In this document: piece by piece, positions 1 to 64,000 of the stretch
How the letters are laid out: every line of letters starts with the position of its first letter
Numbering within the stretch: the stretch's first letter is position 1
Source of the DNA: Flexilinea sp.
GTDB lineage: Bacteria > Chloroflexota > Anaerolineae > Anaerolineales > Anaerolineaceae
Reading direction: 5' to 3'
Length of the DNA: 64,000 nucleotides
NCBI GenBank assembly: GCA_026645735.1
Contig: JAPKMT010000009.1
Coordinates: 2,662 to 66,661 of the forward strand
The notes under the pieces: generated by a model
Databases searched by the model: none
What the model was told of the DNA's origin: nothing
The model's input: the letters and a program-made list of their open reading frames with translations, nothing else
Translations under genes and position numbers: made by a program

Positions 1-9297: not shown

Positions 9298-9395
9298 TGT
9301 CATTGCGAGCTCTGGTGGGGCTTGACAATCTCCCTGCTCCATTGCGTTAAGATTTCCACACGAAAAGAGATTGCTTCTCTATGATCGCAAAGACA
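9298..9395. repeat. Degenerate REP-like nested palindrome
   Basis: TGTCATTGCGA pairs with TCGCAAAGACA (1 mismatch); inner CAATCTC pairs with GAGATTG. Confidence 0.6.
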
Positions 9396-9531
9396 AATTG
9401 CTATGTGAGTACTCCTGAGTATCCTGGTTGAGATATTCTTGAAAGCCGCAGTGTAAAAGATATATTCCCATTAAACAAAAAAACGGGAAAAAAGCCGAAA
9501 CTTAATCCCTGAAAAATGCCTTCTCCCGATT

Positions 9532-10218
9532 TCATAATAAAACCGGTTGTCCAACCTGTAATACTATTGGTTGAACTGCTGTTTTCTCTTTTACTGCTTT
9601 TTCCCAGCTTTGAATATCGACTGCAATTCGATCCCAGGTATTATAGTGCATCGGGATGACGATTCCAGGTTTGATCAGGTTGACAGCTCGGATGGATTCT
9701 GAAGGTCCCATGGTGTAAATATCCCCGACCGGCAGGATTGCCGCATCAATTCCTTCTTCACCGATCAATGCCATGTCGCCAAATAATCCGGTGTCACCGG
9801 CAAAATAGATTTTACGCCCGTCTTTTGCAGTCAGCACAAATCCCAGCGCCACCCCTCCATAACCGGCGTCCGGCAAAGCCGAACCATGCACGGCGTTGAC
9901 CGCCTTCATGCTGCCAAAGGGCAGTTGTCTCGTTCCGCTGTGATACAGCGGAAGTGTTTTCTCCACACCATTTGCGGACAACCACTTGCAAATCTCCGTA
10001 TTGCTGATTACTTCCGCGTGGCAGCGCCGGGCAATTTTTATCGTATCCCCGACATGATCCCCATGTCCATGACTGAGCAGTATGACATCAGGACATACCT
10101 CGGATTCTGTTATCAGTGCGGCAGGATTGTCACTCAGAAATGGATCTGTCAATACACGATATCCATCAAAGTCGAATAGAAAAGCAGAATGTCCAAGCCA
10201 GGTAATTTGAATCTTCAT
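9532..10218 (-). CDS. MBL-fold metal-dependent hydrolase (UPF0173-like)
   Basis: ITWLGHS, LTDPF, SHGHGDH, VHGS, FAGDT, PMHYNT. Confidence 0.9.
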   Translation of the reverse strand: MKIQITWLGHSAFLFDFDGYRVLTDPFLSDNPAALITESEVCPDVILLSHGHGDHVGDTIKIARRCHAEVISNTEICKWLSANGVEKTLPLYHSGTRQLPFGSMKAVNAVHGSALPDAGYGGVALGFVLTAKDGRKIYFAGDTGLFGDMALIGEEGIDAAILPVGDIYTMGPSESIRAVNLIKPGIVIPMHYNTWDRIAVDIQSWEKAVKEKTAVQPIVLQVGQPVLL

Positions 10219-10225
10219 GGCTTTC

Positions 10226-11221
10226 TCACAAGTAAACCACTTTGCCATTGGAAGCAGATTCATATGCTGCCTGAATAACTTCCACTGCGCGCAATCCATC
10301 CTCACCGCTGATGGACGCCTGCCTTTTTTCACGGATCGAGTCGGCGAATTCATTGATCATGCCCTGGTTGGAATCAGAACTCCAGTCGACCAGCGATAAT
10401 CCTTTCAAATCATGACGGTACAATGACAAATTTTGTTTGAAAGCATCGACCTGAATCGCTCCCCGATCTGTGATTACTTCAAACGACAGACCACCCCAAA
10501 TCGGATAATAATCGGGACGGGACCAGGAACAGTCGATACTGGCAAAGACGCCATTTCTAAATTTCAGCATGGCCATACCACCGGTTTCCACATCTACTTC
10601 GCCATGATGAAAAACCTGGTTCGATTGAGCAAAGACTGATTCCACTTCAGAACGGGTGATCCAACGGAATAAATCTGTCAGATGAACCAGATGATCCTGC
10701 AACGAACCTCCGCCTGCCAATTCTTTGTCCACAAACCATTTGCGATACATTGCCGGCATACGTCCTTCATTGGAGGATTGAAAACAATAAATTTTCCCGT
10801 AATTTCCAAGCTGCAATTGTCTTTTGACTTCCATAACCGGCGCCGAAAACCGGACTGGGAAAGCAGTCATGAGGTTGACATGGCTTTCAGCTGCCAGTGT
10901 TGTAATACTCCGGGCATCCTTCAGTGTTGTGGCCAGCGGTTTTTCACAGCAGATATTTCGAATTCCGGCATCAATCGCCATTTCCACCATAGGCAGATGT
11001 GCATTATTTTCAGAGCATATCACGACACCATCCGGTTTCTCAGCAAAAAATTTTTCAAAATCGGTTGTGGCTGCAATCTGAAATTGTCTGCCAAATTTCT
11101 CAACTCTTGATTCATCCGGGTCGACAAACCCGATCATTTCAGCGTCGGGAATTGCTTTAATATTCTGCACATAAGCCTCTGCATGCAGATGAGCAAAACT
11201 CATAATTCCAATTTTCATCAC
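10226..11221 (-). CDS. Gfo/Idh/MocA family oxidoreductase
   Basis: CEKPLA motif, GGGSLQDHLVH. Confidence 0.9.
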   Translation of the reverse strand: MMKIGIMSFAHLHAEAYVQNIKAIPDAEMIGFVDPDESRVEKFGRQFQIAATTDFEKFFAEKPDGVVICSENNAHLPMVEMAIDAGIRNICCEKPLATTLKDARSITTLAAESHVNLMTAFPVRFSAPVMEVKRQLQLGNYGKIYCFQSSNEGRMPAMYRKWFVDKELAGGGSLQDHLVHLTDLFRWITRSEVESVFAQSNQVFHHGEVDVETGGMAMLKFRNGVFASIDCSWSRPDYYPIWGGLSFEVITDRGAIQVDAFKQNLSLYRHDLKGLSLVDWSSDSNQGMINEFADSIREKRQASISGEDGLRAVEVIQAAYESASNGKVVYL

Positions 11222-12222
11222 GCAATACCTCCTTCCATCGGATGGATCATCACTGGCTCGCCGTTTTCAGCAGATTTCCTTGCTGCTGCGGCAATCTGAA
11301 CCGCCTTCAGTCCGTCAACCGAAGTAACGCGTGATTCTTTGTGATTTTGAATGGCATCATAGAATTCCTTAATTTCTGTTGTATAAGGACTCTCCAAGAG
11401 ATGAGATCCGACCAATCCGACATCCGGGGAATCCTGATCCGTCCGAATCAAAACGTGTACCGGATCGGTTTCAGCAGAATCCCAATGGATGTTACCCCGG
11501 TCACAATTGATATCAAATCCGGTCTGAAAATTCGGCGGAGGATACGCCCATCCTCCCGTGATATGCGTCAGTGTTCCGTTTTCATGTGTCAGAATTATTA
11601 ATGCATAATCAATCGGGGCTTCCTGATCCATGGAACTCACCTTTTTTGAAAAGACGGTTTTTACGTCACCTGCAATCCAGCGGGCATAATCGAAATCATG
11701 GACGGAAAGATCCAGAAGCAATCCTCCCGATTTTTGCTCATCCAGAAACCAGTTCCCAACTGGTTTTTTCGGGCGATAATTACAGCGCCGCAGATGGATT
11801 GTCCCCGGGCGCCCGATTTGCCCGCTTTCAACAATCTTCTTGGCTTTTGCATATTCCGGGAAGAATCGCACAACATGAGCCACAAATAATCGGACTCCTG
11901 TTTGACGGCAAACCTGAACCATCTCGGTGGCAGATTCTACATCAAGAGCCAATGGTTTTTCACAGATGATATCTTTCCCGGCTTCGGCCGCTTTTCTTAC
12001 CTGGGAAGCATGCAGAAATGTTGGCGTGCATAAATCAATTACGTCCACTTCGGGAAGCATCTCTTCCACTGATGTGTATATTTTCGAATGATATTTTTTA
12101 GCCAGTTGTGCAGCCTCAGCAGTGGTCTCTGCACAAAAACCGCTGATGTGAGCCGGTGTCTGCGACCATCCGGCAGCATGGGTTACACCCATGAAACCAG
12201 TCCCTACGATACCCACTTTCAT
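11218..12222 (-). CDS. Gfo/Idh/MocA family oxidoreductase
   Basis: VGIVGTGFMG Rossmann motif, CEKPLA, GGLLLDLSVHDFD; RBS-supported ATG at 12222. Confidence 0.9.
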   Translation of the reverse strand: MKVGIVGTGFMGVTHAAGWSQTPAHISGFCAETTAEAAQLAKKYHSKIYTSVEEMLPEVDVIDLCTPTFLHASQVRKAAEAGKDIICEKPLALDVESATEMVQVCRQTGVRLFVAHVVRFFPEYAKAKKIVESGQIGRPGTIHLRRCNYRPKKPVGNWFLDEQKSGGLLLDLSVHDFDYARWIAGDVKTVFSKKVSSMDQEAPIDYALIILTHENGTLTHITGGWAYPPPNFQTGFDINCDRGNIHWDSAETDPVHVLIRTDQDSPDVGLVGSHLLESPYTTEIKEFYDAIQNHKESRVTSVDGLKAVQIAAAARKSAENGEPVMIHPMEGGIA

Positions 12223-12236
12223 AAATGATGCTCCTT

Positions 12237-13115
12237 TCACTTCAATGCGCCAGATGTAATCGACTTGATCATCTGCTTTGAGAAAATCAAATAAAAAATC
12301 AGAATCGGTACCATAGACATCGTCATGGATGCAAGTACGGCATTCCAATCAGTCATGTATTGTCCAAGAAATTGCTGAGATCCCAGAGTAACCGTTGCAG
12401 TTTCAAAACTGGGAGCCAATATTAATGGCCACCACAGATCATTCCAAATCGGTATCATCGTAAAAATACCGATCGCGCCTAAAGCCGGTCTGATTAACGG
12501 CAGAATCAATCCATATATACGGTATTCCGATGCACCATCCACGCGTGCCGCATGAATCAATTCCTGAGGAACCTGCCGCATGAAAGACGACACAATGAAA
12601 ATGGTCATCGGCAGGGATTGAGCAACATAAACAATAATTAACGCAGCCAGCGTATTGGTCAGATGAAGATTCACCATCAGTCTTAAAATTCCGACGGTAG
12701 CCAACCGGATGGGGATCATGATGCCGATTGAAAAAACCAGATTCAGGATAGTTACACCTTTAAATTTATATTGCGCCAAAGCAAACGAAGCCATTGTGCC
12801 GATCAATAATGTCAGCAACAATGCGATAACAGTCACAAAAATACTGTTGAAGAAATAGGTTCCAAAATGAGCCCGCTGATTAACATTCTGAAATCCAATC
12901 AGGCTGAAAGTCTCCGCAGAAGGTACGTTGAAGGGAAGTTTAAAAATTGCTTTTCTTTCTTTAAATGCGTTCATTAAGATTAGATAAATCGGGAAAAGGG
13001 CAATCACACTCCAGAAGATCAGAATCAGAATTGGAATCATCTCTCCGAACCAATTCCGGATTCGATAACTGAACGGGGATTGCATACTTTTTTGTAGAAC
13101 GGTTGAATCTACCAT
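12237..13115 (-). CDS. Carbohydrate ABC transporter permease
   Basis: ELIHAARVDGAS EAA loop, WNDLWWPLI. Confidence 0.93.
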   Translation of the reverse strand: MVDSTVLQKSMQSPFSYRIRNWFGEMIPILILIFWSVIALFPIYLILMNAFKERKAIFKLPFNVPSAETFSLIGFQNVNQRAHFGTYFFNSIFVTVIALLLTLLIGTMASFALAQYKFKGVTILNLVFSIGIMIPIRLATVGILRLMVNLHLTNTLAALIIVYVAQSLPMTIFIVSSFMRQVPQELIHAARVDGASEYRIYGLILPLIRPALGAIGIFTMIPIWNDLWWPLILAPSFETATVTLGSQQFLGQYMTDWNAVLASMTMSMVPILIFYLIFSKQMIKSITSGALK

Positions 13116-13253
13116 TAAATTCCTCCAAAATTTCGATCAATTCCGTATGATATAAATTGCTGACAACAGCATGGAAGCAAATAATCCGATGGTTAGAAAT
13201 ATCGTGAGTTTTCTCGATTGGATCGAGAGCCAAGTTGACATCTCGATTTGTTG

Positions 13254-14186
13254 TTAATACTCATAAACTGTTGTGCGTTTCTGCCAGATCATATAAACGA
13301 TGACACCGATTAAAATGATAAAAAACTGCATCGTGGCGATTGTTGCTCCCAATGTAGGATTGGGCATTTGCTGTTGCTGCCCAAAAAAGGTTCGGTAAAA
13401 AAGCGTTCCCATAATATCTGTCGAAAAATTTGGACCGGCCAATGCTCCCTGCAAGGTATAAATCAGATCAAAAGCGTTGAAATTACCGACAAAAGTCATC
13501 ATGGTCACCAAACCGACCGTAGGGATAATCAAAGGAAATTTTATCTTCCAAAAAATCAGCCAGGGATTTGCACCGTCTACACGCGCAGCTTCCAGCAATT
13601 CATCCGGAATTGCAATTAAGGCGGTATAAAAAAGTATCATCGGTGTTCCAATATACTGCCAGACAGAGATCAGAGAACAGGTAATTAGTGCAGACTCTTC
13701 CAGACCAAGCCACGGCTGGAACAACCCTCCCAGGCTGAACAGGTTCAGGATCGTTTTCGAAACTCCCCATACAGGACTCAGGATTAACTTCCACACAAAA
13801 CCGACCAGCACGAATGAGAGAATCGTTGGAATAAACAAAACTGTCCGAAAGAATGTCCGAATTTTTCCACCTTTGCATAAGATCGCTGCCAGGAGCAAGC
13901 CGATTGGATTTTGAACCACCATATGAATCACAAAAAAGATCACATTATGTTTCAGCGCTGACCAGAAAATCGGAGAATAGTAATAATCTGTGAAAAGGTA
14001 TCGATAGTTACTCAAACCGGTAAAAATCGTCTCCCTTGCATTTTCCGGATGTTCCGTGAATAAGCTCAGTGATAATGAATCTAAAAGTGGAATGACCATC
14101 ACAATAATATAAACAACCAATGCCGGAGCAAGAAAAACGACAATGTGCCAGGGAAAGGGTTTCCGGTTTTTTCTGTATGCGACCAT
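13254..14186 (-). CDS. Carbohydrate ABC transporter permease
   Basis: IPDELLEAARVDGA EAA loop, TM helices. Confidence 0.93.
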   Translation of the reverse strand: MVAYRKNRKPFPWHIVVFLAPALVVYIIVMVIPLLDSLSLSLFTEHPENARETIFTGLSNYRYLFTDYYYSPIFWSALKHNVIFFVIHMVVQNPIGLLLAAILCKGGKIRTFFRTVLFIPTILSFVLVGFVWKLILSPVWGVSKTILNLFSLGGLFQPWLGLEESALITCSLISVWQYIGTPMILFYTALIAIPDELLEAARVDGANPWLIFWKIKFPLIIPTVGLVTMMTFVGNFNAFDLIYTLQGALAGPNFSTDIMGTLFYRTFFGQQQQMPNPTLGATIATMQFFIILIGVIVYMIWQKRTTVYEY

Positions 14187-14506
14187 CCGTTATTCTCCTT
14201 TTATATACAAATTTTGATAAAAAAACCTGATAATAACAGAATAAGATATTAAAATTAAAATTTAAATTCAAATAGAAAACGATAATTAATTCCTGAGCAC
14301 TTCATTGTAAATCAGAGAATTATTAAATTCATTCCCTTTATTCTATATTTGGTTGAGTTTTGAAAAAAAGAAAATTTTGAAAGATTTTTTTCCGAAGAAC
14401 ACAAACGTCTTATCCTCCAAACTATTCTATCTCACAAAAGAATTCATTCCAAACGAAGTCTTGTTGTTCTTCTTATTATAAAAAGAATTCAAATTTTCTG
14501 AATAAC

Positions 14507-14629
14507 CAGTAATTTAAAATTCGGAAAGGCTTTTATAAAAAGAGGGAAAGTTTGTTATGGATGTGTTTTTCCTGAGAGGTTAAAAACACATCCATAACAA
14601 ATAATCTTCTCAATTTTCGAAGGATTCGC
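14507..14629 (+). mobile_element. 123-bp MITE copy
   Basis: CAGTAATT left end, perfect 20-bp arms 14551-14570/14582-14601, flanks CTGAATAAC/CTGCATTTC match 6/9. Confidence 0.75.
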
Positions 14630-14741
14630 CTGCATTTCGAATTGCTCATTACTAACCGATATGTGGATCGCTGAAATGACGAATTTCAATAAAGTCATGA
14701 ATTCTTTAAACGACAGTAGAATGGCTACCATCAGATTTTCA

Positions 14742-14774
14742 GAAAAGGGGAGGCTGTATAGCCTCCCCTTTTTC
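14742..14774 (-). terminator. Terminator/stem-loop after solute-binding protein gene
   Basis: GAAAAGGGGAGGCT-GTAT-AGCCTCCCCTTTT hairpin. Confidence 0.8.
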
Positions 14775-14804
14775 AATCCTGATAAAGCGGAATGATCCGT
14801 TTTT

Positions 14805-16070
14805 TTATTTTACAGGTGGATACCATTTATCCAATGCGTCCTGGACATATTTGGCGGCATCAGCCGGGGTCATCGTTCCATTGATGACATTTGCAGAAGT
14901 ATTCCATAAATCGGTATCCATACCCGGTTCACCACGACCAATGATGGACGCAGAAATTCGGATGCTGGATCCGCAATCTTTTCTCCAGGAAAGGAATTCC
15001 TGAGCTACCGGATTATCTACTGAATACTCGATATTTGCCAGCGGGAAGAAACCAACCATATTGTTCGCATACAATGAGGCAAATTCAGCCGAGGCAACCC
15101 AATCCAGGAATATTCTGGCTGCCTCCGGGTATTTGGTGGCAGAATTCATGCCAATACCAATATCGGTATGGTCGCTGATAAAGCATGCATCATCTGCTTT
15201 GTCCATCGGAACCCGGAAAGCACCCATTTCGAACTCGCCGGCGATCAGCGGTTCAAAAACTGAAATTTCCCAGGAACCAGTGGGATAGATTGCAGCCTGA
15301 CCCATGGTAAATAACTGCTGTGCGTCTGAATACTGAACAGCCTGATAACCATCGGGCAGATATGGAGCCCATTTGGCCAGTTCTTCAAAGGTCTTAACAA
15401 AAGGTTCATCTATGAATTTCGCAGTTCCATTGATGATGCCGAGACGGCCTTCTTCACCTTTATAGTTCTGGACACCGATGTTATACCAGCCCATCGTTGC
15501 TGCTTCCCATAAATCATGTGTTCCCATGGCCAGCGGAATGTATTCACCATCCGCTTTGATGGCATCTAATAATGCGAAGAACTCATCCTTGGTTACCGGG
15601 ACTTTCCAGCCCTTTTCCTCAAAAGCGGTCTTGTTATACATAAAACCATGAATCACGGAAGCCATCGGGACACAATAAGTTGTGGTTCCATCATCCGTAG
15701 TCCAGGCAACTTTCGCTGAATCACCGAAGGATGCCATTCCAGGCAGATCATTCAACGGTGCAAGAAAACCTTTTTCAAATAAAGCCAGAGAGGGATCGAA
15801 TGGACGGCAGGTAATGATGTCGCCCGCTGTACCACCTTCCAGTTTTGTGTTCAATTGGCCGTTATAATCTTCCTGTTTGGTCGGCTGGAAGATCACTTCA
15901 ATTTCGGGATGAACTGCTTTAAATGCAGGTAAAATTTTCTCATTCCAAATCGTGATATCATCCTGACGCCAGCTTTCAATAATCAGTTTTGCACCCGCTT
16001 CCTGAGCAGCAACAGGGACAACCAGAAGCATCAGCATAACCAATGCGACAAAAATAAAAAACTTCTTCAT
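14805..16070 (-). CDS. Sugar ABC transporter solute-binding protein
   Basis: Signal peptide, family-1 SBP features (GQAAIYPTGSWEI), upstream of two permeases. Confidence 0.9.
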   Translation of the reverse strand: MKKFFIFVALVMLMLLVVPVAAQEAGAKLIIESWRQDDITIWNEKILPAFKAVHPEIEVIFQPTKQEDYNGQLNTKLEGGTAGDIITCRPFDPSLALFEKGFLAPLNDLPGMASFGDSAKVAWTTDDGTTTYCVPMASVIHGFMYNKTAFEEKGWKVPVTKDEFFALLDAIKADGEYIPLAMGTHDLWEAATMGWYNIGVQNYKGEEGRLGIINGTAKFIDEPFVKTFEELAKWAPYLPDGYQAVQYSDAQQLFTMGQAAIYPTGSWEISVFEPLIAGEFEMGAFRVPMDKADDACFISDHTDIGIGMNSATKYPEAARIFLDWVASAEFASLYANNMVGFFPLANIEYSVDNPVAQEFLSWRKDCGSSIRISASIIGRGEPGMDTDLWNTSANVINGTMTPADAAKYVQDALDKWYPPVK

Positions 16071-16360
16071 TTTATCTCCTAAATTGTTTCCACAATGATT
16101 AGTACCCCGATAAAACGGGTTTTTTAAGAAAGACTATTTTAATTCTAATCCGCAAAACCAATAGAGAGAAATAAAATCAATCACGAATTCGATTATGACA
16201 AAAGTCATATCTGCTATGAATTATTTTAAATTTTGTAAGATGATTCAATTCAATTGGTAAGTATAAGAAATTCATTATTAAGAAAAAAGACATTTTTCCA
16301 GTAATTTTCCTGTAAGGGGTTTTCCTGGTTTGTTTGTACCCTGCTTTTCCCAAAATTTGT

Positions 16361-16397
16361 AAAAAAAAAGAGGCGGATAAGGATTCCGCCCCTGTTT
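16361..16397 (-). terminator. Intrinsic terminator after pfkA
   Basis: GGGGCGGAAT...ATCCGCCTC followed by T-run on - strand. Confidence 0.75.
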
Positions 16398-17392
16398 TAT
16401 CGAGAAAGGATATTTGAAATCTTTAAGTATTCTTCAGGGAATCCGCGATGTTTTCCCACCAATTCCGGGATTGGAAGCGGCACAATATCCCGACCTTGCA
16501 GCGCTGTCATCACATTAATTTTTCCGGACGTCAAAAATTCAATTGCTTTAAAACCCATCCGTGATGCAATTAACCGATCAAAAGCGGTGGGTGTTCCTCC
16601 TCGTTGAATATAACTTAAATTCGTTCCACGTGCTTTAAACCCTAAATCCATGGCGTCCAATTGTACAGTCAGTTCATCCATTGGGATTGGGAATCCTTCG
16701 GCTACAACAATAATACAATGCCGTCTGCCGCGTTTATAAGAATTGGCAATCGTCTGTGCAATTTCCTCCACAGTGATGTCCGGGTTTTCTGGAATCAATG
16801 CCATTTCAGCCCCTGAAATCAGAGCCGATTCAACAGCCAGAAATCCGCTCTCTCTCCCCATGGTCTGGACCAGAAATGCACGGCTGTGTGATGCTGCCGT
16901 ATCCCTGATTTTATCAATCGCTTCCATGATGGTGTTCAATGCGGTATCCACTCCGATACATGTATCGGTTCCATAAACATCATTATCGATTGTCCCTGGA
17001 ATCCCAACAACTGGGAAACCTTGCGTTGCGATCGATTGAGCTCCTGCCATCGTACCATCTCCGCCAATCACAATCAGGCCATCAATCCCCTCGTGATATA
17101 GTTGACGGACTGCCTCTCGCTGCCCATGCGGTGTTGTCATCTCTGCACAGCGGGCAGTACGTAAAAAAGTTCCCCCGCGGCTGAGAATATTGCTGACATC
17201 CCGTCTTCCTAATGGTACAATATCGCCGTTAATCAATCCCTGATATCCATCCTGGATACCATACATTTTTAGTCCGGCAACAATCCCTGCCCGTACAACA
17301 GCACGAACACCGGCATTCATTCCTGGTGCATCACCACCGGATGTCAATACCGCGACTGATCGAATAGGCGTATCCAGTTGTACAGATTCCAT
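16397..17392 (-). CDS. pfkA: ATP-dependent 6-phosphofructokinase
   Basis: TSGGDAPGMN, GGDGT, PGTIDND (Gly at the positions typical of ATP-type), MGR, QRGG. Confidence 0.95.
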   Translation of the reverse strand: MESVQLDTPIRSVAVLTSGGDAPGMNAGVRAVVRAGIVAGLKMYGIQDGYQGLINGDIVPLGRRDVSNILSRGGTFLRTARCAEMTTPHGQREAVRQLYHEGIDGLIVIGGDGTMAGAQSIATQGFPVVGIPGTIDNDVYGTDTCIGVDTALNTIMEAIDKIRDTAASHSRAFLVQTMGRESGFLAVESALISGAEMALIPENPDITVEEIAQTIANSYKRGRRHCIIVVAEGFPIPMDELTVQLDAMDLGFKARGTNLSYIQRGGTPTAFDRLIASRMGFKAIEFLTSGKINVMTALQGRDIVPLPIPELVGKHRGFPEEYLKISNILSR

Positions 17393-17461
17393 AGCTCATT
17401 CCCTTTCATTACCGCAACCCAAAAGAATCGACAAATTATTAAATTATATTCAATTTTATAT

Positions 17462-17582
17462 CAGTATTTCGAAATTATGGGAGTTTTTTTGCAGGACTTT
17501 TTTGTTTGCACAAAACAAAAAATTGAAGATTTGCAATTTTCCTCGATTATCTTGATAGTTCAGCGCAAATTTCAAATTGCAG
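17462..17582 (-). mobile_element. Decayed MITE copy
   Basis: CAGTATTTCGAAAT left end, AAATTTCAAATTGCAG right end, residual T-rich/A-rich hairpin; no TSD match. Confidence 0.55.
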
Positions 17583-17623
17583 CAAGGCGAAACGAGGCTG
17601 CAGGATTGATCACATTTCCGAGC

Positions 17624-20600
17624 TTAATCCTCGATTTGAATGTTTTTCTCACCAATTTCTTTACGGATTTTCGATAACAATTCTTCACAAATATTCGTCA
17701 TAGTGTCCGGAAATTCCACCAGGTTTGTTTTTCCGCCTTCTTTAATCAGGAAAGCAAATTGGTCGCGTCCCGGATAAGAAGTTATCAAGCCGTGGACTCG
17801 TTTCATCTTTCGGATAATCGATTCAATCGGATTGTCCGGTTCTCTTTTAATAATAATGGTCAACAGTTTTGGTTTCTTTTTCGGTTTGTCCGGAAAAATC
17901 AGATCATCTTCATCTTCCTCAATTTCCGGGTATTCTGATGGATGAGGCTGAATTTCATGTGTATCGGATGTTTTTTGATCATCTGTCGAAATCGGCTGCA
18001 TTGTATTGCTGGATTCTTCAACGTTCGCTTCTTCATCGTGGCTGCGAAAATTTTCCAATCCATCATGATCATTCACCCATATCTCCGATTTTGTGGAAGA
18101 TAAACCGACTTCTGATGGACTGACATCCTGTGTCTTCATCGCTGTTTCGTTTTTTTGGATTGAATCTGAATGGTCAGTGTTTTCCAATCCATTCAGATCA
18201 ATGATCGGACCTTCTGTCCAAGTGTCACCCGTACCAGGTTCTTCCAAAATTTGATTCCAGGGAACTTCAGGTTCTTCAGGAATATCATCGATTTCCTTTG
18301 CAGAACCGTTCTGATAGATGCCGGGAGAAGGGAGATTCTCAGTTTCTACAGGATCATTTGTATTGAATTGTTCGTCAACTTCATTGGTAAATGAATCTGC
18401 AAATTCCGCAACTGCCTGCGGTATTTCGCCTACCATCAGAGATTGAGCAGATGAACCGACGATTTGTATAGACATCCTGCTTTTATCCAGACGTCCTCCA
18501 ATGATTAAAACAGCATCTGTTTTTACAACATCCTGAACTTTTTCCCATTGTTTCGGATAGAAAAGAACATCTGTCAAATCACCATGGATATCTTCCAATT
18601 TGACGGAACACATCGTTCGACTATCTTTTTTGGTCAGCATTATACGCATGCTCTGGACCATCCCGCCAATTGAGACCTGCATACCCTGGTCCAAAGGATC
18701 CAGTTGTTGGTGAGTTAATGCTTTTCGTCGTTTTAATACGGACAGATGAGCGTTTAATGGGTGATCAGAAACATACAAGCCCATCAATTCCCTCTCCCAA
18801 CTCAATTTTTCATGGCTTTCTATCGGAGGTGTTTCAACAAGCTCAATGTGACAGGTTGGAATGGACATCATTTCAAACAAGTTGATCTGGCCGGAATCTT
18901 TTGATCGGATATTCGCTGTACAGGTATTGATAATCGCGTCCAGGCTTGCCAATAAAGATCCACGTTCTCCGAACTGATCCATCGCTCCTACTTTAACCAG
19001 GCATTCCAATGCTCTGCGTCCAACCATCCTTAAGTCCATTCGTTCTGCAAAATCATCCAGATTCTGAAAAGGACCGTTCTTTTCCCGTTCTTCAATAATC
19101 GCCTCAACTGCATTCTGCCCAACATTTTTTACGGCGCCCATACCAAACCGAATTCGGCTTTTTCCGTCCGGGTCATCTTCGACAGAAAATCCCCAAAAAC
19201 TCGAGTTGATTTGAGGGGGAAGAACATCAACACCGTGCGTTTTGCACTCATTGATATAAAAAGCGATTTTTGCTGAATCACTGAGGTTGGCATCCAACGA
19301 TGCCGTCATGTATTCGATGAAATAATGAGTCTTTAAAAATCCGGTTTGAACGGCCAGAACGCCATAATCGGCAGCATGGCTTTTGTTAAATCCATAATTG
19401 GCAAATTGTTCCCAATCACTGAAGATATCGACGGCTGTTTTCTCTTCAATACCATTTTTTATACAGCCGTCAATGAATTTTTTCCGGTGCAGTTCAATAT
19501 CTTTTTTCTTCTTTTTTGAGATGGCTTTTCTCAGACTGTCAGATTCTGCCGCAGTGTATCCGGCAAGATCCATTGCAGCAAACATAATCTGTTCCTGATA
19601 AACCGGAATTCCAAATGTATCCGAAAAGATGGGTTTCAACCGTTCATGCCGATATTCCGGCTCTTTCTTCCCATGCAGGCAGGCGATATAATCCGGAATA
19701 AATTGCATCGGACCCGGACGATACAACGCCACCATCGCGATAATGTTATCCAGATTCCGCGGTTTCATTTCCATCACATACCGCGTCATCCCTCCGCCTT
19801 CCAGTTGGAAAATTCCTGCAGTATGACCGGCACTGATATAAGCAAATGTTTCCGGGTCATCCGTCGGAATGTTGGAAAGCGTGAAGTGAATGCCATGCCG
19901 TTTTTCAATCATCTGGCAGCATTTCTGCATCACGGTCAACGTTGCCAGTCCCAGGAAATCAATTTTCAACAACTTCATCGTATCGACAACATTCATTTCG
20001 AATTGAGATACAGATTTGATCGGATTGTCATCTGTCCCGTTTGTTGGTCGATGCAGCGGGGCATACTGAACAATCGGATAATCCGTAATGATGAGGCCGG
20101 CTGCATGCGTGCCGACACTTTTTGTGACACCTTCCATTTGTGAAGCGGTCGTCACCAGTTCTGTCAGAATTGGTTGTGCCTGAATCGCTTCGCGAAACTC
20201 CTGAACTTCTTCCAGACAGTTTTCTAACGTAATTGCTTTTCCGCTGAATGGCATTTTTGTTCCCGCCGGGATCAATTTACAAATACGATCCACTTCAGGA
20301 AGCGGAATATCCATCACACGGGCGACATCACGAACAGCACCTTTTGCGCCCAGAGTGTTAAATGTGATAATCTGGGCAACATGATCCGCACCGTACTTTT
20401 GTGAACAATATTCCAAGAGTTTAAATCGCTGATCATCCTGAATGTCCAAATCAATATCGGGCATCGAAATCCGCTCCGGATTTAGAAAACGCTCAAAAAT
20501 CAATTTAAATGACAAAGGCTCAACCGGAGTAATGTCCAGTGTATAAGCCACCATAGAACCAGCCCCTGAACCGCGGACGTTATACCAGATGTTGTTTTCT

Positions 20601-21646
20601 TTTGCATGACGGACCAAATCATAAACAATCAAGAAATAGGCATCAAAACCCATTGTGTGAATAATATTCAGTTCTTTTTCAATCCGTTCACGGACAGCAG
20701 GATCATTTTCAACACGCTCGCCATATTTTTTTCTCAGACCTTGTTCGCAGAGTTTCCGCAGGGTCGTCTCAGGAGTCTCCCCTTCCGAAACAGGAAAAAT
20801 CGGCAGATGATATTCTTTTTGAGTCAGGTCAATATTGCACCGCTCGGCAATTTTCAGCGTGTTTTCAATCGCACCCGGAATGTGACCAAACAGCCTTTCC
20901 ATCTCTTCAGGCGAGCGCAAATAATACGTCTTGTCAGACATCCGGAAACGATTGGTATCACTCAATCGCGAGCCGGTTTGGATTGCCAGCATAATGTCCT
21001 GATATTTCCAATCTTCCGGATCAACATAATGAATGTCATTCGTCGCAACAAACTGCAGATTGTATTCTTTCCCCAGGTCAATCAGGGTATTATTCATCTT
21101 TTTGATTTCAGGAATGTCATGATCCTGAAGCTCAATATAAAAATGATCGCGGTCAAAAACTTGCAGATACCAGTCCAGTTTTTCACGAGCTGCCTGTATG
21201 TTCATCTGAAGAATACTGCGCGGAATTTCAGCAGCCATGCAGCCAGACGTACAAATCAGCCCCGCAGAATGAGATGCAAGGAACTCATGGTCAATTCTCG
21301 GATGATAATAATATCCTTCCAATTGAGAAGCAGTGGCAATCTGCAATAAATTCTGATACCCTTGATCCGTCTCAGCTAACAATAGAAGATGTGTTGAAGT
21401 TTTTTCCTGCGCATCCCGCACTTTCATATTGTCGGAGGCCATATACGTTTCCAAACCAATGATCGGTTTGATTCCCGCATTTTTGGCTGTTTGAAAGAAA
21501 TCGATCACACCAAACATCGTACCATGGTCAGTTATCGCAATCGCTGGCATTCCCATCTCTTTGACACGGGTTATCAATTTATTAATTTTCGAAAAACCAT
21601 CCAGTAGAGAGTATTCCGTATGAACGTGCAGATGGGCAAATGACAT
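17624..21646 (-). CDS. dnaE: DNA polymerase III alpha subunit
   Basis: HLHVHTEYSLLDG PHP start, RGSGAGS, PDIDLD, KIDFLGL, FNKSH; GGAGG RBS before ATG 21646. Confidence 0.97.
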   Translation of the reverse strand: MSFAHLHVHTEYSLLDGFSKINKLITRVKEMGMPAIAITDHGTMFGVIDFFQTAKNAGIKPIIGLETYMASDNMKVRDAQEKTSTHLLLLAETDQGYQNLLQIATASQLEGYYYHPRIDHEFLASHSAGLICTSGCMAAEIPRSILQMNIQAAREKLDWYLQVFDRDHFYIELQDHDIPEIKKMNNTLIDLGKEYNLQFVATNDIHYVDPEDWKYQDIMLAIQTGSRLSDTNRFRMSDKTYYLRSPEEMERLFGHIPGAIENTLKIAERCNIDLTQKEYHLPIFPVSEGETPETTLRKLCEQGLRKKYGERVENDPAVRERIEKELNIIHTMGFDAYFLIVYDLVRHAKENNIWYNVRGSGAGSMVAYTLDITPVEPLSFKLIFERFLNPERISMPDIDLDIQDDQRFKLLEYCSQKYGADHVAQIITFNTLGAKGAVRDVARVMDIPLPEVDRICKLIPAGTKMPFSGKAITLENCLEEVQEFREAIQAQPILTELVTTASQMEGVTKSVGTHAAGLIITDYPIVQYAPLHRPTNGTDDNPIKSVSQFEMNVVDTMKLLKIDFLGLATLTVMQKCCQMIEKRHGIHFTLSNIPTDDPETFAYISAGHTAGIFQLEGGGMTRYVMEMKPRNLDNIIAMVALYRPGPMQFIPDYIACLHGKKEPEYRHERLKPIFSDTFGIPVYQEQIMFAAMDLAGYTAAESDSLRKAISKKKKKDIELHRKKFIDGCIKNGIEEKTAVDIFSDWEQFANYGFNKSHAADYGVLAVQTGFLKTHYFIEYMTASLDANLSDSAKIAFYINECKTHGVDVLPPQINSSFWGFSVEDDPDGKSRIRFGMGAVKNVGQNAVEAIIEEREKNGPFQNLDDFAERMDLRMVGRRALECLVKVGAMDQFGERGSLLASLDAIINTCTANIRSKDSGQINLFEMMSIPTCHIELVETPPIESHEKLSWERELMGLYVSDHPLNAHLSVLKRRKALTHQQLDPLDQGMQVSIGGMVQSMRIMLTKKDSRTMCSVKLEDIHGDLTDVLFYPKQWEKVQDVVKTDAVLIIGGRLDKSRMSIQIVGSSAQSLMVGEIPQAVAEFADSFTNEVDEQFNTNDPVETENLPSPGIYQNGSAKEIDDIPEEPEVPWNQILEEPGTGDTWTEGPIIDLNGLENTDHSDSIQKNETAMKTQDVSPSEVGLSSTKSEIWVNDHDGLENFRSHDEEANVEESSNTMQPISTDDQKTSDTHEIQPHPSEYPEIEEDEDDLIFPDKPKKKPKLLTIIIKREPDNPIESIIRKMKRVHGLITSYPGRDQFAFLIKEGGKTNLVEFPDTMTNICEELLSKIRKEIGEKNIQIED

Positions 21647-21706
21647 TTTTAAATCCTCCAAAAGATGTCCTTATTTTAACGTATTTTCTCAGTCTTCTTT
21701 AATCCG

Positions 21707-21782
21707 CAGCGATTCCTACAAAAATTGGATTCAATTTTCGTTATCGGATGTGTAATTTCTTTCATCTGCTGTTCGAAATATG
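21707..21782. repeat. 76-bp dispersed repeat, copy 2
   Basis: 70/76 identical to 1311-1386. Confidence 0.9.
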
Positions 21783-21895
21783 AAAAGGATGTCATCATCT
21801 CATATATCTTTGAATTATGACATTTGAAAGAATTTTTCTATGACTTTTATTTATTTACAAGTTGATGAAAATCATTTACACTAAAAAAAGGACAA

Positions 21896-21909
21896 TGCAA
21901 ACGATTGCA
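21896..21909. promoter_or_regulatory. LacI-family operator candidate
   Basis: TGCAAACGATTGCA fits TGNAANCGNTTNCA, 62 bp upstream of LacI gene. Confidence 0.7.
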
Positions 21910-21971
21910 CAAGAACTGAGAGCAAATACCTGTTGATGGAAAATCGATCGATTTCATAAAGGATCAAAAAG

Positions 21972-22976
21972 ATGGTTACGATCAACGATGTTGCGAAAGA
22001 AGCAAATGTCTCCGCCTCCACAGTTTCCCGTGTACTAAACAACACCGGGACGATCAGCCAGCTTACGACCAATACAGTCATCAGGGCAGTAAAAAAACTC
22101 GGATATGAACCGAATGTCCTGGCTCGCAATTTTCGGAAGAAACGGACAAGAACAATCCTCATTCTGACTCCCAACATGACAAATCCGTTTTATTCCAATG
22201 TAATTTCCGGCATCTGTGATTTGAGCAGAGACATGAACTACAGTTCCTTTGTCTGCAACACTACAGATGAAACCGAACAAATCAAAAAAACACTGGATAT
22301 GCTGTATAAACACAAAGCTGATGGAGCGATTCTTCTGGCCTCCGAAAAAGGTCAGTTTTGGATATCAGATTACGCGGATGAATTTCCAATCATTCAGTGT
22401 TGTGAGTATGATCCGGATTTGGAAATCTCCCATGTTTCCATCGACAATTATCATGCTGCAGTCGAAACCGTTCGATATCTGATCGCTCTTGGTCATAAAA
22501 AAATCGGTACAATTAGCAGTACGAACAAATATCTCTCAACGGATAATCGCCTGAAAGGCTATAAGGATGCCCTCCATGAGGCAGGGCTTGAATCCACCGA
22601 CCGCTTTGTCTCCTTTGCTGGAAAAGACTACAACTACCAAAGCGGATGCAGAGCCGCCGAAAAACTGCTTGCCCAATCTGATCGGCCAACTGCTTTATTC
22701 TGCATTTCCGATGTGCTGGCAATGGGAGCAGTCAACACGGCAAAAATTATGGGATTACGAATTCCGGAAGATCTATCCATTGTTGGTTTCGATGATGTGG
22801 AACAGACTTCCATGTTTACACCAAAAATTACAACGGTTGCACAACCATGCTACAGCCTGGGTCAAAAAGCAGCAGAATTGTTGTGCAAAAATCTTGAACA
22901 GAATGAATCGATCCCCTTAGAAACAATTCTTCCTTATCGGATGATTGTTCGTGAATCGACCGGACCCAGGCCATAA
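21972..22976 (+). CDS. LacI family transcriptional regulator
   Basis: TINDVAKEANVSASTVSRVLN HTH, YEPNVLARNF hinge, LSIVGFDD. Confidence 0.95.
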   Translation: MVTINDVAKEANVSASTVSRVLNNTGTISQLTTNTVIRAVKKLGYEPNVLARNFRKKRTRTILILTPNMTNPFYSNVISGICDLSRDMNYSSFVCNTTDETEQIKKTLDMLYKHKADGAILLASEKGQFWISDYADEFPIIQCCEYDPDLEISHVSIDNYHAAVETVRYLIALGHKKIGTISSTNKYLSTDNRLKGYKDALHEAGLESTDRFVSFAGKDYNYQSGCRAAEKLLAQSDRPTALFCISDVLAMGAVNTAKIMGLRIPEDLSIVGFDDVEQTSMFTPKITTVAQPCYSLGQKAAELLCKNLEQNESIPLETILPYRMIVRESTGPRP

Positions 22977-23046
22977 ACATTAAAAATCACGGTTCACTAA
23001 TGACGGTAAACCGTAGATTCATAATTATGTAGTAGGAGGAGAAAAT

Positions 23047-24102
23047 ATGTCGAAGAAATTGTTTGTTTTATCGATTGTGCTCGTTCTTGCGATGGCAATA
23101 ACGGGTGTTGTCTCAGCAGCGGATTCTTTCAAAATCGGCGTTGTAACACCGGATGCTGATCATGGATTTACAGGCGAAAGTGTCGCACATGCACGCGCTG
23201 AACTTGAAAAATTATCGAAGGAACTTGGATTTGAATACAAATTCGAGGTCGGCGGCGAAGCAGCAAAACAGATTGCAGCTCTTGAAACCATTTTGGAATG
23301 GGGTCCGGATTGTATCGTCTTATGGCCGCTCGAAGGAGAACAATTAAAGAATGCAGCCACCACGATTATGGAAGCCGGCGTGAAACTGATCATCTATGAT
23401 CGTTTAATTGATGGATTCAAACCGACTGCAGAAATCATGGGTGACAACGAGACCATTGGCAAATGGATGGGCGAGTACTTGCTGAAATATTTTGCTGAAC
23501 AATTAAAAGCAGGCGAAACCATCACTTATCTGCGATTCATCGGCGACAGCTCAACTGTATCCATTCAGCGCTCCAAAGGTATGGATGATGTCATTGCAGC
23601 ATCGGAATATGCCGCTCAATTCAAACAGGTTCAGGCGAACTATCAAACCGACTGGTCCAATGCCAAAGCCCAGGAACAAATGGAAAACTGGCTGACCACA
23701 GCAGACGCCAAAGAAATTGAAGATCTGGATCTGATCGTCACGCATGATGATGAAGTGGTTGACGGTATTGTCGTTGCTTTGAACAACTATTTTGGCAGCG
23801 ATCCGGCAGCGAAACTGAACATCAAATTGATGACCGGTGTTGGCGGAAGACGTGAAACCCTGGCGACCTTTGACAAACCGGTTGCAAACGGGATTGAGCT
23901 CGATACCTACTTCTTCAGCCCATCCTTTATCCGCGAAGCCATCCGTCTGGGTGTGGCTGCTGCACAAGGACAACAGTATGCCGGAGAGGATATCAATGGA
24001 CAGCTTTTCCTGATTCCTTCCATTGAAATCGACAAAAACACAGTCGAGAAATTCCGCGCCAGCAAAGAATTTGAAGAGCGCTACAGTATTTCAATGAACT
24101 AA
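23047..24102 (+). CDS. Monosaccharide ABC solute-binding protein (RbsB-like)
   Basis: Signal peptide, IIYDR/GDN motifs, operon context. Confidence 0.85.
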   Translation: MSKKLFVLSIVLVLAMAITGVVSAADSFKIGVVTPDADHGFTGESVAHARAELEKLSKELGFEYKFEVGGEAAKQIAALETILEWGPDCIVLWPLEGEQLKNAATTIMEAGVKLIIYDRLIDGFKPTAEIMGDNETIGKWMGEYLLKYFAEQLKAGETITYLRFIGDSSTVSIQRSKGMDDVIAASEYAAQFKQVQANYQTDWSNAKAQEQMENWLTTADAKEIEDLDLIVTHDDEVVDGIVVALNNYFGSDPAAKLNIKLMTGVGGRRETLATFDKPVANGIELDTYFFSPSFIREAIRLGVAAAQGQQYAGEDINGQLFLIPSIEIDKNTVEKFRASKEFEERYSISMN

Positions 24103-24128
24103 CCTGATAAATTAACAAACTCAGGTAC

Positions 24129-24158
24129 AAGCCGTCCGGCAAGAAACCGGACGGCTTT
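24129..24158 (+). terminator. Stem-loop after solute-binding protein gene
   Basis: AAGCCGTCCGG-CAAGAAA-CCGGACGGCTT. Confidence 0.75.
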
Positions 24159-24253
24159 CCTATATTCATTCAGTAATTTGAGATATGGGAAGAAATGTTT
24201 TTCAGAATGTGATAGTTGCACAAAGGTAGCAACCGCATTGCAATCACTTTTCT

Positions 24254-24376
24254 CTTTTTATTCGCAAAACTGTTTCTATTTCGAATAAAGAAAGAAAATC
24301 TGTTGTTCTTATGGTTTTGCGCGAAGCGCAAAACCATAAGAACAACAATGAATTCTTTTCATACTTCGAATTACTG
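24254..24376 (+). mobile_element. 123-bp MITE copy (left end decayed)
   Basis: Perfect 22-bp arms 24301-24322/24326-24347 with GAA loop; right end CATACTTCGAATTACTG; TSD not recognisable. Confidence 0.8.
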
Positions 24377-24441
24377 AATTTCTGGTTATTAGTTTTCTAT
24401 TACAATTATTCATATTTTTATGATAAAGGGAGGTGATTTAT

Positions 24442-25947
24442 TTGCTCATAGAGATGAAAGGAATCGTTAAAGATTTCGGCCCTGTCAGAGCGGTTGATCA
24501 CATTGATTTTACGGTTGATTCAGGGGAAATCATCGGTTTGCTTGGAGAAAATGGAGCAGGAAAAACGACCTTGATGAATGTGCTTGCGGGCACATTTCCA
24601 CCGGACGAAGGCGAAATCTTTATCGATAAAAACAAAGTTCACATATCAAATGCCTTGCACGCGATGCGCATGGGAATCCGTTTTATCCACCAGGAAATCA
24701 GCCTCTGTAATGATTTGCGTGTTTTTGAGAATATATTTCTATCTGAAGAGATACTTCGAAAAAACGGACTTCTGGACAAAAAAGAAATGATTAGCCGTTG
24801 TCTGAAGGTTTTCGAACGTATGCAGGTCCACATCGATCCGAATGCCATCGTCGCCACTTTGCAACCGGCTGAAAGACAACTGGTTGAAATTGCCCGAGCC
24901 CTATTATTCAAATGCGACCTGATCATCATGGATGAACCATCTACCGCACTCGCAACGAAAGAAATACACAGATTATTCGACATCATGCGACAGCTTAAAA
25001 CGGAGGGAGTCAGTTTTATTTATATCTCTCATAAGATGCCTGAGCTGTTTGAAATTTGCGATATTTACTACATCATGCGGGATGGGAAGCTGGTCGCACA
25101 TGGCAAATTTGCAGATATCGATGAACAACAGGCGACAGAACTGATGATTGGCCGCCATTTGGCTGATGAAGAATTTTTGAACAAGCCATATTATGGAAAG
25201 GATGAAGTCGTTCTGTCTGTTAAAAATTTTTCCGGTCAATCGTTTTTTGATATCAACTTTGATCTGCACAAAGGGGAAATTCTGGCAATAACCGGCTTAC
25301 AGGGATCCGGCCGTGATCTGCTGGCAGATGCATTATTCGGCGCAGAAGCGTATACCGGAAGCCTTGAGGTAAAGAACAGTGCACTAAAACCGGGTAGTAC
25401 CATTATTGATCACATGAAAAACGGCATTGGTATGGTTCCAAGATCACGGAAGGAACGCGGCATTCATAATGATCTCTCCATCTACGACAATATTTCAATG
25501 GCATTCTTCAATACGAAATTTAGGCGCATACTGATTGATAATCGAAGGGAGAGAGAAAGATTTTTGCGCGAACAAAAAGCGCTTTCGATTAAAACAGACC
25601 AGCCCAAAAATCCCATCACGTCATTGTCCGGCGGAAATCAGCAAAAAGTGATTCTTGGTCGATGGCTTGAGGCGGATGCAGACATTCTGCTTTTTGATAA
25701 TCCGACACAAGGTATCGATGTCGGAACAAAATTTGAAATTTATCGTTTGATCATCGATCTGGCAAAAAAAGGAAAAGCAATTATCGTTTTTAGTTCCGAG
25801 TTTCCGGAAATTCACAAAGTTGCCGATGCTTGTATTGTTTTATACAAAGGCAGAGTTAATGCCAGATTAAATCGGGAAGAAATTACGGAAATGAGTCTCA
25901 TGTATTATTCTACTGGAGCAAATTTAGAGGCGGTAAAAAATGGTTAG
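24442..25947 (+). CDS. Sugar ABC transporter ATP-binding protein (RbsA/MglA-like)
   Basis: GENGAGKT Walker A, two ABC domains, LSGGNQQKV; GGAGG RBS before TTG. Confidence 0.93.
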   Translation: MLIEMKGIVKDFGPVRAVDHIDFTVDSGEIIGLLGENGAGKTTLMNVLAGTFPPDEGEIFIDKNKVHISNALHAMRMGIRFIHQEISLCNDLRVFENIFLSEEILRKNGLLDKKEMISRCLKVFERMQVHIDPNAIVATLQPAERQLVEIARALLFKCDLIIMDEPSTALATKEIHRLFDIMRQLKTEGVSFIYISHKMPELFEICDIYYIMRDGKLVAHGKFADIDEQQATELMIGRHLADEEFLNKPYYGKDEVVLSVKNFSGQSFFDINFDLHKGEILAITGLQGSGRDLLADALFGAEAYTGSLEVKNSALKPGSTIIDHMKNGIGMVPRSRKERGIHNDLSIYDNISMAFFNTKFRRILIDNRRERERFLREQKALSIKTDQPKNPITSLSGGNQQKVILGRWLEADADILLFDNPTQGIDVGTKFEIYRLIIDLAKKGKAIIVFSSEFPEIHKVADACIVLYKGRVNARLNREEITEMSLMYYSTGANLEAVKNG

Positions 25948-26929
25948 TGTATTTAAAAAATATTCATTCAAAGATCTCATCAAAAAATTATTTGCAGAAT
26001 ACAGCTACTGGCTTTCTTTTATTTTGCTCCTGGTCCTGGCCGTCAGCGTCAACACAAATTTCCTTCGGTGGAGCAATATTATCAATATTTTTGTTCAGAC
26101 AGCAACCACAGGAATTATCGCACTGGGCATGAGCATGGTGATATCAGCAGGTCAGATTGATATTTCTGTTGGAGCCCAAGTCGCCATTATTTCCGGTCTG
26201 GGCATCGTTGTATTGAATTTTACGAACAGTATCTGGCTGATGTTTGCATTCTGCCTTCTTCTGGGAACTGTAATCGGATCTTTAAACGGTCTCATGGTTG
26301 CAAAAGGCAATATGCCTGCCATGATTGCCACGCTGGCAATGCAGAGCATCTGTCGTTCCCTGATTAACCAGTGGGGGCAGGGCGGACCTTTTACGGTCAG
26401 TAATGCGAATTTCGATACATTTCGCCTTATTGCAGCAGGCAGCATCCGAATTTTCGGATTCAAAATCCCTTATCCCATGATCATGTTTATCGTATTCTCG
26501 ATTCTTTTCGGGATCATTATGCGTCAGACAAAATTGGGAAAACATATTTATGCAGTCGGCAGCAACTCAAATTCAGCCCGACTTGCCGGTGTGAATGTCA
26601 AAGGCATTCAGATAATCGTATTCATGATCACCGGACTGCTGTGCGGTTTTTCCGGATGGCTTTATGCTTCCCGCGTGATGGCCGTCGCTGCAGCCAGTGC
26701 CGGAAACGCATATGAGATGGAAGTCATTGCCGCTGTTGCCATCGGCGGAACATCGATGACCGGTGGTCGCGGAAAAATAATCGGAACGTTTTTGGGTGCG
26801 TTGATGTTTAAAATCATCAACAACATTCTGACCATGGCAGACGTCCCGACATTTCTGAACGGCGCGATCAGCGGTGCGATCATCATCGTCGCAGTACTGC
26901 TTCAAAACGTTCAGAATAAAAGTAAGTAA
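25940..26929 (+). CDS. Sugar ABC transporter permease (RbsC-like)
   Basis: IDISVG, GKHIYAVGSN, YEMEVIAAVAIGGTSMTGG. Confidence 0.93.
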   Translation: MVSVFKKYSFKDLIKKLFAEYSYWLSFILLLVLAVSVNTNFLRWSNIINIFVQTATTGIIALGMSMVISAGQIDISVGAQVAIISGLGIVVLNFTNSIWLMFAFCLLLGTVIGSLNGLMVAKGNMPAMIATLAMQSICRSLINQWGQGGPFTVSNANFDTFRLIAAGSIRIFGFKIPYPMIMFIVFSILFGIIMRQTKLGKHIYAVGSNSNSARLAGVNVKGIQIIVFMITGLLCGFSGWLYASRVMAVAAASAGNAYEMEVIAAVAIGGTSMTGGRGKIIGTFLGALMFKIINNILTMADVPTFLNGAISGAIIIVAVLLQNVQNKSK

Positions 26930-26938
26930 CAGGAGACA

Positions 26939-27061
26939 CAGCAATTCGATATGTCGAGCAGATTATTTGTTGTTGTGCTGTTTATACACAAAATGTGAAA
27001 CGGCACAACAACTTTTTTTTCTCGATTGATTTGAAAAACTGGTCTGAATTTCTGATTTGCG
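26939..27061 (-). mobile_element. 123-bp MITE copy with decayed hairpin
   Basis: CAGCAATTCGAT left end; flanks CAGGAGACA/CAGGAGGTA match 7/9. Confidence 0.75.
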
Positions 27062-27075
27062 CAGGAGGTAGAAAA

Positions 27076-28122
27076 ATGTATAGGATCGGTATTATTGGTT
27101 GTGGCAAAATCGCCGAAGTAAGGCATGCACCTGAATATGCAGAAAATCCGAACTGCTTACTGGCTGCATTTTTTGATGAAATTCCCGGAAGAGCTGAAAA
27201 TTTCGCACAAAAATATGGTGGCAAAGCTTATGATACGATCGATGAACTGCTTGCCAGTGGTATAGATGCTGTCAGTGTTTGTGCTGCAAATATCGCGCAC
27301 GCCGCCATTTCTATTAAAGCGCTTGAAGCTGGTGTGCATGTCCTGTGCGAAAAACCGATGGCCACTACACTGGCAGACTGTAAAGCAATGGTTCAGGCAG
27401 CCGACAAAAGCGGCAAATACCTGATGATTGGACAAAACCAGCGCCTGGCTCGTGCACACGTAAAAGCAAGGGAACTGATTCTGGCTGGGGAGATCGGGAA
27501 ATTACTGAGTTTTCGGACGACATTTGGTCATCCGGGTCCGGAAGGTTGGACTGGGCAGAAGAATTCCTGGTTCTTCGATAAGAAACGCGCTGTCTTTGGC
27601 GCGATGGCTGATCTGGGAGTTCACAAAACAGATCTGATTCATTTTCTGACCGGTGACGTAATAACGGAAGTGACAGCGCATATTGGAACACTGGATAAAA
27701 AGTATCCCGACGGTTCGCCAATCCTTGTTGATGACAACGCATACTGTATCTATCATACCCGCAGCGGGGTAATCGGCACGATGCATGTCAGTTGGACATT
27801 CTATGGCAATGAGGATAATTCAACCATATTGTATGGAACCGATGGAATCATCCGCTGTTACAACGATCCAAAATATGCATTGATCGTCGAGAAAAAAGAC
27901 GGTGCAAGAATTTTCTATGAGCTGGATCAGATGACATCCAACAAAGAACAGACTTCCGGAGGCAGGACCAATACCATGATCATCGACACCTTCATTGATT
28001 GTCTGCTGAAGAAAACGCCTCCTGCAATCTCAGGACGTGAAGCCATGAAAGCGATGAAAGTCATCTTTGCCGCAGAAAAATCCGCCGAACAAAGATGCAC
28101 AGTCCAGATTGATCAGGAATAA
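27076..28122 (+). CDS. Gfo/Idh/MocA family oxidoreductase
   Basis: IGIIGCGKIA, CEKPMA, GAMADLGVHKTD; GGAGG RBS. Confidence 0.92.
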   Translation: MYRIGIIGCGKIAEVRHAPEYAENPNCLLAAFFDEIPGRAENFAQKYGGKAYDTIDELLASGIDAVSVCAANIAHAAISIKALEAGVHVLCEKPMATTLADCKAMVQAADKSGKYLMIGQNQRLARAHVKARELILAGEIGKLLSFRTTFGHPGPEGWTGQKNSWFFDKKRAVFGAMADLGVHKTDLIHFLTGDVITEVTAHIGTLDKKYPDGSPILVDDNAYCIYHTRSGVIGTMHVSWTFYGNEDNSTILYGTDGIIRCYNDPKYALIVEKKDGARIFYELDQMTSNKEQTSGGRTNTMIIDTFIDCLLKKTPPAISGREAMKAMKVIFAAEKSAEQRCTVQIDQE

Positions 28123-28152
28123 CGGGTTGAATTAAGATTGCTTCTCCATGAT

Positions 28153-28193
28153 AAAAAAGGAGGGCTGCAAGATTTCTGCAGCTCTCCTTTTTT
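28153..28193. terminator. Bidirectional terminator
   Basis: AAAAAAGGAGGGCTGCA...TGCAGCTCTCCTTTTTT between convergent genes. Confidence 0.85.
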
Positions 28194-28295
28194 ATAAAGC
28201 GATTTAAAATATGGATGAGATCATTTGTGTTTATTTTGTTTTCCACTGATCATTCAAATTCTTCCTTCTAAAATTTGCTTTTTCCCCGGGAAGAA

Positions 28296-29318
28296 TTACC
28301 GCTGCACTCTGCCGGTTGCATTGCCCTTCATGAGGGCATTCACCTCCGCGACCGATACCTGATTCAAATCGAATTCAATTGATTGTTTCAGGCAGGAAGC
28401 AGCAACGGCAAACTCTATGGAATCCTGCGGCGCCATTCCTTCCAGCTCCGCATAGATCAGTCCGCCGCCGAAAGCGTCACCGCCTCCCACACGATCGACG
28501 ATATGGATCAGATATTCTTTGGAAAACCAGGTCTGACCATCCCGAAACAACATGCCTGCCCATTGATTGTCATTGGCAGAAATGCTGGTTCGCAAAGTGA
28601 TTGCGACCTCCTTGCAACCGAAACGTTTGGACAGTGTTTCTGCAACCTGAATGTATCCTTCTTTTGAAAGTTTTCCGGATATTACATCGGTATCTTCCGA
28701 TTTGATATTAAAGACATCCGCAGCATCCTCTTCATTGGCGATGCAGACATCCACATATTTCATCAAACCACCCATGACCTGACTGGCTTTTTCTTTTGTC
28801 CAGAGTTTTTTGCGGTAGTTCAAATCGCAGCTTATTCTTATGCCCATTTTTTTCGCAGTTTTGCAGGCTTCCTCACAAGCTGCCGCCATATGGTCGCTCA
28901 ATGCCGGTGTAATGCCGGTAAAATGGAACCAACGCACGCCATCAAAGATTTTCTCCCAGTTGAATTCGGATGGATCCGCTGCTGCAATTGCGGAGTTCTC
29001 ACGATCATAGATCACTTTGGATCCGCGTTGTGATGCACCTTTTTCCACAAAATAGATTCCAAGACGTTTTCCACCCCGAATAATTTTCGAAGTATCAACA
29101 CCAAACCTGCGCAGTTCATTGACACACGCCTGTCCAATCTCATTATCAGGAATTTTTGTTACAAAAGAAACATTTTTTCCATAATTCGCCAGCGATACGG
29201 CGACATTGGCTTCGCCTCCGGCAAAGGAAACCACCAACCGGTCTGCCTGAACCAGACGCAGATATCCTTCCGGATTCAGCCGCATCATAATTTCGCCAAA
29301 ACAGACAATTTTATCCAT
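28296..29318 (-). CDS. kdgK: PfkB family sugar kinase, 2-keto-3-deoxygluconate kinase-like (copy 1)
   Basis: FGEIMMRL, GGEANVA, WFHFTGITPA, DLNYR..LW, DRVGGGDAF. Confidence 0.88.
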   Translation of the reverse strand: MDKIVCFGEIMMRLNPEGYLRLVQADRLVVSFAGGEANVAVSLANYGKNVSFVTKIPDNEIGQACVNELRRFGVDTSKIIRGGKRLGIYFVEKGASQRGSKVIYDRENSAIAAADPSEFNWEKIFDGVRWFHFTGITPALSDHMAAACEEACKTAKKMGIRISCDLNYRKKLWTKEKASQVMGGLMKYVDVCIANEEDAADVFNIKSEDTDVISGKLSKEGYIQVAETLSKRFGCKEVAITLRTSISANDNQWAGMLFRDGQTWFSKEYLIHIVDRVGGGDAFGGGLIYAELEGMAPQDSIEFAVAASCLKQSIEFDLNQVSVAEVNALMKGNATGRVQR

Positions 29319-29333
29319 TTGTTTTATCCTTCT

Positions 29334-29387
29334 CAACAATTCGAAATAGAAATCAACCAATAATCATCTTCATATTTCGAATTACTG
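29334..29387. mobile_element. Internally deleted MITE derivative (54 bp)
   Basis: CAACAATTCGAAAT ... CATATTTCGAATTACTG; no TSD match. Confidence 0.55.
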
Positions 29388-29416
29388 GTCAATATTTTAA
29401 ATATTTGTATCTTTCT

Positions 29417-30565
29417 CTATAAAGTTTCGACAAATCCCTTAATCCGTTTCAGACCCTCCTGAATATTTTCTTCAGAGGTTGCATACGTAAAACGCACAAA
29501 TCCTTCCCCGCTCTCGCCAAAACCGGAACCAGGTACCGTAACCACTCCGGTCTTCTTGAGTAAACTCATACAAAAATCTTCCGAGCGCATGCCTGTTTTT
29601 TTAATATTGGCAAAGACGTAAAAAGCTCCTTTGGGTGTCTTGCAGGAAATACCGTCCACTTGATTGATCAGTCCGCAGATGATATTGCGCCGTTTTTCAT
29701 AGATTTGACGCATCCGCTCAATTTCATGCTGATGTTCCCGAAGCGCAGTGGCAGCAGCAATCTGACTGGGCGCAGGCAGACAGGAAGCGCCATTTTCATG
29801 CAGTTTGGTCATGTTCCGGATGATATCCGGCTTGCTGACAGCGTACCCGAGACGCCATCCGGTCATGGCAAACATCTTTGAGAAACTGTTGATATAAATG
29901 ATCTTATCTTCCAGCCCGTCAAAGGAAGTGATGCTGCAATACCGCTCCTGATCATAGACCAACCGGTTATATACTTCATCCGCAATGACAAAAATATTGC
30001 GGTTGCGGAATAAATCCGCCAGCTGTTGCATCGTATCCGCATCAATCACAGCACCGGTTGGATTTGAAGGAGAATTTAGAATGATCGCTTTTGTTTTGCT
30101 GGAAATGGCTTTTTTAATATCGTCGATTTCAGGGACGAAATGATTTTCCTCACGAGCGGGCACTTCTTTTAGAATTGCCCCGCACATACCGATCTGTCCA
30201 AAGTAATTTGGCCAGGCAGGTGTGACAACAATGACTTCGTCGCCGGGATCGACAATTGTGAAAAGCGCCATTTGAATAGCTTCGGTTGCACCACAGGTGA
30301 CGATTATCTGACTTTCCGGATCCGGATTTAATCGCGTTTCATATTTCGCAATTTCCTGACGCAGAGATAGGACACCGGCATTCGCTGTATAATGAGTCAA
30401 ACCTTTCTGCCAATTCAAACATGCATCATCAATAATCGGTTTGGGTGTAATAAAATCCGGTTCTCCGACGGTGAAACTGATCGTATCCGTCATTTTCAAT
30501 GCTTCGTTAAACATCTGGCGAATAGCTGATCCACCTAAATTTTGTGCTATTTTTGATAGTTCCAT
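29417..30565 (-). CDS. PLP-dependent aminotransferase class I/II
   Basis: GEPDF, NSPSNPTG, DEVY, NSFSKMFAMTGWRLG (PLP Lys). Confidence 0.93.
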   Translation of the reverse strand: MELSKIAQNLGGSAIRQMFNEALKMTDTISFTVGEPDFITPKPIIDDACLNWQKGLTHYTANAGVLSLRQEIAKYETRLNPDPESQIIVTCGATEAIQMALFTIVDPGDEVIVVTPAWPNYFGQIGMCGAILKEVPAREENHFVPEIDDIKKAISSKTKAIILNSPSNPTGAVIDADTMQQLADLFRNRNIFVIADEVYNRLVYDQERYCSITSFDGLEDKIIYINSFSKMFAMTGWRLGYAVSKPDIIRNMTKLHENGASCLPAPSQIAAATALREHQHEIERMRQIYEKRRNIICGLINQVDGISCKTPKGAFYVFANIKKTGMRSEDFCMSLLKKTGVVTVPGSGFGESGEGFVRFTYATSEENIQEGLKRIKGFVETL

Positions 30566-30668
30566 ATCGATATTTTCCTTTTTTAGCTCCATTCTTCCGT
30601 TGCGATTCACTGTTTATATCAGTTATTATTCATTCTTGAACATTATGACTCAAAATATGCTTTCTTAA

Positions 30669-31385
30669 TTACGCACCCAAATAAGACTCCCGAACCCGAT
30701 CATCCTTTAGAAGGTCTGATGAGTTGCCTTCGATAGATATCAACCCGGTTTCCAAAACATAAGCACGGGATGCAGTCTGCAAGGCAAGAAATGCATTTTG
30801 TTCAATCAGTAAAATGCTGGTTCCTGCTTCATTGATTTCTTTAATGATGCGAAAAATATCTTCCACGATAATCGGGGCTAAACCCATGGATGGTTCGTCC
30901 AAAAGCATCAGCTTGCCGCCAGTCATGAGCGCCCGGCCCAGCGCCAACATTTGCTGCTCGCCACCGGATAATGTGCCCGCCAATTGAGACTGGCGTTCTT
31001 TCAATCTGGGAAAAGTCTGATAAGTGCGCTCCAGACGCTGTTGAATGATGGAAGACTCTTTGACGATATTCGCTCCCAGCATCAGGTTTTCTTTTACCGT
31101 CAATCGAGGGAAAACACGACGTCCTTCCGGTACATGAGCAATGCCGGCTTCCACGATTTTGTGAGCCGGCAATCTGGTTAATTCTTTTCCCAGAAATTGT
31201 ATACTGCCCGATTTTGCTTTCTCCAGTCCGGATATGGTTCTTAAAATGGTTGATTTTCCGGCGCCGTTCGCTCCAATCAGCGCAACAATTTCACCTTCAT
31301 CGAGGTTGAAGGATACACCCTTGACCGCAGTGATCATCCCGTATGAAACTGCGAGGTCTTTAACATCAAGCATTCGTGTTGACAT
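30669..31385 (-). CDS. livF: Branched-chain amino acid-type ABC ATP-binding protein
   Basis: GANGAGKS, LSGGEQQMLA, DEPSMGLAP. Confidence 0.92.
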   Translation of the reverse strand: MSTRMLDVKDLAVSYGMITAVKGVSFNLDEGEIVALIGANGAGKSTILRTISGLEKAKSGSIQFLGKELTRLPAHKIVEAGIAHVPEGRRVFPRLTVKENLMLGANIVKESSIIQQRLERTYQTFPRLKERQSQLAGTLSGGEQQMLALGRALMTGGKLMLLDEPSMGLAPIIVEDIFRIIKEINEAGTSILLIEQNAFLALQTASRAYVLETGLISIEGNSSDLLKDDRVRESYLGA

Positions 31386-32151
31386 TTTTGTATCCCCCTC
31401 CTAAATATGCAGCAATGACATCCGGGTTATTCTGAACCTCATCGGCTGACCCTTCAGCAATCGTTTCGCCGAAATTCAGCACTTTGATTCTGTCGGCGAT
31501 CGGCATCACAAAATTCATATGATGTTCAATCAGAATAATGGTCAGTCCCAGCTTGTCCCGCAATTCACGGACCATTTTTGCCATATCATCCAATTCCGTC
31601 GTAATCATACCGGCAACCGGTTCATCCAGTAGCAGAATTTTTGGCTCAAGCATCAATGCGCGCACAATTTCAAGGCGGCGTTGTGCTCCATAGGGAAGGT
31701 TTTTTGCGAGAATATCTGCCTTGCTGTCCAAGTCAAACTTTTTCAGCAAGTGTATCGCTCGTTCATCGATCATTCGTTCTTCCTGAACCATTTTCGGTGT
31801 GCGCAAGATACTCTCAAAAAAAGATTCGCTGCTTTTGTGAGTGTAGGCCATTTTTACATTGTCGATTACCGTCGATGCAGCAAACAAACGGATATTCTGA
31901 AAGGTCCGTGCAATCCCTTTTTGAGCAAATTGAAAAGGTTTTAATCCAAGCAAACTTTCACCATTAAGTTCGATCGAACCTTTTGTCGGCGCATATATTC
32001 CAGTCAGCATATTAAAGATGGTTGTTTTTCCAGCTCCATTCGGGCCGATAATTGCAATAATTTCACGTTCCTCGAGAGAAAGGCTGAAATCATCGACTGC
32101 TTTTAATCCGCCGAATTCGATGGAAAGGTTTTTGATTTCCAAGATTGACAT
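31366..32151 (-). CDS. livG: Branched-chain amino acid-type ABC ATP-binding protein
   Basis: GPNGAGKT, RTFQNIRLF, LPYGAQRRLEI. Confidence 0.92.
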   Translation of the reverse strand: MSILEIKNLSIEFGGLKAVDDFSLSLEEREIIAIIGPNGAGKTTIFNMLTGIYAPTKGSIELNGESLLGLKPFQFAQKGIARTFQNIRLFAASTVIDNVKMAYTHKSSESFFESILRTPKMVQEERMIDERAIHLLKKFDLDSKADILAKNLPYGAQRRLEIVRALMLEPKILLLDEPVAGMITTELDDMAKMVRELRDKLGLTIILIEHHMNFVMPIADRIKVLNFGETIAEGSADEVQNNPDVIAAYLGGGYKNVNTNA

Positions 32152-32168
32152 CGGTTGATCCCTTCTCA

Positions 32169-33197
32169 CTAATTTGATATTTCGGACGGATGAATGGTTT
32201 TTCTGCTGAAAATGCTTTTCTCATATAAAGATTTCCGGTTGATCTTCAAGAAAGGAAGCTCTTTTCCGCCGCACAAACCCAATGGCCTGTAAAGCATGAT
32301 AATGACCAAAGTCACTGCATAAATCACGATTCTCCAATTCACGAGGTTTCCAAAAGCCCGCAATGCTTCCGGTAATACGGTTAATAACAGACCGCCGAGG
32401 ACAGAACCGGTCAGAGATCCGGTACCGCCTGCATAGAGATATACCAACAGGTCACTCGATTTGACAAAACTGAAGGTGTCCGGCTGGATAAAGGACATGA
32501 CATGAGCATACAAACCACCGGCAACTCCTGCGATAAATGCCGCAAATACAAAAGAAATGATTTTATATTTGGTCGTATTAATTCCCATCGCATCGGCTGC
32601 AATCTCATTATCGCGAATCGCAATGCAAGCTCTGCCATGTTTTGAATAGATAAAATTACGGGCTACAATCAGCGTTAAGACTACAAAGAATAAGACCCAG
32701 GCAAAATTTGTATAGGGAGGAATGCCGATCATGCCTCTGGCGGCACCAATTGGTTCAATCAACCGCAGCGTTGCCCGGACAATTTCGCCAAAAGCGAGCG
32801 TAACAATGGCCAAATAATCCCCTTTTAATTTCAACGTCGGAATACCAATCAGAAGACCGACAGCACCTGCCACCAGCCCTCCGGCAAGCAATCCCAGAAG
32901 AAAAACAGGAATTCTAAGGTTCGGCGCAACAGAAAATCCTCCAAAAATCAACGTTGTAACGATCGAAGCGCCGTAGGCACCTAAAGACATAAAACCGGCG
33001 TGACCGATACAGAACTGTCCGGTAAAACCGTTGACAATGTTCAAGCTGATGGTCATAATGATATTTACACCCGCAAACATCAAGACCTGAATGTGATACG
33101 GGTTCATGACCTTAATCGATTTGAGGTACATAATCAGGTAATAGAGCGCAACAACACCTATTAGAGGCAAAATCTTTCGAATTATGGATTTCATCAT
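32169..33197 (-). CDS. livM: Branched-chain amino acid-type ABC permease
   Basis: LKGDYLAIVTLAFGEI, GRACIAIRDNE. Confidence 0.92.
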   Translation of the reverse strand: MMKSIIRKILPLIGVVALYYLIMYLKSIKVMNPYHIQVLMFAGVNIIMTISLNIVNGFTGQFCIGHAGFMSLGAYGASIVTTLIFGGFSVAPNLRIPVFLLGLLAGGLVAGAVGLLIGIPTLKLKGDYLAIVTLAFGEIVRATLRLIEPIGAARGMIGIPPYTNFAWVLFFVVLTLIVARNFIYSKHGRACIAIRDNEIAADAMGINTTKYKIISFVFAAFIAGVAGGLYAHVMSFIQPDTFSFVKSSDLLVYLYAGGTGSLTGSVLGGLLLTVLPEALRAFGNLVNWRIVIYAVTLVIIMLYRPLGLCGGKELPFLKINRKSLYEKSIFSRKTIHPSEISN

Positions 33198-33205
33198 AGG
33201 CCTCT

Positions 33206-34117
33206 TTAAACCTTGTCAATCGTCAGCTTGCCCATGATACCGGCAGGTTTGAATAATAAAATCAGTATCAGAATCACAAATCCGATGGCATATCCGAGAT
33301 TGGAATTCACGGAAGTCGCCAAAATTTCTGTGATACCCATAATAAAACCGCCGAGCATTGCCCCGCGAATATCCCCAATTCCTCCAATGACTGCCGCAAT
33401 GAAAGATTTGGTTCCCAGCCACCCGCCCATATACACATCCACCTGAGGATAAATGCTGGCATAGAAAATACCACTCGCTGCAGCCAAAGCAGCTCCAACG
33501 AAAAATGTAATCGAAATCACACGATTGATATTGATACCCATTAATTGAGCAGCATCTTTATCCATGCTGCATGCCCGCATCTGCCTGCCAATCTTTGTCC
33601 GATTGACAACATTGTACAAGATGAACATGAATACAAGCGATAAAACAATCATGATAATCTGTGTGGTACTGATCATGACTCCCTGAATTTGAAATCGTTT
33701 TGCTGGAAACAACATCGGGAATGAACGGGGAGAAGGACCGATGAATGGCAAAGCACGGGGGAAATTCTCAAGGAACATTGAGACACCTACTGCTGTTATT
33801 AAGGCTGACATTTTGGGACGATTCCGCAGCGGTTTATAAGCAATTGCTTCCACGCTCACACCGATCAATCCGGTACCCACCATTGCAACAAATATGATCA
33901 AAGCTACAATCAATCCGGAATAGGTACCATTGACGGCAAACGATGAAAAGGCTTGAGAAAGGAAAAAGGTGCTCAGCGCCCCGATCATCAGGAAATCACC
34001 ATGGGCAAAATTGATCATACCCACAATACCGTACACCATGGTATATCCGATAGCCAGCAAAGCATAAACGCTGCCTAATTGAAGTCCATAAACCAAAAAT
34101 TGCATCAGGGTGGACAA
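33206..34117 (-). CDS. livH: Branched-chain amino acid-type ABC permease
   Basis: GYTMVYGIVGMINFAHGD, GRQMRA. Confidence 0.92.
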   Translation of the reverse strand: MSTLMQFLVYGLQLGSVYALLAIGYTMVYGIVGMINFAHGDFLMIGALSTFFLSQAFSSFAVNGTYSGLIVALIIFVAMVGTGLIGVSVEAIAYKPLRNRPKMSALITAVGVSMFLENFPRALPFIGPSPRSFPMLFPAKRFQIQGVMISTTQIIMIVLSLVFMFILYNVVNRTKIGRQMRACSMDKDAAQLMGININRVISITFFVGAALAAASGIFYASIYPQVDVYMGGWLGTKSFIAAVIGGIGDIRGAMLGGFIMGITEILATSVNSNLGYAIGFVILILILLFKPAGIMGKLTIDKV

Positions 34118-34160
34118 GTTTATACCTCCATTTTTTTGCCGATTTCAGTCGAAATATTAT

Positions 34161-34198
34161 GAAATGCCTGCCGCTGAAACAAGATCGGCAGGCATTTC
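34161..34198. terminator. Stem-loop between SBP and permease genes
   Basis: GAAATGCCTGCCG...CGGCAGGCATTTC. Confidence 0.7.
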
Positions 34199-34218
34199 CA
34201 ATTTAGAATTTTGATTGA

Positions 34219-35382
34219 TTATGGATTTACATTTTTAAGGAATGTTGCAACACCCTGATCGTTATACTGAAGAATGGCAGCACCTTTAATCGGGTTGCGA
34301 TCTTCTCCCACAGTGACAACGCCGGAAGGCAGCGCCAGACCTTCAATTTGTGCAAGCGCATCGCGTACTCCGGCACGGTCTACTGTTTTGGCATTCTTAA
34401 TCGCTTCCACTAACATCGCACCGGCTTCGTAAGCCAGCACGGCGTTGGAATTCGGTACATCGCCATTGTATGCAGTCTTGAAGTCGTTAACGAATTTCTG
34501 AGCGATCGGATCCGGATTATCAGGAGAAAATGCTGAGATATAGACTGAACCTTTAATATTTTCAGCTCCGGCAACCTGCGCGACTTCCGGTGTATCCCAA
34601 CTGTCACCACCGATCAACGGAACGGTAATGCCATTGGCACGAGCCTGCTGGACCTGAAGCGGAACTTCATTTAACAGGTTCGGCATAAAGACGCATTCCG
34701 GTTTCGCTGCGGCAATTTTGGTTAACTGGACATTGTAATCCTTGACATCTGCACCGCTATAAGCCTGGGTTTCGACAATTTTTCCGCCAAGAGCTTCGTA
34801 GGATTGGACAAAAGCTTCATAAAGTCCTTTGCTGTACGCATCCGCATTGTTATAAAGCACTGCCGCGGTTTTGTAACCTTCACCCCAAGCATAGGTGGCA
34901 GCGACCTGACCCTGGAAAGGATCGATGAAACAGGCACGGAACAGATAATCACCAACCTGGGTTACGGCAACATTGGTCGTGAAAGTACCGATGGCCGGGC
35001 ATCCGGCAGACTGCGCAATCGTTCCGGCAGCAAGAATACACTTAGACATGTCCGGACCTACAATTCCAATGACCTCATCCTGGTAAATCAGCTTTTGATA
35101 GACATTGGTTGTGATGTCTTCTTTTGCTTCATTGTCTTCATAGACGAACTCGATCGGGTATAGAACGCCATTATTCATGACGCCACCGGCAGCATTAAGT
35201 TCATTCTCGAGCAGCTTCACACCATTGACGATGTATTTTCCTGCCAATGCCGCACTTCCGGAAATCGGACTGACTACACCGATTTTCAATGTTTCGCCGG
35301 TCTCAGCTGCACTGACAGCAGCAACACTGACCAGCATCGTTAAAAGAACGAGAACAGATAAAACAACATAAATCTTCTTCAT
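34219..35382 (-). CDS. LivK/LivJ-like ABC solute-binding protein
   Basis: Signal peptide, IGVVSPISG, FRACFIDPFQG, IGGDSWD. Confidence 0.9.
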   Translation of the reverse strand: MKKIYVVLSVLVLLTMLVSVAAVSAAETGETLKIGVVSPISGSAALAGKYIVNGVKLLENELNAAGGVMNNGVLYPIEFVYEDNEAKEDITTNVYQKLIYQDEVIGIVGPDMSKCILAAGTIAQSAGCPAIGTFTTNVAVTQVGDYLFRACFIDPFQGQVAATYAWGEGYKTAAVLYNNADAYSKGLYEAFVQSYEALGGKIVETQAYSGADVKDYNVQLTKIAAAKPECVFMPNLLNEVPLQVQQARANGITVPLIGGDSWDTPEVAQVAGAENIKGSVYISAFSPDNPDPIAQKFVNDFKTAYNGDVPNSNAVLAYEAGAMLVEAIKNAKTVDRAGVRDALAQIEGLALPSGVVTVGEDRNPIKGAAILQYNDQGVATFLKNVNP

Positions 35383-35704
35383 AACTGATTCCTCCATAGT
35401 TTTTGTTTGTTATCAGCAAAAGGATTTGCTGTAATTCCATTGTACGATAAAAATAAACCACTCCAATCGAAATTCAATAATTTTGACGTTCGGATCAGAA
35501 TGCTTCTCTCTGTATCGATAAATCAGTTAAATCGCAACCTGTTGACCGAAATTCCATAGGTTGATTTTTCTCTCGAACCAATCCAATTCGGCATCAGATA
35601 CTTACAAAAAACCGGTATTTCCTCTGTTAATGTAAAAATCGAAATTCGTTTATTCCATGAGTTGATGTATAAAATGAAAGATCGTGTTTGATTAGAAGAA
35701 ATTG

Positions 35705-35719
35705 TTCCACATTATGGTA
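35705..35719. promoter_or_regulatory. Candidate IclR operator 1
   Basis: TTCCACATTATGGTA, related to sites at 35891 and 36998. Confidence 0.5.
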
Positions 35720-35890
35720 TTGAATTTCATTATTTCGGAGTATATCATAAAAATTATTGGCATTCAAGCACTTTAATTTTCTAAAAAACAAAAAATTCAT
35801 AGGAAAAGTAATAAACAGGATAAAAATCACAAGATGATTATTACAAATCAGTTTTTTTCGGTGTACTTTTATATGTAAGGTGTAACGATG

Positions 35891-35905
35891 TTCCATCATA
35901 CGGAT
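35891..35905. promoter_or_regulatory. Candidate IclR operator 2
   Basis: TTCCATCATACGGAT upstream of IclR gene. Confidence 0.45.
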
Positions 35906-35962
35906 TCTATGCTATACTTTGCGGTAATTCTTGAAAGCGAAACTATTTGCAAAGGGGAAAAC

Positions 35963-36730
35963 ATGGAAGCGTCCCGCGTACAAGTCATTGACAGAGCCTT
36001 AGACATCATTGAACAATTAGCCACTTCCGAAAAAGGGCTCAGTATCACTGAATTAGCCCGTAGAACTGATCTGCCGAAGAGTACTGTACATAGAATTCTT
36101 AGCTCTTTCATCCCGCGCCATTTGATTGAGAAGAATGAACAAACCAACCTGTATGTGCTCGGATATAAATTTGTCGAAATTTCCAGTATTTATCTCAATA
36201 AAATTGTCCTAAAAACTGAAGCCGTTCCGATCATGCACAATATTGCAACAACTTTTAATGCGATTTCGTATCTCGGCGTTTTAGATCAAAATGAAGTCAT
36301 GTATTTAGAAAGAATTGAACAGTTTAATAGCATTCGTCTGTATTATGATATCGGAAAACGTGAACCGGTGTACTGTACCGCTTTAGGGAAAGTGCTTTTG
36401 TCCCAACTGCCGGAAGAAGAATTTGAAAGAGTTGGCAAATCGATCCAGTATCTTAAAAGAACTACCAAGACGATCACTAACTTCGAGGAACTTGCACGGG
36501 AAGTGCAACAGGCCAGAATCGATGGTTATGCAATTGATCGCGGTGAACACGTCGAAAACAGTTATTGTCTGGCCGTTCCAATTTACGATTTTACGCGCAA
36601 AGTTGTCGCAGCGATGAGCGTTTCCAGATTGGAACTGTTTAAGGCATATAAACAGGAAGTTGTTCTGTCAAAAATGCGTGAAGCGGCGGAACAGTTATCG
36701 TTACGAATGGGATATACCAGGCCAAAATAA
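35963..36730 (+). CDS. IclR family transcriptional regulator
   Basis: VIDRALDII..., ELARRTDLPKSTVHRIL HTH, YCTALGKVLL, LAVPI. Confidence 0.95.
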   Translation: MEASRVQVIDRALDIIEQLATSEKGLSITELARRTDLPKSTVHRILSSFIPRHLIEKNEQTNLYVLGYKFVEISSIYLNKIVLKTEAVPIMHNIATTFNAISYLGVLDQNEVMYLERIEQFNSIRLYYDIGKREPVYCTALGKVLLSQLPEEEFERVGKSIQYLKRTTKTITNFEELAREVQQARIDGYAIDRGEHVENSYCLAVPIYDFTRKVVAAMSVSRLELFKAYKQEVVLSKMREAAEQLSLRMGYTRPK

Positions 36731-36745
36731 TGAATAATGAATTTT

Positions 36746-36770
36746 AACCGCAGCGTTGCTGCGGTTTTTT
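36746..36770 (+). terminator. Intrinsic terminator after IclR gene
   Basis: AACCGCAGC-GTT-GCTGCGGTT-TTTT. Confidence 0.8.
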
Positions 36771-36833
36771 GTTGTATCGAATTGAACTTAAAAAATATTC
36801 ATGATTCTGCAGCTGACTGAACCTGCGAAATAT

Positions 36834-36955
36834 CAGCAATTGGAAAATGCGAAAAAGTATATGTTGTTGTGTTGTTTTTGCGCGTAGCGCAAAAACAACA
36901 CAACAACAAGTTTTCTCGATCGATTCGAAAGGTTGGTTCATATTTCGAATTACTG
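36834..36955 (-). mobile_element. 122-bp MITE copy
   Basis: Perfect 22-bp arms with GTA loop; TSD GCGAAATAT/GTGAAATAT (8/9). Confidence 0.9.
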
Positions 36956-36970
36956 GTGAAATATTTGTAT

Positions 36971-36998
36971 TTGACTCTTTTATTGGATTGCATATAAT
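36971..36998 (+). promoter_or_regulatory. Sigma70-type promoter of eda-kdgK-eda operon
   Basis: TTGACT-16 bp-TATAAT. Confidence 0.65.
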
Positions 36999-37012
36999 TC
37001 CTTATTATGGAA
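36998..37012. promoter_or_regulatory. Candidate IclR operator 3
   Basis: TTCC-TTATTAT-GGAA inverted repeat abutting the -10 box. Confidence 0.55.
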
Positions 37013-37048
37013 CAGGATTTCAATTTTTTTTTCGAAAAGGAATCTGCT

Positions 37049-37699
37049 ATGACCCAGGAAATTCAAAAGTTAATAGAACAACAGAAAGTGATTGCCATCT
37101 GCCGAAAAGTATATGGAGCGGAATTGTCAGCCTTTGTCTCTGCGATTGAACGCGGCGGCATTCAGCTTGTCGAGGTCACCTTCGACCAGCAGGACCCTCT
37201 TTGCGTTCAGAAAACATCCGGAGCGCTTCAAATGCTGAATGTAACCTTTTCCGGACGTGCCTTTGGAGCCGGAACCGTGCTGACAAGAGATCAGGTAAAA
37301 GCAGCTCATGATGCAGGAGCAAAATATATCATTTCGCCTAATACGGACATAGAAATCATCCGCTATACGAAAGAATTGGGAATGGTTTCAATTCCAGGCG
37401 CCATGACACCATCAGAAATCATCACAGCCCATCATGCCGGGGCGGATTTTGTGAAATTATTTCCGTGCGGAAGTCTGGGCGCTGCATATATTAAAGAAGT
37501 GATGGCGCCGATCAACCACATCAAAATGATGGCGGTTGGAGGAATCAACATCGAAAATCTGGCAGCATTCATGAGCCTGGGTTTTGCGGGTGTCGGAATT
37601 GGAAGCTCGTTATGCAACAGGAAACTCCTGAGTGAAAACCGCTTTGACCAAATCGAAGACAATGCAAGGAAAATTCGCGAGATTTTATCAAATATTTAA
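37049..37699 (+). CDS. eda: KDPG/KHG aldolase (copy 1)
   Basis: VEVTF (Glu), GAGTV, ISPN, PGAMTPSEI, VKLFP (Schiff-base Lys), AVGGI. Confidence 0.9.
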   Translation: MTQEIQKLIEQQKVIAICRKVYGAELSAFVSAIERGGIQLVEVTFDQQDPLCVQKTSGALQMLNVTFSGRAFGAGTVLTRDQVKAAHDAGAKYIISPNTDIEIIRYTKELGMVSIPGAMTPSEIITAHHAGADFVKLFPCGSLGAAYIKEVMAPINHIKMMAVGGINIENLAAFMSLGFAGVGIGSSLCNRKLLSENRFDQIEDNARKIREILSNI

Positions 37700-37713
37700 A
37701 AAGAGGATCCAGC

Positions 37714-38736
37714 ATGGGAAAAGTAGTTGGTTTTGGGGATATGTTAGTCAGGCTCAGTCCGCCGGGGTATCAAAGGTTTTTACAAGCCGCTTCGTTTGAT
37801 GTGAATTACACTGGTGCAGAAGCAAATGTTTTGGTAGGTCTGAGCAACAACGGAATTGACACGGAATTTGTCACGCGCCTGCCGGAAAATGCAATTTCAG
37901 CCTGCGCGGTTTCCATGCTGAAACGTTTCTCGGTAGGGACTTCTCATATCGCCTATGGCGGAAACCGGCTTGGAGTTTTTTATTGCGAAAAGGGAGCCTC
38001 CCAACGTCCTTCCAAAATTGTGTATGACCGAAAAAATACTGCTATTTCGGAAGCGAAACCGGTTGACTTTGATTGGGACAGCATTTTCAAGTGTGCAGAC
38101 TGGTTCCATTTTACAGGTATCACACCGGCTCTCGGCGAACACCTGCCGCAAGTAGTTGAGGAAGCATGCATAAAAGCCCATACCGCCGGCATGACGATCA
38201 GCTGCGATCTCAATTACCGCTCAGCGTTATGGTCCGAAGAAAAAGCTCAGTCCGTTATGAAAAACCTGATGCAGTATGTTGACATTCTGATTGGAAATGA
38301 AGAAGATGCCTGCAAAGTGCTGGGTGCTGTACCCGGTAACACGGATGTGAAAAGCGGTAAACTGGATTATTCAGGTTATATCAGTATCGCCGAACAACTG
38401 ATCAACACCTATCATTTCAAGAAAGTAGCCTTCTCGCTTCGAGAAAGCATTTCGGCTTCAGATAACAATTGGTCTGCCATGCTTTTTTCGGATGGTAAAT
38501 ACTTCCCGTCGAAGAAGTATTCTATCCATCTGATTGATCGTGTTGGCGGAGGAGATTCTTTTGCCGCGGGATTAATTTATGGATTGATCAAAGATTTCGA
38601 TCCACAAACAGTGATTGAATATGCAACCGCTGCCGCCTGTTTGAAACAAACCATGGAAATGGATTTTAACCTGTCAACAGAAGAGGAAATCTTCCGTCTG
38701 ATGGGAGGGGACAGTTCCGGCAGAATCCAGAGATAA
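37714..38736 (+). CDS. kdgK: PfkB family sugar kinase, KdgK-like (copy 2)
   Basis: FGDMLVRL, GAEANV, WFHFTGITPA, DRVGGGDSF. Confidence 0.88.
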   Translation: MGKVVGFGDMLVRLSPPGYQRFLQAASFDVNYTGAEANVLVGLSNNGIDTEFVTRLPENAISACAVSMLKRFSVGTSHIAYGGNRLGVFYCEKGASQRPSKIVYDRKNTAISEAKPVDFDWDSIFKCADWFHFTGITPALGEHLPQVVEEACIKAHTAGMTISCDLNYRSALWSEEKAQSVMKNLMQYVDILIGNEEDACKVLGAVPGNTDVKSGKLDYSGYISIAEQLINTYHFKKVAFSLRESISASDNNWSAMLFSDGKYFPSKKYSIHLIDRVGGGDSFAAGLIYGLIKDFDPQTVIEYATAAACLKQTMEMDFNLSTEEEIFRLMGGDSSGRIQR

Positions 38737-38795
38737 GTCAGCCAAACATCTCCGATTATGTCAGAAATTCTGAAATTCTTAATAAGGGACGAAAA

Positions 38796-39443
38796 ATGCA
38801 AAAAGAACAGATTATTACGAAATTGAAGGATTGCGGACTCGTTGCCGTAATTCGCGCAAAAAATACCGAAGAAGCGCTGAAAGTAGCGGATGCCTGCGTC
38901 AAAGGCGGCGTTGCAGGGATTGAATTAACTTACACCGTGCCGGGTGTGACGGACATCATTCATCGGCTGGCTGAGGAATATAAAGATTCCACGGATTTCA
39001 TCATCGGCGCCGGAACCGTTCTGGACTCGGAAACCGCAAGAATCGCCATTCTTGCCGGTGCACAATACATCGTCGGACCTGCTTTTGACGCTGAAACTGT
39101 CCGCTTATGCAACCGGTATCGTGTCCCGGTCATGCCCGGGGCCATGAGCATCCGAGAAGTGATCATGGATCTTGAGGCTGGTGTGGATATTATTAAGATT
39201 TTCCCGGGTGAACTATTTGGACCGAAAATTATCAAATCCATCCTCGGACCGCTTCCGCAAGCCCAGATGATGCCGACCGGCGGCGTGTCATTGGAAAATG
39301 TCAGTGAATGGATCAAAGCCGGCGCAGTAGCGGTCGGTGTCGGCGGCGCGCTCATCGGCGGTGCAAAAACCGGTGACTTTCAATCGATTACCGATTTGGC
39401 CAAGACATTCCTTGAGAAAATTAAAGAAGCCCGCGGGCTGTAA
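38796..39443 (+). CDS. eda: KDPG/KHG aldolase (copy 2)
   Basis: VAVIR, IELT, GAGTVLD, IKIFPG, PTGGV. Confidence 0.92.
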   Translation: MQKEQIITKLKDCGLVAVIRAKNTEEALKVADACVKGGVAGIELTYTVPGVTDIIHRLAEEYKDSTDFIIGAGTVLDSETARIAILAGAQYIVGPAFDAETVRLCNRYRVPVMPGAMSIREVIMDLEAGVDIIKIFPGELFGPKIIKSILGPLPQAQMMPTGGVSLENVSEWIKAGAVAVGVGGALIGGAKTGDFQSITDLAKTFLEKIKEARGL

Positions 39444-39491
39444 ATCAAAAAGGGAGAATTACTTTTTTTTTACCCATCTAAATGATTTGTG

Positions 39492-39545
39492 AAAAATGAG
39501 CGCTGGTCTTTCTTTCGGGAAATGCATTCACAGCGCTCATTTTTT
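39492..39545. terminator. Bidirectional terminator
   Basis: AAAAATGAGCGCTG...CAGCGCTCATTTTT between convergent genes. Confidence 0.8.
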
Positions 39546-39584
39546 ATGGAAAAACTCTCATAAAGGAAAGTCTAAAAAATTCAC

Positions 39585-40532
39585 TTAATCGTTTTCTATA
39601 TCGAGAAATGTAATGCTGATTTCGAAATTGACAGATTCTCCCGGATTTAAAAATCGAACCGTCGCGCTTTTTTCTGAATTTGCTATACTGTCATAAAAAC
39701 TGGTCATTGGTTCCAATGCGCAATTATAATCGCCGCGAAAACCGCCGGCTGTCACCCAGAATCCCAAATATGGGAAAATTTGCGTATCATATTGAATTTG
39801 AACCGTGGTTTGTTCGTCTGGAAATCGGTAGCCGATCCGACCATCCCGAACGTTTCCCCATACAAAATATTTTTCGAAGGTATCATTATCGGGCTGAGGA
39901 ACCCTTGTGAAATCATAGCGTACTCCCAGCGGTGTATCCTCCTCCGGGAAAGAATAGATCATTCCAGGATTACCAAGTCGTTGTGATTGCAGTCCGTTCA
40001 TGATTTTCTCCGTCCCCTTTGGGAAAAGAATCCGCATATTCTTGCGGTAGACGGAGAGGCAATGAAAAGCCCAGAGGTACGGGAAAGCAATATCGCTTCG
40101 ATTCTCAATCTGCCAGAATCCATAGAGGGTTTGATCAGAAAGCTGAAATTGTTTCTGGTAGGTATATCCCAGCAGTCTGCTCTGATAATTCAGAACGGCT
40201 TTCTCTTCATGAATAGTAAGATCAAAGGGAGCCGACCAAATTTCTCCATGATCGGGATAATGCAACGGATTGCCATCGATCATCACGGTTTCTTCAATAA
40301 TGGTTGGAAATGCATCATCAAAACCGCAAGCCTCAAATGCTTCAAACGAATCCCCGATTGAAGCATTCGAATAACCGGATTTGGGATTTTGAAACAGAAA
40401 CTCAAAATTCTTTTTTTTGTAAAAAAACGAGGCAACTTTTCCGCCTCGTTTTGGAAGGATCACAGCAGAGGCAGTATCTGTTGACAACAGAACCGCTTGT
40501 TCGCCTTTCCAACTTATACTGGTTATTGTCAT
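39585..40532 (-). CDS. Galactose mutarotase-like / aldose 1-epimerase superfamily protein
   Basis: GFDDAFPT, YPDHGEIW, LWAFH, ALEP motifs. Confidence 0.75.
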   Translation of the reverse strand: MTITSISWKGEQAVLLSTDTASAVILPKRGGKVASFFYKKKNFEFLFQNPKSGYSNASIGDSFEAFEACGFDDAFPTIIEETVMIDGNPLHYPDHGEIWSAPFDLTIHEEKAVLNYQSRLLGYTYQKQFQLSDQTLYGFWQIENRSDIAFPYLWAFHCLSVYRKNMRILFPKGTEKIMNGLQSQRLGNPGMIYSFPEEDTPLGVRYDFTRVPQPDNDTFEKYFVWGNVRDGRIGYRFPDEQTTVQIQYDTQIFPYLGFWVTAGGFRGDYNCALEPMTSFYDSIANSEKSATVRFLNPGESVNFEISITFLDIEND

Positions 40533-40581
40533 AATCTTCTCTCTTTGGTCGGGTAGATTGACACCGGCAATACAAAATTAT

Positions 40582-40635
40582 CAGCGGTTTTTCGAACCAA
40601 GATAGAAATAGTTCTCCTCATATTTCGAATCGCTG
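40582..40635. mobile_element. Internally deleted MITE derivative (54 bp)
   Basis: Right end CATATTTCGAATCGCTG, weak left end CAGCGG..TTCGAA; no TSD. Confidence 0.45.
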
Positions 40636-40785
40636 TTAAGAAATACGATTACTCAATTTTATCAAGTGTTTGTTATAATCATTTGCAAGATTATTAACAG
40701 CATCATCACCTGCAGATCTATTCATCATTCAAGTCACAGATGATAAAAAACAGAACCGGTTTTAACCCACATTTCAAATTATCAG

Positions 40786-40855
40786 CAGCAATTCGAAATA
40801 TGAGAAGGTTTTCCTCTTTCTTTATTTGAAGATTAATCTCAATTTCAAATTACTG
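40786..40855. mobile_element. Internally deleted MITE derivative (70 bp)
   Basis: CAGCAATTCGAAATATG ... AATTTCAAATTACTG; flanks share ATCAG (5/9). Confidence 0.65.
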
Positions 40856-40871
40856 TTGCATCAGGTGAATC

Positions 40872-41405
40872 ATGGAAGAAATTGAACTCATCTTTCCTGA
40901 AGAGCAGCATAAAATGGCTGCATTGGCTTATAAGCAGGAACACTTTGATCATGGAGAATTTTCCATCCATGGAAGCGCGCTGCTGGACAAAATGGATTCG
41001 TACGAAGAATGGCTGAAGATGATCCGGGATAATACGGATCAAAAAACCGTTCGCGAAAGTTGGGTTCCATCCAGCACCTATTTTGCATTCCGTAAAACGG
41101 ATTGCAAATTGATCGGTATGATCGATTTTCGTCACCAATTCAATGAATATTTAAGGAATTTTGGCGGAAATATCGGTTATAGTGTCTGTCCATCTGAAAG
41201 AAAAAAAGGGTATGCGGTTCAAATGTTGAATTTAATTATGGAGAAAGCCAAACAAATCGGATTAAAAAAAGTGATGCTTTCCTGTTATCAGGAAAATGCC
41301 GCTTCAAGGAGAACGATTGAAAAATGCGGCGGTCTTCTTGAAAAAGAAATTCAAGAGCCGGACGGCAAAACGTTACAAATCTATTGGATTCAAATCCATT
41401 CCTGA
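40872..41405 (+). CDS. GNAT family N-acetyltransferase
   Basis: GGNIGYSVCPSERKKGYA, NAASRRTIEKCGG. Confidence 0.9.
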   Translation: MEEIELIFPEEQHKMAALAYKQEHFDHGEFSIHGSALLDKMDSYEEWLKMIRDNTDQKTVRESWVPSSTYFAFRKTDCKLIGMIDFRHQFNEYLRNFGGNIGYSVCPSERKKGYAVQMLNLIMEKAKQIGLKKVMLSCYQENAASRRTIEKCGGLLEKEIQEPDGKTLQIYWIQIHS

Positions 41406-41420
41406 CACAGGAAATCCACC

Positions 41421-41912
41421 ATGCAGGCTATCCACTCACAACAAACCAACGATTTGTCAGAACTTGAAAATTGGTTAAAACAAGCCCAAGTTCCATATAC
41501 CATCCTGAGTCATGACCGGACAATTCACTCTGCTGAGGAAGGCGCTGCTCAGGGCATTGGAGCACTTGCCAATATGGCTCCGACTTTCATCCTGCACACT
41601 GAAAACGGCTTTCTGACTGCCACAATCTGCGGAGATACGCGCTTATCCTACAAAAAGATCAAACGGGCGCTTGGTTTGAAAAATTTGTGTCTGGCTTCTC
41701 CGGATGAAGTAAAGCAAATCACTGGCGCCGAAATCGGATATGTCTCCATAATCAATCCCGGATTGTCCACAATCGTGGACACGCAAATTATCGAAAAAGA
41801 AACCATCTTTGGCGGCTGCGGCATTCCCGAGCATACGCTGCAGATTAACCCGATGGATCTCATCCGTCTGACCCAGGCTTTCGTTTTTGACTTTGCTGAA
41901 CCAAAAGAATAG
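41421..41912 (+). CDS. YbaK/EbsC family aminoacyl-tRNA deacylase-like protein
   Basis: LASPDEVKQITGAEIGYVS, FGGCG; position next to ileS. Confidence 0.8.
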   Translation: MQAIHSQQTNDLSELENWLKQAQVPYTILSHDRTIHSAEEGAAQGIGALANMAPTFILHTENGFLTATICGDTRLSYKKIKRALGLKNLCLASPDEVKQITGAEIGYVSIINPGLSTIVDTQIIEKETIFGGCGIPEHTLQINPMDLIRLTQAFVFDFAEPKE

Positions 41913-41966
41913 CCCGATAAGAAGAGGGCTCCAATCAATTTCTTAAATTAACGTATCAAATAATAG

Positions 41967-41997
41967 AAAAAAATCTGCTTTTTCAAGCAGATTTTTT
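41967..41997. terminator. Bidirectional terminator
   Basis: AAAAAATCTGCTT-TTTC-AAGCAGATTTTTT. Confidence 0.8.
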
Positions 41998-42002
41998 ATT
42001 CA

Positions 42003-45000
42003 TCAATGTTTTTTCAATCCCGCTTTGACGGTTTGCTGATCAAACTGGTCTTCCACGCCATCCCAGTCTGCGGGAATGCTGCCGGCGAGCAGGGACACTG
42101 CCAGCGTTTCCGTCTGGATGTATTCCGCATTGTCTTGGATCGCTTCCGCCAGCAGCGGACTCGCTTCATAGACAACGGCGATGCGATCGGAAATTTCCAG
42201 TCCGGCCGTCTTGCGCAAATCCTGAATACGGCGTACAAATTCGCGTGCCAGTCCTTCCTTGATTAACTCCGGTGTCAGTGTCGTTTCCAGCGCAGCGATG
42301 CTGGATCCGCTGGTTGCCACCACAAAACCGGCATGCGCATTGGCGCGAACTTCCACCTCTTCCGGAAGAATTTCATAACTTTCACCATCCATTGTTACGG
42401 TTACGGATTTTCCTTCCAATAACGCTTTACCGGCTTCCATCGGCTCTAACGATAAGATCGCTTTTCGCAGTGCCGGGAATAATTTGCCGTATTTCTGACC
42501 AAGTTGTTTCGGCTGCGGATTGAGAGTGAAGTCCATTGCTTCGGATGCTGCATCCAGCGGTCGTACTTTTTTGACATTCAGCTCTTCTTCCAATATGTCG
42601 GCATACTTCGCGATAATCGGCCGGTCTTCCGCCAGACCGACAGAAAACGCACATTCCGCCAATGGCTGGCGAACTTTCAAGTTTTCTTTGTTGCGTGCGG
42701 CATGACCCAGGGACGCCAGATCAACGACCAGATTCATCTCATGATTCAGTTGTTCATCAATCAGCGATTCATCAAAGACCGGCCAGTCCGCTATATGCAC
42801 CGATTCCACAGCATTTGGATCGATGGAACAGACCAGGTTTTGGTATAGCGCATCTGCCAGGAAAGGCATGGCCGGAGCAATCAGTTTTGCCACAGTCACC
42901 AGCGCGGTATACAGAACCTGATAGGCTGCATTTTTATCGCCATCGCCTTCGCTCTTCCAGAAACGCCTGCGGGAACGGCGCAAATACCAGTTCGACAACT
43001 GATCCACAAATGCCTGAATCGGACGGGTTGCGGCATTGACGTCGTATTCCTCATACGCTTTGGTGATGTTTCTGACCAGTGCATTCAATGCGGATAAAAG
43101 CCAGCGGTCCAGATCACTGTACTCGACCTTCTGCTCTTTATTGGGAGTCCAACCGTCCAGATTGGCATACATCACAAAAAATGAATAGGTGTTCCAGAGC
43201 TGCAGCGTAAAACTGCGCAGTACTTCATTGACCAGGTTGGATGAGAATCGGCGTTCCTGACCGGCCGGGCTGGAAGTAAACAGATACCAGCGCATCGCAT
43301 CGGCGCCATTGTCCTTGATCACATCCCAGGGCGAAACCACATTGCCGATGTGTTTGGACATCTTGTGCCCTTTTTCATCCAGAACCAATCCAAGACAAAT
43401 CACGTTTTTAAAACATTCCTGATTCATCAGAAGCGTACTGACCGCGTGCAGTGAATAAAACCAGCCGCGCGTCTGGTCAATCGCTTCACAGATATAATCC
43501 GCAGGATATTGTTCTTTAAATTCTTTTTCGTTCTTGATCGGGTATCCCCATTGGGCGTAGGGCATGGCTCCCGAATCAAACCAGACGTCAATCAATTCCG
43601 GCACACGATGCATCGTTCCGCCGCATTGTTCACAGCGCCAGGTAACTTCGTCCACATAAGGCCGATGCAATTCCAGATCGGAATAATCTTTTCCGGTTTT
43701 TTGTGACAGCGCTTCCCGGCTGCCGATACATTCCTGATGACCGCAGTCATCACAAATCCAGACCGGCAGCGGTGTTCCCCAATAACGGTTACGGCCTAAT
43801 GCCCAGTCGATATTATTCTCCAGCCAATTTCCAAAGCGGCCGTGTTTAATATGACCGGGATACCAGTTGATACGTTCATTCAGTTCCACCAACCTGTCCT
43901 TAAACTGACTGGTACGGATATACCAGGTGGGACGTGCCACATACAGCAGCGGCGTGCTGCAGCGCCAGCAGAAAGGATAGGTATGTTTGATTTTGCCATG
44001 TTTCAACATGCGGTCGCGGGAAACCAGTTCTTTGATGATCAGCGGATCCGCATCCTTGACAAAAAGTCCAGCCCATGGCGTGACTTCTGGTATAAATTTG
44101 CCTGCGCCGTCCACTGTCATCAGCAGCGGGAAATCTTCCCGTTTTCCAACTTCATTGTCTTCTGCACCGAACGATGGAGCAATATGGACCAGACCGGTTC
44201 CGTCTTCAGTCGTCACATAATCCGCCAGGACAATGCGATGTGCCGGTTTTTCAAGCGGCAGAAAACGATACAACGGTTCGTAACGCCATCCCTTCAACGC
44301 GCTGCCTTGATAAGACTCAAGAATTTTTACATCCTCGCCTGGCAGAACAACCGGAACCAGTGTCTCCGCCATGATCAATTTTTCAGAGGAACCATCTTCT
44401 TTGGTTCGTTCAATTTTTACATAGGTGACATCCGGATGCGCAGCGACACCGACATTAGCCGGAAGTGTCCACGGCGTCGTCGTCCATACCAGAAGGTTCG
44501 TATCCGGTTGATCGATCAACTGTAATCTGAAATAAATCGATGGATCCTCAGCTTCCTGATACCCCTGAGCAACTTCATGATCGGCAAGTGGTGTCCCGCA
44601 GCGCGGGCAATAAGGCACCACTTTAAATCCCTGGTATAACAAATTGCGGTCAAAAAAGTTTTTGAGGATACTCCACTCCGATTCAATATACTCATCCTTA
44701 TAGGTCACATAAGCCGTACTCAGGTCCACCCAATAGGCAACCCGTTCCGTCATTCTTTCCCATTCCTGGATATTTGTAAAAGCGGATTCTTTGCAGAGTT
44801 TGTTAAATTTATCAATCCCATAATCTTCAATTTGCTGTTTGTTGGTAAAACCCAGTTTCTTTTCGACTTCAATTTCCACCGGAAGACCATGTGTGTCCCA
44901 CCCGCCGCGCCGGCTGATATGACAGCCTTGCATGGTGCGATAACGGAGGATCACATCCTTGAAAGAACGGGAAAGGACATGATGGACACCCGGTTTTCCG

Positions 45001-45152
45001 TTAGCAGTCGGAGGACCTTCGAAAAAGATAAATTCTTTCTTCCCCGCCCGATTGTCCGTTGATTTTTGAAAAATATCCTTCTCTTTCCAATAATTGAGGA
45101 TACCTTCTTCCATTTCATTCACATTGAGTTTTGCCGATACTGGCTTGAACAT
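42003..45152 (-). CDS. ileS: Isoleucine--tRNA ligase, type 2
   Basis: EGPPTANG.PGVHH, GWDTHGLPVE, WTTTPWTLP, RYWGTPLP, KMSKH; RBS before ATG 45152. Confidence 0.97.
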   Translation of the reverse strand: MFKPVSAKLNVNEMEEGILNYWKEKDIFQKSTDNRAGKKEFIFFEGPPTANGKPGVHHVLSRSFKDVILRYRTMQGCHISRRGGWDTHGLPVEIEVEKKLGFTNKQQIEDYGIDKFNKLCKESAFTNIQEWERMTERVAYWVDLSTAYVTYKDEYIESEWSILKNFFDRNLLYQGFKVVPYCPRCGTPLADHEVAQGYQEAEDPSIYFRLQLIDQPDTNLLVWTTTPWTLPANVGVAAHPDVTYVKIERTKEDGSSEKLIMAETLVPVVLPGEDVKILESYQGSALKGWRYEPLYRFLPLEKPAHRIVLADYVTTEDGTGLVHIAPSFGAEDNEVGKREDFPLLMTVDGAGKFIPEVTPWAGLFVKDADPLIIKELVSRDRMLKHGKIKHTYPFCWRCSTPLLYVARPTWYIRTSQFKDRLVELNERINWYPGHIKHGRFGNWLENNIDWALGRNRYWGTPLPVWICDDCGHQECIGSREALSQKTGKDYSDLELHRPYVDEVTWRCEQCGGTMHRVPELIDVWFDSGAMPYAQWGYPIKNEKEFKEQYPADYICEAIDQTRGWFYSLHAVSTLLMNQECFKNVICLGLVLDEKGHKMSKHIGNVVSPWDVIKDNGADAMRWYLFTSSPAGQERRFSSNLVNEVLRSFTLQLWNTYSFFVMYANLDGWTPNKEQKVEYSDLDRWLLSALNALVRNITKAYEEYDVNAATRPIQAFVDQLSNWYLRRSRRRFWKSEGDGDKNAAYQVLYTALVTVAKLIAPAMPFLADALYQNLVCSIDPNAVESVHIADWPVFDESLIDEQLNHEMNLVVDLASLGHAARNKENLKVRQPLAECAFSVGLAEDRPIIAKYADILEEELNVKKVRPLDAASEAMDFTLNPQPKQLGQKYGKLFPALRKAILSLEPMEAGKALLEGKSVTVTMDGESYEILPEEVEVRANAHAGFVVATSGSSIAALETTLTPELIKEGLAREFVRRIQDLRKTAGLEISDRIAVVYEASPLLAEAIQDNAEYIQTETLAVSLLAGSIPADWDGVEDQFDQQTVKAGLKKH

Positions 45153-45186
45153 GTTGTTCCTCCGAAAAAACGAATTTCGTGTACTT

Positions 45187-45437
45187 AAAATAAATAACCG
45201 TCCCCATAAGGGACGGACAGATTCCGCGGTACCACCCTTGTTTTCATCATTAAGAAAATGATGAACGCTTTCATCCTGATAACGGTGGAATTTTGCCGTC
45301 TCACTTACTTGTATGAAGTTAATCATACGTTCAGATCAAAGCTCCGAAAGGATTTTCTCTCTGCACATCTCTGCCCGGCTCTCACCATTCCGGGTTCGCT
45401 GTAGATGAAATCACAAAGATACTCGTTTTCATCAACG
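45187..45437 (-). ncRNA. T-box riboswitch (Ile specifier) upstream of ileS
   Basis: AGCGA/GGTGAGAGCC stem I boxes, ATC specifier candidate at 45336-45334, AGTA and CCGTTA boxes, AAGGGTGGTACCGCGG T-box (45239-45224), terminator CCGTCCC/GGGACGG plus T-rich tail. Confidence 0.92.
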
Positions 45438-45490
45438 CCAGATTATTGGCATATTTAACCATATTTTTAACAATTGGTCAAATCAGATAC

Positions 45491-45613
45491 AAGCGATTCT
45501 TAGTATGGAAAAAAATAATTGTTGTTGTGGTGTTTTTGTGCGAAGCGCAAAAACACCACAACAACATATTTTCTCTTGAAATTCGAAAAGCATGGCCTTA
45601 TTTCGGATTGATA
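45491..45613 (-). mobile_element. 123-bp MITE copy
   Basis: 21/22-bp arms with GAA loop; TSD ATCAGATAC/ATCAGATGC (8/9). Confidence 0.9.
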
Positions 45614-45690
45614 ATCAGATGCAATAAGAAACGAAGAATAGCCTTTCGAACTAACCGATAACATTTTTACCGGTATATCGCTGAAGTGAT

Positions 45691-46146
45691 CTACTCAAAT
45701 CTGCTTTTTTCGTAGTTATAGGGGATGCTGGTACCGACAACAACATCCTCAATTTTTTCAACGATCAGCCAATCATCCATGTTATTTTGATGGTCAAATT
45801 GCAGCGGATCGATTCCCTGAACCTCTTTAAATTCGACAAGGCACAGGCATTTTTTGGTCCAGCGCAGTATCTGCTTTTCAGAAAGATTCAGTTTATTTTG
45901 TCGGTCTCGAATAATTTTTTCAGCTTCCTCATCAGAAAGCTTCACAAAATTCTCCACAGCAGCCACAATTGCTTTTGCAGAAATCAAACCGGTCCCTTTT
46001 TTCATAAAAAACAGGATTTCCCCTGCAAAGACTCGCGAATGCGGTATTTTTCTTCCTGCGGCTCCGCGAATGATCATCGTCTTCGATCCCGCAAGAATTT
46101 TATCAAGCTCTTTTTCCTTGTCATCACAATAAACCAAATGCACCAT
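45691..46146 (-). CDS. Conserved hypothetical protein, possibly ASCH/PUA-like
   Basis: ELDKILAGSKTMIIR resembles the ASCH G.KT.T/I.R motif; RBS before ATG 46146. Confidence 0.5.
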   Translation of the reverse strand: MVHLVYCDDKEKELDKILAGSKTMIIRGAAGRKIPHSRVFAGEILFFMKKGTGLISAKAIVAAVENFVKLSDEEAEKIIRDRQNKLNLSEKQILRWTKKCLCLVEFKEVQGIDPLQFDHQNNMDDWLIVEKIEDVVVGTSIPYNYEKSRFE

Positions 46147-46275
46147 CTCAGTTTTTCTCCTAATTATGTCTGATTCGTGTTTAGAAAAATCGCGAGGACT
46201 AATTATTGTTCCATTGTTATTGAACAAATCGCAATAACAATGGAACAACCGGTTCTCTCTCTTTATTGATTAAAC

Positions 46276-47391
46276 TCAGAGACACTGATGTTTTTTCTCG
46301 ATTGGATCATAATCGAAATCAAAATCAAAATGACGTGGTCCAAAAATATCGAGTCCTTTTTGCGTACGCCATTGTTCTGGTGCAGGCAATCCAATAATCG
46401 TGACATTCATTCCTTCCGAAAAGTGAGGGTTGATATTGGGCATGTTGGTGTCATCGTTAAAAATGCAAATTAAATCCGGCGCCATGACATCCACTTTGCC
46501 GTCTTTCCATGAGACAATGTGTTCATTCTTGTACCATACATGGTATTCGCTGCCGCTGAATTCCCCTTCGCCACGAAAATATGCATCACCTACTGTGAAT
46601 CCCTCCACCGTATCATATTGATGTTTTGTCAGCTTACCTTGAAATAACAGGTAACCGTTCATTCCGGTTGCGACTGCCAAACCAGCCGGTTTCCCCTCTT
46701 GCAAAGCTTTACTAAAGATTTTCCCGATTTTCCAGGCATAGGAAATCGCACCCTGGATGACAGCATTTTTCAGCACGCCTGCCCGAGCCGGATGATCCGT
46801 TACACCAATACTGTTTTTGCTGGCAACTGCCAAAGCGCGAACCAGCGCTTCTGCACGAGTTTCATCAACCACTTGAGGAAATACTGCAACATCACCGAAC
46901 TGATTGGCGCATGAAATCGGATAGATTGGCAGATCAAAAATGTTATACGTTGAGTGAATCAATTCAGGAACTGAACGGCCGGCAGGATCTGCATCCATAA
47001 TAAACCGATCCATCAAGGCTGCTGTATAAAAAGCCTCGGCCGTGTTTCCACCGCCTAATTCCGTAGATACGACCCCATAAAAAGATTCGCCGATATAGGC
47101 TTCCATCGCCTTGTATGCCAGAAAACCCAGCGGTTCTTTCAACACCGGCAATCCGGCATAACGCGCCTCGAGCTCCGGTGTTGTTGGAGAAATGCTGCCA
47201 CACACGTAGGGAGTTGCGATCCAGGCATCTTCCGGAACCTCTGAAAAATCTACCATACGGAAGCGTTTCCCCATTTCAAAAGCCTTTTCAATTAATCGGA
47301 TTCCCTTTTCCGGAGATCCACCGCCGCCGGTTCCCAGAATGGTACAACCGTATAAAATTTCTTTAATGTCTTGTATCGATAATTCAATCAT
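46276..47391 (-). CDS. DUF917 family protein (copy 1)
   Basis: LGTGGGGS, ELGGGN, DADPAGRSVPEL, WYKNEH, PDLI. Confidence 0.88.
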   Translation of the reverse strand: MIELSIQDIKEILYGCTILGTGGGGSPEKGIRLIEKAFEMGKRFRMVDFSEVPEDAWIATPYVCGSISPTTPELEARYAGLPVLKEPLGFLAYKAMEAYIGESFYGVVSTELGGGNTAEAFYTAALMDRFIMDADPAGRSVPELIHSTYNIFDLPIYPISCANQFGDVAVFPQVVDETRAEALVRALAVASKNSIGVTDHPARAGVLKNAVIQGAISYAWKIGKIFSKALQEGKPAGLAVATGMNGYLLFQGKLTKHQYDTVEGFTVGDAYFRGEGEFSGSEYHVWYKNEHIVSWKDGKVDVMAPDLICIFNDDTNMPNINPHFSEGMNVTIIGLPAPEQWRTQKGLDIFGPRHFDFDFDYDPIEKKHQCL

Positions 47392-47508
47392 TTGAATAAG
47401 TTCCTTTGTTATTATTATTTTAATGAAACATCCAAAAAATAAACCTGGAAAACATCATAACTGCATTCCTGATAGTATTTTTTTATCATATAAAAAAAAT
47501 AAAAAAGG

Positions 47509-48555
47509 TTATCCCCCGGTCAATTTTTTCGCGATTTCCAGTAAATCCGGATGAACGATTACGCCATTTTCCATGAATAGTTCATCATCCAGCCAAACCG
47601 AAGAATTCAGACACAATCCATCACAATGTGATTTTGCCTGGATTCCATCCGGTGGTGCATCAACCGGGCTGAGATAACCCATACCCCATTCTGTACATCC
47701 CCACACGCGCTCATCTTCCAATACGTTTCCGCACATACGCGCCCCCGGATTAAAGCCATAACATCCATGAGCCAAACGGAACATATTGGGATCATCAAAA
47801 CTTTTCAGCCAGCGAAGCAATTCTTCCGCCTGATTTCCGCCATAAATCTTTTGAATGACACCATTTTCAATATCCAGAAAAACGGGCTCCTTAAGAAATC
47901 CGCAGGGAGGAGAAATTGTCCCGTCGAAAACCAGTTTCCCCTGAATGGAATCAAAATCAGGGAAAAAGCTGATTTGCCCGCTGAGGAAATGAGCTCCCGG
48001 GGTATCCGCCATTCCATCATCGCAGCCAACGATCCGTTCTTTGATCAACCGGAAAGAAAGATCATTCCCAGCAGGAGTGGTTATTCGCATCCGGCTGCTG
48101 TTTTGTGTCATTTCAGTTATCTGATGCAGAAAATCGGAAAGAAGCACAGCGTCAATTCTGCCAATCAGCCGAACCATCATATCGACTGTCATTCCCACCA
48201 GGCAGCTATAGCGCAATTTTTTATTTTCATTCATTGCTTTCTCAAACGGGGTGGAATAGAGCAGCCATTGCTGGTTAAATTCGACCCAGGCATCCGCATA
48301 AAGCAACGCTCCAGTCAATGAATCCACAGGGAGCATACTGTCCGCAGCTTTTCCAACACCCAGCGGTGATACAAGCGTAATGGTCATTGGTTTCGCACCG
48401 GCAGTGTGTGCTGCTGCGGCAACGGCATCGACTACACGCATGTCCGTCTGTGTATCGGCAGTAATGACAATCGTCTCCCCTTTTTTCAGTCGAAACATAT
48501 CATTAATCAGGATGGAAGCTGCTTTTGCCAATTCATATTCAAAATATTCAGTCAT
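47509..48555 (-). CDS. Aminopeptidase T/M29-NicX superfamily protein
   Basis: RITTPAGNDLSF, G.LVFDG, AHGCYGFNP, EDERVWG, SHCDG. Confidence 0.75.
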   Translation of the reverse strand: MTEYFEYELAKAASILINDMFRLKKGETIVITADTQTDMRVVDAVAAAAHTAGAKPMTITLVSPLGVGKAADSMLPVDSLTGALLYADAWVEFNQQWLLYSTPFEKAMNENKKLRYSCLVGMTVDMMVRLIGRIDAVLLSDFLHQITEMTQNSSRMRITTPAGNDLSFRLIKERIVGCDDGMADTPGAHFLSGQISFFPDFDSIQGKLVFDGTISPPCGFLKEPVFLDIENGVIQKIYGGNQAEELLRWLKSFDDPNMFRLAHGCYGFNPGARMCGNVLEDERVWGCTEWGMGYLSPVDAPPDGIQAKSHCDGLCLNSSVWLDDELFMENGVIVHPDLLEIAKKLTGG

Positions 48556-48614
48556 AATCTCTCCAGGTTTTATTTTGAGTTACTTTTCTTCTGTCAAAGG
48601 CTGATGCCGAAATC

Positions 48615-49592
48615 TCAGGGTTTTAATAAATGACATGCAGCTTGATGGTCCTGATCGACAAACACAGCCTTTGGTTCAATTTCTGAACAGACAGGCATTG
48701 CCCTGGGACAGCGCGTATGAAACCGGCATCCAGTTGGTGGATTAATCGCACTGGGTACATTCCCTTCAATCGTACGCAGCTCCGATAGGTTGCGCATCGA
48801 CAAGGACGGTATTGCATTGAATAATGCTTGCGTATATGGATGGACCGGCTCGCTGAAAATCGCTTCTGCTGGACCCTGTTCAACGATTTTCCCTAAATAC
48901 ATCACGATGATACGGTCCGACAAATAATGTACGACACTCAAGTCATGGGAAATCAGGATATACGTCAAACCCAGTTTTTCTTTTAACTGCTGCAAGAGGT
49001 CCAGAATCTGAGCCTGTGACAAAATGTCAATCGAGGAAGTCGGTTCGTCGAGCACCACCAATTTTGGTTCCAGTGCTAACGCTCGGGCAATCGCAATTCG
49101 CTGCCGTTGTCCACCGGAAAACTCATGCGGATATTTATACAGACTGTCCTTGGGCAGCCCTACCATATCCAACAGGTTTTCAACTTTTTCGGATAAAGTC
49201 AGTCCGGATAATTTCTGATGAACACTTAAAGGTTCACCAATGACATTCCGCACCAGCATACGCGGATTCAATGACCAGAAAGGATCCTGAAAAACAATCT
49301 GGATATTTTTCCGTACCTTATCCCGCAGCATTTTTTGTGAAACACGGGTGATGTCCAATCCATCAAAAAAAATTGATCCTTCTGTGGAATCCTCAAGCCG
49401 CAGCAATACATTGACGAGTGTTGTTTTCCCGCATCCGGACTCCCCAACCAACCCGATGGTTTCTCCGGATTGAATCATAAGGTCGATACCATCGACTGCC
49501 TTGACCCATTGTTTTTTGGTTTCAAATAACCGGTTGGATCGGACTGGAAAATATTTTTTCAAGGCTTCAACTTTAACCAGCGGCTGATTCAT
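48615..49592 (-). CDS. Oligopeptide/dipeptide ABC ATP-binding protein (DppF/OppF-like)
   Basis: GESGCGKT, HEFSGGQRQRI, CRFHTRCP. Confidence 0.93.
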   Translation of the reverse strand: MNQPLVKVEALKKYFPVRSNRLFETKKQWVKAVDGIDLMIQSGETIGLVGESGCGKTTLVNVLLRLEDSTEGSIFFDGLDITRVSQKMLRDKVRKNIQIVFQDPFWSLNPRMLVRNVIGEPLSVHQKLSGLTLSEKVENLLDMVGLPKDSLYKYPHEFSGGQRQRIAIARALALEPKLVVLDEPTSSIDILSQAQILDLLQQLKEKLGLTYILISHDLSVVHYLSDRIIVMYLGKIVEQGPAEAIFSEPVHPYTQALFNAIPSLSMRNLSELRTIEGNVPSAINPPTGCRFHTRCPRAMPVCSEIEPKAVFVDQDHQAACHLLKP

Positions 49593-50608
49593 ATCGTCTC
49601 TCCTGCATAAAAACATGCTGCTTTTTGAACAGAGATCGTCTCAGTATTCAGTGATTCTGTTGGTGATCCTGTCGGAAATTCTCTTAACATGGGGACATGG
49701 GCAAAACAATCTTCTTTTCCTATTGTACAGCGAGAATAATAGGGACATCCATTTTCAGCTTCCGGCTTGATTACGGTTTTTGAAAACTTCAATTTCTCTG
49801 ATTTACTGCGTGGAATCGCAGAAATTAATGTCTGTGTATAAGGATGCAGCGGATTCTGAACGACACAATTACTTAATCCTTCTTCCACCAGCTTGCCGCG
49901 ATATAAAATTCCTGCATTTTTGCAGAAAATGTTTACCAAACTCACGTTATTCCCAATGAAGAGGACACTCATCTTGAAGTCACGTTGTAATTCATCAATT
50001 AATTTAAGAATTCCGGCTTGAATCGTAACATCCAGATTTCGCGTTGGTTCGTCAGCGATTAAAAACTCTGCACCGCAGGATAATGCAATCGCGATGATAA
50101 TCCGTTGTCGTTGTCCACCACTCAATTCATGCGGATATTTATCAATTAAATTTGATGTATCCGGCAGCTTGACCAGATCTAACAACTCAAGGGAACGTTT
50201 CAAACAGATTTTACCCTTCAGCCCTTCCTGTCGCGTGATGACGCGTTGAATTTGCTGCCCGACAGTAAAGACCGGATTTAATGTCGACATCGGATCCTGG
50301 AAAATCATGGCCAACCGTTTTCCACGATAAATTTCAGCCATCTGTTTATCTGTCTGTTTTAGAAGATCCACTCCATCGAACAGAATACTTCCATTCAGAA
50401 TCATCCCTGCAGGTTTCGGCAGCAATCCAAGAATCGTCAATGCTAAAACCGTTTTCCCTGCGCCGCTTTCGCCCACCAAACCATAGGTTTCACCGCGATT
50501 GATCGTCAGCCCTTCAATATTGAGGACAGGTTTGATCCCTTCAAATGTCCGGAAACCAACTGAAAGATCTTTGATTTCAAAATAAGACTGTTTTTTCTGA
50601 TCTGTCAT
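49589..50608 (-). CDS. Oligopeptide/dipeptide ABC ATP-binding protein (DppD/OppD-like)
   Basis: GESGAGKT, HELSGGQRQR, HPYT. Confidence 0.93.
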   Translation of the reverse strand: MTDQKKQSYFEIKDLSVGFRTFEGIKPVLNIEGLTINRGETYGLVGESGAGKTVLALTILGLLPKPAGMILNGSILFDGVDLLKQTDKQMAEIYRGKRLAMIFQDPMSTLNPVFTVGQQIQRVITRQEGLKGKICLKRSLELLDLVKLPDTSNLIDKYPHELSGGQRQRIIIAIALSCGAEFLIADEPTRNLDVTIQAGILKLIDELQRDFKMSVLFIGNNVSLVNIFCKNAGILYRGKLVEEGLSNCVVQNPLHPYTQTLISAIPRSKSEKLKFSKTVIKPEAENGCPYYSRCTIGKEDCFAHVPMLREFPTGSPTESLNTETISVQKAACFYAGETI

Positions 50609-50618
50609 ATGGCTCTCC

Positions 50619-51512
50619 TTAAAATTTCCGGGTGCGCGGATCCAAAACTTCACGGATGCCGTCACCGATCAAATTAAAAACCATCACCGTTATAAAGATC
50701 GCAATACCAGGGAACGTGCTGTACCACCAGGCATTCAGGAAATAGGTGCGGCTGGATGAAATTAACAATCCCCATTCAGGAATCGGAGGCTGTGCACCCA
50801 AACCCAAAAAGCTTAAGGATGCAATTGTTAAAATGACTCCGCCAATATCCATGGAAGCCTGCACGATAACCGGTGCCAGCGTATTTGGAAGAATATGTGA
50901 AAAAATAATTTTGGGAAGCGGTGTACCTATCGCGCGCGCTGCCCTGACGAATTGACGTTCCCGGATGGAAACTGCCTGTCCGCGAATAATCCTCGTATAC
51001 CATGGCCACCAGGAAATCGCGATTGCCAAAATGGCATTTTCCAAACTGGGGCCCAGGAACGAAGAGATGGCAATAGCCAGCAATAAAGGCGGGAATGACA
51101 GGAAGATATCTGTCAGGCGCATGATGATTTCATCCGCAATGCCCCCCAGACCTCCTGCAATAGCACCCAGCGGAGCTCCGATTAATAAAGCCAATCCCAC
51201 TGCCAACAGAGCGGTTCGTAAAGAAATTCGTGTTCCAAAAAGAATTCTGGAGAACAGGTCTCGACCCAATTCATCCGTTCCAAAAAAGTATTGACTGGAT
51301 GGGGGTAATAGTTTATCTTTCGGATTCGTATCGCTGATCGCATGTCCCGGATATGGCGCGATGACCGGAGCAAATATCGCAATCAGGATCAGCAGAAGAA
51401 TTATCACCATTGAAATCCGCTGTAATAAATTTCGATTGAGAAGAAAAAATGTAACTTTCAACTCCCGAACAGCAGGCTGGACAGCTCGTAAAAAACTTGT
51501 ACTTTGTGTCAT
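50619..51512 (-). CDS. Peptide ABC permease (DppC-like)
   Basis: FGTDELGRDLFSR, FVRAARAIG, SFLGLG. Confidence 0.93.
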   Translation of the reverse strand: MTQSTSFLRAVQPAVRELKVTFFLLNRNLLQRISMVIILLLILIAIFAPVIAPYPGHAISDTNPKDKLLPPSSQYFFGTDELGRDLFSRILFGTRISLRTALLAVGLALLIGAPLGAIAGGLGGIADEIIMRLTDIFLSFPPLLLAIAISSFLGPSLENAILAIAISWWPWYTRIIRGQAVSIRERQFVRAARAIGTPLPKIIFSHILPNTLAPVIVQASMDIGGVILTIASLSFLGLGAQPPIPEWGLLISSSRTYFLNAWWYSTFPGIAIFITVMVFNLIGDGIREVLDPRTRKF

Positions 51513-51524
51513 TTGCCGCCTCCT

Positions 51525-52535
51525 TCAGGTTCGCACCCGGGGATCCAGTGCAATAATAATATCTGCAGCCAGATTGAGGAGCACGTATGAAAATGCCGAG
51601 AAAATCGTGACACCCATGATAGCCGGGTAATCATTTCCGATCACAGCAGAAGAAATATAACTTCCGATGCCAGGCCAGGTAAAGATGGATTCTGTCAAAA
51701 ATGTATTTACCAATGTATATCCGATCGATAAAGCGACAACAGTTGATGTAGGCCCAATGGAATTTTTCAATGCATACGACCAGAGGACTGTTCTTTCCTT
51801 CAATCCATAGGATCTGGCGGCAGTAATGTAATCTTCATTGAGAATTTCAAGCATGGCAGAACGGGTCATTCTTGCGACGAGTCCGATCGGATACAGAGCA
51901 ATCGTGATACCAGGAAGAACGATGTGCCATAGTGCATCCCATAAAATCGTGAAATTACCGGTAATCAAACAATCAAATATCAAAAAGCCAGTAACTTTCG
52001 GAATATCCATTAATATTTTAATTTCCGTACTCAACTGTCCGCCCATCGGGAAAATATCCAGAATTCGAAAAAAGACCAACTGCAGAATAAGTCCGATCCA
52101 GAAAGTGGGTAAGGAAACAGCTCCAATCGAAAAAAGGCGGCTTAAATGATCGATCAGCTTATCTTTTCGCTTTGCAGAGATGACTCCCAAAGGTATACCA
52201 ATGAACACGGCCGCAATCGTCGATAATAAAACCAGCTCGACTGTAGCAGGCAGGCTTTCCAGTAATTCCTGTGTGATTGGGCGCCGGGTTCGCAGTGAGT
52301 TCCCAAGGTTTCCGCGGAATAAGTCCATCAGATATTTCCCGAATTGAACTACAAGCGGTTTATCCAGCCCCAGTTCAATCGTAGCTTTGGCTATCTGTTC
52401 CGGATTTGCTCTGGGTCCAGCCCATTTTGCAGCAGGATTGGATGGTACCACACGCGCTACAAAAAAAGTAATGAATGCCACTCCCAGGAGGACAATTATT
52501 CCTAACAATACACGTCGGAGAATAAATTTCGTCAT
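51525..52535 (-). CDS. Peptide ABC permease (DppB-like)
   Basis: ARMTRSAMLE, YITAARSYG, ESIFTWPGIG. Confidence 0.93.
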   Translation of the reverse strand: MTKFILRRVLLGIIVLLGVAFITFFVARVVPSNPAAKWAGPRANPEQIAKATIELGLDKPLVVQFGKYLMDLFRGNLGNSLRTRRPITQELLESLPATVELVLLSTIAAVFIGIPLGVISAKRKDKLIDHLSRLFSIGAVSLPTFWIGLILQLVFFRILDIFPMGGQLSTEIKILMDIPKVTGFLIFDCLITGNFTILWDALWHIVLPGITIALYPIGLVARMTRSAMLEILNEDYITAARSYGLKERTVLWSYALKNSIGPTSTVVALSIGYTLVNTFLTESIFTWPGIGSYISSAVIGNDYPAIMGVTIFSAFSYVLLNLAADIIIALDPRVRT

Positions 52536-52564
52536 CCAGGCTCCTTCAATAAAGAAATGAATGA

Positions 52565-52605
52565 TAAAAAGACAGGGGATTCTTAAGCTTTTTCAAGAAT
52601 CCCCT
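52565..52605 (-). terminator. Stem-loop after peptide SBP gene
   Basis: AGGGGATTCTT/AAGAATCCCCT arms with T-rich tail on - strand. Confidence 0.7.
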
Positions 52606-52759
52606 CAATTAACAAAAGATAATCAATCAGAAAACTTGCTGAGTTTGCACAGACTCAAAGCCAATTTTTATGATTATGAGTTCCCTGCAATTTTCAATTT
52701 ATTTTCAGCAACAAAATCCAATGAAAACAAACGAATTCATCTTCATCAGATCAGTTCCA

Positions 52760-54313
52760 TCAGTTCTGAACGGTCAACTCGTGGAAGAATACCACGGTCG
52801 GGTATGCCGGATTGAATTTGAAACCTTGTATGGTCTTATAGGTTACCCAAATATCCTGACGATCATACATGAAAATGGAGGCAGCATCATCCAAAAGCAT
52901 TTTTTGTGCGTCAATGAACATTTGTTTTGCAGCCTCAATATCCGAAGAAGTCATTTCGTTTCCACCGTCAATTAATTGATCAAATTCAGGATTCTTATAA
53001 TAAGCCAGATTGAATAAAGGCTCATCCTCAGAATGGAAAGTGGAATATAAGAATGAATAGGGACTTGGCAGATCCGGCCACCAGTACATCATTAATATGT
53101 CCTGACGCTGGGATGGATCACCCAGCGCCATTTCCCATTGGCTGTCCCACGGCATTCCGCGAATATCAAGATTGACTCCCAGTTTAGCCAATTCGGATTT
53201 ATAAAGTTCTGCAGTGCTTTTCTCAGCTTCATTTCCGGCAGTATATGTCAGAACCAGGCTTAAATCTGATCCGGCACCGGCTTCTTCCAACAGTGCTTTG
53301 GCTTTTTCCAGGTCATATTCATAGCGCGGCAACTGATCGCTCCAACCCCATAAACCAGCTGGAACCATTCCATAAGACTGTTGGCCATAACCTCCGATGA
53401 CTGTATCAATCACTGCCTGATACGGGAACGCATAAGCCAATGCCTGACGGAGTTTCACATTATCCAACGGAGCTTTTTGAGTATTGAACATACCAATCAA
53501 GTTCTGCAGAGAAGGATTGACAGAAACGACCACTTCCGGGTTGTTTTTTAGAACTTCCACATCCGTATATGGCAGCTCCACAGTAATGGCTGCTTCACCG
53601 GTTTCAATCATCTGTCTTCGAGTAGCAGTTTCAGAGACTTTCTTGAAGACGACGATATCAATGCTGTTCTCCTGCCATCCGCCCCAGTAACCGTCAAATT
53701 TCTGAAGAATCACTTCATCGCCCCATTTGGCGCTTCTCAGCATATAAGGTCCGGTACCGCAGCCAGGAGTTTCATCGATCCAGGTATTATCTTCATTCAC
53801 GCATTTGGATGAATAAATGAAAGCCGCATAACCGGTTGCAGCCACCAGATCGAGAGGATTTTTATAAGCAAGTTTAAATTCAACCGTAAGCGGATCCACC
53901 ACATTAATGGATTCAACAGCGGACCAGATGTAGGATGCACCAGCAGCAAGCTGCATCGTACGCTCAACCGAGAATTTTACATCCTCAGCAGTAAAATCAT
54001 CACCATTCTGAAATTTCACGCCGGCACGAAGGTTGAACGTCCAGGTTAATCCATCTTCTGAAACGGTATAAGACTCAGCCAGCATTGGAATAATTTTTTC
54101 TTCGATCGAATCATATCGCAGCAATTGTTCATACATATTATTGTGAACATGAATACCATTCGAAAATTCTATCGCTGGATCCCAGTTTGTCAGCGGTTCA
54201 CTGTTTAATGCATAAACCGCAAAAGTCGGGGTGTCCGCCGCAAAAGCCGAACCAGTAATTATAAAAATACTGATCAGGCTTAATACAATAAATAACTTCA
54301 TTGTTTTTTCCAT
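52760..54313 (-). CDS. Peptide ABC solute-binding protein (family 5)
   Basis: Signal peptide, YEQL, PMLAES, WTFNLR.GVKF, GTGPY. Confidence 0.93.
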   Translation of the reverse strand: MEKTMKLFIVLSLISIFIITGSAFAADTPTFAVYALNSEPLTNWDPAIEFSNGIHVHNNMYEQLLRYDSIEEKIIPMLAESYTVSEDGLTWTFNLRAGVKFQNGDDFTAEDVKFSVERTMQLAAGASYIWSAVESINVVDPLTVEFKLAYKNPLDLVAATGYAAFIYSSKCVNEDNTWIDETPGCGTGPYMLRSAKWGDEVILQKFDGYWGGWQENSIDIVVFKKVSETATRRQMIETGEAAITVELPYTDVEVLKNNPEVVVSVNPSLQNLIGMFNTQKAPLDNVKLRQALAYAFPYQAVIDTVIGGYGQQSYGMVPAGLWGWSDQLPRYEYDLEKAKALLEEAGAGSDLSLVLTYTAGNEAEKSTAELYKSELAKLGVNLDIRGMPWDSQWEMALGDPSQRQDILMMYWWPDLPSPYSFLYSTFHSEDEPLFNLAYYKNPEFDQLIDGGNEMTSSDIEAAKQMFIDAQKMLLDDAASIFMYDRQDIWVTYKTIQGFKFNPAYPTVVFFHELTVQN

Positions 54314-54618
54314 TTTTTCCCTCTTTAGTATATTTGATGAATGATACGATTTATTGAAAATTCTGGAATAAATCATAGCTTTATATTTTGTATTGATATA
54401 AACTAGTATAACAAAAAGGTATTACTGTTTTTTCATTGAGTTGAATATCTATAGGAAAATGATTATAACAAATTAAAACTATTCAATTTCAGAATCTGGT
54501 ATATTTTTATTAATTTTATTGGTTTATCCATTTCGAGATAACCGAACATGGAAAAATGATAACAAAGACGAATAATACAGCTATTTTTTCTGTTTTTCCA
54601 GGATTTTTTAATAAATAA

Positions 54619-54741
54619 CAGTAATTCGAAATTTGGAAAAACCTTTTGAGAAAAAAGAGAAAATTAGTTGTTATGTTGTTTTTGCGCAGAGCGCAAAAAC
54701 AACATAACAATAAGTAATCTCTCTCATATTTCGAATTGCTG
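54619..54741 (+). mobile_element. 123-bp MITE copy (best preserved)
   Basis: TIRs CAGTAATTCGAAATTTG / CATATTTCGAATTGCTG; perfect TSD AATAAATAA; perfect 20-bp arms with AGA loop. Confidence 0.95.
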
Positions 54742-54856
54742 AATAAATAATGAATCCAGTCGAAAAATTGTTATGATCATCCTTTTTACGCTATGGATCC
54801 GGGATGATCCAGACAGGGTTCTGTATAAAAATATATTGAAGGATTATAGGTTTTAA

Positions 54857-56383
54857 ATGAAAATCAGAATCATTGCCCCGATCACTTCTTCTGTGTACGC
54901 TTCCAGCGCACTTCCCGTTCTGCAAAAGTTTGTTAATGAAAATACACAGATCAGTCTTGTCAGTTTGTCGAAGGGACCCGCTTCTCTTGAATCGATTTAT
55001 GAAGAAACGCTTGCCGCCCCTCAGGTCGTACAACGAGTGTTGGAAGCCGAACGGGATGGGATGGATGCAGTTGTCATTGATTGCATGAACGATCCGGGTT
55101 TAGAAGCAGCCAGAGAAATGACCAGAATTCCGGTAATTGGTGCAGCTCAGTCTGCGATGACACTGGCAGCAACGCTGTGTGGCAAATTTTCCATAATCGC
55201 AACCGCTAAACGAGACCGCTTCCCTTTCGAACTTCTCGTTAAACGATATGGATTGACAGAGAAATTTGCATCCATTCGATCTGTTGAGATACCTGTCCTT
55301 GATTTATATAAACTCAGCGAAAAACTGCTTTCCTCATTAATTACCGAATCCATTCATGCGATACAGGAAGATGGCGCCAGCGGAATTATTTTCGGATGTA
55401 CCAGTATGCGTGAGATGAAACAGGATTTGAAAGACGCGCTTCAACAGCACGGATTGAATCCTCTGATCATCGATCCATCGTCTGTTGCTTTAAAATGGGC
55501 TGAAATGCTGGCAGGATTAAATCGCACACACAGTCAAAAAACCTATCCGTATGGCAAAAGTTTTCTGCTTCCGGAACATAAAACCCTGAACGCAGAATTA
55601 AACCAATCCAGGAATGGCACACACCATCGTTCGGTTAAAATTTGCGTGATGGTACCCGTCGTTCAGGGATATCGGGAAGACAGGTGGCTTGAGGACACGC
55701 GAAAAGGATATGCCGCTTATGCACGTCCTTCGACGCAAATTATGGTGGAGGCAATCCAAACCGGACCAGCAACCATTGAAAATCAGTATCTAAAAGCCAT
55801 GTGCATCCCGGAATTGCTCCGAATCGCCAAAAATGCAGAGAAGAATGGCGCTGATGCACTGATTATCGACTGCATGAGTGATCCGGGTTTTGATGCAGTC
55901 CGTGAAGCAGTTACCATCCCTGTAATCGGGCAGACACACATTTGCAGCTTTCTGGCATCAGCGCTTTCACACCGCTTCAGTATTTTGGGAACCCGCAAAG
56001 ATTATGGACATAAATTTGCCAACCAGGTTGCAGAATATGGAATCAGTGCCAAACTGGCATCCGTACGAACGATTGGCTTGACCGTTGAGGAAGTGGAAAC
56101 TAATCCGGACAGGTTATTGAAAGCGCTGCTGGATGCAGGTGAACAAGCAGTTATTCAAGATGGTGCGCATTCCTTAATTCCAGGCTGCACCGGAATGATC
56201 GGTCTTGCGGATACGCTACAGGAAAGGCTTTCTGAGCGTGGAATCCATGTGCCCGTACTGGAACCGCCTGCGGTTGCTGTCAAATTTGCGGAATTATTGA
56301 CCGATTTGCATCTCTGTCACAGTAAAATTACATGGCCGCTTCCTCCTGAAAAAGAAATCAGCGGTTATCCGGAAATCTTATAA
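54857..56383 (+). CDS. Tandem two-domain Asp/Glu/hydantoin racemase family protein
   Basis: Two repeats each with IDCMxDPG and GCTxM catalytic Cys motifs. Confidence 0.9.
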   Translation: MKIRIIAPITSSVYASSALPVLQKFVNENTQISLVSLSKGPASLESIYEETLAAPQVVQRVLEAERDGMDAVVIDCMNDPGLEAAREMTRIPVIGAAQSAMTLAATLCGKFSIIATAKRDRFPFELLVKRYGLTEKFASIRSVEIPVLDLYKLSEKLLSSLITESIHAIQEDGASGIIFGCTSMREMKQDLKDALQQHGLNPLIIDPSSVALKWAEMLAGLNRTHSQKTYPYGKSFLLPEHKTLNAELNQSRNGTHHRSVKICVMVPVVQGYREDRWLEDTRKGYAAYARPSTQIMVEAIQTGPATIENQYLKAMCIPELLRIAKNAEKNGADALIIDCMSDPGFDAVREAVTIPVIGQTHICSFLASALSHRFSILGTRKDYGHKFANQVAEYGISAKLASVRTIGLTVEEVETNPDRLLKALLDAGEQAVIQDGAHSLIPGCTGMIGLADTLQERLSERGIHVPVLEPPAVAVKFAELLTDLHLCHSKITWPLPPEKEISGYPEIL

Positions 56384-56401
56384 AGGTCAAGGAAAGAAAA
56401 G

Positions 56402-56914
56402 ATGGAAACACTTGAAGCAATCCGAACTCGACGCAGCATCCGATCCTATACTTCGGAACCATTAAAAGACGCTGACCTCCAAAAAATCATTGAAGCGGCT
56501 GTTTCCGCTCCCAGCGGCGGTAACAGTCAAAGCTGGTTGTTCTTCAGCGTGTGCGAACCGAAACGTATCGCCGGAATGCGCGCAATTTGTCCCGGGATCA
56601 TCGGAATCCCTTCCGGAATTATCATATTATGTCTCGATTTCCGTGGACAGAAAAAGGAAGTGCTTCCAATCATAAAGTATTTGGATATTGGAGCCGCAAT
56701 GCAGAATATACTACTGGCTGCACATGATCTTGGCTTGGGTGGCTGTGCCATCGGTTCCTTTCATGTGGAAGGCGTAAAAGAATTTCTAAATATACCTGAA
56801 CATGTAGAGCCAATTCTGTTGACCGTTTTGGGCAAACCAAAAAGTCTTCCTTCCGCTCCAAAGAAAAAGCCTTTACAAGAAATCTATTTTCAGGAAAGTT
56901 ATAAAGAAAAATAA
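56402..56914 (+). CDS. Nitroreductase family protein
   Basis: RRSIRSY, APSGGNSQSW, AAMQNILLAAHDLGLGGC. Confidence 0.92.
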   Translation: METLEAIRTRRSIRSYTSEPLKDADLQKIIEAAVSAPSGGNSQSWLFFSVCEPKRIAGMRAICPGIIGIPSGIIILCLDFRGQKKEVLPIIKYLDIGAAMQNILLAAHDLGLGGCAIGSFHVEGVKEFLNIPEHVEPILLTVLGKPKSLPSAPKKKPLQEIYFQESYKEK

Positions 56915-56915
56915 A

Positions 56916-57203
56916 ATGGAATCGAAAGAATTGAAAAACGAATTGTTATTGCTGGTTTCTTTCATGATTACAAGCGCGCGCGGACTCTATGATGAGCCCG
57001 AAAATTATGGGACTTTTCGGTTAATCGATGCGGCTGGACGATTATTGGCCATCATGGAATCAGCAGGAATGTCTGATGTTTTTATCAGCGCACTCAGACA
57101 GCAAGTTGATGAAGAACGGGAATCCTCGATGGATGATGATGCCCAAAAAATGAACCTGGACAGGATGGTGTTAAAAATAGCCAGAGAACTGCAGAATCGT
57201 TGA
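56916..57203 (+). CDS. DUF6092-like small protein
   Basis: SARGLYDEPENYGTFRLIDAA pattern; family name from memory. Confidence 0.6.
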   Translation: MESKELKNELLLLVSFMITSARGLYDEPENYGTFRLIDAAGRLLAIMESAGMSDVFISALRQQVDEERESSMDDDAQKMNLDRMVLKIARELQNR

Positions 57204-57286
57204 TGGATCAAATCGAAGGGAAAATGAATCAGGGTCCTTCGATCACCATCCAAAAATAAATTGGATGATAAAAAAATGGAGAAGAT

Positions 57287-58429
57287 ATGTCAAAAACAAT
57301 ACTGAAAACAAAGCAAGATTGTGTCGATTTTCTTACTGGATTAAAACTGCTCGGAACAGGAGGAGGCGGTTCGATAACGACTGGAATGGAATTGCTCACA
57401 AAAGCACTTGATGAAGGATTGACGCTTTCATGGATCGATGCCGCAGAATTACCAGAAGACACGTTCACTTGTACTGCGTTCAGCTCCGGATCAATCTCTG
57501 CCGGTCGTCCGGAAAGTGAATCGGATATTACTGAATTAGGGAAAAAATTGGGAATCGAGAATAAATTTGGTTTGCGGGCGGCTGAAATGGCGGTGAAGGA
57601 GTTGGAGAAGTACTCCGGTGTCAAAGTAGGTGCTTTGGTTCCTGTAGAGTTAGGTGCTGCCAATGCACCAGCTCCAATGGTAATTGCAGCCCGTCTGGGA
57701 ATGAGTCTGATCGACGGTGATTACAGCGGGAGAGCAGTTCCACAGGAAATGCAGACGACCTATTTTCTGAAAGATTACAGCATTACGCCGGCAGTAGTGA
57801 CAGACTGGTGGGGGGATATCGTTGTCATCAAAGAAGGCTCGGCGGCCATGGTTGAAAGGTTAGGAAAAATGATGGCCATCGCCAGCTATGGCGCTGTATA
57901 TTTTGCATCGGTCCTCTTATCGGCCAAAGATACAAGAGAAACAATTGTTCCCGGCACTTTATCATTGAGCTATGAACTCGGAAAAGCCGTCCACAAAGCG
58001 GTTAAGTCCGCACAGAACCCTGTAACAAAAATTGTTGAACAACTGAATGGATGGAAATTATTCTCAGGAGTTGTTACTGGCAAAGAATGGGAGGATAAAG
58101 AGGGTGCCATGGCGGGAACAACCCACATCCGGGGAACAGGTGTTGATGAAGGTCACACGATGGATATCTGGTTCCTCAACGAAAACCACGTGGCATGGCT
58201 GGACGGGAAACCCTATGTTTTCAGCCCGGATATTATCATAAACGTCAATCCGAATACTGGTGAAGGATATTCCAATACGGAACTGAAAGAGGGTGATCCG
58301 GTCGCAGTCGTTGGCTGCAAAATCAATCCGGTTTTCCGTTCTGAAAAAGCAATTTCTTACTTTGGACCGCGATTTTGGGGCTTTGATTTTGACTACAAGC
58401 CGATAGAAGAAATGATGGCTAGGCGTTAA
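57287..58429 (+). CDS. DUF917 family protein (copy 2)
   Basis: LGTGGGGS, ELGAAN, DGDYSGRAVP, WFLNENH, PDII. Confidence 0.88.
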   Translation: MSKTILKTKQDCVDFLTGLKLLGTGGGGSITTGMELLTKALDEGLTLSWIDAAELPEDTFTCTAFSSGSISAGRPESESDITELGKKLGIENKFGLRAAEMAVKELEKYSGVKVGALVPVELGAANAPAPMVIAARLGMSLIDGDYSGRAVPQEMQTTYFLKDYSITPAVVTDWWGDIVVIKEGSAAMVERLGKMMAIASYGAVYFASVLLSAKDTRETIVPGTLSLSYELGKAVHKAVKSAQNPVTKIVEQLNGWKLFSGVVTGKEWEDKEGAMAGTTHIRGTGVDEGHTMDIWFLNENHVAWLDGKPYVFSPDIIINVNPNTGEGYSNTELKEGDPVAVVGCKINPVFRSEKAISYFGPRFWGFDFDYKPIEEMMARR

Positions 58430-58467
58430 ATAACACTGAATCAAGCACGATCAACGATACTTAAAAC

Positions 58468-58515
58468 AGAGAATTGGTTTTTTGGGAAATATTCCAACGG
58501 CCAATTCTCTTTTTT
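58468..58515 (+). terminator. Terminator after DUF917 copy 2
   Basis: AGAGAATTGG...CCAATTCTCT-TTTTT. Confidence 0.7.
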
Positions 58516-58570
58516 ATATCCAGTTTCAAGCATTTAGATGCATATCGGGACACGCACGAACATTTGCTGC

Positions 58571-58610
58571 TTGACAACGCAATGAAACTATTATACTATA
58601 TATAATAGTA
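58571..58610 (+). promoter_or_regulatory. Sigma70 promoter with overlapping PadR-type palindrome
   Basis: TTGACA-17 bp-TACTAT; TACTAT-ATATA-ATAGTA inverted repeat covers the -10 box. Confidence 0.75.
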
Positions 58611-58716
58611 TTTTACGATTAGTACTGAACTAACTTTTCTTACTCCCGATCAACAATAAAATCGAAAATACTCGAATGAAAACAAGAAAATATCGATTAG
58701 GAAAGGAGGTTGATTC

Positions 58717-59043
58717 ATGAATATTCAATACAAAAAAGGGGTTCTGGAACTTTGCGTTTTAGCCATTTTATATCGCCATGACTGTTATGGATATGACATA
58801 TCAGAATTTATTTCAAAACGGATCGATATCTCAGATGGAACGGTCTATCCCATTTTGCGAAAATTGAAGAGTGATGGAATGGTAACAACTTATTTATCGG
58901 AAGACAGCGGTGGTCCACCCAGAAAATATTACACGCTTACAGATCTCGGGGAAAAAGAATTTTTACAGTCAAAGGAAGAATGGAGCTCTTTTATCAGAGT
59001 CGTCGAAGAAATACTTACGGAGGGTTCGCATGAAAAAAATTGA
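58717..59043 (+). CDS. PadR family transcriptional regulator
   Basis: KKGVLELCVL, YGYDI, GTVYPILRKL, PPRKYY. Confidence 0.95.
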   Translation: MNIQYKKGVLELCVLAILYRHDCYGYDISEFISKRIDISDGTVYPILRKLKSDGMVTTYLSEDSGGPPRKYYTLTDLGEKEFLQSKEEWSSFIRVVEEILTEGSHEKN

Positions 59044-59737
59044 TTATTTGAAAACACTGCAAAAAGAACTGAACAATAATCATGTTGCAGGAATTGATGA
59101 AATTTTGGTGGAATATGACGAGCATTTTAACTACAAAATTGCTGATGGTTACAGCGAAGAAGAAATCGCAGCGAAATTAGGAAAACCGGAACAGATTGCT
59201 GCACAATTTGCTGCTATGGATACGCCCAGTTCATACCGCAGGGGAAATAAGATTCTGGCAGCGCTTGGATTCGGATTTCTGGATCTATTCATCGGCATTT
59301 TTTTTATTCTCGCATATGTCTGGGTTATTGGTATGGGCGTTTTTTCAATAACAGCGATTCTAACAGGATTCAGTTTGGGATTAAATTTCAACCCAGGCCA
59401 TCTCGTCCCCTTTATGCCGTGGCAGAGTGCAGTCTTATTTGGAATATCGATTTTATTTTTGGGTTTTTTAGCAGCGCTTGGAACTATTTATCTATACTTC
59501 TACATCCGACAGCTGGGAAAGGCCTTTGTGCAGTGGCAGAAAAACACTTTCTCGGGAAATATGTATCCACCACTTTCAACAAATCCGCTCTTCAGCTCCA
59601 AAGCCAGACGATTTCTGAGAAGTGCAGCCCAGATTTCGCTCCTGGTTTTTGGAATAGCTTTAATTGCAGCCTATATTTTTTCAGCGATTCATGCGGGGAA
59701 TCTCGAATTCTGGCATGTATGGCACTGGTTTGTTTAG
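59030..59737 (+). CDS. DUF1700 membrane protein
   Basis: YL..L...L, EYDEHF, SEEEIAAKLGKPEQIA N-terminal motif plus TM helices; PadR-coupled. Confidence 0.85.
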   Translation: MKKIDYLKTLQKELNNNHVAGIDEILVEYDEHFNYKIADGYSEEEIAAKLGKPEQIAAQFAAMDTPSSYRRGNKILAALGFGFLDLFIGIFFILAYVWVIGMGVFSITAILTGFSLGLNFNPGHLVPFMPWQSAVLFGISILFLGFLAALGTIYLYFYIRQLGKAFVQWQKNTFSGNMYPPLSTNPLFSSKARRFLRSAAQISLLVFGIALIAAYIFSAIHAGNLEFWHVWHWFV

Positions 59738-59752
59738 AAAGGATATGATTCC

Positions 59753-60601
59753 ATGAAGACAATCATCGTAACGGGTGCGACTTCAGGTATCGGATTTGCC
59801 GTCTGCAAATCCCTCCTTCAGGCGCAATATCGTGTCATCGGAATTGGCCATACATTCGATCATTGTGAAAAAGCAAAAACTTTACTGAGAACTGAAATAC
59901 CCGATCAGGAAGTTGAATTCTTTTACGGAGATTTAATGCAGCAGCGTGAAGTTCATCGAATTGCAGATCAGTTGTCAGAACACATCGAAAAGACCTCGGA
60001 TTCCTGCCTTTTTGGCCTGATTCATAACGTTGGCTGTGTTCGCAGCTGGTACAGCACTACGGAAGACGGGTATGAGCAACAGTTTGCATTAAATCACCTG
60101 GCAGGATTTTTATTAACCCATCGATTGCTAAAGTACCTGAAAAACGAATCCGGCAGAATCCTTTTAACCAGCAGTCAATCGCACCAGTGGATGAAAATCC
60201 ATTGGAGTGACATCATGTTTCAAAAAGGATATCATCCGCTGCTGGCATACAAACAATCAAAACTATGCAATCTGCTTTTCGCTTATGCGTTGAATACGCG
60301 GTATCCCTCGAGAGAAATCCAGGCATTTTGTATCGATCCTGGACTCTTTCGAACGGATATCGGCAATAAGAAGACAGGGAAACTGGTCAGTTTTGTGTGG
60401 AATCTGAGAAAAGCCGGTGGCGTTCTTCCCGAAATTCCTGCTGAAACGTATCGATTTTTGTGCGATCAGAAAAAAAATCCGGATGGATTGTATTACAAAA
60501 ATTGCCGAAAAATGCCTTTCAGCAGGCAAGTTAATCGACAAAATGCGGAGCAGCTCTTTGCCTTAAGTGAACAATTCTGCAATATTCAATTTGGAGTCTG
60601 A
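59753..60601 (+). CDS. SDR family oxidoreductase
   Basis: TGATSGIG, YKQSK catalytic YxxxK, DPG. Confidence 0.9.
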   Translation: MKTIIVTGATSGIGFAVCKSLLQAQYRVIGIGHTFDHCEKAKTLLRTEIPDQEVEFFYGDLMQQREVHRIADQLSEHIEKTSDSCLFGLIHNVGCVRSWYSTTEDGYEQQFALNHLAGFLLTHRLLKYLKNESGRILLTSSQSHQWMKIHWSDIMFQKGYHPLLAYKQSKLCNLLFAYALNTRYPSREIQAFCIDPGLFRTDIGNKKTGKLVSFVWNLRKAGGVLPEIPAETYRFLCDQKKNPDGLYYKNCRKMPFSRQVNRQNAEQLFALSEQFCNIQFGV

Positions 60602-60603
60602 AG

Positions 60604-61413
60604 ATGAAAGTATTCATTACCGGCGCAACCGGCGGGCTGGGACGCGCATTTTCCATCGAGTGTGCGAAACGCGGATTTGATCTGTTTCTGACGGATTTGA
60701 ATCAATACAAGCTGAACACACTCAAAAAAGGCCTACAGTCACAGTTCCCGCTAGTTGAAATAGAGGTCTGTGCAAGTGATCTGACCAATGAAGAAGATGT
60801 GAAAAGGTTACTGAAATTTGCAGACACGAAACAAATGAAGTTTGACATGCTGCTGAATGTAGCCGGTGTAGATTTCGAAGGCGCATTTCTGGACTGGGAT
60901 TCTTCTCACATCTTGAAAATCGTTCAATTGAACATTGAGGCGACACTGCGAATAACGCACGAAATTCTGAATCGAAGGAAGGATCAAGAAAAATTCTACC
61001 TGGTGTTCGTGGCAAGTTTGGCTTCGCTGTATCCGATGCCGCTGAAAGCCACTTATGCGGCATCAAAACGATTTTTGTATGATTTTTCAATTGCTCTGGG
61101 AGAAGAGCTGAAAACAAAGCAAGTCTCTGTTCTTTCTCTTTGTCCCGGAGGATTGCCCACCACAGAAGAAGCGATTCGCGGCATTCAGGTTCAAGGATTT
61201 TGGGGAGAAATGACAACCAACCGGCTGGAAAGTGTGGCAGCCATGACAATTTCCAAAGTCCTTCAAGGAAAGAAGATTTATATTCCGGGTGCAACTAATA
61301 AAATATTCAGTGTGTTGGGCAAATTTATTCCAAATACACTCATCGCAAAACTGCTGTATAACAGATGGAGCAGGGCACAGAGCCATTGGTTGAGCATAAA
61401 GCCGCAATTTTAA
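60604..61413 (+). CDS. SDR family oxidoreductase
   Basis: TGATGGLG, LLNVAG, YAASK; last codons lie inside a MITE. Confidence 0.9.
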   Translation: MKVFITGATGGLGRAFSIECAKRGFDLFLTDLNQYKLNTLKKGLQSQFPLVEIEVCASDLTNEEDVKRLLKFADTKQMKFDMLLNVAGVDFEGAFLDWDSSHILKIVQLNIEATLRITHEILNRRKDQEKFYLVFVASLASLYPMPLKATYAASKRFLYDFSIALGEELKTKQVSVLSLCPGGLPTTEEAIRGIQVQGFWGEMTTNRLESVAAMTISKVLQGKKIYIPGATNKIFSVLGKFIPNTLIAKLLYNRWSRAQSHWLSIKPQF

Positions 61414-61524
61414 ATATGGAAAAGAATAATTGTTATTGTGATGTAGTTGCGCGAAGCGCAACTACATCACAATAACAAAATCTCGTTTTTTTCTCAAAAG
61501 GCTATTCCAAATTTCGAATTACTG
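61402..61524 (-). mobile_element. 123-bp MITE copy inserted in SDR 3' end
   Basis: Perfect 23-bp arms with GAA loop; TSD AGCATAAAG/AGCGTAAAG (8/9). Confidence 0.92.
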
Positions 61525-61577
61525 AGCGTAAAGCCGGAGGATACCAGCGTTTATATCGTATCCCAATAAGGAATCCT

Positions 61578-61949
61578 TTACTTCGTCGGAAGAATTTCAA
61601 TCCAGTAACCATCCGGATCAACGATAAAATAGATTCCCATTTTTTCATTTTCAAAACAGACACAGCCCATTTCTTTGTGTTTTTTTAACGATTCATCAAA
61701 ATCATCAACCCGAAAAGCAAGGTGAAATTCATTATCACCCAGGTTATACTTCGGTTTACCCCAGTCACGCAACCATGTCAATTCAAGCTGCTGTTCTGTT
61801 ATTCCGTCCTCTAAAAAGCAAAGCACAAAACTCCCGTCGTCGGCTTCCTTTTTTCTGGCGACCTTCAATCCAAGTGCTTCGTTATAAAACTTCAGGGATT
61901 TTTCCAAATCAATCACATTGAAATTGTTATGCACAAACCGGTATTTCAT
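61578..61949 (-). CDS. gloA: VOC family protein / lactoylglutathione lyase-like
   Basis: HNNFNV.DLEKSL.FY, LELTW, YNLG..EFHLAF, DPDGYWIEI. Confidence 0.82.
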   Translation of the reverse strand: MKYRFVHNNFNVIDLEKSLKFYNEALGLKVARKKEADDGSFVLCFLEDGITEQQLELTWLRDWGKPKYNLGDNEFHLAFRVDDFDESLKKHKEMGCVCFENEKMGIYFIVDPDGYWIEILPTK

Positions 61950-62348
61950 TTTTCATCTCCATTTTTTTTATAGTGTCAAAATTATTCAGATGATTTCCAT
62001 CGCTTTAATAAAATTCAACTTATACAATAGAGTTATTTTAGTCCATTATAGATTAAATCGCTTTCATAGGAAGAGTAATATTCTGCCAGGTCGTCATTAA
62101 AGCTAACTTTTTATATTATGTTTATTGTAATAAATGGCAGAAACTCAATCAAAAAAAAAGAATCGATAATTGATTGACATAGTCGATATTTGTATCAATT
62201 GATGAGAACATCGATAAAATTTTGCTGATGGACTATTATTAAGATAACTGCAAATATTAGGTCAGGGAAAAAGGTTATACATTCCGGGATTTACCAATAA
62301 AGTGTTCAGTATCCCAGGGAAGATCGTATCATGCATAATAATCGCCAA

Positions 62349-62408
62349 CAGCAATTCGAAATGTGGATATGCTTTTTGAATAGAGAAAGAAGATAATTCG
62401 AAAAGCTG
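62349..62408 (+). mobile_element. Hairpin-less 60-bp MITE derivative
   Basis: CAGCAATTCGAAAT ... AATTCGAAAAGCTG with perfect TSD AATCGCCAA. Confidence 0.88.
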
Positions 62409-62714
62409 AATCGCCAATGTGATTTTTTAAGGGCGGAATAAAGTTCGGAACATGCATTCTATTGAATCAGGGTAACGGATGAAGAGGATGGCAAAGCATC
62501 CAATCGAAATTTTGAACCACTTTCCCAACAAAAAAAGAAAAAACTCTCCTAAAAAATCGGATCAAAAAAAGTTCCGCGATTGGTTATAATTTTGGAGCAA
62601 AATTTCTGCATATTTTTCATAAAAATTCTTTTTTTTCCATTGAAAATAATCCCGTTGTGGTAATATTGCTTTGTTAAGGTTATGCCTTAGGCAAAAATCA
62701 CATCGGGGGAATTC

Positions 62715-64000
62715 ATGGGAACCAAATTTATCTTTATCACCGGAGGCGTTGTCAGTTCTGTCGGAAAAGGTGTCACAGCTGCATCTTTAGGCCGTTTACT
62801 GAAACAACATGGTTTTAATGTGGCAATTCAAAAATTGGATCCCTACATTAATGTGTATCCGGGATTACTAAGTCCCTTACAGCATGGTGAAGTTTTTGTT
62901 CTCGATGACGGCGGTGAAACCGATCTCGATCTGGGTCATTATGAACGATTCATTGACATCCGACTGACGAAAGCCAGTTCTGTCACAACAGGAAAAATTT
63001 ACAAAGCCATTCTTGAAAGCGAACGTAGCGGAGGCTTTAATGGCGGCACGATCCAGGTAATTCCAAACATCACCAATGAGATTTGTACACGGATAAAAGC
63101 AGTGGCCGAACAAACAGGAGCCGATTTTGTCATTGTGGAAGTTGGTGGAACGATCGGTGATATTGAAGGAGAACCGTTTATTGAAGCGATCCGACAAATT
63201 CGGAGTTCACTGCCCAATGAAGATACATTAAACATCCATGTCACCTGGCTGCCGTATATTCGTGCAACCGATGAGTTGAAGACAAAACCCACCCAGCATT
63301 CGGTCAGAACGTTACGCTCCATGGGAGTCGCTCCCGATGCAATCATCACCCGGTCGGATTATCCTGTTTCAGATCATTTGTGCCAAAAAATCGCTGATTT
63401 TTGCGATGTTGATGTTCATGCCGTCATCCCGATGGTCACTTGCAAACAACTGTATGAAATCCCGCTGAAATTAGAAAACTCGAAGATCGGTGCATATATT
63501 GAAAAAAGAATGAAGATTCAATCCCCTATTGCTGTGCCGGACTGGTCAGAATGGGAATGGATCTTGAAAGAATCAACCCGCAAGAATAAACCGATTGTCA
63601 AAATTGGTCTGGTAGGTAAATATATTGATTTACACGATGCCTATCTGAGCGTGCGGGAAGCAGTTCATCATGCAGCGCTGCATGAAGGTGTCAAACTTGA
63701 ACTCCACTGGATTCCATCGCAAGGATTGGAAAACGGTGAATACTGGGATGAAATCCAATCGATGGACGGACTTCTGGTTCCAAGCGGACTTGAAGCAAGC
63801 GGTACTGAAGGGATGATCCAGGCCGCAAAATTTGCGAGAGAAAACAACATTCCTTTCTTCGGAATTTGCATGGGTATGATGGCAATGGCAATAGAATATG
63901 CCCGGAACGTATTGCAGCTTCAGGATGCGAATTCTATTGAATTTAATGCAGACACGCCGCATCCGATATTTTATCTGCCGGAACAGCACACTGATCCCGA
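62715..64000 (+). CDS. pyrG: CTP synthase, divergent (3' end outside window)
   Basis: Hand translation from ATG 62715: FITGGVVSSVGKG, KLDPYIN, QHGEVFV, ETDLDLGHYERF, EVGGTIGDIE, KTKPTQHSV, VGKY, GICMG; no stop before window end. Confidence 0.93.
   Translation, partial: MGTKFIFITGGVVSSVGKGVTAASLGRLLKQHGFNVAIQKLDPYINVYPGLLSPLQHGEVFVLDDGGETDLDLGHYERFIDIRLTKASSVTTGKIYKAILESERSGGFNGGTIQVIPNITNEICTRIKAVAEQTGADFVIVEVGGTIGDIEGEPFIEAIRQIRSSLPNEDTLNIHVTWLPYIRATDELKTKPTQHSVRTLRSMGVAPDAIITRSDYPVSDHLCQKIADFCDVDVHAVIPMVTCKQLYEIPLKLENSKIGAYIEKRMKIQSPIAVPDWSEWEWILKESTRKNKPIVKIGLVGKYIDLHDAYLSVREAVHHAALHEGVKLELHWIPSQGLENGEYWDEIQSMDGLLVPSGLEASGTEGMIQAAKFARENNIPFFGICMGMMAMAIEYARNVLQLQDANSIEFNADTPHPIFYLPEQHTDP

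What the first reader, a model, noticed from the sequence alone, without database searches (positions are those of the whole stretch)
14507..62408. Abundant 123-bp MITE family with ~17-bp TIRs and 9-bp target-site duplications
Full-length copies at 14507, 17462, 24254, 26939, 36834, 45491, 54619 and 61402. TIR consensus CAGYAATTCGAAATWTG. TSDs: AATAAATAA (9/9), GCGAAATAT/GTGAAATAT, ATCAGATAC/ATCAGATGC and AGCATAAAG/AGCGTAAAG (8/9), CAGGAGACA/CAGGAGGTA (7/9), CTGAATAAC/CTGCATTTC (6/9). The hairpin sits about 70 bp from one end and 52 bp from the other, and both orientations occur. About 13 copies or remnants in 64 kb imply many genome-wide. No transposase is in the window. I do not recognise this element.
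Basis: seen in the sequence. Interest (0 to 1): 0.8.

Follow-up and report, generated by a model that had tools for sequence, protein, structure and literature searches.

The report
Abundant 123-bp MITE, parent IS found
The repeat is a real miniature transposon that fills about 2% of an uncultured Anaerolineaceae genome; it is moved by a Tn5-like insertion sequence found in a sister species, so it is a new family of a well-known kind rather than a new kind of element.

Summary
The window carries 8 full or near-full copies and at least 7 short or decayed ones. The terminal motif CAGYRATTCGAAAT occurs 23 times against 4.4 expected.

Genome-wide (3.35 Mb MAG, Chloroflexota, near Flexilinea) there are about 327 full copies and 625 loci, 1.9% of the DNA. 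125 of 218 full-size copies have flanks identical at 8 or 9 of 9 bases. Essentially all copies are intergenic.

The autonomous partner exists. It is a 1632-bp IS with the same ends and 9-bp duplications. I saw it once in a congener (G016) and as three identical copies in another assembly.

Its 446-aa transposase has a Tn5-like predicted fold. Its relatives are annotated ISNCY.

Four G000 copies sit at sites that are empty in G016, each with a single target copy.

No transposase and no identical copies are found in this genome, so the family looks dormant here.

The central 22-25-bp palindrome keeps its arms complementary: 166 compensated changes against about 1 expected. Its 3-nt loop occurs in both orientations. 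Replication template switching is the best fit.

The closest known analogue is Nezha/ISNpu3 of cyanobacteria.

This scan had already noted a similar IS in another genome (e1-756436).

The parts
54619..54741 (-). Full 123-bp MITE copy (subfamily A type) with a perfect 9-bp TSD, AATAAATAA. Both TIRs match the motif exactly.
36834..36955 (+). Full 122-bp copy (subfamily C type). TSD GCGAAATAT/GTGAAATAT, 8/9. The 20-bp-stem hairpin at 36863-36907 is flagged terminator-like on both strands.
45491..45613 (+). Full copy with decayed ends. TSD ATCAGATAC/ATCAGATGC, 8/9. It lies 47 bp upstream of the T-box leader of ileS.
61402..61524 (+). Full copy. TSD AGCATAAAG/AGCGTAAAG, 8/9. The stop codon of ORF 60604-61413 lies inside it. 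G016 has a copy at the same target with a different but self-complementary stem. A 2.9-kb G000/G016 indel ends at its left end.
26939..27061 (+). Full copy with a divergent hairpin. TSD CAGGAGACA/CAGGAGGTA, 7/9. G016 has a hairpin-deleted version of about 60 bp at the same place.
24171..24376 (-). Two abutting copies. One is a decayed copy at 24171-24262. The other is a 5'-truncated subfamily-B copy at about 24263-24376 (hairpin CTTATGG/CCATAAG; good right end CTTCGAATTACTG).
14507..14647 (-). Divergent 141-bp copy with its own 20-bp-stem hairpin. The right TIR ends at 14647. The TSD has decayed (6/9).
17462..17582 (.). Old divergent 121-bp copy. TIRs have 1-2 mismatches, the palindrome is short and different, and no TSD is left (1/9).
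46181..46267 (+). Partial, decayed copy (model positions 7-93) with a hairpin.
62349..62408 (.). Hairpin-less 60-bp derivative with a perfect TSD, AATCGCCAA.
40786..40855 (.). Hairpin-less 70-bp derivative. The TSD has decayed (5/9).
40582..40635 (.). 54-bp derivative with a perfect right TIR.
29334..29387 (.). 54-bp hairpin-less derivative. Both TIRs are good and no TSD is left.
4979..5049 (.). 71-bp decayed derivative. TSD 6/9.
1311..1390 (+). TIR-bearing variant repeat. It starts CAGTAATTCC and runs into ...CTGCTGTTCGAAATATGG. It is 91% identical to 21707-21786.
21707..21786 (+). Second copy of the variant repeat at 1311-1390. G016 has a full MITE in the same spacer.

Best explanation
This is a family of non-autonomous DNA transposons (MITEs), here called by its ends CAGYRATTCGAAATWTGG.

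Anatomy. Each 123-bp copy has two terminal inverted repeats of about 18-22 bp. These are the binding and cleavage sites of a transposase supplied in trans. Between them lie two short linkers and a central perfect palindrome (22-25-bp stem, 3-nt loop).

The mobiliser is a 1632-bp insertion sequence with the same ends. It encodes one 446-aa DDE transposase with a Tn5-like predicted fold. The inferred catalytic residues are D128, D216/D217 and E344.

Inferred mechanism. By analogy with Tn5/IS50, a transposase dimer synapses the two ends, excises the element, and joins it to target DNA cut with a 9-bp stagger. Repair of the stagger gives the 9-bp duplication.

Population history. Insertions survive almost only between genes. 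The family spread in the common ancestor of a few species of one Anaerolineaceae genus and went on spreading after those species split. In the window's genome it now appears dormant, with no transposase and no identical copies.

The palindrome. It is not needed for an insertion to exist, since hairpin-less forms have their own TSDs. It behaves as a self-correcting structure. A change in one arm is copied to the other arm, and the loop is flipped. The most likely cause is intramolecular template switching or hairpin repair during replication.

Shown: repeat family, TIRs, TSDs, parent IS, empty sites, transposase fold, arm co-variation, loop flip-flop.
Inferred: cut-and-paste chemistry, dormancy, the template-switch origin of the co-variation.
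For: Copy number:
- nhmmer finds 904 hits, which reduce to 523 loci, 327 of them full length.
- Merged with TIR pairs this gives 625 loci and 63.5 kb, 1.9% of the genome.
- The length peak is at 123 bp.

TSD: 125 of 218 have at least 8 of 9 identical flanks.

Parent IS:
- G016 locus L091:821-2452 is 1632 bp, with TSD GCATTCTGT 9/9.
- Three identical copies occur in ERZ21878220, with TSDs 9/9, 8/9 and 9/9, and one of them splits a LacI-family gene.
- IS and MITE ends agree at 18-20 of the first 22 nt.
- G000 C13 is the empty site of G016's IS copy.

MITE empty sites in G016 for G000 copies: C36:17620, C14:19405, C56:14349 and C44:5072. Four other sites are shared by both genomes. The reverse case also exists.

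Transposase:
- D128, D216/D217, E344 and K352 are invariant in 21 homologues.
- PF01609 is hit in 13 of 21 and PF13808 in 9 of 21.
- The AF2 model has pLDDT 89. Its top PDB hits are Tn5 transposase, E 1e-9, TM about 0.5.
- Homologues are annotated ISNCY.
- Distant homologous ISs all start CAGCAATTC.

Location: only 1 of 327 copies lies inside an ORF of at least 150 aa.

Dormancy:
- No P0001 match in G000.
- Maximum pairwise identity is 97.6%, and the nearest-neighbour median is 87%.

Palindrome:
- Within subfamilies there are 166 compensated against 239 one-sided changes in 4884 pair-cells, with about 1 expected by chance. 53 of the compensated types are singletons.
- The control on TIR pairs gives 26 compensated against 503 one-sided.
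- Loops occur in both orientations within each subfamily, for example GGA 15 / TCC 11 and TTT 8 / AAA 6.
- G:T 52 against A:C 50 shows no strand asymmetry.
- Quasipalindrome mutations are known to arise by template switching (PMC7202029).
Against: - No transposition was observed. Everything rests on comparative sequence.
- The IS was not found in the window's own genome. That genome is a 92%-complete, 86-contig MAG in which repeats may be unassembled, so 'dormant' is not proven.
- The MITE interior has no similarity to the IS interior, so its origin is unknown.
- P0001 is below the Pfam cut-offs (19.2 against 23 bits; 20.6 against 32.3) and hits no NCBIfam model.
- Some 'shared' G000/G016 spacers carry copies of different subfamily or orientation. 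These may be independent hits or conversions rather than orthologues.
- The lower stem divergence (0.062 against 0.106-0.121) is partly confounded, because the stems helped define the subfamilies.
Confidence: 0.9

Rival explanations
1. The palindrome is a selected, functional module of the transposon. It could act as a cruciform hinge or a protein-binding structure that lets a 123-bp element, shorter than the persistence length of DNA, synapse its ends. On this reading only hairpin-bearing masters amplify.
For: - All six major subfamilies have different stem sequences, yet each stem is perfectly complementary.
- Hairpin-less forms have heterogeneous junctions and form no large uniform subfamily.
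- The hairpin never occurs without the MITE: 1 of 196 partial loci.
- The whole element folds far better than shuffles, z -9.8 to -14.
Against: - Hairpin-less copies of 38-117 bp carry their own good TSDs. They may, however, be post-insertion deletions.
- Compensated changes also occur as singletons in single dead copies. Selection on masters cannot explain that.
- The parent IS has no such palindrome.
Confidence: 0.2
2. The copies are kept by the host as transcription terminators or other RNA-level regulatory hairpins. On this reading pairing is maintained by selection on RNA structure.
For: - The hairpin followed by GTTTTCTCTTTTTTCTC is flagged terminator-like.
- The copies are intergenic.
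- Stem divergence is lower than linker divergence.
Against: - There is no orientation bias relative to flanking genes in tandem spacers, 83 against 67.
- Copies are enriched in divergent spacers, not convergent ones: 62 against 39, where the genome has 349 against 376.
- G:T and A:C mismatches are equally frequent, 52 against 50, whereas an RNA helix would tolerate only G:U.
- Loop orientation is free.
Confidence: 0.1
3. It is a REP/BIME-like palindromic repeat spread by a Y1 (RAYT) transposase or by recombination, not by a DDE transposase.
For: It is a short, intergenic, palindrome-containing repeat present in hundreds of copies.
Against: - It has 18-22-bp terminal inverted repeats and fixed 9-bp target duplications. 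REPs lack both.
- A DDE IS with identical ends exists.
- Hairpin-only units are absent.
Confidence: 0.02
4. The family is still active in this organism. On this reading the IS is present but was lost from the MAG during assembly or binning.
For: - The assembly is 92% complete in 86 contigs with no contig under about 6 kb.
- IS copies typically assemble as separate contigs of 1.5-2 kb.
- The close relative G016 keeps one intact copy.
Against: - No two MITE copies are more than 97.6% identical.
- No IS end was seen at any TIR pair 300-6000 bp apart with a TSD.
Confidence: 0.25

Closest known systems
Nezha MITE and its presumed partner ISNpu3 (Anabaena, Nostoc; Zhou et al. 2008, as summarised in PMC3184786)
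   Same: - It is a small (130-170 bp), non-coding, highly structured MITE whose TIRs and DR match an IS found only in a related species.
- Empty and filled orthologous sites were shown for it.
- A Nostoc punctiforme IS annotated ISNCY encodes a transposase 40.5% identical to the one found here. Its ends are CAGCAATTCTCAT... and its flanks look like a 9-bp duplication.
   Different: - It is in a different phylum (Cyanobacteriota against Chloroflexota).
- Only the first 9 nt of the ends are shared.
- The interior here is a discrete central palindrome with flip-flop loops.
- I could not obtain the Nezha sequence, and I did not verify that the N. punctiforme copy is ISNpu3 itself.
Tn5 / IS50 transposase (IS4 family; PDB 1MUH, 4DM0)
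   Same: - It is the best structural match to the predicted transposase over about 430 columns (E 1e-9, TM about 0.5).
- It has a DDE triad with an R...E...K signature.
- It makes a 9-bp target duplication (established for IS50 and IS10).
   Different: - Sequence identity is only 13-14%, and there is no sequence-level PDB hit.
- The ends are different.
- The N-terminal domain resembles PF13808 (ISAs1-type) instead.
ISAs1 family / ISNCY groups with CAG... termini
   Same: - The domain pair PF13808 + PF01609 is shared.
- From my own memory of the ISfinder tables, not tested here, ISAs1 and several ISNCY groups have ends starting CAG and 8-10-bp DRs.
   Different: - No NCBIfam IS model matches.
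- Pfam scores are below the cut-offs for P0001.
Chunjie (Geobacter uraniireducens), Correia, RUP and ERIC: classical bacterial MITEs
   Same: - They are intergenic, high-copy, TIR-bounded and structured.
- Chunjie has 21-bp TIRs and 9-bp DRs (PMC3184786).
   Different: - There is no sequence relation to any of them.
- Correia uses a TA target.
- The density here, about 1 locus per 5.4 kb, is at the high end.

Membership tests
Bacterial MITE (non-autonomous derivative of a DDE insertion sequence) | Small (under about 300 bp) and non-coding | tested here: met
   The modal length is 123 bp. ORFs that overlap copies are short, or are artefacts of start over-extension.
Bacterial MITE (non-autonomous derivative of a DDE insertion sequence) | Terminal inverted repeats | tested here: met
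   Both ends have the consensus CAGCAATTCGAAATATGG. There are 1501 motif hits in the genome.
Bacterial MITE (non-autonomous derivative of a DDE insertion sequence) | Target-site duplication of fixed length | tested here: met
   The TSD is 9 bp. 125 of 218 copies have at least 8 of 9 identical flanks.
Bacterial MITE (non-autonomous derivative of a DDE insertion sequence) | Ends shared with an autonomous IS that makes the same TSD | tested here: met
   The 1632-bp IS shares 18-20 of the first 22 end positions and has 9-bp TSDs.
Bacterial MITE (non-autonomous derivative of a DDE insertion sequence) | Presence/absence at orthologous sites, with a single target copy in the empty site | tested here: met
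   Four G000 copies are empty in G016, and four are shared.
Bacterial MITE (non-autonomous derivative of a DDE insertion sequence) | Mobilisation by the transposase shown experimentally | not testable with these tools
   This needs a transposition assay.
Parent IS: IS4-superfamily / ISNCY (Tn5-like DDE transposase) | DDE catalytic triad conserved | tested here: met
   D128, D216/D217 and E344 are invariant in 21 sequences.
Parent IS: IS4-superfamily / ISNCY (Tn5-like DDE transposase) | Tn5-like fold including the beta insertion domain | tested here: met
   Foldseek gives Tn5 chains at E 1e-9 and probability 1.0. Strands 264-321 are inserted in the RNase H fold.
Parent IS: IS4-superfamily / ISNCY (Tn5-like DDE transposase) | Passes curated family models (Pfam PF01609 gathering score; NCBIfam IS models) | tested here: not met
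   P0001 scores 19.2 bits against a cut-off of 23. No NCBIfam model hits it. 13 of 21 homologues hit PF01609 at E below 0.01.
Parent IS: IS4-superfamily / ISNCY (Tn5-like DDE transposase) | Homologues named ISNCY by NCBI | tested here: met
   RPH62221.1 and the N. punctiforme, Gloeothece and Acaryochloris plasmid genes are so named.
Nezha MITE family | Sequence similarity to Nezha copies | not testable with these tools
A search of plasmids with the N. punctiforme IS end gave no small elements.
REP/BIME | Bare 20-40-bp palindromes without TIRs or TSDs | tested here: not met
   TIRs and TSDs are present. Only 1 hairpin-only locus was found.
Intrinsic terminator module selected by the host | Orientation matched to the upstream gene | tested here: not met
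   83 opposite against 67 same in tandem spacers.

The most novel reading that the evidence does not exclude
The central palindrome is not a passive passenger. It is a structure the element needs in order to amplify, for example an extruded cruciform that hinges a sub-persistence-length element so that the Tn5-like transposase can pair its ends. Its sequence-free, structure-conserved evolution across subfamilies would then reflect selection on transposition competence, acting on top of replication template switching.
Probability: 0.2. Interest if true: 0.6.

Novelty: new member of a known kind. Interest (0 to 1): 0.4.

Why it matters
- It gives what appears to be the first MITE-plus-parent-IS pair described in Anaerolineae/Chloroflexota that I could find. 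The phylum is common in digesters and guts and is known mostly from MAGs.
- At about 1 locus per 5.4 kb, the repeat will fragment short-read assemblies of this clade, and it marks a sub-lineage of the genus.
- It attaches ends (CAGCAATTC...), a 9-bp duplication and a Tn5-like fold to a large, mostly unannotated transposase family. That family has more than 3700 relatives, often labelled 'hypothetical' or ISNCY.
- The roughly 330 copies of one palindrome form a natural replicate experiment on arm-to-arm correction and loop inversion in bacterial DNA.

Tried and rejected
No read-level test of insertion polymorphism, loop heteroplasmy or transcription was therefore possible.
- An exact-protein look-up of a window gene, meant to find strain-level relatives, found nothing.
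- In-silico excision to find nested insertions restored a host MITE in only 3 cases.
- Empty-site constructs from G016 searched against G000 gave only one spanning hit. The reverse search worked.
- The target-site logo shows only a weak A/T preference and no consensus.
- There is no orientation bias relative to genes.
- NCBIfam gave no hit, and the PDB sequence profile gave no hit.
- Rfam found only a T-box leader and nothing for the repeat.
- The literature searches found no description of this element.
- The search for Nezha-like small elements with the N. punctiforme IS end was uninformative.
- One search used a mis-indexed stem and should be ignored. One search replaces it.
- The PF01609 hit on G000 contig C83 is a different, truncated IS1634/IS4-like transposase without these ends.
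- The comparison of loop orientation between 'orthologous' G000 and G016 copies was inconclusive. Many shared spacers hold different subfamilies.
Full report
**1. The observation**

The eight stated copies are present. A profile built from six window copies finds 904 nhmmer hits in the window's genome. These reduce to 523 non-overlapping loci, 327 of them full length and in both orientations (171 + / 156 -).

The genome is G000: 3.35 Mb, 86 contigs, 41.4% GC.

The terminal motif CAGYRATTCGAAAT, with up to 2 mismatches, occurs 23 times in the window. Shuffles give 4.35 +/- 2.1, and 0 of 100 reach 23. It occurs 1501 times in the genome.

Adjacent +/- motif pairs peak sharply at 123 bp: 127 pairs are exactly 123 bp and 192 are 122-124 bp. 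There are minor classes at 38, 58-63 and 70-80 bp.

Merging the profile loci with the motif pairs gives 625 loci and 63.5 kb, 1.9% of the genome.

The 9-bp duplication is real. 125 of 218 full-size pairs have at least 8 of 9 identical flanks.

**2. The organism and the spread of the element**

The ileS gene of the window is 73-76% identical, at protein level, to those of Flexilinea sp. and of Anaerolineaceae MAGs from digesters and goat abomasum. The host is therefore an uncultured Anaerolineaceae bacterium (Chloroflexota).

Of the 25 species genomes in its genus, the element is found in G000, G016 and G005. By first-look candidates these hold 543, 595 and 188. It is marginally present in G013. 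It is not found in the other 21 genus members, nor in 12 other families of the order that were searched.

**3. The parent IS**

A Pfam PF01609 scan of the four MITE-bearing genomes led to G016:C1. There, a 1632-bp element (L091:821-2452) has these features:
- ends CAGCAATTCGAAATATG... and ...CATTTTTCGAATTACTG;
- a perfect 9-bp duplication, GCATTCTGT;
- one 446-aa ORF (P0001).

The same IS at 85% DNA identity occurs as three identical copies in one ENA assembly. Their duplications are GACAAGCCC (9/9), CTTTTTTAG/TTTTTTTAG (8/9) and AGAATTAAC (9/9). One of these copies splits a LacI-family regulator gene.

The first 22 nt of the MITE ends match the IS ends at 18-20 positions.

G000 contig C13 holds the empty site of G016's IS copy, with one copy of the target (GCTTTCTGT).

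G000, G005 and G013 have no match to the transposase, and G016 has one.

**4. The transposase**

P0001 has more than 3700 relatives. Most are unnamed and sit on contigs of 1.5-2 kb. One NCBI member, and several cyanobacterial plasmid genes at 36-40% identity, are annotated 'ISNCY family transposase'.

Pfam gives weak PF13808 (N-terminal) and PF01609 hits for P0001. Among 21 homologues, 13 hit PF01609 and 9 hit PF13808. NCBIfam and the PDB sequences give nothing.

D128, D216/D217, E344, R338/R340 and K352 are invariant in the 21 homologues.

An AlphaFold2 model (pLDDT 89, pTM 0.89) matches Tn5 transposase chains best: E about 1e-9, probability 1.0, TM about 0.5 over about 430 columns.

Distant members of the family (39-46% identity) sit in ISs of 1.44-1.64 kb that all begin CAGCAATTC.

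Tn5/IS50 and IS10 make 9-bp duplications by cut-and-paste. That is the mechanism I infer here.

**5. Mobility of the MITE**

Contig C86 (80 kb) is collinear with G016:C3 at 83-90% identity.

I joined the flanks of 36 G000 copies with one target copy each and searched G016 with the result. Eight sites were informative.
- Four are empty in G016, each with a single copy of the target: G000 C36:17620-17743, C14:19405-19526, C56:14349-14471 and C44:5072-5195. The last of these is an insertion into the end of another MITE that is intact in G016.
- Four are filled in both genomes, with about 125 bp between the two flanks.

The reverse case, filled in G016 and empty in G000, also occurs.

The family was therefore active both before and after these species diverged.

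**6. State in G000**

At least six subfamilies exist, with 93, 46, 30, 14, 14 and 10 copies. No two copies exceed 97.6% identity, and the median nearest-neighbour identity is 87%.

With no transposase found, the family looks dormant here. The caveat is that the MAG is 92% complete.

**7. Location**

Only 1 of 327 full copies lies inside an ORF of at least 150 aa, and that one is near the ORF's 5' end. This is against a crude coding fraction of 87%.

Among intergenic copies, divergent spacers are over-represented:

| Spacer type | MITE copies | Spacers in genome |
|---|---|---|
| Tandem | 150 | 1912 |
| Divergent | 62 | 349 |
| Convergent | 39 | 376 |

There is no orientation bias relative to genes (83:67). 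The target shows only a weak A/T preference.

**8. The palindrome**

Stems are mostly 20-25 bp with 3-nt loops. As single-stranded DNA, the subfamily consensus sequences fold at -38 to -43 kcal/mol, z -9.8 to -14. A simple scan flags the hairpins as terminator-like.

Each subfamily has its own stem sequence, and each is fully complementary.

Within subfamilies, 4884 pair-cells divide as follows:
- 4476 unchanged;
- 239 changed on one side;
- 166 changed on both sides and still complementary, where about 1 is expected if changes were independent.

The 166 comprise 87 distinct types, 53 of them seen in a single copy.

The same count on the two TIRs, which are inverted repeats about 100 bp apart, gives 503 one-sided and 26 compensated. 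The effect is therefore specific to the tight palindrome.

G:T and A:C mismatches are equally common (52 against 50). This argues against an RNA-strand-specific constraint.

Loops occur in both orientations within every subfamily: for example GGA 15 / TCC 11, TTT 8 / AAA 6 and TTC 9 / GAA 6. Loop divergence from the subfamily consensus is 0.47. For comparison it is 0.11 in the TIRs, 0.12 in the linkers and 0.06 in the stems.

One process explains both features: intramolecular template switching, or repair within an extruded hairpin. Such a process copies one arm onto the other and can invert the loop. It is the established origin of quasipalindrome mutations (PMC7202029).

Hairpin-only loci are virtually absent (1 of 196 partial hits), so the palindrome is part of the element and not a free REP.

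Short forms (38-117 bp) have many different junctions, often retaining one arm, and they carry their own TSDs. Most therefore look like post-insertion deletions of the palindrome. The recurrent class of 38-40 bp, some members of which are perfect palindromes, could itself be mobile.

**9. Comparison with what is known**

This is a classical bacterial MITE. The closest described analogue is Nezha of Anabaena and Nostoc. Its ends and DR match ISNpu3 of Nostoc punctiforme, and its mobility was likewise shown through empty and filled sites (PMC3184786).

A N. punctiforme IS annotated ISNCY encodes the closest named relative of P0001 (40.5% identity). Its ends are CAGCAATTCTCAT....

I found no paper on MITEs in Anaerolineae or Chloroflexota.

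**Verdict**

It is a new family of a known kind. Interest is moderate. It rests on:
- the element's abundance;
- the link to a large unannotated Tn5-like IS family;
- the self-correcting, flip-flopping palindrome.

Noticed in passing
window 45206-45444 (-): A T-box leader (Rfam RF00230, 112 bits) lies upstream of the 1107-aa ileS gene (42003-45326). The MITE copy at 45491-45613 sits only 47 bp upstream of the leader, in the likely promoter region.
   Followed up: partly
window 58533-61464 (G000 C86:61194-64125) vs G016:C3: G000 has 2.9 kb of genes that G016 lacks. The indel boundary coincides with the left end of the MITE at 61402. G016 keeps that MITE's right TSD but not its left one. This looks like a deletion adjacent to the element in G016.
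   Followed up: partly
window 1311-1390 and 21707-21786: An 80-bp repeat (91% identical copies) starts with the MITE end CAGTAATTCC and runs into a second TIR-like ...CTGCTGTTCGAAATATGG. It may be a variant with about 57 bp inserted within a TIR.
   Followed up: partly
G000, e.g. C45:7539-7578, C85:65519-65558, C9:18239-18278: Elements of 38-40 bp consist of two abutting TIRs and have 9-bp TSDs. In some, both arms carry the same non-consensus bases, so they are perfect palindromes. This suggests arm-to-arm copying here too, or a minimal mobile unit.
   Followed up: partly
L097:2873-4504 (ENA ERZ21878220 contig_93): An IS copy splits a LacI-family regulator into a Peripla_BP part (258 aa) and a LacI HTH part (96 aa). 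Three identical IS copies occur in this assembly, but no 123-bp MITE was found in the 22 kb around them.
   Followed up: partly
L089 = G000:C83:1-1057: A 5'-truncated transposase ORF of 351 aa lies at a contig end. It has an RRWEIEECF...K motif (IS1634/IS4-like) and a weak PF01609 hit. It is unrelated to the MITE's parent IS.
   Followed up: partly
L091:1-700 (G016:C1) and G000 C13:9217-9673, 12131-12254: Another repeat family, with units of about 60-200 bp that are partly tandem, flanks the IS insertion site. It recurs on several G000 contigs (C2, C21, C22).
   Followed up: no
G016:C3 segment, g16seg 54579-55325 and 91458-95392: G016 carries extra blocks of 0.75 kb and 3.9 kb, relative to G000 C86, at otherwise collinear positions. 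Their content was not examined.
   Followed up: no

What the first reader, a model, noticed from the sequence alone, without database searches (positions are those of the whole stretch)
14551..61478. MITE central hairpin: arms vary between copies but stay self-complementary, and the loop appears inverted in some copies
Left arms: TGTTGTTCTTATGGTTTTGCGC (24301, 22/22 paired), TGTTGTTGTGTTGTTTTTGCGC (36862, 22/22), TGTTGTTGTGGTGTTTTTGTGC (45520, 21/22, one G-T), TTGTTATGTTGTTTTTGCGC (54668, 20/20), TTGTTATTGTGATGTAGTTGCGC (61430, 23/23), TTTGTTATGGATGTGTTTTT (14551, 20/20). Against the 36862 copy I count about 10 substitutions in four other copies, each mirrored in the opposite arm, while TIRs and TSDs of the same copies have drifted. 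In element orientation the loop is GAA at 24323 but TTC at 45542 and 61453, its exact reverse complement. GCGAAGC/GCGTAGC are the known extra-stable GNA mini-hairpins. This points to an active symmetry-restoring process (template switching, cruciform resolution or arm-to-arm copying during mobilisation, as in REPIN-like elements) or to strong selection on an RNA/ssDNA structure. It gives each copy its own hairpin sequence.
Basis: partly seen in the sequence, partly recalled or inferred. Interest (0 to 1): 0.9.

Follow-up and report, generated by a model that had tools for sequence, protein, structure and literature searches.

The report
Self-correcting, loop-flipping palindrome in a MITE
A 123-base mobile repeat, present about 200 times in this Flexilinea-like (Chloroflexota) genome, has a perfect 22-bp central hairpin whose arms are repeatedly recopied from each other and whose 3-base tip flips between near-identical strains; this is a clear natural case of a known DNA-copying error (template switching), not a new kind of system.

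Summary

- **Element:** about 217 TIR-defined copies of a 123-bp MITE, with 9-bp target-site duplications (TSDs). A matching transposase-bearing insertion sequence (IS) exists in the sister species but was not found in this assembly.
- **Stem maintenance:** stem pairs 5-20 are mismatched 3-10 times less often than the TSDs of the same copies (1-2.9% against 10%). The four GCGC pairs next to the loop decay at the TSD rate (13%).
- **Type of change:** within groups of copies with similar flanks, deviations at pairs 5-20 are 40 two-sided (all Watson-Crick, 26 transversion-type, 25 singletons) against 8 one-sided. At pairs 1-4 they are 0 against 26. G·T wobbles are nearly absent.
- **Loop inversion:** at 5 of 8 loci compared with conspecific metagenome contigs (97.9-99.9% identical), the loop is the exact reverse complement. 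One inversion carries a stem mismatch with it. An unrelated terminator loop is also inverted.
- **Reading:** this fits replication template switching within the palindrome (arm homogenisation plus spacer inversion). Transposition-linked copying, RNA-structure selection and purely clonal subfamilies fit poorly.
- **Caveats:** the sister genome's older copies are much more decayed.

This scan has noted the same phenomenon before on other DNA (haloarchaeal, CPR, anammox and endosymbiont repeats).

The parts
24254..24376 (.). MITE copy (long flank on the left). The left TIR is degenerate, so the left boundary is approximate.
   Evidence: Sequence; right TIR hit at 24363-24376.
24301..24347 (.). 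Perfect 22-bp palindrome, loop GAA at 24323-24325. The loop is TTC in two conspecific contigs.
   Evidence: In one search, L057 and L058 carry TTC and also the linked SNP 24942 T>A. L055 carries GAA and lacks that SNP.
36834..36955 (.). MITE copy (short flank on the left) with consensus arms.
   Evidence: TIR hits; sequence.
36862..36908 (.). Perfect 22-bp palindrome, loop GTA at 36884-36886. The loop is TAC in conspecific contigs.
   Evidence: L011 (99.4% identical) and L065 (99.0%) differ inside the element only by GTA>TAC.
45491..45613 (.). MITE copy with degenerate ends (boundaries approximate). Hairpin 45520-45566 has one T.G at pair 3 (GTGC/GCGC), loop GAA.
   Evidence: The mismatch lies in the loop-proximal zone that is not maintained.
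54619..54741 (.). MITE copy; hairpin 54668-54710 (20 bp, loop AGA). Loop unchanged in the one strain compared.
   Evidence: L051 shows no difference inside the element.
61402..61524 (.). MITE copy (left end degenerate, boundary approximate). Hairpin 61430-61478 (23 bp), loop GAA at 61453-61455, which is TTC in three conspecific contigs.
   Evidence: L051, L052 and L053 all carry TTC. The right half is orthologous to a copy in G016.
14507..14647 (.). Divergent MITE copy; 20-bp arms at 14551-14570 and 14582-14601 around an 11-nt centre.
24129..24157 (+). Non-MITE terminator-like hairpin (11-bp stem, 7-nt loop CAAGAAA) after the gene ending at 24102. Its loop is exactly inverted in one strain.
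   Evidence: Sequence. L060 has TTTCTTG at 24140-24146. Listed as a perfect hairpin.
26939..27030 (.). Decayed MITE copy with an imperfect, enlarged centre; no change between strains.
62349..62408 (.). Hairpin-less MITE derivative (both ends present, palindrome missing).
   Evidence: An exact loss of the palindrome is seen between two F. flocculi-like contigs, L012 and L013.

Best explanation
**What it is.** The repeat is a non-autonomous DDE-type transposon (MITE, 123 bp, roughly 17-bp TIRs, 9-bp TSD). The copies in this genome come from an old burst of insertions.

**How it works.** The central 47-bp perfect palindrome is kept self-complementary after insertion by a DNA-level copying error, not by transposition or by selection on an RNA. 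During replication the nascent strand repeatedly switches template within the palindrome.
- A fold-back is nucleated on the GCGC-RRA-GCGC mini-hairpin. Extension along the strand's own first arm rewrites pairs from about 5 outwards. A mutation in one arm is therefore either erased or mirrored.
- A switch to the opposite strand and back across the centre reverse-complements the loop, together with any mismatch inside the copied tract.
- The 4 pairs that serve as primer are never corrected. They decay at about the neutral rate.
- Once the clamp or the register is lost, a copy stops being corrected and decays, or the palindrome is deleted.

**Shown:** maintenance after insertion, the two-sided changes, the gradient along the stem, and heritable loop inversions between strains.

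**Inferred:** that the process is replication template switching, and that the mini-hairpin acts as the primer.
For: 1. **Maintenance after insertion.**
 - The 9-bp TSD is real: 75% identity in register against 27-31% off register.
 - TSD mismatch counts fit one Poisson distribution with mean about 0.9, so there is no excess of young copies.
 - In 125 copies with a recognisable TSD, mismatch is 10.0% per TSD position, 0.95% per stem pair at pairs 5-20, and 12.8% at pairs 1-4.
 - With every TIR-defined copy counted and loops of 2-6 nt allowed (150 copies), the figures are 10.4% against 2.9%. Here 79% of copies are perfect at 16/16 pairs, against 17% expected if pairs decayed like TSD positions.
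2. **Two-sided changes.** In tight flank-defined clusters the flanks deviate from the cluster consensus at 6.9% per site.
 - Pairs 5-20 show 40 two-sided against 8 one-sided deviations. Pairs 1-4 show 0 against 26 (Fisher p = 3e-13).
 - The two-sided rate of 3.8% per pair is near the 5-7% expected if a mismatch is resolved either way at random.
 - All 40 remain Watson-Crick. They represent 32 distinct events, of which 25 are singletons.
3. **Not an RNA-type pattern.** Only 5 of 2896 cells at pairs 5-20 are G.T. Of the 40 double changes, 26 are transversion-type, such as T-A to A-T, which has no wobble intermediate.
4. **Gradient along the stem.** Mismatch is about 13% at pairs 1-4, about 3% at pairs 5-7, about 0.5% at pairs 8-20, and over 10% from pair 21. 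A strand ending just after the second GCGC folds into the 4-bp mini-hairpin.
5. **Direct inversions.** Contigs from other samples, 97.9-99.9% identical to this genome, show the loop exactly reverse-complemented:
 - 36884-6 GTA>TAC (L011, L065).
 - 61453-5 GAA>TTC (L051, L052, L053).
 - 24323-5 GAA>TTC (L057, L058, but not L055).
 - C25:30223-5 GAA>TTC (L082).
 - C48:19219-27 CGCTCCGCA>TGCGGAGCG (L076), which carries the C.A mismatch over as T.G.
 - No flip was seen at three other loci.
 - Loop state follows the linked SNP haplotypes across independent samples and assemblers.
 - Within the 8 elements there are 5 inversions against 4 point differences. The flip rate per hairpin is therefore of order 100 times the per-site substitution rate.
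6. **Not specific to the MITE.** A terminator with an 11-bp stem has its 7-nt loop inverted in L060.
7. **No transposition needed.** The only partner IS found is in G016 and has no homologue in this assembly. No Y1/RAYT gene was found.
8. **The mechanism is established.** Template switching homogenises inverted-repeat arms and inverts spacers (PMC8604942). It can fix stem pairing and invert loops (PMC8794818).
Against: - **The sister genome is much less well maintained.** In a 460-kb sample of G016, an ungapped count gives core mismatch (16% per pair) about equal to TSD mismatch (17% per position) in the 18 copies with a recognisable TSD. The distribution is bimodal and several 'mismatches' are register shifts. 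I could not redo the count with gaps. Maintenance is therefore not perpetual, and part of the contrast in this genome could reflect its particular history.
- **The clamp link is weak.** In this genome, the association between clamp damage and core damage is only marginal (Spearman p = 0.047). In G016 it is stronger (rho 0.51, p = 0.0015), but copy age confounds it.
- **No two-sided stem change was caught between strains.** About 0.1 per locus was expected, so this is uninformative rather than contrary.
- **Much of the covariation is inherited.** The 334 non-majority Watson-Crick cells fall into only 39 types, so subfamily descent accounts for a large share.
- **Mechanism not separated from alternatives.** Nothing here distinguishes replication template switching from other arm-to-arm copying, such as heteroduplex repair in an extruded hairpin.
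- **Data limits.** All genomes except G016 are metagenome assemblies, and no reads could be examined.
Confidence: 0.7

Rival explanations
1. Short-homology recombination or cruciform processing. The two 22-bp arms recombine with each other (RecA-dependent or independent), or the extruded hairpin's mismatches are repaired as heteroduplex. This would invert the loop and convert the arms without any replication slippage.
For: It produces the same end products: the inversions, and the arm homogenisation. The arm length of 22 bp is near the minimum for homologous recombination (general knowledge).
Against: - A terminator with only an 11-bp stem also flips. That stem is too short for efficient homologous recombination.
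- Reciprocal recombination alone does not correct mismatches. The C48 inversion carried its mismatch along.
- The sharp boundary at pairs 4/5 is a natural consequence of fold-back priming. Heteroduplex repair does not predict it.
Confidence: 0.12
2. Selection on structure. Each copy's hairpin (as an RNA terminator or stabiliser, or as an ssDNA signal) is under purifying selection, and the double changes are ordinary compensatory substitutions.
For: - T-rich tracts follow the hairpin on both sides, so it could act as a bidirectional terminator (sequences).
- Mismatches next to a loop or at a stem end cost the least stability, which also predicts a gradient.
Against: - The two-sided rate (3.8% per pair) is about half the neutral per-site rate (6.9%). 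That is far too fast for two-step compensation against a selected intermediate.
- G.T wobbles are almost absent, at 5 of 2896 cells.
- 26 of 40 double changes are transversion-type.
- Copies lie in tandem, divergent and convergent gene contexts alike.
- No Rfam family matches the element.
- Loop inversion is not explained at all.
Confidence: 0.06
3. Clonal subfamilies only. A few master copies with different perfect hairpins were amplified. The covariation and both loop orientations are inherited, and the copies are simply young.
For: - Clear subfamilies exist, for example the CTTATGG arm type with at least 17 copies.
- Most two-sided cells belong to shared types: 334 cells in 39 types.
- Flanks also fall into families.
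Against: - The copies are not young: TSDs are 10% mismatched and fit one Poisson distribution.
- Pairs 1-4 and the flanks have decayed while pairs 5-20 have not.
- There are 25 singleton two-sided changes inside tight clusters.
- Every flank cluster holds both loop orientations.
- The orientation differs between strains at the same locus.
Confidence: 0.05
4. Artefact. The loop flips come from de Bruijn assembly of a perfect palindrome, or from polymerase template switching during library PCR.
For: - K-mers that lie wholly inside a perfect palindrome cannot tell the two loop orientations apart (reasoning).
- PCR polymerases do invert hairpin loops in vitro (PMC5218489).
Against: - Orientation can be resolved for k of 27 or more. 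The contigs come from k = 127 or 141 MEGAHIT-named assemblies, SPAdes-style NODE contigs and JGI assemblies.
- Loop state agrees among independent samples that share SNP haplotypes: three of three at 61453, two of two at 36884, and it follows SNP 24942 at 24323.
- Reported PCR inversion frequencies are at most 1.5% of reads, and at most 0.006% for Q5 and Kapa HiFi (PMC5218489). That is too low to change a consensus.
- The isolate genome G016 also shows both orientations.
Confidence: 0.03

Closest known systems
Quasipalindrome / inverted-repeat template-switch mutation (Ripley model; four-point model of Loytynoja and Goldman, PMC5453318; Monttinen and Loytynoja 2022, PMC8794818; yeast inverted repeats, PMC8604942)
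   Same: - Arms of an imperfect inverted repeat are homogenised.
- The spacer is reverse-complemented.
- Several bases change in one event.
- Double changes appear without a wobble intermediate.
   Different: - Here the substrate is about 200 paralogous copies of one mobile palindrome in a single bacterial genome. This allows rates to be set against TSD decay.
- Flips are seen at over half of the loci among strains less than 2% apart.
- There is a sharply defined uncorrected 4-bp zone next to the loop.
- Replication dependence was not tested.
REPINs / REP elements with RAYT transposases (Bertels and Rainey 2011, PMC3116915)
   Same: - High-copy intergenic palindromic repeats that form a hairpin.
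[quoted passage not shown]
   Different: - This element has TIRs and a 9-bp TSD.
- Its partner is a DDE-type IS.
- No Y1/RAYT gene was found in three genomes.
- It is not a pair of REP sequences.
Classic bacterial MITEs (for example Correia/CREE of Neisseria; named from general knowledge)
   Same: - Size of about 100-150 bp.
- TIRs and TSDs.
- Hundreds of intergenic copies.
- Derived from the ends of an IS.
   Different: - The centre is a long perfect palindrome unrelated to the partner IS.
- The TSD is 9 bp.
- The family is restricted to three of 25 same-genus genomes searched.
Minute hairpin-loop inversions in chloroplast non-coding DNA (Kelchner and Wendel 1996; Kim and Lee 2005; cited from memory, not read here)
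   Same: Small loops flanked by short inverted repeats flip recurrently and homoplasiously between close relatives.
   Different: - Different genome type.
- No mobile element is involved.
- Arm homogenisation was not the focus of that work.

Membership tests
MITE (non-autonomous DDE transposon) | Terminal inverted repeats | tested here: met
   The ends CAGYRATTCGAAAT...ATTTCGAATYRCTG recur in 217 paired elements.
MITE (non-autonomous DDE transposon) | Target-site duplication of fixed length | tested here: met
   The 9-bp direct repeat shows 75% identity in register against 27-31% off register. It is perfect in 48 of 164 copies.
MITE (non-autonomous DDE transposon) | Small, non-coding, high copy number | tested here: met
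   Modal length is 123 bp, with about 217 copies in 3.35 Mb. A 123-bp element of this kind has no room for a gene.
MITE (non-autonomous DDE transposon) | An autonomous element with the same ends | tested here: met
   L050:2510-4140 (G016 contig C1) is 1631 bp with the same TIRs, a perfect 9-bp TSD (GCATTCTGT) and a 446-aa ORF. It is found in the sister species only, not in this assembly.
ISAs1-like IS family (for the partner IS) | Transposase with DDE_Tnp_1_assoc plus DDE_Tnp_1 domains | tested here: inconclusive
   Both Pfam domains hit, but below their cut-offs (20.6 of 32.3 bits and 19.2 of 23 bits). NCBIfam gives no match. That ISAs1 elements have an 8-10 bp TSD and CAG ends is recalled from memory only.
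REPIN/RAYT system | A Y1 (RAYT) transposase gene in the genome | tested here: not met
   PF01797 has no match in G000, G016 or G005, while it is found in 6 of the 14 control genomes. G000 is 92% complete.
REPIN/RAYT system | No TIRs or TSD; two inverted REP sequences | tested here: not met
   TIRs and a 9-bp TSD are present.
Template-switch (quasipalindrome) mutation signature | Arms homogenised: mismatches far below neutral expectation and changes mirrored | tested here: met
Template-switch (quasipalindrome) mutation signature | Exact reverse-complement replacement of the spacer at one locus | tested here: met
   Five MITE loci and one terminator differ in this way between conspecific contigs.
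Template-switch (quasipalindrome) mutation signature | Dependence on replication (strand bias, suppression by 3' exonucleases) | not testable with these tools
   This needs reporter assays or read-level data.
Invertase-driven DNA switch (inverton) | Conserved inverted-repeat recognition sequence | tested here: not met
   Arm sequences differ between flipping copies, and an unrelated terminator flips too. The presence of an invertase gene was not searched for.
Known structured RNA family (Rfam) | Match to a curated covariance model | tested here: not met
   The only Rfam hit in the window is a T-box at 45206-45444. Nothing matches the repeats.

The most novel reading that the evidence does not exclude
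The GCGC-RRA-GCGC tip may not be incidental. It could be an evolved self-repair module: a very stable mini-hairpin that primes fold-back synthesis and so erases arm mutations. MITE lineages carrying it would then outlast ordinary repeats through element-level selection for a self-correcting palindrome. The very fast loop flipping might additionally switch a property of the neighbouring genes, such as terminator or promoter polarity.
Probability: 0.1. Interest if true: 0.75.

Novelty: new member of a known kind. Interest (0 to 1): 0.5.

Why it matters
How long hairpin stems stay perfectly paired while their sequence drifts is an old puzzle. Template switching has been proposed as the answer, mostly from rRNA, yeast and human comparisons.

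This family offers about 200 replicate palindromes per genome, each with an internal clock (its TSD) and an internal control (the four uncorrected pairs next to the loop).
- The conversion rate can be compared with the point-mutation rate. A mismatch seems to last only about 8-10% of the copies' age.
- The loop flips roughly 100 times faster than a site mutates.

The sister species Flexilinea flocculi TC1 is a cultured isolate that carries the same family and its IS, so the process could be tested experimentally.

Practically, such loops and arms should be masked or coded as single events in strain typing and phylogenetics. Stem covariation in repeats should not be read as proof of a functional RNA.

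Tried and rejected
- **First exact-protein look-up failed**, because my ORF start differed from the called start. The shorter form worked. One further look-up found nothing, and two returned only the source sample's own contigs.
- **Orthologous MITEs between this genome and G016.** Synteny is excellent at 83-90% identity, but almost all insertions differ, so a species-level comparison of the same copy was not possible.
 - The one shared copy, at 61430, is orthologous only in its right half. It borders a 2.9-kb rearrangement.
 - Its four mirrored arm differences could therefore come from recombination with another copy. I did not count them as evidence.
- **Autonomous IS in this genome.** TIR pairs 0.6-4 kb apart with a TSD gave only two chance-like candidates. 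tblastn with the G016 transposase found nothing.
- **RAYT/HUH link.** No match.
- **Clustered differences at C22:46733-46757.** These are not an inversion.
- **Differences between G016 and the contigs L012/L013.** Apart from one palindrome deletion and one decayed copy, the paired differences were in coding sequence.
- **Replicating the statistics in G016.** It is noisy and partly contrary.

Full report
**1. Observation**

They sit in copies of one repeat. Its end motif occurs 22 times in the window against 2.5 expected.

The window's genome is 3.35 Mb in 86 contigs, with 41% G+C. It holds 217 non-overlapping elements with paired ends, and the modal length is 123 bp.

The element is asymmetric. 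About 17 nt separate one TIR from the palindrome, and about 40 nt separate the other TIR from it. Short-plus-short forms of 105 bp also exist.

**2. Organism and distribution**

- The exact consensus hairpin occurs elsewhere only in Flexilinea flocculi TC1 (Anaerolineae). It also occurs at the end of one contig labelled as a Verrucomicrobia MAG.
- Among 24 other same-genus genomes searched, the family is abundant in only two, G016 and G005. G016 is syntenic with the window at 83-90% identity.
- Insertion sites are almost all different between this genome and G016. Most insertions therefore post-date the species split.

**3. What the element is**

- A 9-bp TSD is confirmed: 75% identity in register against 27-31% off register.
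- G016 carries a 1631-bp IS with the same ends, a perfect 9-bp TSD and a 446-aa ORF. The ORF gives sub-threshold DDE_Tnp_1_assoc and DDE_Tnp_1 hits.
- No homologue of that transposase is in this assembly. No Y1/RAYT gene is in any of the three genomes.
- The element is therefore a MITE of a DDE-type IS, not a REPIN.
- Rfam has no match to it.

**4. Stem statistics**

In 181 copies with a 3-nt-register centre, mismatch per pair depends strongly on distance from the loop:

| Stem pairs | Mismatch per pair |
|---|---|
| 1-4 (GCGC) | about 13% |
| 5-7 | about 3% |
| 8-20 | about 0.5% |
| 21 and beyond | over 10% |

- At pairs 5-20, 2861 of 2896 cells are Watson-Crick, against 2310 +/- 11 after shuffling.
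- The sequence still varies. There are 59 arm haplotypes among the 151 copies perfect at pairs 5-20, and 40 of them are unique.

**5.

- TSD mismatch counts (0:48, 1:47, 2:24, 3:6) fit one Poisson distribution with mean about 0.9. The copies are therefore of similar, considerable age, at roughly 5% divergence per site.
- In those copies the TSD is mismatched at 10.0% of positions. Pairs 5-20 are mismatched at 0.95% and pairs 1-4 at 12.8%.
- To remove ascertainment bias, I counted every TIR-defined copy with a recognisable TSD (150 copies). The core figure then rises only to 2.9%. In this set 79% are perfect at 16/16 pairs, against 17% expected.
- The remainder are mostly indel, truncated or hybrid-arm copies, so the distribution is bimodal.

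**6. Are the variants just subfamilies?**

Partly: 334 non-majority paired cells fall into 39 types. Inside tight flank-defined clusters, however, the pattern is different:

| Region | Two-sided deviations | One-sided deviations |
|---|---|---|
| Pairs 5-20 | 40 | 8 |
| Pairs 1-4 | 0 | 26 |

- The flanks in these clusters deviate from the cluster consensus at 6.9% per site. The contrast between the two rows gives Fisher p = 3e-13.
- All 40 two-sided changes keep Watson-Crick pairing. They represent 32 distinct events, of which 25 are singletons and 26 are transversion-type.
- The two-sided rate of 3.8% per pair is close to what unbiased resolution of neutral hits would give (5-7%).
- Comparisons of nearest neighbours by flank agree: 249 two-sided against 63 one-sided at pairs 5-20, and 24 against 126 at pairs 1-4.
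- G.T pairs are 5 of 2896 cells.
- Together these results argue against two-step compensatory evolution under RNA selection. They point instead to one arm being copied from the other.

**7. Loops**

- Relative to the asymmetric flanks, loops come in reverse-complement pairs at near-equal frequencies.
- Every flank cluster holds both orientations.
- Nearly all loops are RRA or its complement TYY.

**8. Direct evidence from strains**

Exact-protein look-ups and one metagenome scan returned contigs from other samples that are 97.9-99.9% identical to this genome. Eight loci with perfect hairpins could be compared.

| Locus | This genome | Other contigs |
|---|---|---|
| 36884-6 | GTA | TAC in L011 and L065 |
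| 61453-5 | GAA | TTC in L051, L052 and L053 |
| 24323-5 | GAA | TTC in L057 and L058, which share SNP 24942; GAA in L055 |
| C25:30223-5 | GAA | TTC in L082; GAA in L081 |
| C48:19219-27 | CGCTCCGCA | TGCGGAGCG in L076 |
| 54668, C22:46822, C9:19773 | - | no flip |

- The C48 event is a 9-nt inversion that moves the C.A mismatch of pair 3 to the other arm as T.G.
- L075 has pair 3 of the C48 copy intact. This is a one-sided difference in the zone that is not maintained.
- Within the eight elements there are 5 inversions against 4 point differences. A hairpin therefore flips roughly 100 times faster than a site mutates.
- A non-MITE terminator (24129-24157, 11-bp stem) has its 7-nt loop inverted in L060. 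The process is thus a property of hairpins in this organism, not of the transposon.
- An artefact is unlikely. Loop state follows SNP haplotype across independent assemblies, and in-vitro inversion rates are at most 1.5% of reads (PMC5218489).

**9. Mechanism**

- The outcomes match template switching at inverted repeats, which is known to homogenise arms and invert spacers (PMC8604942; PMC8794818).
- The uncorrected pairs 1-4 are what fold-back priming predicts. The bases made before the switch come from the normal template.
- A strand ending after the second GCGC folds into the 4-bp mini-hairpin. GCGAAGC-type DNA mini-hairpins are known to be unusually stable (general knowledge).
- From 0.76-0.95% standing one-sided mismatches against about 10% input, a mismatch lasts about 8-10% of the copies' age, or roughly 0.4-0.5% divergence. 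This is the same order as the flip rate, consistent with one process producing both. This estimate is an inference.

**10. Limits**

- In G016 the copies are older and far more decayed. An ungapped count gives core mismatch of about 16% per pair against TSD mismatch of 17% in copies with a recognisable TSD. Clamp damage correlates with core damage (rho 0.51, p = 0.0015), but age confounds that correlation.
- G016 still shows old copies whose TSD is unrecognisable and whose arms are strongly diverged, yet perfectly paired.
- Maintenance therefore delays decay but does not prevent it.
- The palindrome can also be lost outright. L013 lacks exactly the palindrome that L012 and G016 carry. Hairpin-less derivatives occur in the window.

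**11. Comparison and novelty**

- For REPINs it was already noted that compensatory changes across the hairpin are common (PMC3116915).
- No paper in the library mentions MITEs in Flexilinea.
- Earlier notes of this scan describe the same phenomenon in other genomes. I treated those as leads only.
- This is a new, well-quantified member of a known kind: an undescribed MITE family that shows the known template-switch signature.

Noticed in passing
window 24129-24157: A terminator-like hairpin after the gene ending at 24102 has its 7-nt loop CAAGAAA exactly inverted (TTTCTTG) in conspecific contig L060. Loop inversion is therefore not confined to the MITE.
   Followed up: partly
L012:5640-5700 vs L013:120-160 (the orthologous G016 copy lies at about G016:C3:157006-157102): Two F. 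flocculi-like metagenome contigs differ by loss of exactly the central palindrome of a MITE copy. This is a plausible origin of the hairpin-less derivatives such as window 62349-62408.
   Followed up: partly
L050:2510-4140 (G016 contig C1, about 421510-423140): A 1631-bp IS with the MITE's TIRs, a perfect 9-bp TSD (GCATTCTGT) and a 446-aa ORF. The ORF gives weak hits to DDE_Tnp_1_assoc and DDE_Tnp_1 (ISAs1-like). It is the likely autonomous partner and was not found in the window's genome.
   Followed up: partly
G000 C44:19846-19950 and C74:9019-9119: Hybrid copies whose left and right arms come from different subfamilies (CTTATGG-type arm paired with a consensus-type arm). They suggest recombination between copies at the loop, and they have not been homogenised.
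   Followed up: no
window 58533-61464: A 2.9-kb segment carrying PadR, HAAS and two short-chain dehydrogenase genes is present here but absent from G016. Its right boundary falls inside the hairpin of the MITE at 61430, whose right half is orthologous in both species. This looks like a MITE-associated rearrangement.
   Followed up: partly
window 9240-9430; also many G016 intergenic regions (for example opposite window 16266-16397, 28144 and 39559): A second, unrelated repeat family built around GTCATTGCGAGC...TCGCAATGAC motifs. It is more abundant in G016 than in this genome.
   Followed up: no
window 45206-45444 (- strand): A T-box leader (Rfam RF00230, 112 bits) lies upstream of the class I aminoacyl-tRNA synthetase gene at 42003-45326. 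The MITE at 45491-45613 is inserted about 45 bp upstream of it.
   Followed up: no
L006 (DBPU01000094.1, 7781 bp), 7563-7605: A contig labelled Verrucomicrobia bacterium UBA1412 ends in the exact consensus hairpin of this Flexilinea MITE. It may be a mis-binned contig.
   Followed up: no
G000 C22:46733-46757 (L092:44-68): Upstream of the L21 ribosomal protein gene, two conspecific contigs share clustered differences (CGT>TTG and AAGTT>TTACG, 20 nt apart). These are not a simple inversion and remain unexplained.
   Followed up: partly

What the first reader, a model, noticed from the sequence alone, without database searches (positions are those of the whole stretch)
46276..58429. Divergent catabolic system for an unknown hydantoin/cyclic-amide-like substrate
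Left arm: peptide ABC (5 genes), NicX/M29-like protein, DUF917. Right arm: double racemase, nitroreductase, DUF6092, second DUF917. DUF917 usually accompanies hydantoinase/oxoprolinase genes, and I recall a member being assigned as an S-methyl-thiohydantoin desulfurase. Here there is no hydantoinase and no regulator, but two DUF917 paralogues and two racemase sites. This suggests uptake and stereo-independent breakdown of a (thio)hydantoin, cyclic peptide or ergothioneine-related compound by an undescribed route.
Basis: inference. Interest (0 to 1): 0.7.

Follow-up and report, generated by a model that had tools for sequence, protein, structure and literature searches.

The report
Synthase-less cyclodipeptide-oxidase-type import and breakdown cluster
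This is a real, conserved 11-gene locus of an anaerobic Chloroflexota bacterium that imports and probably breaks down small ring-shaped peptide-like compounds (most likely cyclic dipeptides); its "nitroreductase plus DUF6092" pair is a homologue of the cyclodipeptide oxidase AlbA/AlbB, a cluster type noted in 2024 whose substrate is still unknown.

Summary
All eleven genes lie at the stated coordinates.

The nitroreductase and DUF6092 genes are homologues of AlbA and AlbB, the two subunits of cyclodipeptide oxidase (CDO). Their best solved-structure matches are 8uc3_A (E=1e-32) and 9exv_C (E=9e-15).

The two arms belong together:
- The same gene set recurs in Anaerolineae relatives at 84% down to about 40% identity.
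- One relative has it as a single co-directional operon.
- In many relatives the racemase gene sits between the two permease genes.

Near fused racemases, DUF917 occurs in 13/13 loci, the ABC importer in 12/13, the CDO pair in 11/13 and the NicX-like gene in 8/13.

Both racemase halves keep their two catalytic cysteines. Both DUF917 paralogues keep all family-invariant residues. The NicX-like protein keeps the 2-His-1-Asp metal site.

The ergothioneine/thiohydantoin idea is not supported. Both DUF917 proteins score 58-66 bits against cut-offs of 440-450.

This cluster type ("non-CDPS CDO-like") was described in Nat Commun 2024 (PMC11055893) without a function. This scan found it earlier on other DNA (e1-5102994, e1-5110783, e1-3150082).

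My best reading, about 45%, is uptake, epimerisation and ring-opening of diketopiperazine-like cyclic amides. It is a new member of a known but untested kind.

The parts
52760..54376 (-). Family-5 (Dpp/Opp/Nik-type) solute-binding protein with an N-terminal signal/anchor. The likely true start is M22 or M26 (about 54313/54301).
   Evidence: PF00496, 313 bits. Best PDB matches are 5u4o, AapF, HbpA, GsiB and DppA. The equivalent of DppA Asp408 is kept (D435, 35/38 orthologues). The equivalent of the Arg355 carboxylate clamp is absent (T379).
52574..52605 (-). Terminator-like or attenuating hairpin between the SBP gene and the first permease gene.
   Evidence: 13-bp stem, 5 GC pairs, T-run. Consensus scan only.
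51525..52535 (-). ABC permease, DppB/OppB-like.
   Evidence: PF19300 + PF00528. 79-97% identical in orthologous loci.
50619..51512 (-). ABC permease, DppC/OppC-like.
   Evidence: PF12911 + PF00528.
49589..50665 (-). ABC ATPase, DppD/OppD-like. The likely true start is M19, about 50611.
   Evidence: PF00005 + PF08352. The Flexilinea orthologue is 339 aa.
48615..49616 (-). ABC ATPase, DppF/OppF-like.
   Evidence: PF00005 + PF08352.
47509..48555 (-). NicX-like / M29-fold metalloprotein. Probably a hydrolase here rather than a dioxygenase.
   Evidence: PDB 7cn3 NicX E=4e-16. H263/H310/D312 align with the NicX Fe triad H265/H318/D320 and are invariant in 21/21 orthologues. It shares the LEDE(R/K)V motif with a second M29-like family (hhalign 99.4%). 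The gene lies directly beside a DUF917 gene in 13/21 loci.
46276..47391 (-). DUF917 paralogue a (S-Me-THD-like N and C domains).
   Evidence: PF06032 + PF20906. It keeps every residue that is invariant in 100 family members. It is 31% identical to paralogue b.
54377..54856 (.). AT-rich divergent intergenic (promoter) region. It holds one copy of a palindromic repeat element at 54668-54710.
   Evidence: GC 0.33. Palindrome found; three copies in the window. No Rfam family matches.
54857..56383 (+). Fused double hydantoin/allantoin-racemase-like protein with two complete two-cysteine active sites.
   Evidence: PF01177, 253 bits, two stretches. C76/C181 align with the Cys residues that are Ser in the 3qvk variant of allantoin racemase 3qvj. 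C339/C444 align with the Cys residues of 2eq5 and OpaE. All four Cys are invariant in 18 homologues.
56402..56914 (+). CDOA: AlbA-like nitroreductase-fold flavoprotein subunit.
   Evidence: 8uc3_A (albonoursin synthase AlbA) E=1.4e-32, the best PDB hit. R10, R14, N41, C115 and S119 are kept. The covalent-FMN Cys115 of AlbA is Asp95 here, and is never Cys in 39 orthologues.
56916..57203 (+). CDOB: AlbB-like small helical subunit (DUF6092).
   Evidence: PF19585, 96 bits. AlbB 9exv_C E=9e-15 and 8uc3_D E=5e-11. The E27-P28-x-x-Y31-x-x-x-R35 motif and M72 are kept. The gene starts 1 nt after the CDOA stop.
57287..58429 (+). DUF917 paralogue b. This is the type found in nearly all related loci.
   Evidence: PF06032 + PF20906. 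AF2 model pLDDT 92.5. The only structural match is 2o3i, of unknown function.

Best explanation
The locus is one functional unit: an import-and-breakdown system for a small, uncharged, peptide-derived ring compound with epimerisable alpha-carbons. The substrate is most likely a 2,5-diketopiperazine (cyclic dipeptide, including D-containing and dehydro forms).

Shown:
- A Dpp/Opp-type ABC importer with five components.
- A fused protein with two intact two-Cys racemase sites of the hydantoin/allantoin-racemase type.
- A two-subunit flavoenzyme homologous to the cyclodipeptide oxidase AlbA/AlbB. It lacks the covalent-flavin cysteine.
- Two intact DUF917 paralogues.
- A NicX/M29-fold protein with a conserved 2-His-1-Asp metal site.
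- All of these are co-inherited across Anaerolineae and beyond.

Inferred steps:
1. The binding protein captures the ring compound and the ABC system imports it.
2. The double racemase interconverts the stereoisomers at the ring's alpha-carbons, so that all diastereomers become usable.
3. DUF917 enzymes add water to a ring carbon and open or convert the ring. Their only characterised relatives hydrolytically replace the C2 sulfur of (S-methyl)thiohydantoins.
4. The AlbAB-like flavoenzyme interconverts saturated and alpha,beta-dehydro forms. In this strictly anaerobic lineage it cannot use O2, so it probably works as a reductase of dehydro forms or with another electron acceptor.
5. The NicX/M29-like metalloenzyme, usually encoded directly beside a DUF917 gene, hydrolyses the linear product to amino acids.
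For: Assignment of the CDO pair:
- Best solved-structure hits are AlbA and AlbB.
- The AlbB active-site/interface motif EPxxYxxxR is kept in 35-37/37 orthologues, and the FMN-binding Arg/Asn/Ser of AlbA are kept.

Unity of the two arms:
- Identical content and layout in Flexilinea flocculi, Leptolinea and others.
- All 11 genes form one co-directional operon in L004.
- The racemase gene lies directly next to the first permease gene in 27 cases, in many loci between the two permease genes.
- In loci with at least 5 kb on both sides of a fused racemase: DUF917 13/13, ABC 12/13, CDOA+B 11/13, NicX 8/13.

Catalytic competence:
- Four invariant Cys in the racemase.
- The DUF917 invariant residues E, N, D, D, R, N, E, D are kept in both paralogues.
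- The NicX-like triad is invariant.

Peptide-like ring rather than an ordinary peptide or a hydantoin:
- The SBP keeps the DppA Asp408 equivalent but lacks the carboxylate-clamp Arg.
- The accompanying hydrolases are M29-fold and M20 peptidase-type.
- A minimal self-contained operon of importer + racemase + DUF917, with unrelated flanks and no decarbamoylase, exists in L045. This fits a product such as a dipeptide that general metabolism can take over.
- Tandem arrays of 4-5 racemase genes (L025, L028) and up to 5 DUF917 genes per locus (L025, L051) suggest a substrate family with many side-chain or stereo variants.
- OpaE, a member of the same racemase family, epimerises a residue inside a nonribosomal peptide derivative (oxepinamide pathway) (PMC12661438).
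- CDOs of CDPS-associated clusters are highly specific for the 2,5-diketopiperazine scaffold (PMC11055893).

Anaerobic setting:
- Neighbours in related loci include AFOR, ferredoxins, Rnf and FlpD.
- F. flocculi is a strict anaerobe (my own knowledge, not tested here).
Against: - No enzyme of the cluster has been assayed, and the substrate is wholly inferred.
- The racemase domains are closest to allantoin/hydantoin racemases, not to a known diketopiperazine epimerase.
- The only characterised DUF917 enzymes act on five-membered (thio)hydantoin rings.
- A HyuA-like hydantoinase/oxoprolinase subunit and PucR-type regulators accompany related clusters. This points towards hydantoin-like or lactam rings.
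- An alpha,beta-dehydrogenation has no obvious role in catabolism and no obvious acceptor in an anaerobe.
- My co-occurrence set was retrieved with the racemase as query, so the racemase's presence is by construction.
- The conserved Asp of the SBP could equally mean that a free amino group is bound.
Confidence: 0.45

Rival explanations
1. The cluster is a utilisation system for 5-substituted hydantoins or other cyclic ureides (allantoin-like or dihydropyrimidine-like). The racemase racemises C5. DUF917 is the ring-opening 'hydantoinase'. The NicX/M29-like (or M20) enzyme is the decarbamoylase. The CDO-like enzyme reduces or oxidises the ring substituent. This is the reading offered by the first reader and by Andreas & Giessen.
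For: - The racemase domains are most similar to allantoin/hydantoin racemases 3qvj, 5lfd and 2eq5.
- Named DUF917 relatives act on thiohydantoins.
- HyuA-like genes occur in 17 related loci, PucR regulators in 4 and M20 enzymes in 3.
- PMC11055893 proposes hydantoin- or allantoin-like substrates.
Against: - The DUF917 fold matches no hydantoinase. Its only PDB match is 2o3i, of unknown function.
- The window has no dihydropyrimidinase-type or HyuA/HyuB hydantoinase and no recognised carbamoylase.
- The minimal operons have no candidate decarbamoylase.
- The importer is of the peptide/opine/nickel type, not a nucleobase or hydantoin (NCS1) type.
- Natural 5-alkyl hydantoins are rare (my own knowledge).
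Confidence: 0.2
2. The cluster salvages linear peptides that contain D-amino acids or are otherwise unusual, for example cell-wall-derived peptides. The racemase domains act as peptide epimerases. DUF917 and the NicX-like protein act as unusual peptidases.
For: - A Dpp-type importer whose SBP keeps the Asp that binds the peptide alpha-amino group in DppA.
- The second-best SBP structure hit is a peptide/nickel-family binding protein, AapF.
- M29 and M20 peptidase-fold partners.
Against: - No two-Cys hydantoin-racemase-type enzyme is known to act on linear peptides (my own knowledge).
- The AlbAB-like flavoenzyme has no role in this scheme.
- The SBP lacks the carboxylate clamp.
Confidence: 0.1
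3. The cluster is a biosynthetic or tailoring cluster for a modified cyclic peptide or hydantoin natural product, and the ABC system serves export or re-import.
For: Characterised CDOs are tailoring enzymes of diketopiperazine antibiotics. PMC11055893 lists secondary metabolism as a possibility.
Against: - No cyclodipeptide synthase, NRPS or other scaffold-forming enzyme lies in the locus or in any of about 80 related loci.
- An SBP-dependent ABC system is an importer.
- The CDOA lacks the covalent-flavin Cys that is typical of CDPS-linked CDOs.
- The gene content is hydrolase-rich.
Confidence: 0.05
4. The cluster is an ergothioneine / (S-methyl)thiohydantoin degradation route, with the DUF917 proteins as desulfurases.
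For: The Pfam family name (S-Me-THD-like). Weak NCBIfam hits to both desulfurase models.
Against: - Scores of 41-66 bits against equivalog cut-offs of 440-450.
- No ergothionase, thiourocanate hydratase or hydantoinase in the locus or in related loci.
Confidence: 0.02
5. The two arms are unrelated neighbours: an ordinary peptide transporter beside unrelated enzymes.
For: The arms are transcribed divergently and no shared regulator is visible.
Against: - Gene content is conserved through rearrangements.
- L004 carries all genes in a single operon.
- The racemase gene sits inside the transporter operon in many loci.
Confidence: 0.02

Closest known systems
Non-CDPS 'CDO-like' gene clusters (Andreas & Giessen, Nat Commun 2024, PMC11055893)
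   Same: - An AlbA-like and an AlbB-like gene in tandem, with no cyclodipeptide synthase.
- Accompanied by hydantoin-racemase-like (PF01177) and DUF917 (PF06032) genes, a di/oligopeptide ABC transporter and peptidase-fold genes.
- The CDOA lacks the covalent-FMN cysteine.
- Found in anaerobes and in Chloroflexota.
   Different: The paper gives only enrichment statistics and no function. Features specific to this locus:
- The racemase is a fused two-domain protein, seen only in Chloroflexota among the kept loci, mostly Anaerolineae.
- There are two distinct DUF917 paralogues.
- The peptidase-fold partner carries a NicX-type 2-His-1-Asp site.
- In many relatives the racemase gene is embedded in the permease operon.
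Cyclodipeptide oxidase AlbA/AlbB of Streptomyces noursei (PDB 8uc3) and the related CDO 9exv
   Same: - The two-subunit architecture.
- Best sequence matches of both subunits.
- Conserved FMN-phosphate arginines, N41, C115xxG118S119, and the AlbB EPxxYxxxR motif and Met.
   Different: - AlbA Cys115 (covalent FMN) is Asp95 here.
- AlbA Ser54 is Gly40 here.
- AlbB Gly79 is Asp73 here.
- There is no synthase.
- The host is a strict anaerobe, so an O2-dependent oxidase reaction is unlikely.
Classical hydantoin-utilisation (Hyu) systems and allantoin racemase HpxA/AllR
   Same: A two-Cys racemase of the same family. The overall logic of racemise, open the ring, then hydrolyse.
   Different: There is no dihydropyrimidinase-type or HyuA/HyuB hydantoinase, no recognised carbamoylase, and an ABC importer instead of an NCS1 importer. 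The DUF917 fold is unrelated to hydantoinases.
Thiohydantoin / S-methyl-thiohydantoin desulfurases (NCBIfam NF058529, NF058532) of ergothioneine catabolism
   Same: The same Pfam two-domain family (PF06032 + PF20906).
   Different: Scores lie far below the equivalog cut-offs. The pathway partners are absent.
NicX 2,5-dihydroxypyridine 5,6-dioxygenase (PDB 7cn3) and M29 aminopeptidases
   Same: The M29-type fold and the NicX Fe-binding His/His/Asp positions.
   Different: The context is anaerobic and has no nic genes. The protein retains the LEDE(R/K)V motif shared with the second M29-like family in related loci. It is almost always encoded next to a DUF917 gene.
OpaE (PDB 9qbx), fungal Asp/Glu-racemase-family epimerase
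   Same: The same family. It is a precedent for epimerising an alpha-carbon inside a nonribosomal peptide derivative.
   Different: It is a single-domain fungal biosynthetic enzyme and only distantly related (E=2e-9).

Membership tests
Cyclodipeptide oxidase (AlbA/AlbB, CDOA/CDOB) | A nitroreductase-fold CDOA gene immediately followed by a small helical CDOB (DUF6092) gene. | tested here: met
   CDOA is 56402-56914 and CDOB is 56916-57203, 1 nt apart. The two genes are adjacent in 33/39 related loci.
Cyclodipeptide oxidase (AlbA/AlbB, CDOA/CDOB) | Closest solved relatives are AlbA and AlbB. | tested here: met
   8uc3_A E=1.4e-32, 9exv_A 1.1e-28, 9exv_C 9e-15, 8uc3_D 5e-11.
Cyclodipeptide oxidase (AlbA/AlbB, CDOA/CDOB) | Conserved interface/active-site residues: AlbB E33, P34, Y37, R41, M78, G79; AlbA R24, R28, N55, S139. 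| tested here: met
   CDOB has E27, P28, Y31, R35 and M72; only G79 differs (Asp73). CDOA has R10, R14, N41 and S119.
Cyclodipeptide oxidase (AlbA/AlbB, CDOA/CDOB) | Covalent 8alpha-S-cysteinyl FMN (AlbA Cys115) and Ser54 above the flavin. | tested here: not met
   Asp95 and Gly40 stand at these positions. No Cys occurs there in 39 orthologues. The paper says only CDPS-linked CDOAs have Cys115.
Cyclodipeptide oxidase (AlbA/AlbB, CDOA/CDOB) | Association with a cyclodipeptide synthase. | tested here: not met
   None lies in the locus or in the related loci examined.
Cyclodipeptide oxidase (AlbA/AlbB, CDOA/CDOB) | Filament formation and O2-dependent alpha,beta-dehydrogenation of diketopiperazines. 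| not testable with these tools
   Needs protein biochemistry and electron microscopy.
Hydantoin/allantoin racemase (PF01177) | The family fold. | tested here: met
   PF01177 scores 253 bits with two stretches. PDB matches are 3qvj, 5lfd and 2eq5.
Hydantoin/allantoin racemase (PF01177) | A pair of catalytic cysteines in each domain. | tested here: met
   C76/C181 align with the Cys residues that are Ser in the 3qvk variant of 3qvj. C339/C444 align with the Cys residues of 2eq5 and OpaE. All four are invariant in 18 homologues.
Hydantoin/allantoin racemase (PF01177) | Racemisation of 5-substituted hydantoins or allantoin. | not testable with these tools
   Needs an enzyme assay.
Thiohydantoin / S-methyl-thiohydantoin desulfurase (DUF917 equivalogs) | A score above the NCBIfam equivalog cut-off. 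| tested here: not met
   Scores of 65.8/58.1 and 41.4/57.6 bits against cut-offs of 440/450.
Thiohydantoin / S-methyl-thiohydantoin desulfurase (DUF917 equivalogs) | Neighbourhood with ergothionase, thiourocanate hydratase or hydantoinase. | tested here: not met
   Absent from 42-62 kb of the window and from the related loci.
DUF917 / S-Me-THD-like superfamily (PF06032 + PF20906) | Both Pfam domains, and the family-invariant residues. | tested here: met
   Both domains score far above the cut-offs. GxGGGG, E, N, DxD, R, NE and D are kept in both paralogues. The model matches 2o3i with TM 0.78.
NicX 2,5-dihydroxypyridine dioxygenase | Homology, and the Fe(II) triad His265/His318/Asp320. | tested here: met
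   7cn3 E=4e-16. H263, H310 and D312 are aligned and invariant in 21/21 orthologues.
NicX 2,5-dihydroxypyridine dioxygenase | An aerobic nicotinate-degradation context (nic genes, O2 as co-substrate). | tested here: not met
   No nic genes lie nearby. The lineage and neighbouring genes are anaerobic: AFOR, ferredoxins and Rnf in related loci.
Dpp/Opp-type peptide ABC importer | A family-5 SBP, two permeases, and two ATPases with the oligo_HPY C-terminal domain. | tested here: met
Dpp/Opp-type peptide ABC importer | DppA-type clamps for the peptide termini: Asp408 for the amino group and Arg355 for the carboxylate. | tested here: inconclusive
   The Asp equivalent is kept (D435, 35/38). The Arg equivalent is absent (T379; Ala or Thr in orthologues). 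The loop alignment there is uncertain.
Classical hydantoin utilisation (Hyu) operon | A hydantoinase (dihydropyrimidinase-type or HyuA/HyuB) and an N-carbamoyl-amino-acid amidohydrolase. | tested here: not met
   Neither is in the window locus. A HyuA-like gene occurs only in a different sub-branch of related loci.

The most novel reading that the evidence does not exclude
The cluster encodes the still-unassigned catabolic route for 2,5-diketopiperazines in anaerobes. DUF917 would be the missing ring-opening hydrolase of cyclic dipeptides. The fused double racemase would epimerise both alpha-carbons of the ring. The AlbAB-like flavoenzyme would work without O2, for example as a dehydro-diketopiperazine reductase.
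Probability: 0.25. Interest if true: 0.75.

Novelty: new member of a known kind. Interest (0 to 1): 0.45.

Why it matters
Cyclic dipeptides are abundant. They arise by spontaneous cyclisation of peptides and as microbial signals and antibiotics. Searches of the held paper library found no described gene set for their breakdown.

DUF917 is a sizeable family. Its only assigned activities are two desulfurases.

CDO-like enzymes without a synthase make up 88% of the CDO family and have no known reaction, particularly in anaerobes where O2 cannot re-oxidise the flavin (PMC11055893).

This locus offers a compact and experimentally tractable version of the system:
- 11 genes.
- A cultured close relative, Flexilinea flocculi TC1, has the identical cluster.
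- Minimal three-function operons in relatives isolate the core chemistry: importer + racemase + DUF917.

A defined substrate would annotate several hundred gene clusters. It could also supply new biocatalysts, such as diketopiperazine or hydantoin epimerases, ring-opening hydrolases and O2-independent ene-reductases or dehydrogenases.

Tried and rejected
1. Ergothioneine/thiohydantoin reading. Rejected on the NCBIfam scores and the missing pathway partners.
2. 'DUF917 is a hydantoinase by structure', as stated in PMC11055893. The AF2 model (pLDDT 92.5) matches only 2o3i in the PDB and no hydantoinase fold. The fold gives no support for this.
3. Riboswitch or known RNA in the divergent intergenic region. 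There is none; the only real Rfam hit is the IleRS T-box.
4. PadR at 58717 as the cluster's regulator. Rejected: PadR-HAAS-SDR-SDR is an insertion absent from Flexilinea, where the glyoxalase gene follows DUF917b directly.
5. The 185-aa ORF at 45691-46248 as a cluster member. It has no Pfam or NCBIfam hit and is conserved only in Flexilinea. Treated as a flank.
6. Literature searches for DUF6092, thiohydantoin desulfurase, and diketopiperazine catabolic operons. No relevant paper turned up beyond PMC11055893 and the OpaE papers.
7. Genome-wide checks (a second CDO cluster, a cyclodipeptide synthase, a carbamoylase elsewhere) and a look for expression data.
8. Sequence look-up of earlier scan notes with CDOA found nothing. 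The word look-up found three earlier reports of the same cluster type.

Full report
**1. What is there**

Minus strand:
- a family-5 solute-binding protein, 52760-54376
- two permeases and two ATPases with the oligo_HPY tail, 48615-52535
- a 348-aa protein whose only solved relative is the dioxygenase NicX (7cn3, E=4e-16); its orthologues carry Pfam PF26233 'NicX'
- a DUF917 protein, 46276-47391

Plus strand, after a 480-bp AT-rich gap:
- a 508-aa protein with two Asp/Glu/hydantoin-racemase domains
- a 170-aa nitroreductase-fold protein
- a 95-aa DUF6092 protein that starts one base after the nitroreductase stop
- a second DUF917 protein, 57287-58429

The locus contains no regulator.

**2.

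The nitroreductase and DUF6092 proteins are homologues of AlbA and AlbB, the two subunits of cyclodipeptide oxidase (CDO).
- Their best matches among all solved structures are 8uc3_A (E=1.4e-32), 9exv_A, 9exv_C (E=9e-15) and 8uc3_D.
- The AlbB residues that line the flavin site (E33, P34, Y37, R41, M78) are present as E27, P28, Y31, R35 and M72. Only G79 differs (Asp73).
- AlbA R24, R28, N55, C135 and S139 are present as R10, R14, N41, C115 and S119.
- AlbA Cys115, which binds FMN covalently, is Asp95 here. Ser54 is Gly40.
- In 39 orthologues from related loci the Cys115 position is never Cys, and the AlbB motif is kept in 35-37 of 37.

This matches what Andreas & Giessen reported (PMC11055893):
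- 88% of CDO gene pairs lie outside cyclodipeptide-synthase clusters.
- Only CDOAs encoded in CDPS gene clusters carry the conserved flavin-binding cysteine (Cys115).
- They are enriched for hydantoin-racemase-like, DUF917 and AroM genes, di/oligopeptide ABC transporters and peptidases.
- They occur in anaerobes.
- Their function is unknown.

The locus is therefore a member of a cluster type that has been noted but never tested.

**3. Organism and conservation**

The closest named relative is Flexilinea flocculi TC1 (Anaerolineae, Chloroflexota).
- Its double racemase is 84% identical.
- The whole cluster is syntenic, including the IleRS and glyoxalase flanks.
- The PadR-HAAS pair and two SDR genes at 58717-61413 are absent there, so they are an insertion and not part of the cluster.

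The same divergent layout is found in Leptolinea and other MAGs at 52-61% identity (L008, L010, L011). At 47% identity all eleven genes form one co-directional operon (L004). At about 44% the racemase gene sits between the two permease genes (L005, L006 and others).

A scan of one genome per GTDB species with a racemase profile returned 79 distinct loci. In loci with at least 5 kb on both sides the co-occurrence is as follows:

| Racemase type | DUF917 | ABC importer | CDOA (+CDOB) | NicX-like | second M29-like | HyuA-like | AFOR |
|---|---|---|---|---|---|---|---|
| fused (n=13) | 13/13 | 12/13 | 11/13 | 8/13 | 1/13 | 0/13 | 1/13 |
| single (n=20) | 19/20 | 15-16/20 | 11/20 | 6/20 | 12/20 | 8/20 | 4/20 |

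The presence of the racemase is by construction, because it was the query. Everything else is a result.

Further points:
- Fused racemases were seen only in Chloroflexota, mostly Anaerolineae.
- The wider gene set also occurs in Dehalococcoidia, Caldilineae, Actinomycetota and one proteobacterial MAG.
- Some loci hold tandem arrays of 4-5 racemase genes and up to five DUF917 genes (L025, L028, L030, L051).
- The NicX-like gene lies directly beside a DUF917 gene in 13 of 21 cases.
- The racemase gene lies directly next to the first permease gene (same strand, gap under 300 nt) in 27 cases.
- A minimal operon, SBP-permease-racemase-permease-ATPase-ATPase-DUF917, stands alone between unrelated genes in L045.

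**4. Are the enzymes intact?**

Racemase:
- C76 and C181 align with the two cysteines of allantoin racemase 3qvj. These are the residues replaced by serine in 3qvk/3qvl.
- C339 and C444 align with the cysteines of hydantoin racemase 2eq5 and of OpaE.
- All four are invariant in 18 homologues.

DUF917:
- In 100 sequences from these loci the invariant polar residues are E121, N126, D143, D145, R149, N298, E299 and D315 (paralogue b numbering), plus a GxGGGG loop.
- Both window paralogues keep all of them, although they are only 31% identical to each other.
- An AlphaFold model of paralogue b is confident (pLDDT 92.5).
- In the PDB it matches only the uncharacterised CV_3147 (2o3i, TM 0.78). Nothing else scores better than E=0.04. 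The fold gives no support for calling it a hydantoinase.

NicX-like protein:
- H263, H310 and D312 align with the Fe(II) ligands of NicX and are invariant in 21/21 orthologues.
- It also shares a LEDE(R/K)V motif with a second M29-like family found in related loci (hhalign 99.4%). That family reaches the Pfam Peptidase_M29 model.
- In an anaerobe a hydrolytic role is more plausible than a dioxygenase role. This is an inference.

Binding protein:
- The residue aligned with DppA Asp408, which binds the peptide amino group, is conserved (D435, 35/38; motif YWWPD).
- The residue aligned with the carboxylate-clamping Arg355 is Thr or Ala.
- This is weak evidence that the ligand is not an ordinary dipeptide.

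**5. What it probably does**

I read the locus as an import-and-breakdown system for small peptide-derived rings, most likely 2,5-diketopiperazines.

Arguments for diketopiperazines:
- CDOs of CDPS-associated clusters are highly specific for that scaffold (PMC11055893).
- The importer and the accessory hydrolases are of peptide type.
- OpaE shows that this racemase family can epimerise a residue within a nonribosomal peptide derivative (PMC12661438).
- The minimal importer + racemase + DUF917 operons imply that the DUF917 product can enter general metabolism. That is true of a dipeptide but not of an N-carbamoyl amino acid.
- Arrays of racemase and DUF917 paralogues fit a substrate family with many side-chain and stereo variants.
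- A two-site racemase fits a ring with two stereocentres.

Arguments for the main rival, hydantoin-like or other cyclic ureides (about 20%):
- The racemase domains are nearest to allantoin/hydantoin racemases.
- The only named DUF917 enzymes act on thiohydantoins.
- HyuA-like and PucR genes occur in a sister branch.

The role of the flavoenzyme is the weakest step. Without O2 it may reduce dehydro forms or use another acceptor. AFOR, ferredoxin and FMN-reductase genes lie nearby in several relatives.

The ergothioneine idea fails the NCBIfam equivalog test (41-66 bits against 440-450). A biosynthetic role is unlikely, because there is no synthase and the ABC system is a binding-protein-dependent importer.

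**6. Novelty and score**

The cluster type is in the literature (2024) without a function. This scan has already reported it three times on other DNA: e1-5102994, e1-5110783 and e1-3150082. Those are AI notes and I do not count them as independent evidence.

What this locus adds:
- the Chloroflexota-restricted fused double racemase
- the pairing of two DUF917 subtypes with a NicX-type metalloprotein
- the racemase-in-permease-operon arrangement
- the minimal operons
- a cultured strain with the identical cluster

I rate it a new member of a known but uncharacterised kind, with interest 0.45.

**7. Limits**

- I therefore could not search the rest of the genome for synthases or carbamoylases, nor test co-expression.
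- All functional steps beyond homology are inferences.

Noticed in passing
window 45206-45444 (-): A T-box leader (RF00230, 112 bits; gathering score 93) lies upstream of the type-2 IleRS gene. The mechanical ORF 42003-45326 overlaps it, so the true IleRS start is further downstream. The arrangement is ordinary.
   Followed up: partly
window 36875-36895, 45533-45553, 54679-54699 (cores); element about 100-170 nt: Three copies of a palindromic repeat element with core TTTTTGYGC-NNN-GCRCAAAAA and 20-bp stems. The flanks are conserved and include ATTTCGAATT. None is expected by chance. One copy sits in the divergent promoter region of the cluster. Another lies between the IleRS leader and the 185-aa ORF.
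   Followed up: partly
window 58717-61413: A PadR regulator, a HAAS-domain membrane protein and two short-chain dehydrogenases are inserted between DUF917b and the glyoxalase gene, relative to Flexilinea flocculi. The insert looks like a self-contained module.
   Followed up: partly
window 45691-46248 (-): A 185-aa ORF (probably shorter; 151 aa in Flexilinea) with no Pfam or NCBIfam match. It is conserved at 82% only in Flexilinea flocculi. In Leptolinea (L008) a second M29-like gene occupies this position.
   Followed up: partly
L025, L028, L030, L040, L051 (related loci): Tandem arrays of up to 4-5 single-domain racemase genes, of both the N-domain and C-domain types, and up to 5 DUF917 paralogues in one locus. 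This suggests lineage-specific expansion for a family of substrates.
   Followed up: partly
L016, L051, L053, L058-L061, L067, L070, L073, L081 and others: A 512-aa HyuA-like protein (Hydant_A_N + Hydantoinase_A), with no HyuB seen, is encoded directly upstream of a divergent DUF917 gene and a single racemase gene. This hints that DUF917 may partner an ATP-dependent lactam-activating subunit in that branch.
   Followed up: no
L002, L025, L030, L040, L043, L072, L074, L085: Aldehyde:ferredoxin oxidoreductase lies next to the cluster in these loci. Some of them also carry a 4Fe-4S ferredoxin (L002, L072, L074, L085) or an FMN_red flavoprotein (L030, L040, L072, L074, L085). These are possible electron partners or downstream steps such as 2-oxo-acid or aldehyde handling.
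   Followed up: no
L010 7869-9612 and 9941-11525: In this MAG the SBP and the double-racemase genes each appear split into two ORFs. These are frameshifts or assembly errors.
   Followed up: no
one search hits P0167, P0220, P0236, P0245: Proteins of 282-324 aa carry the CDOB domain at their C-terminus. They are presumably the CDOA-CDOB fusions mentioned in PMC11055893. Two proteins of about 190 aa carry two CDOB stretches.
   Followed up: no
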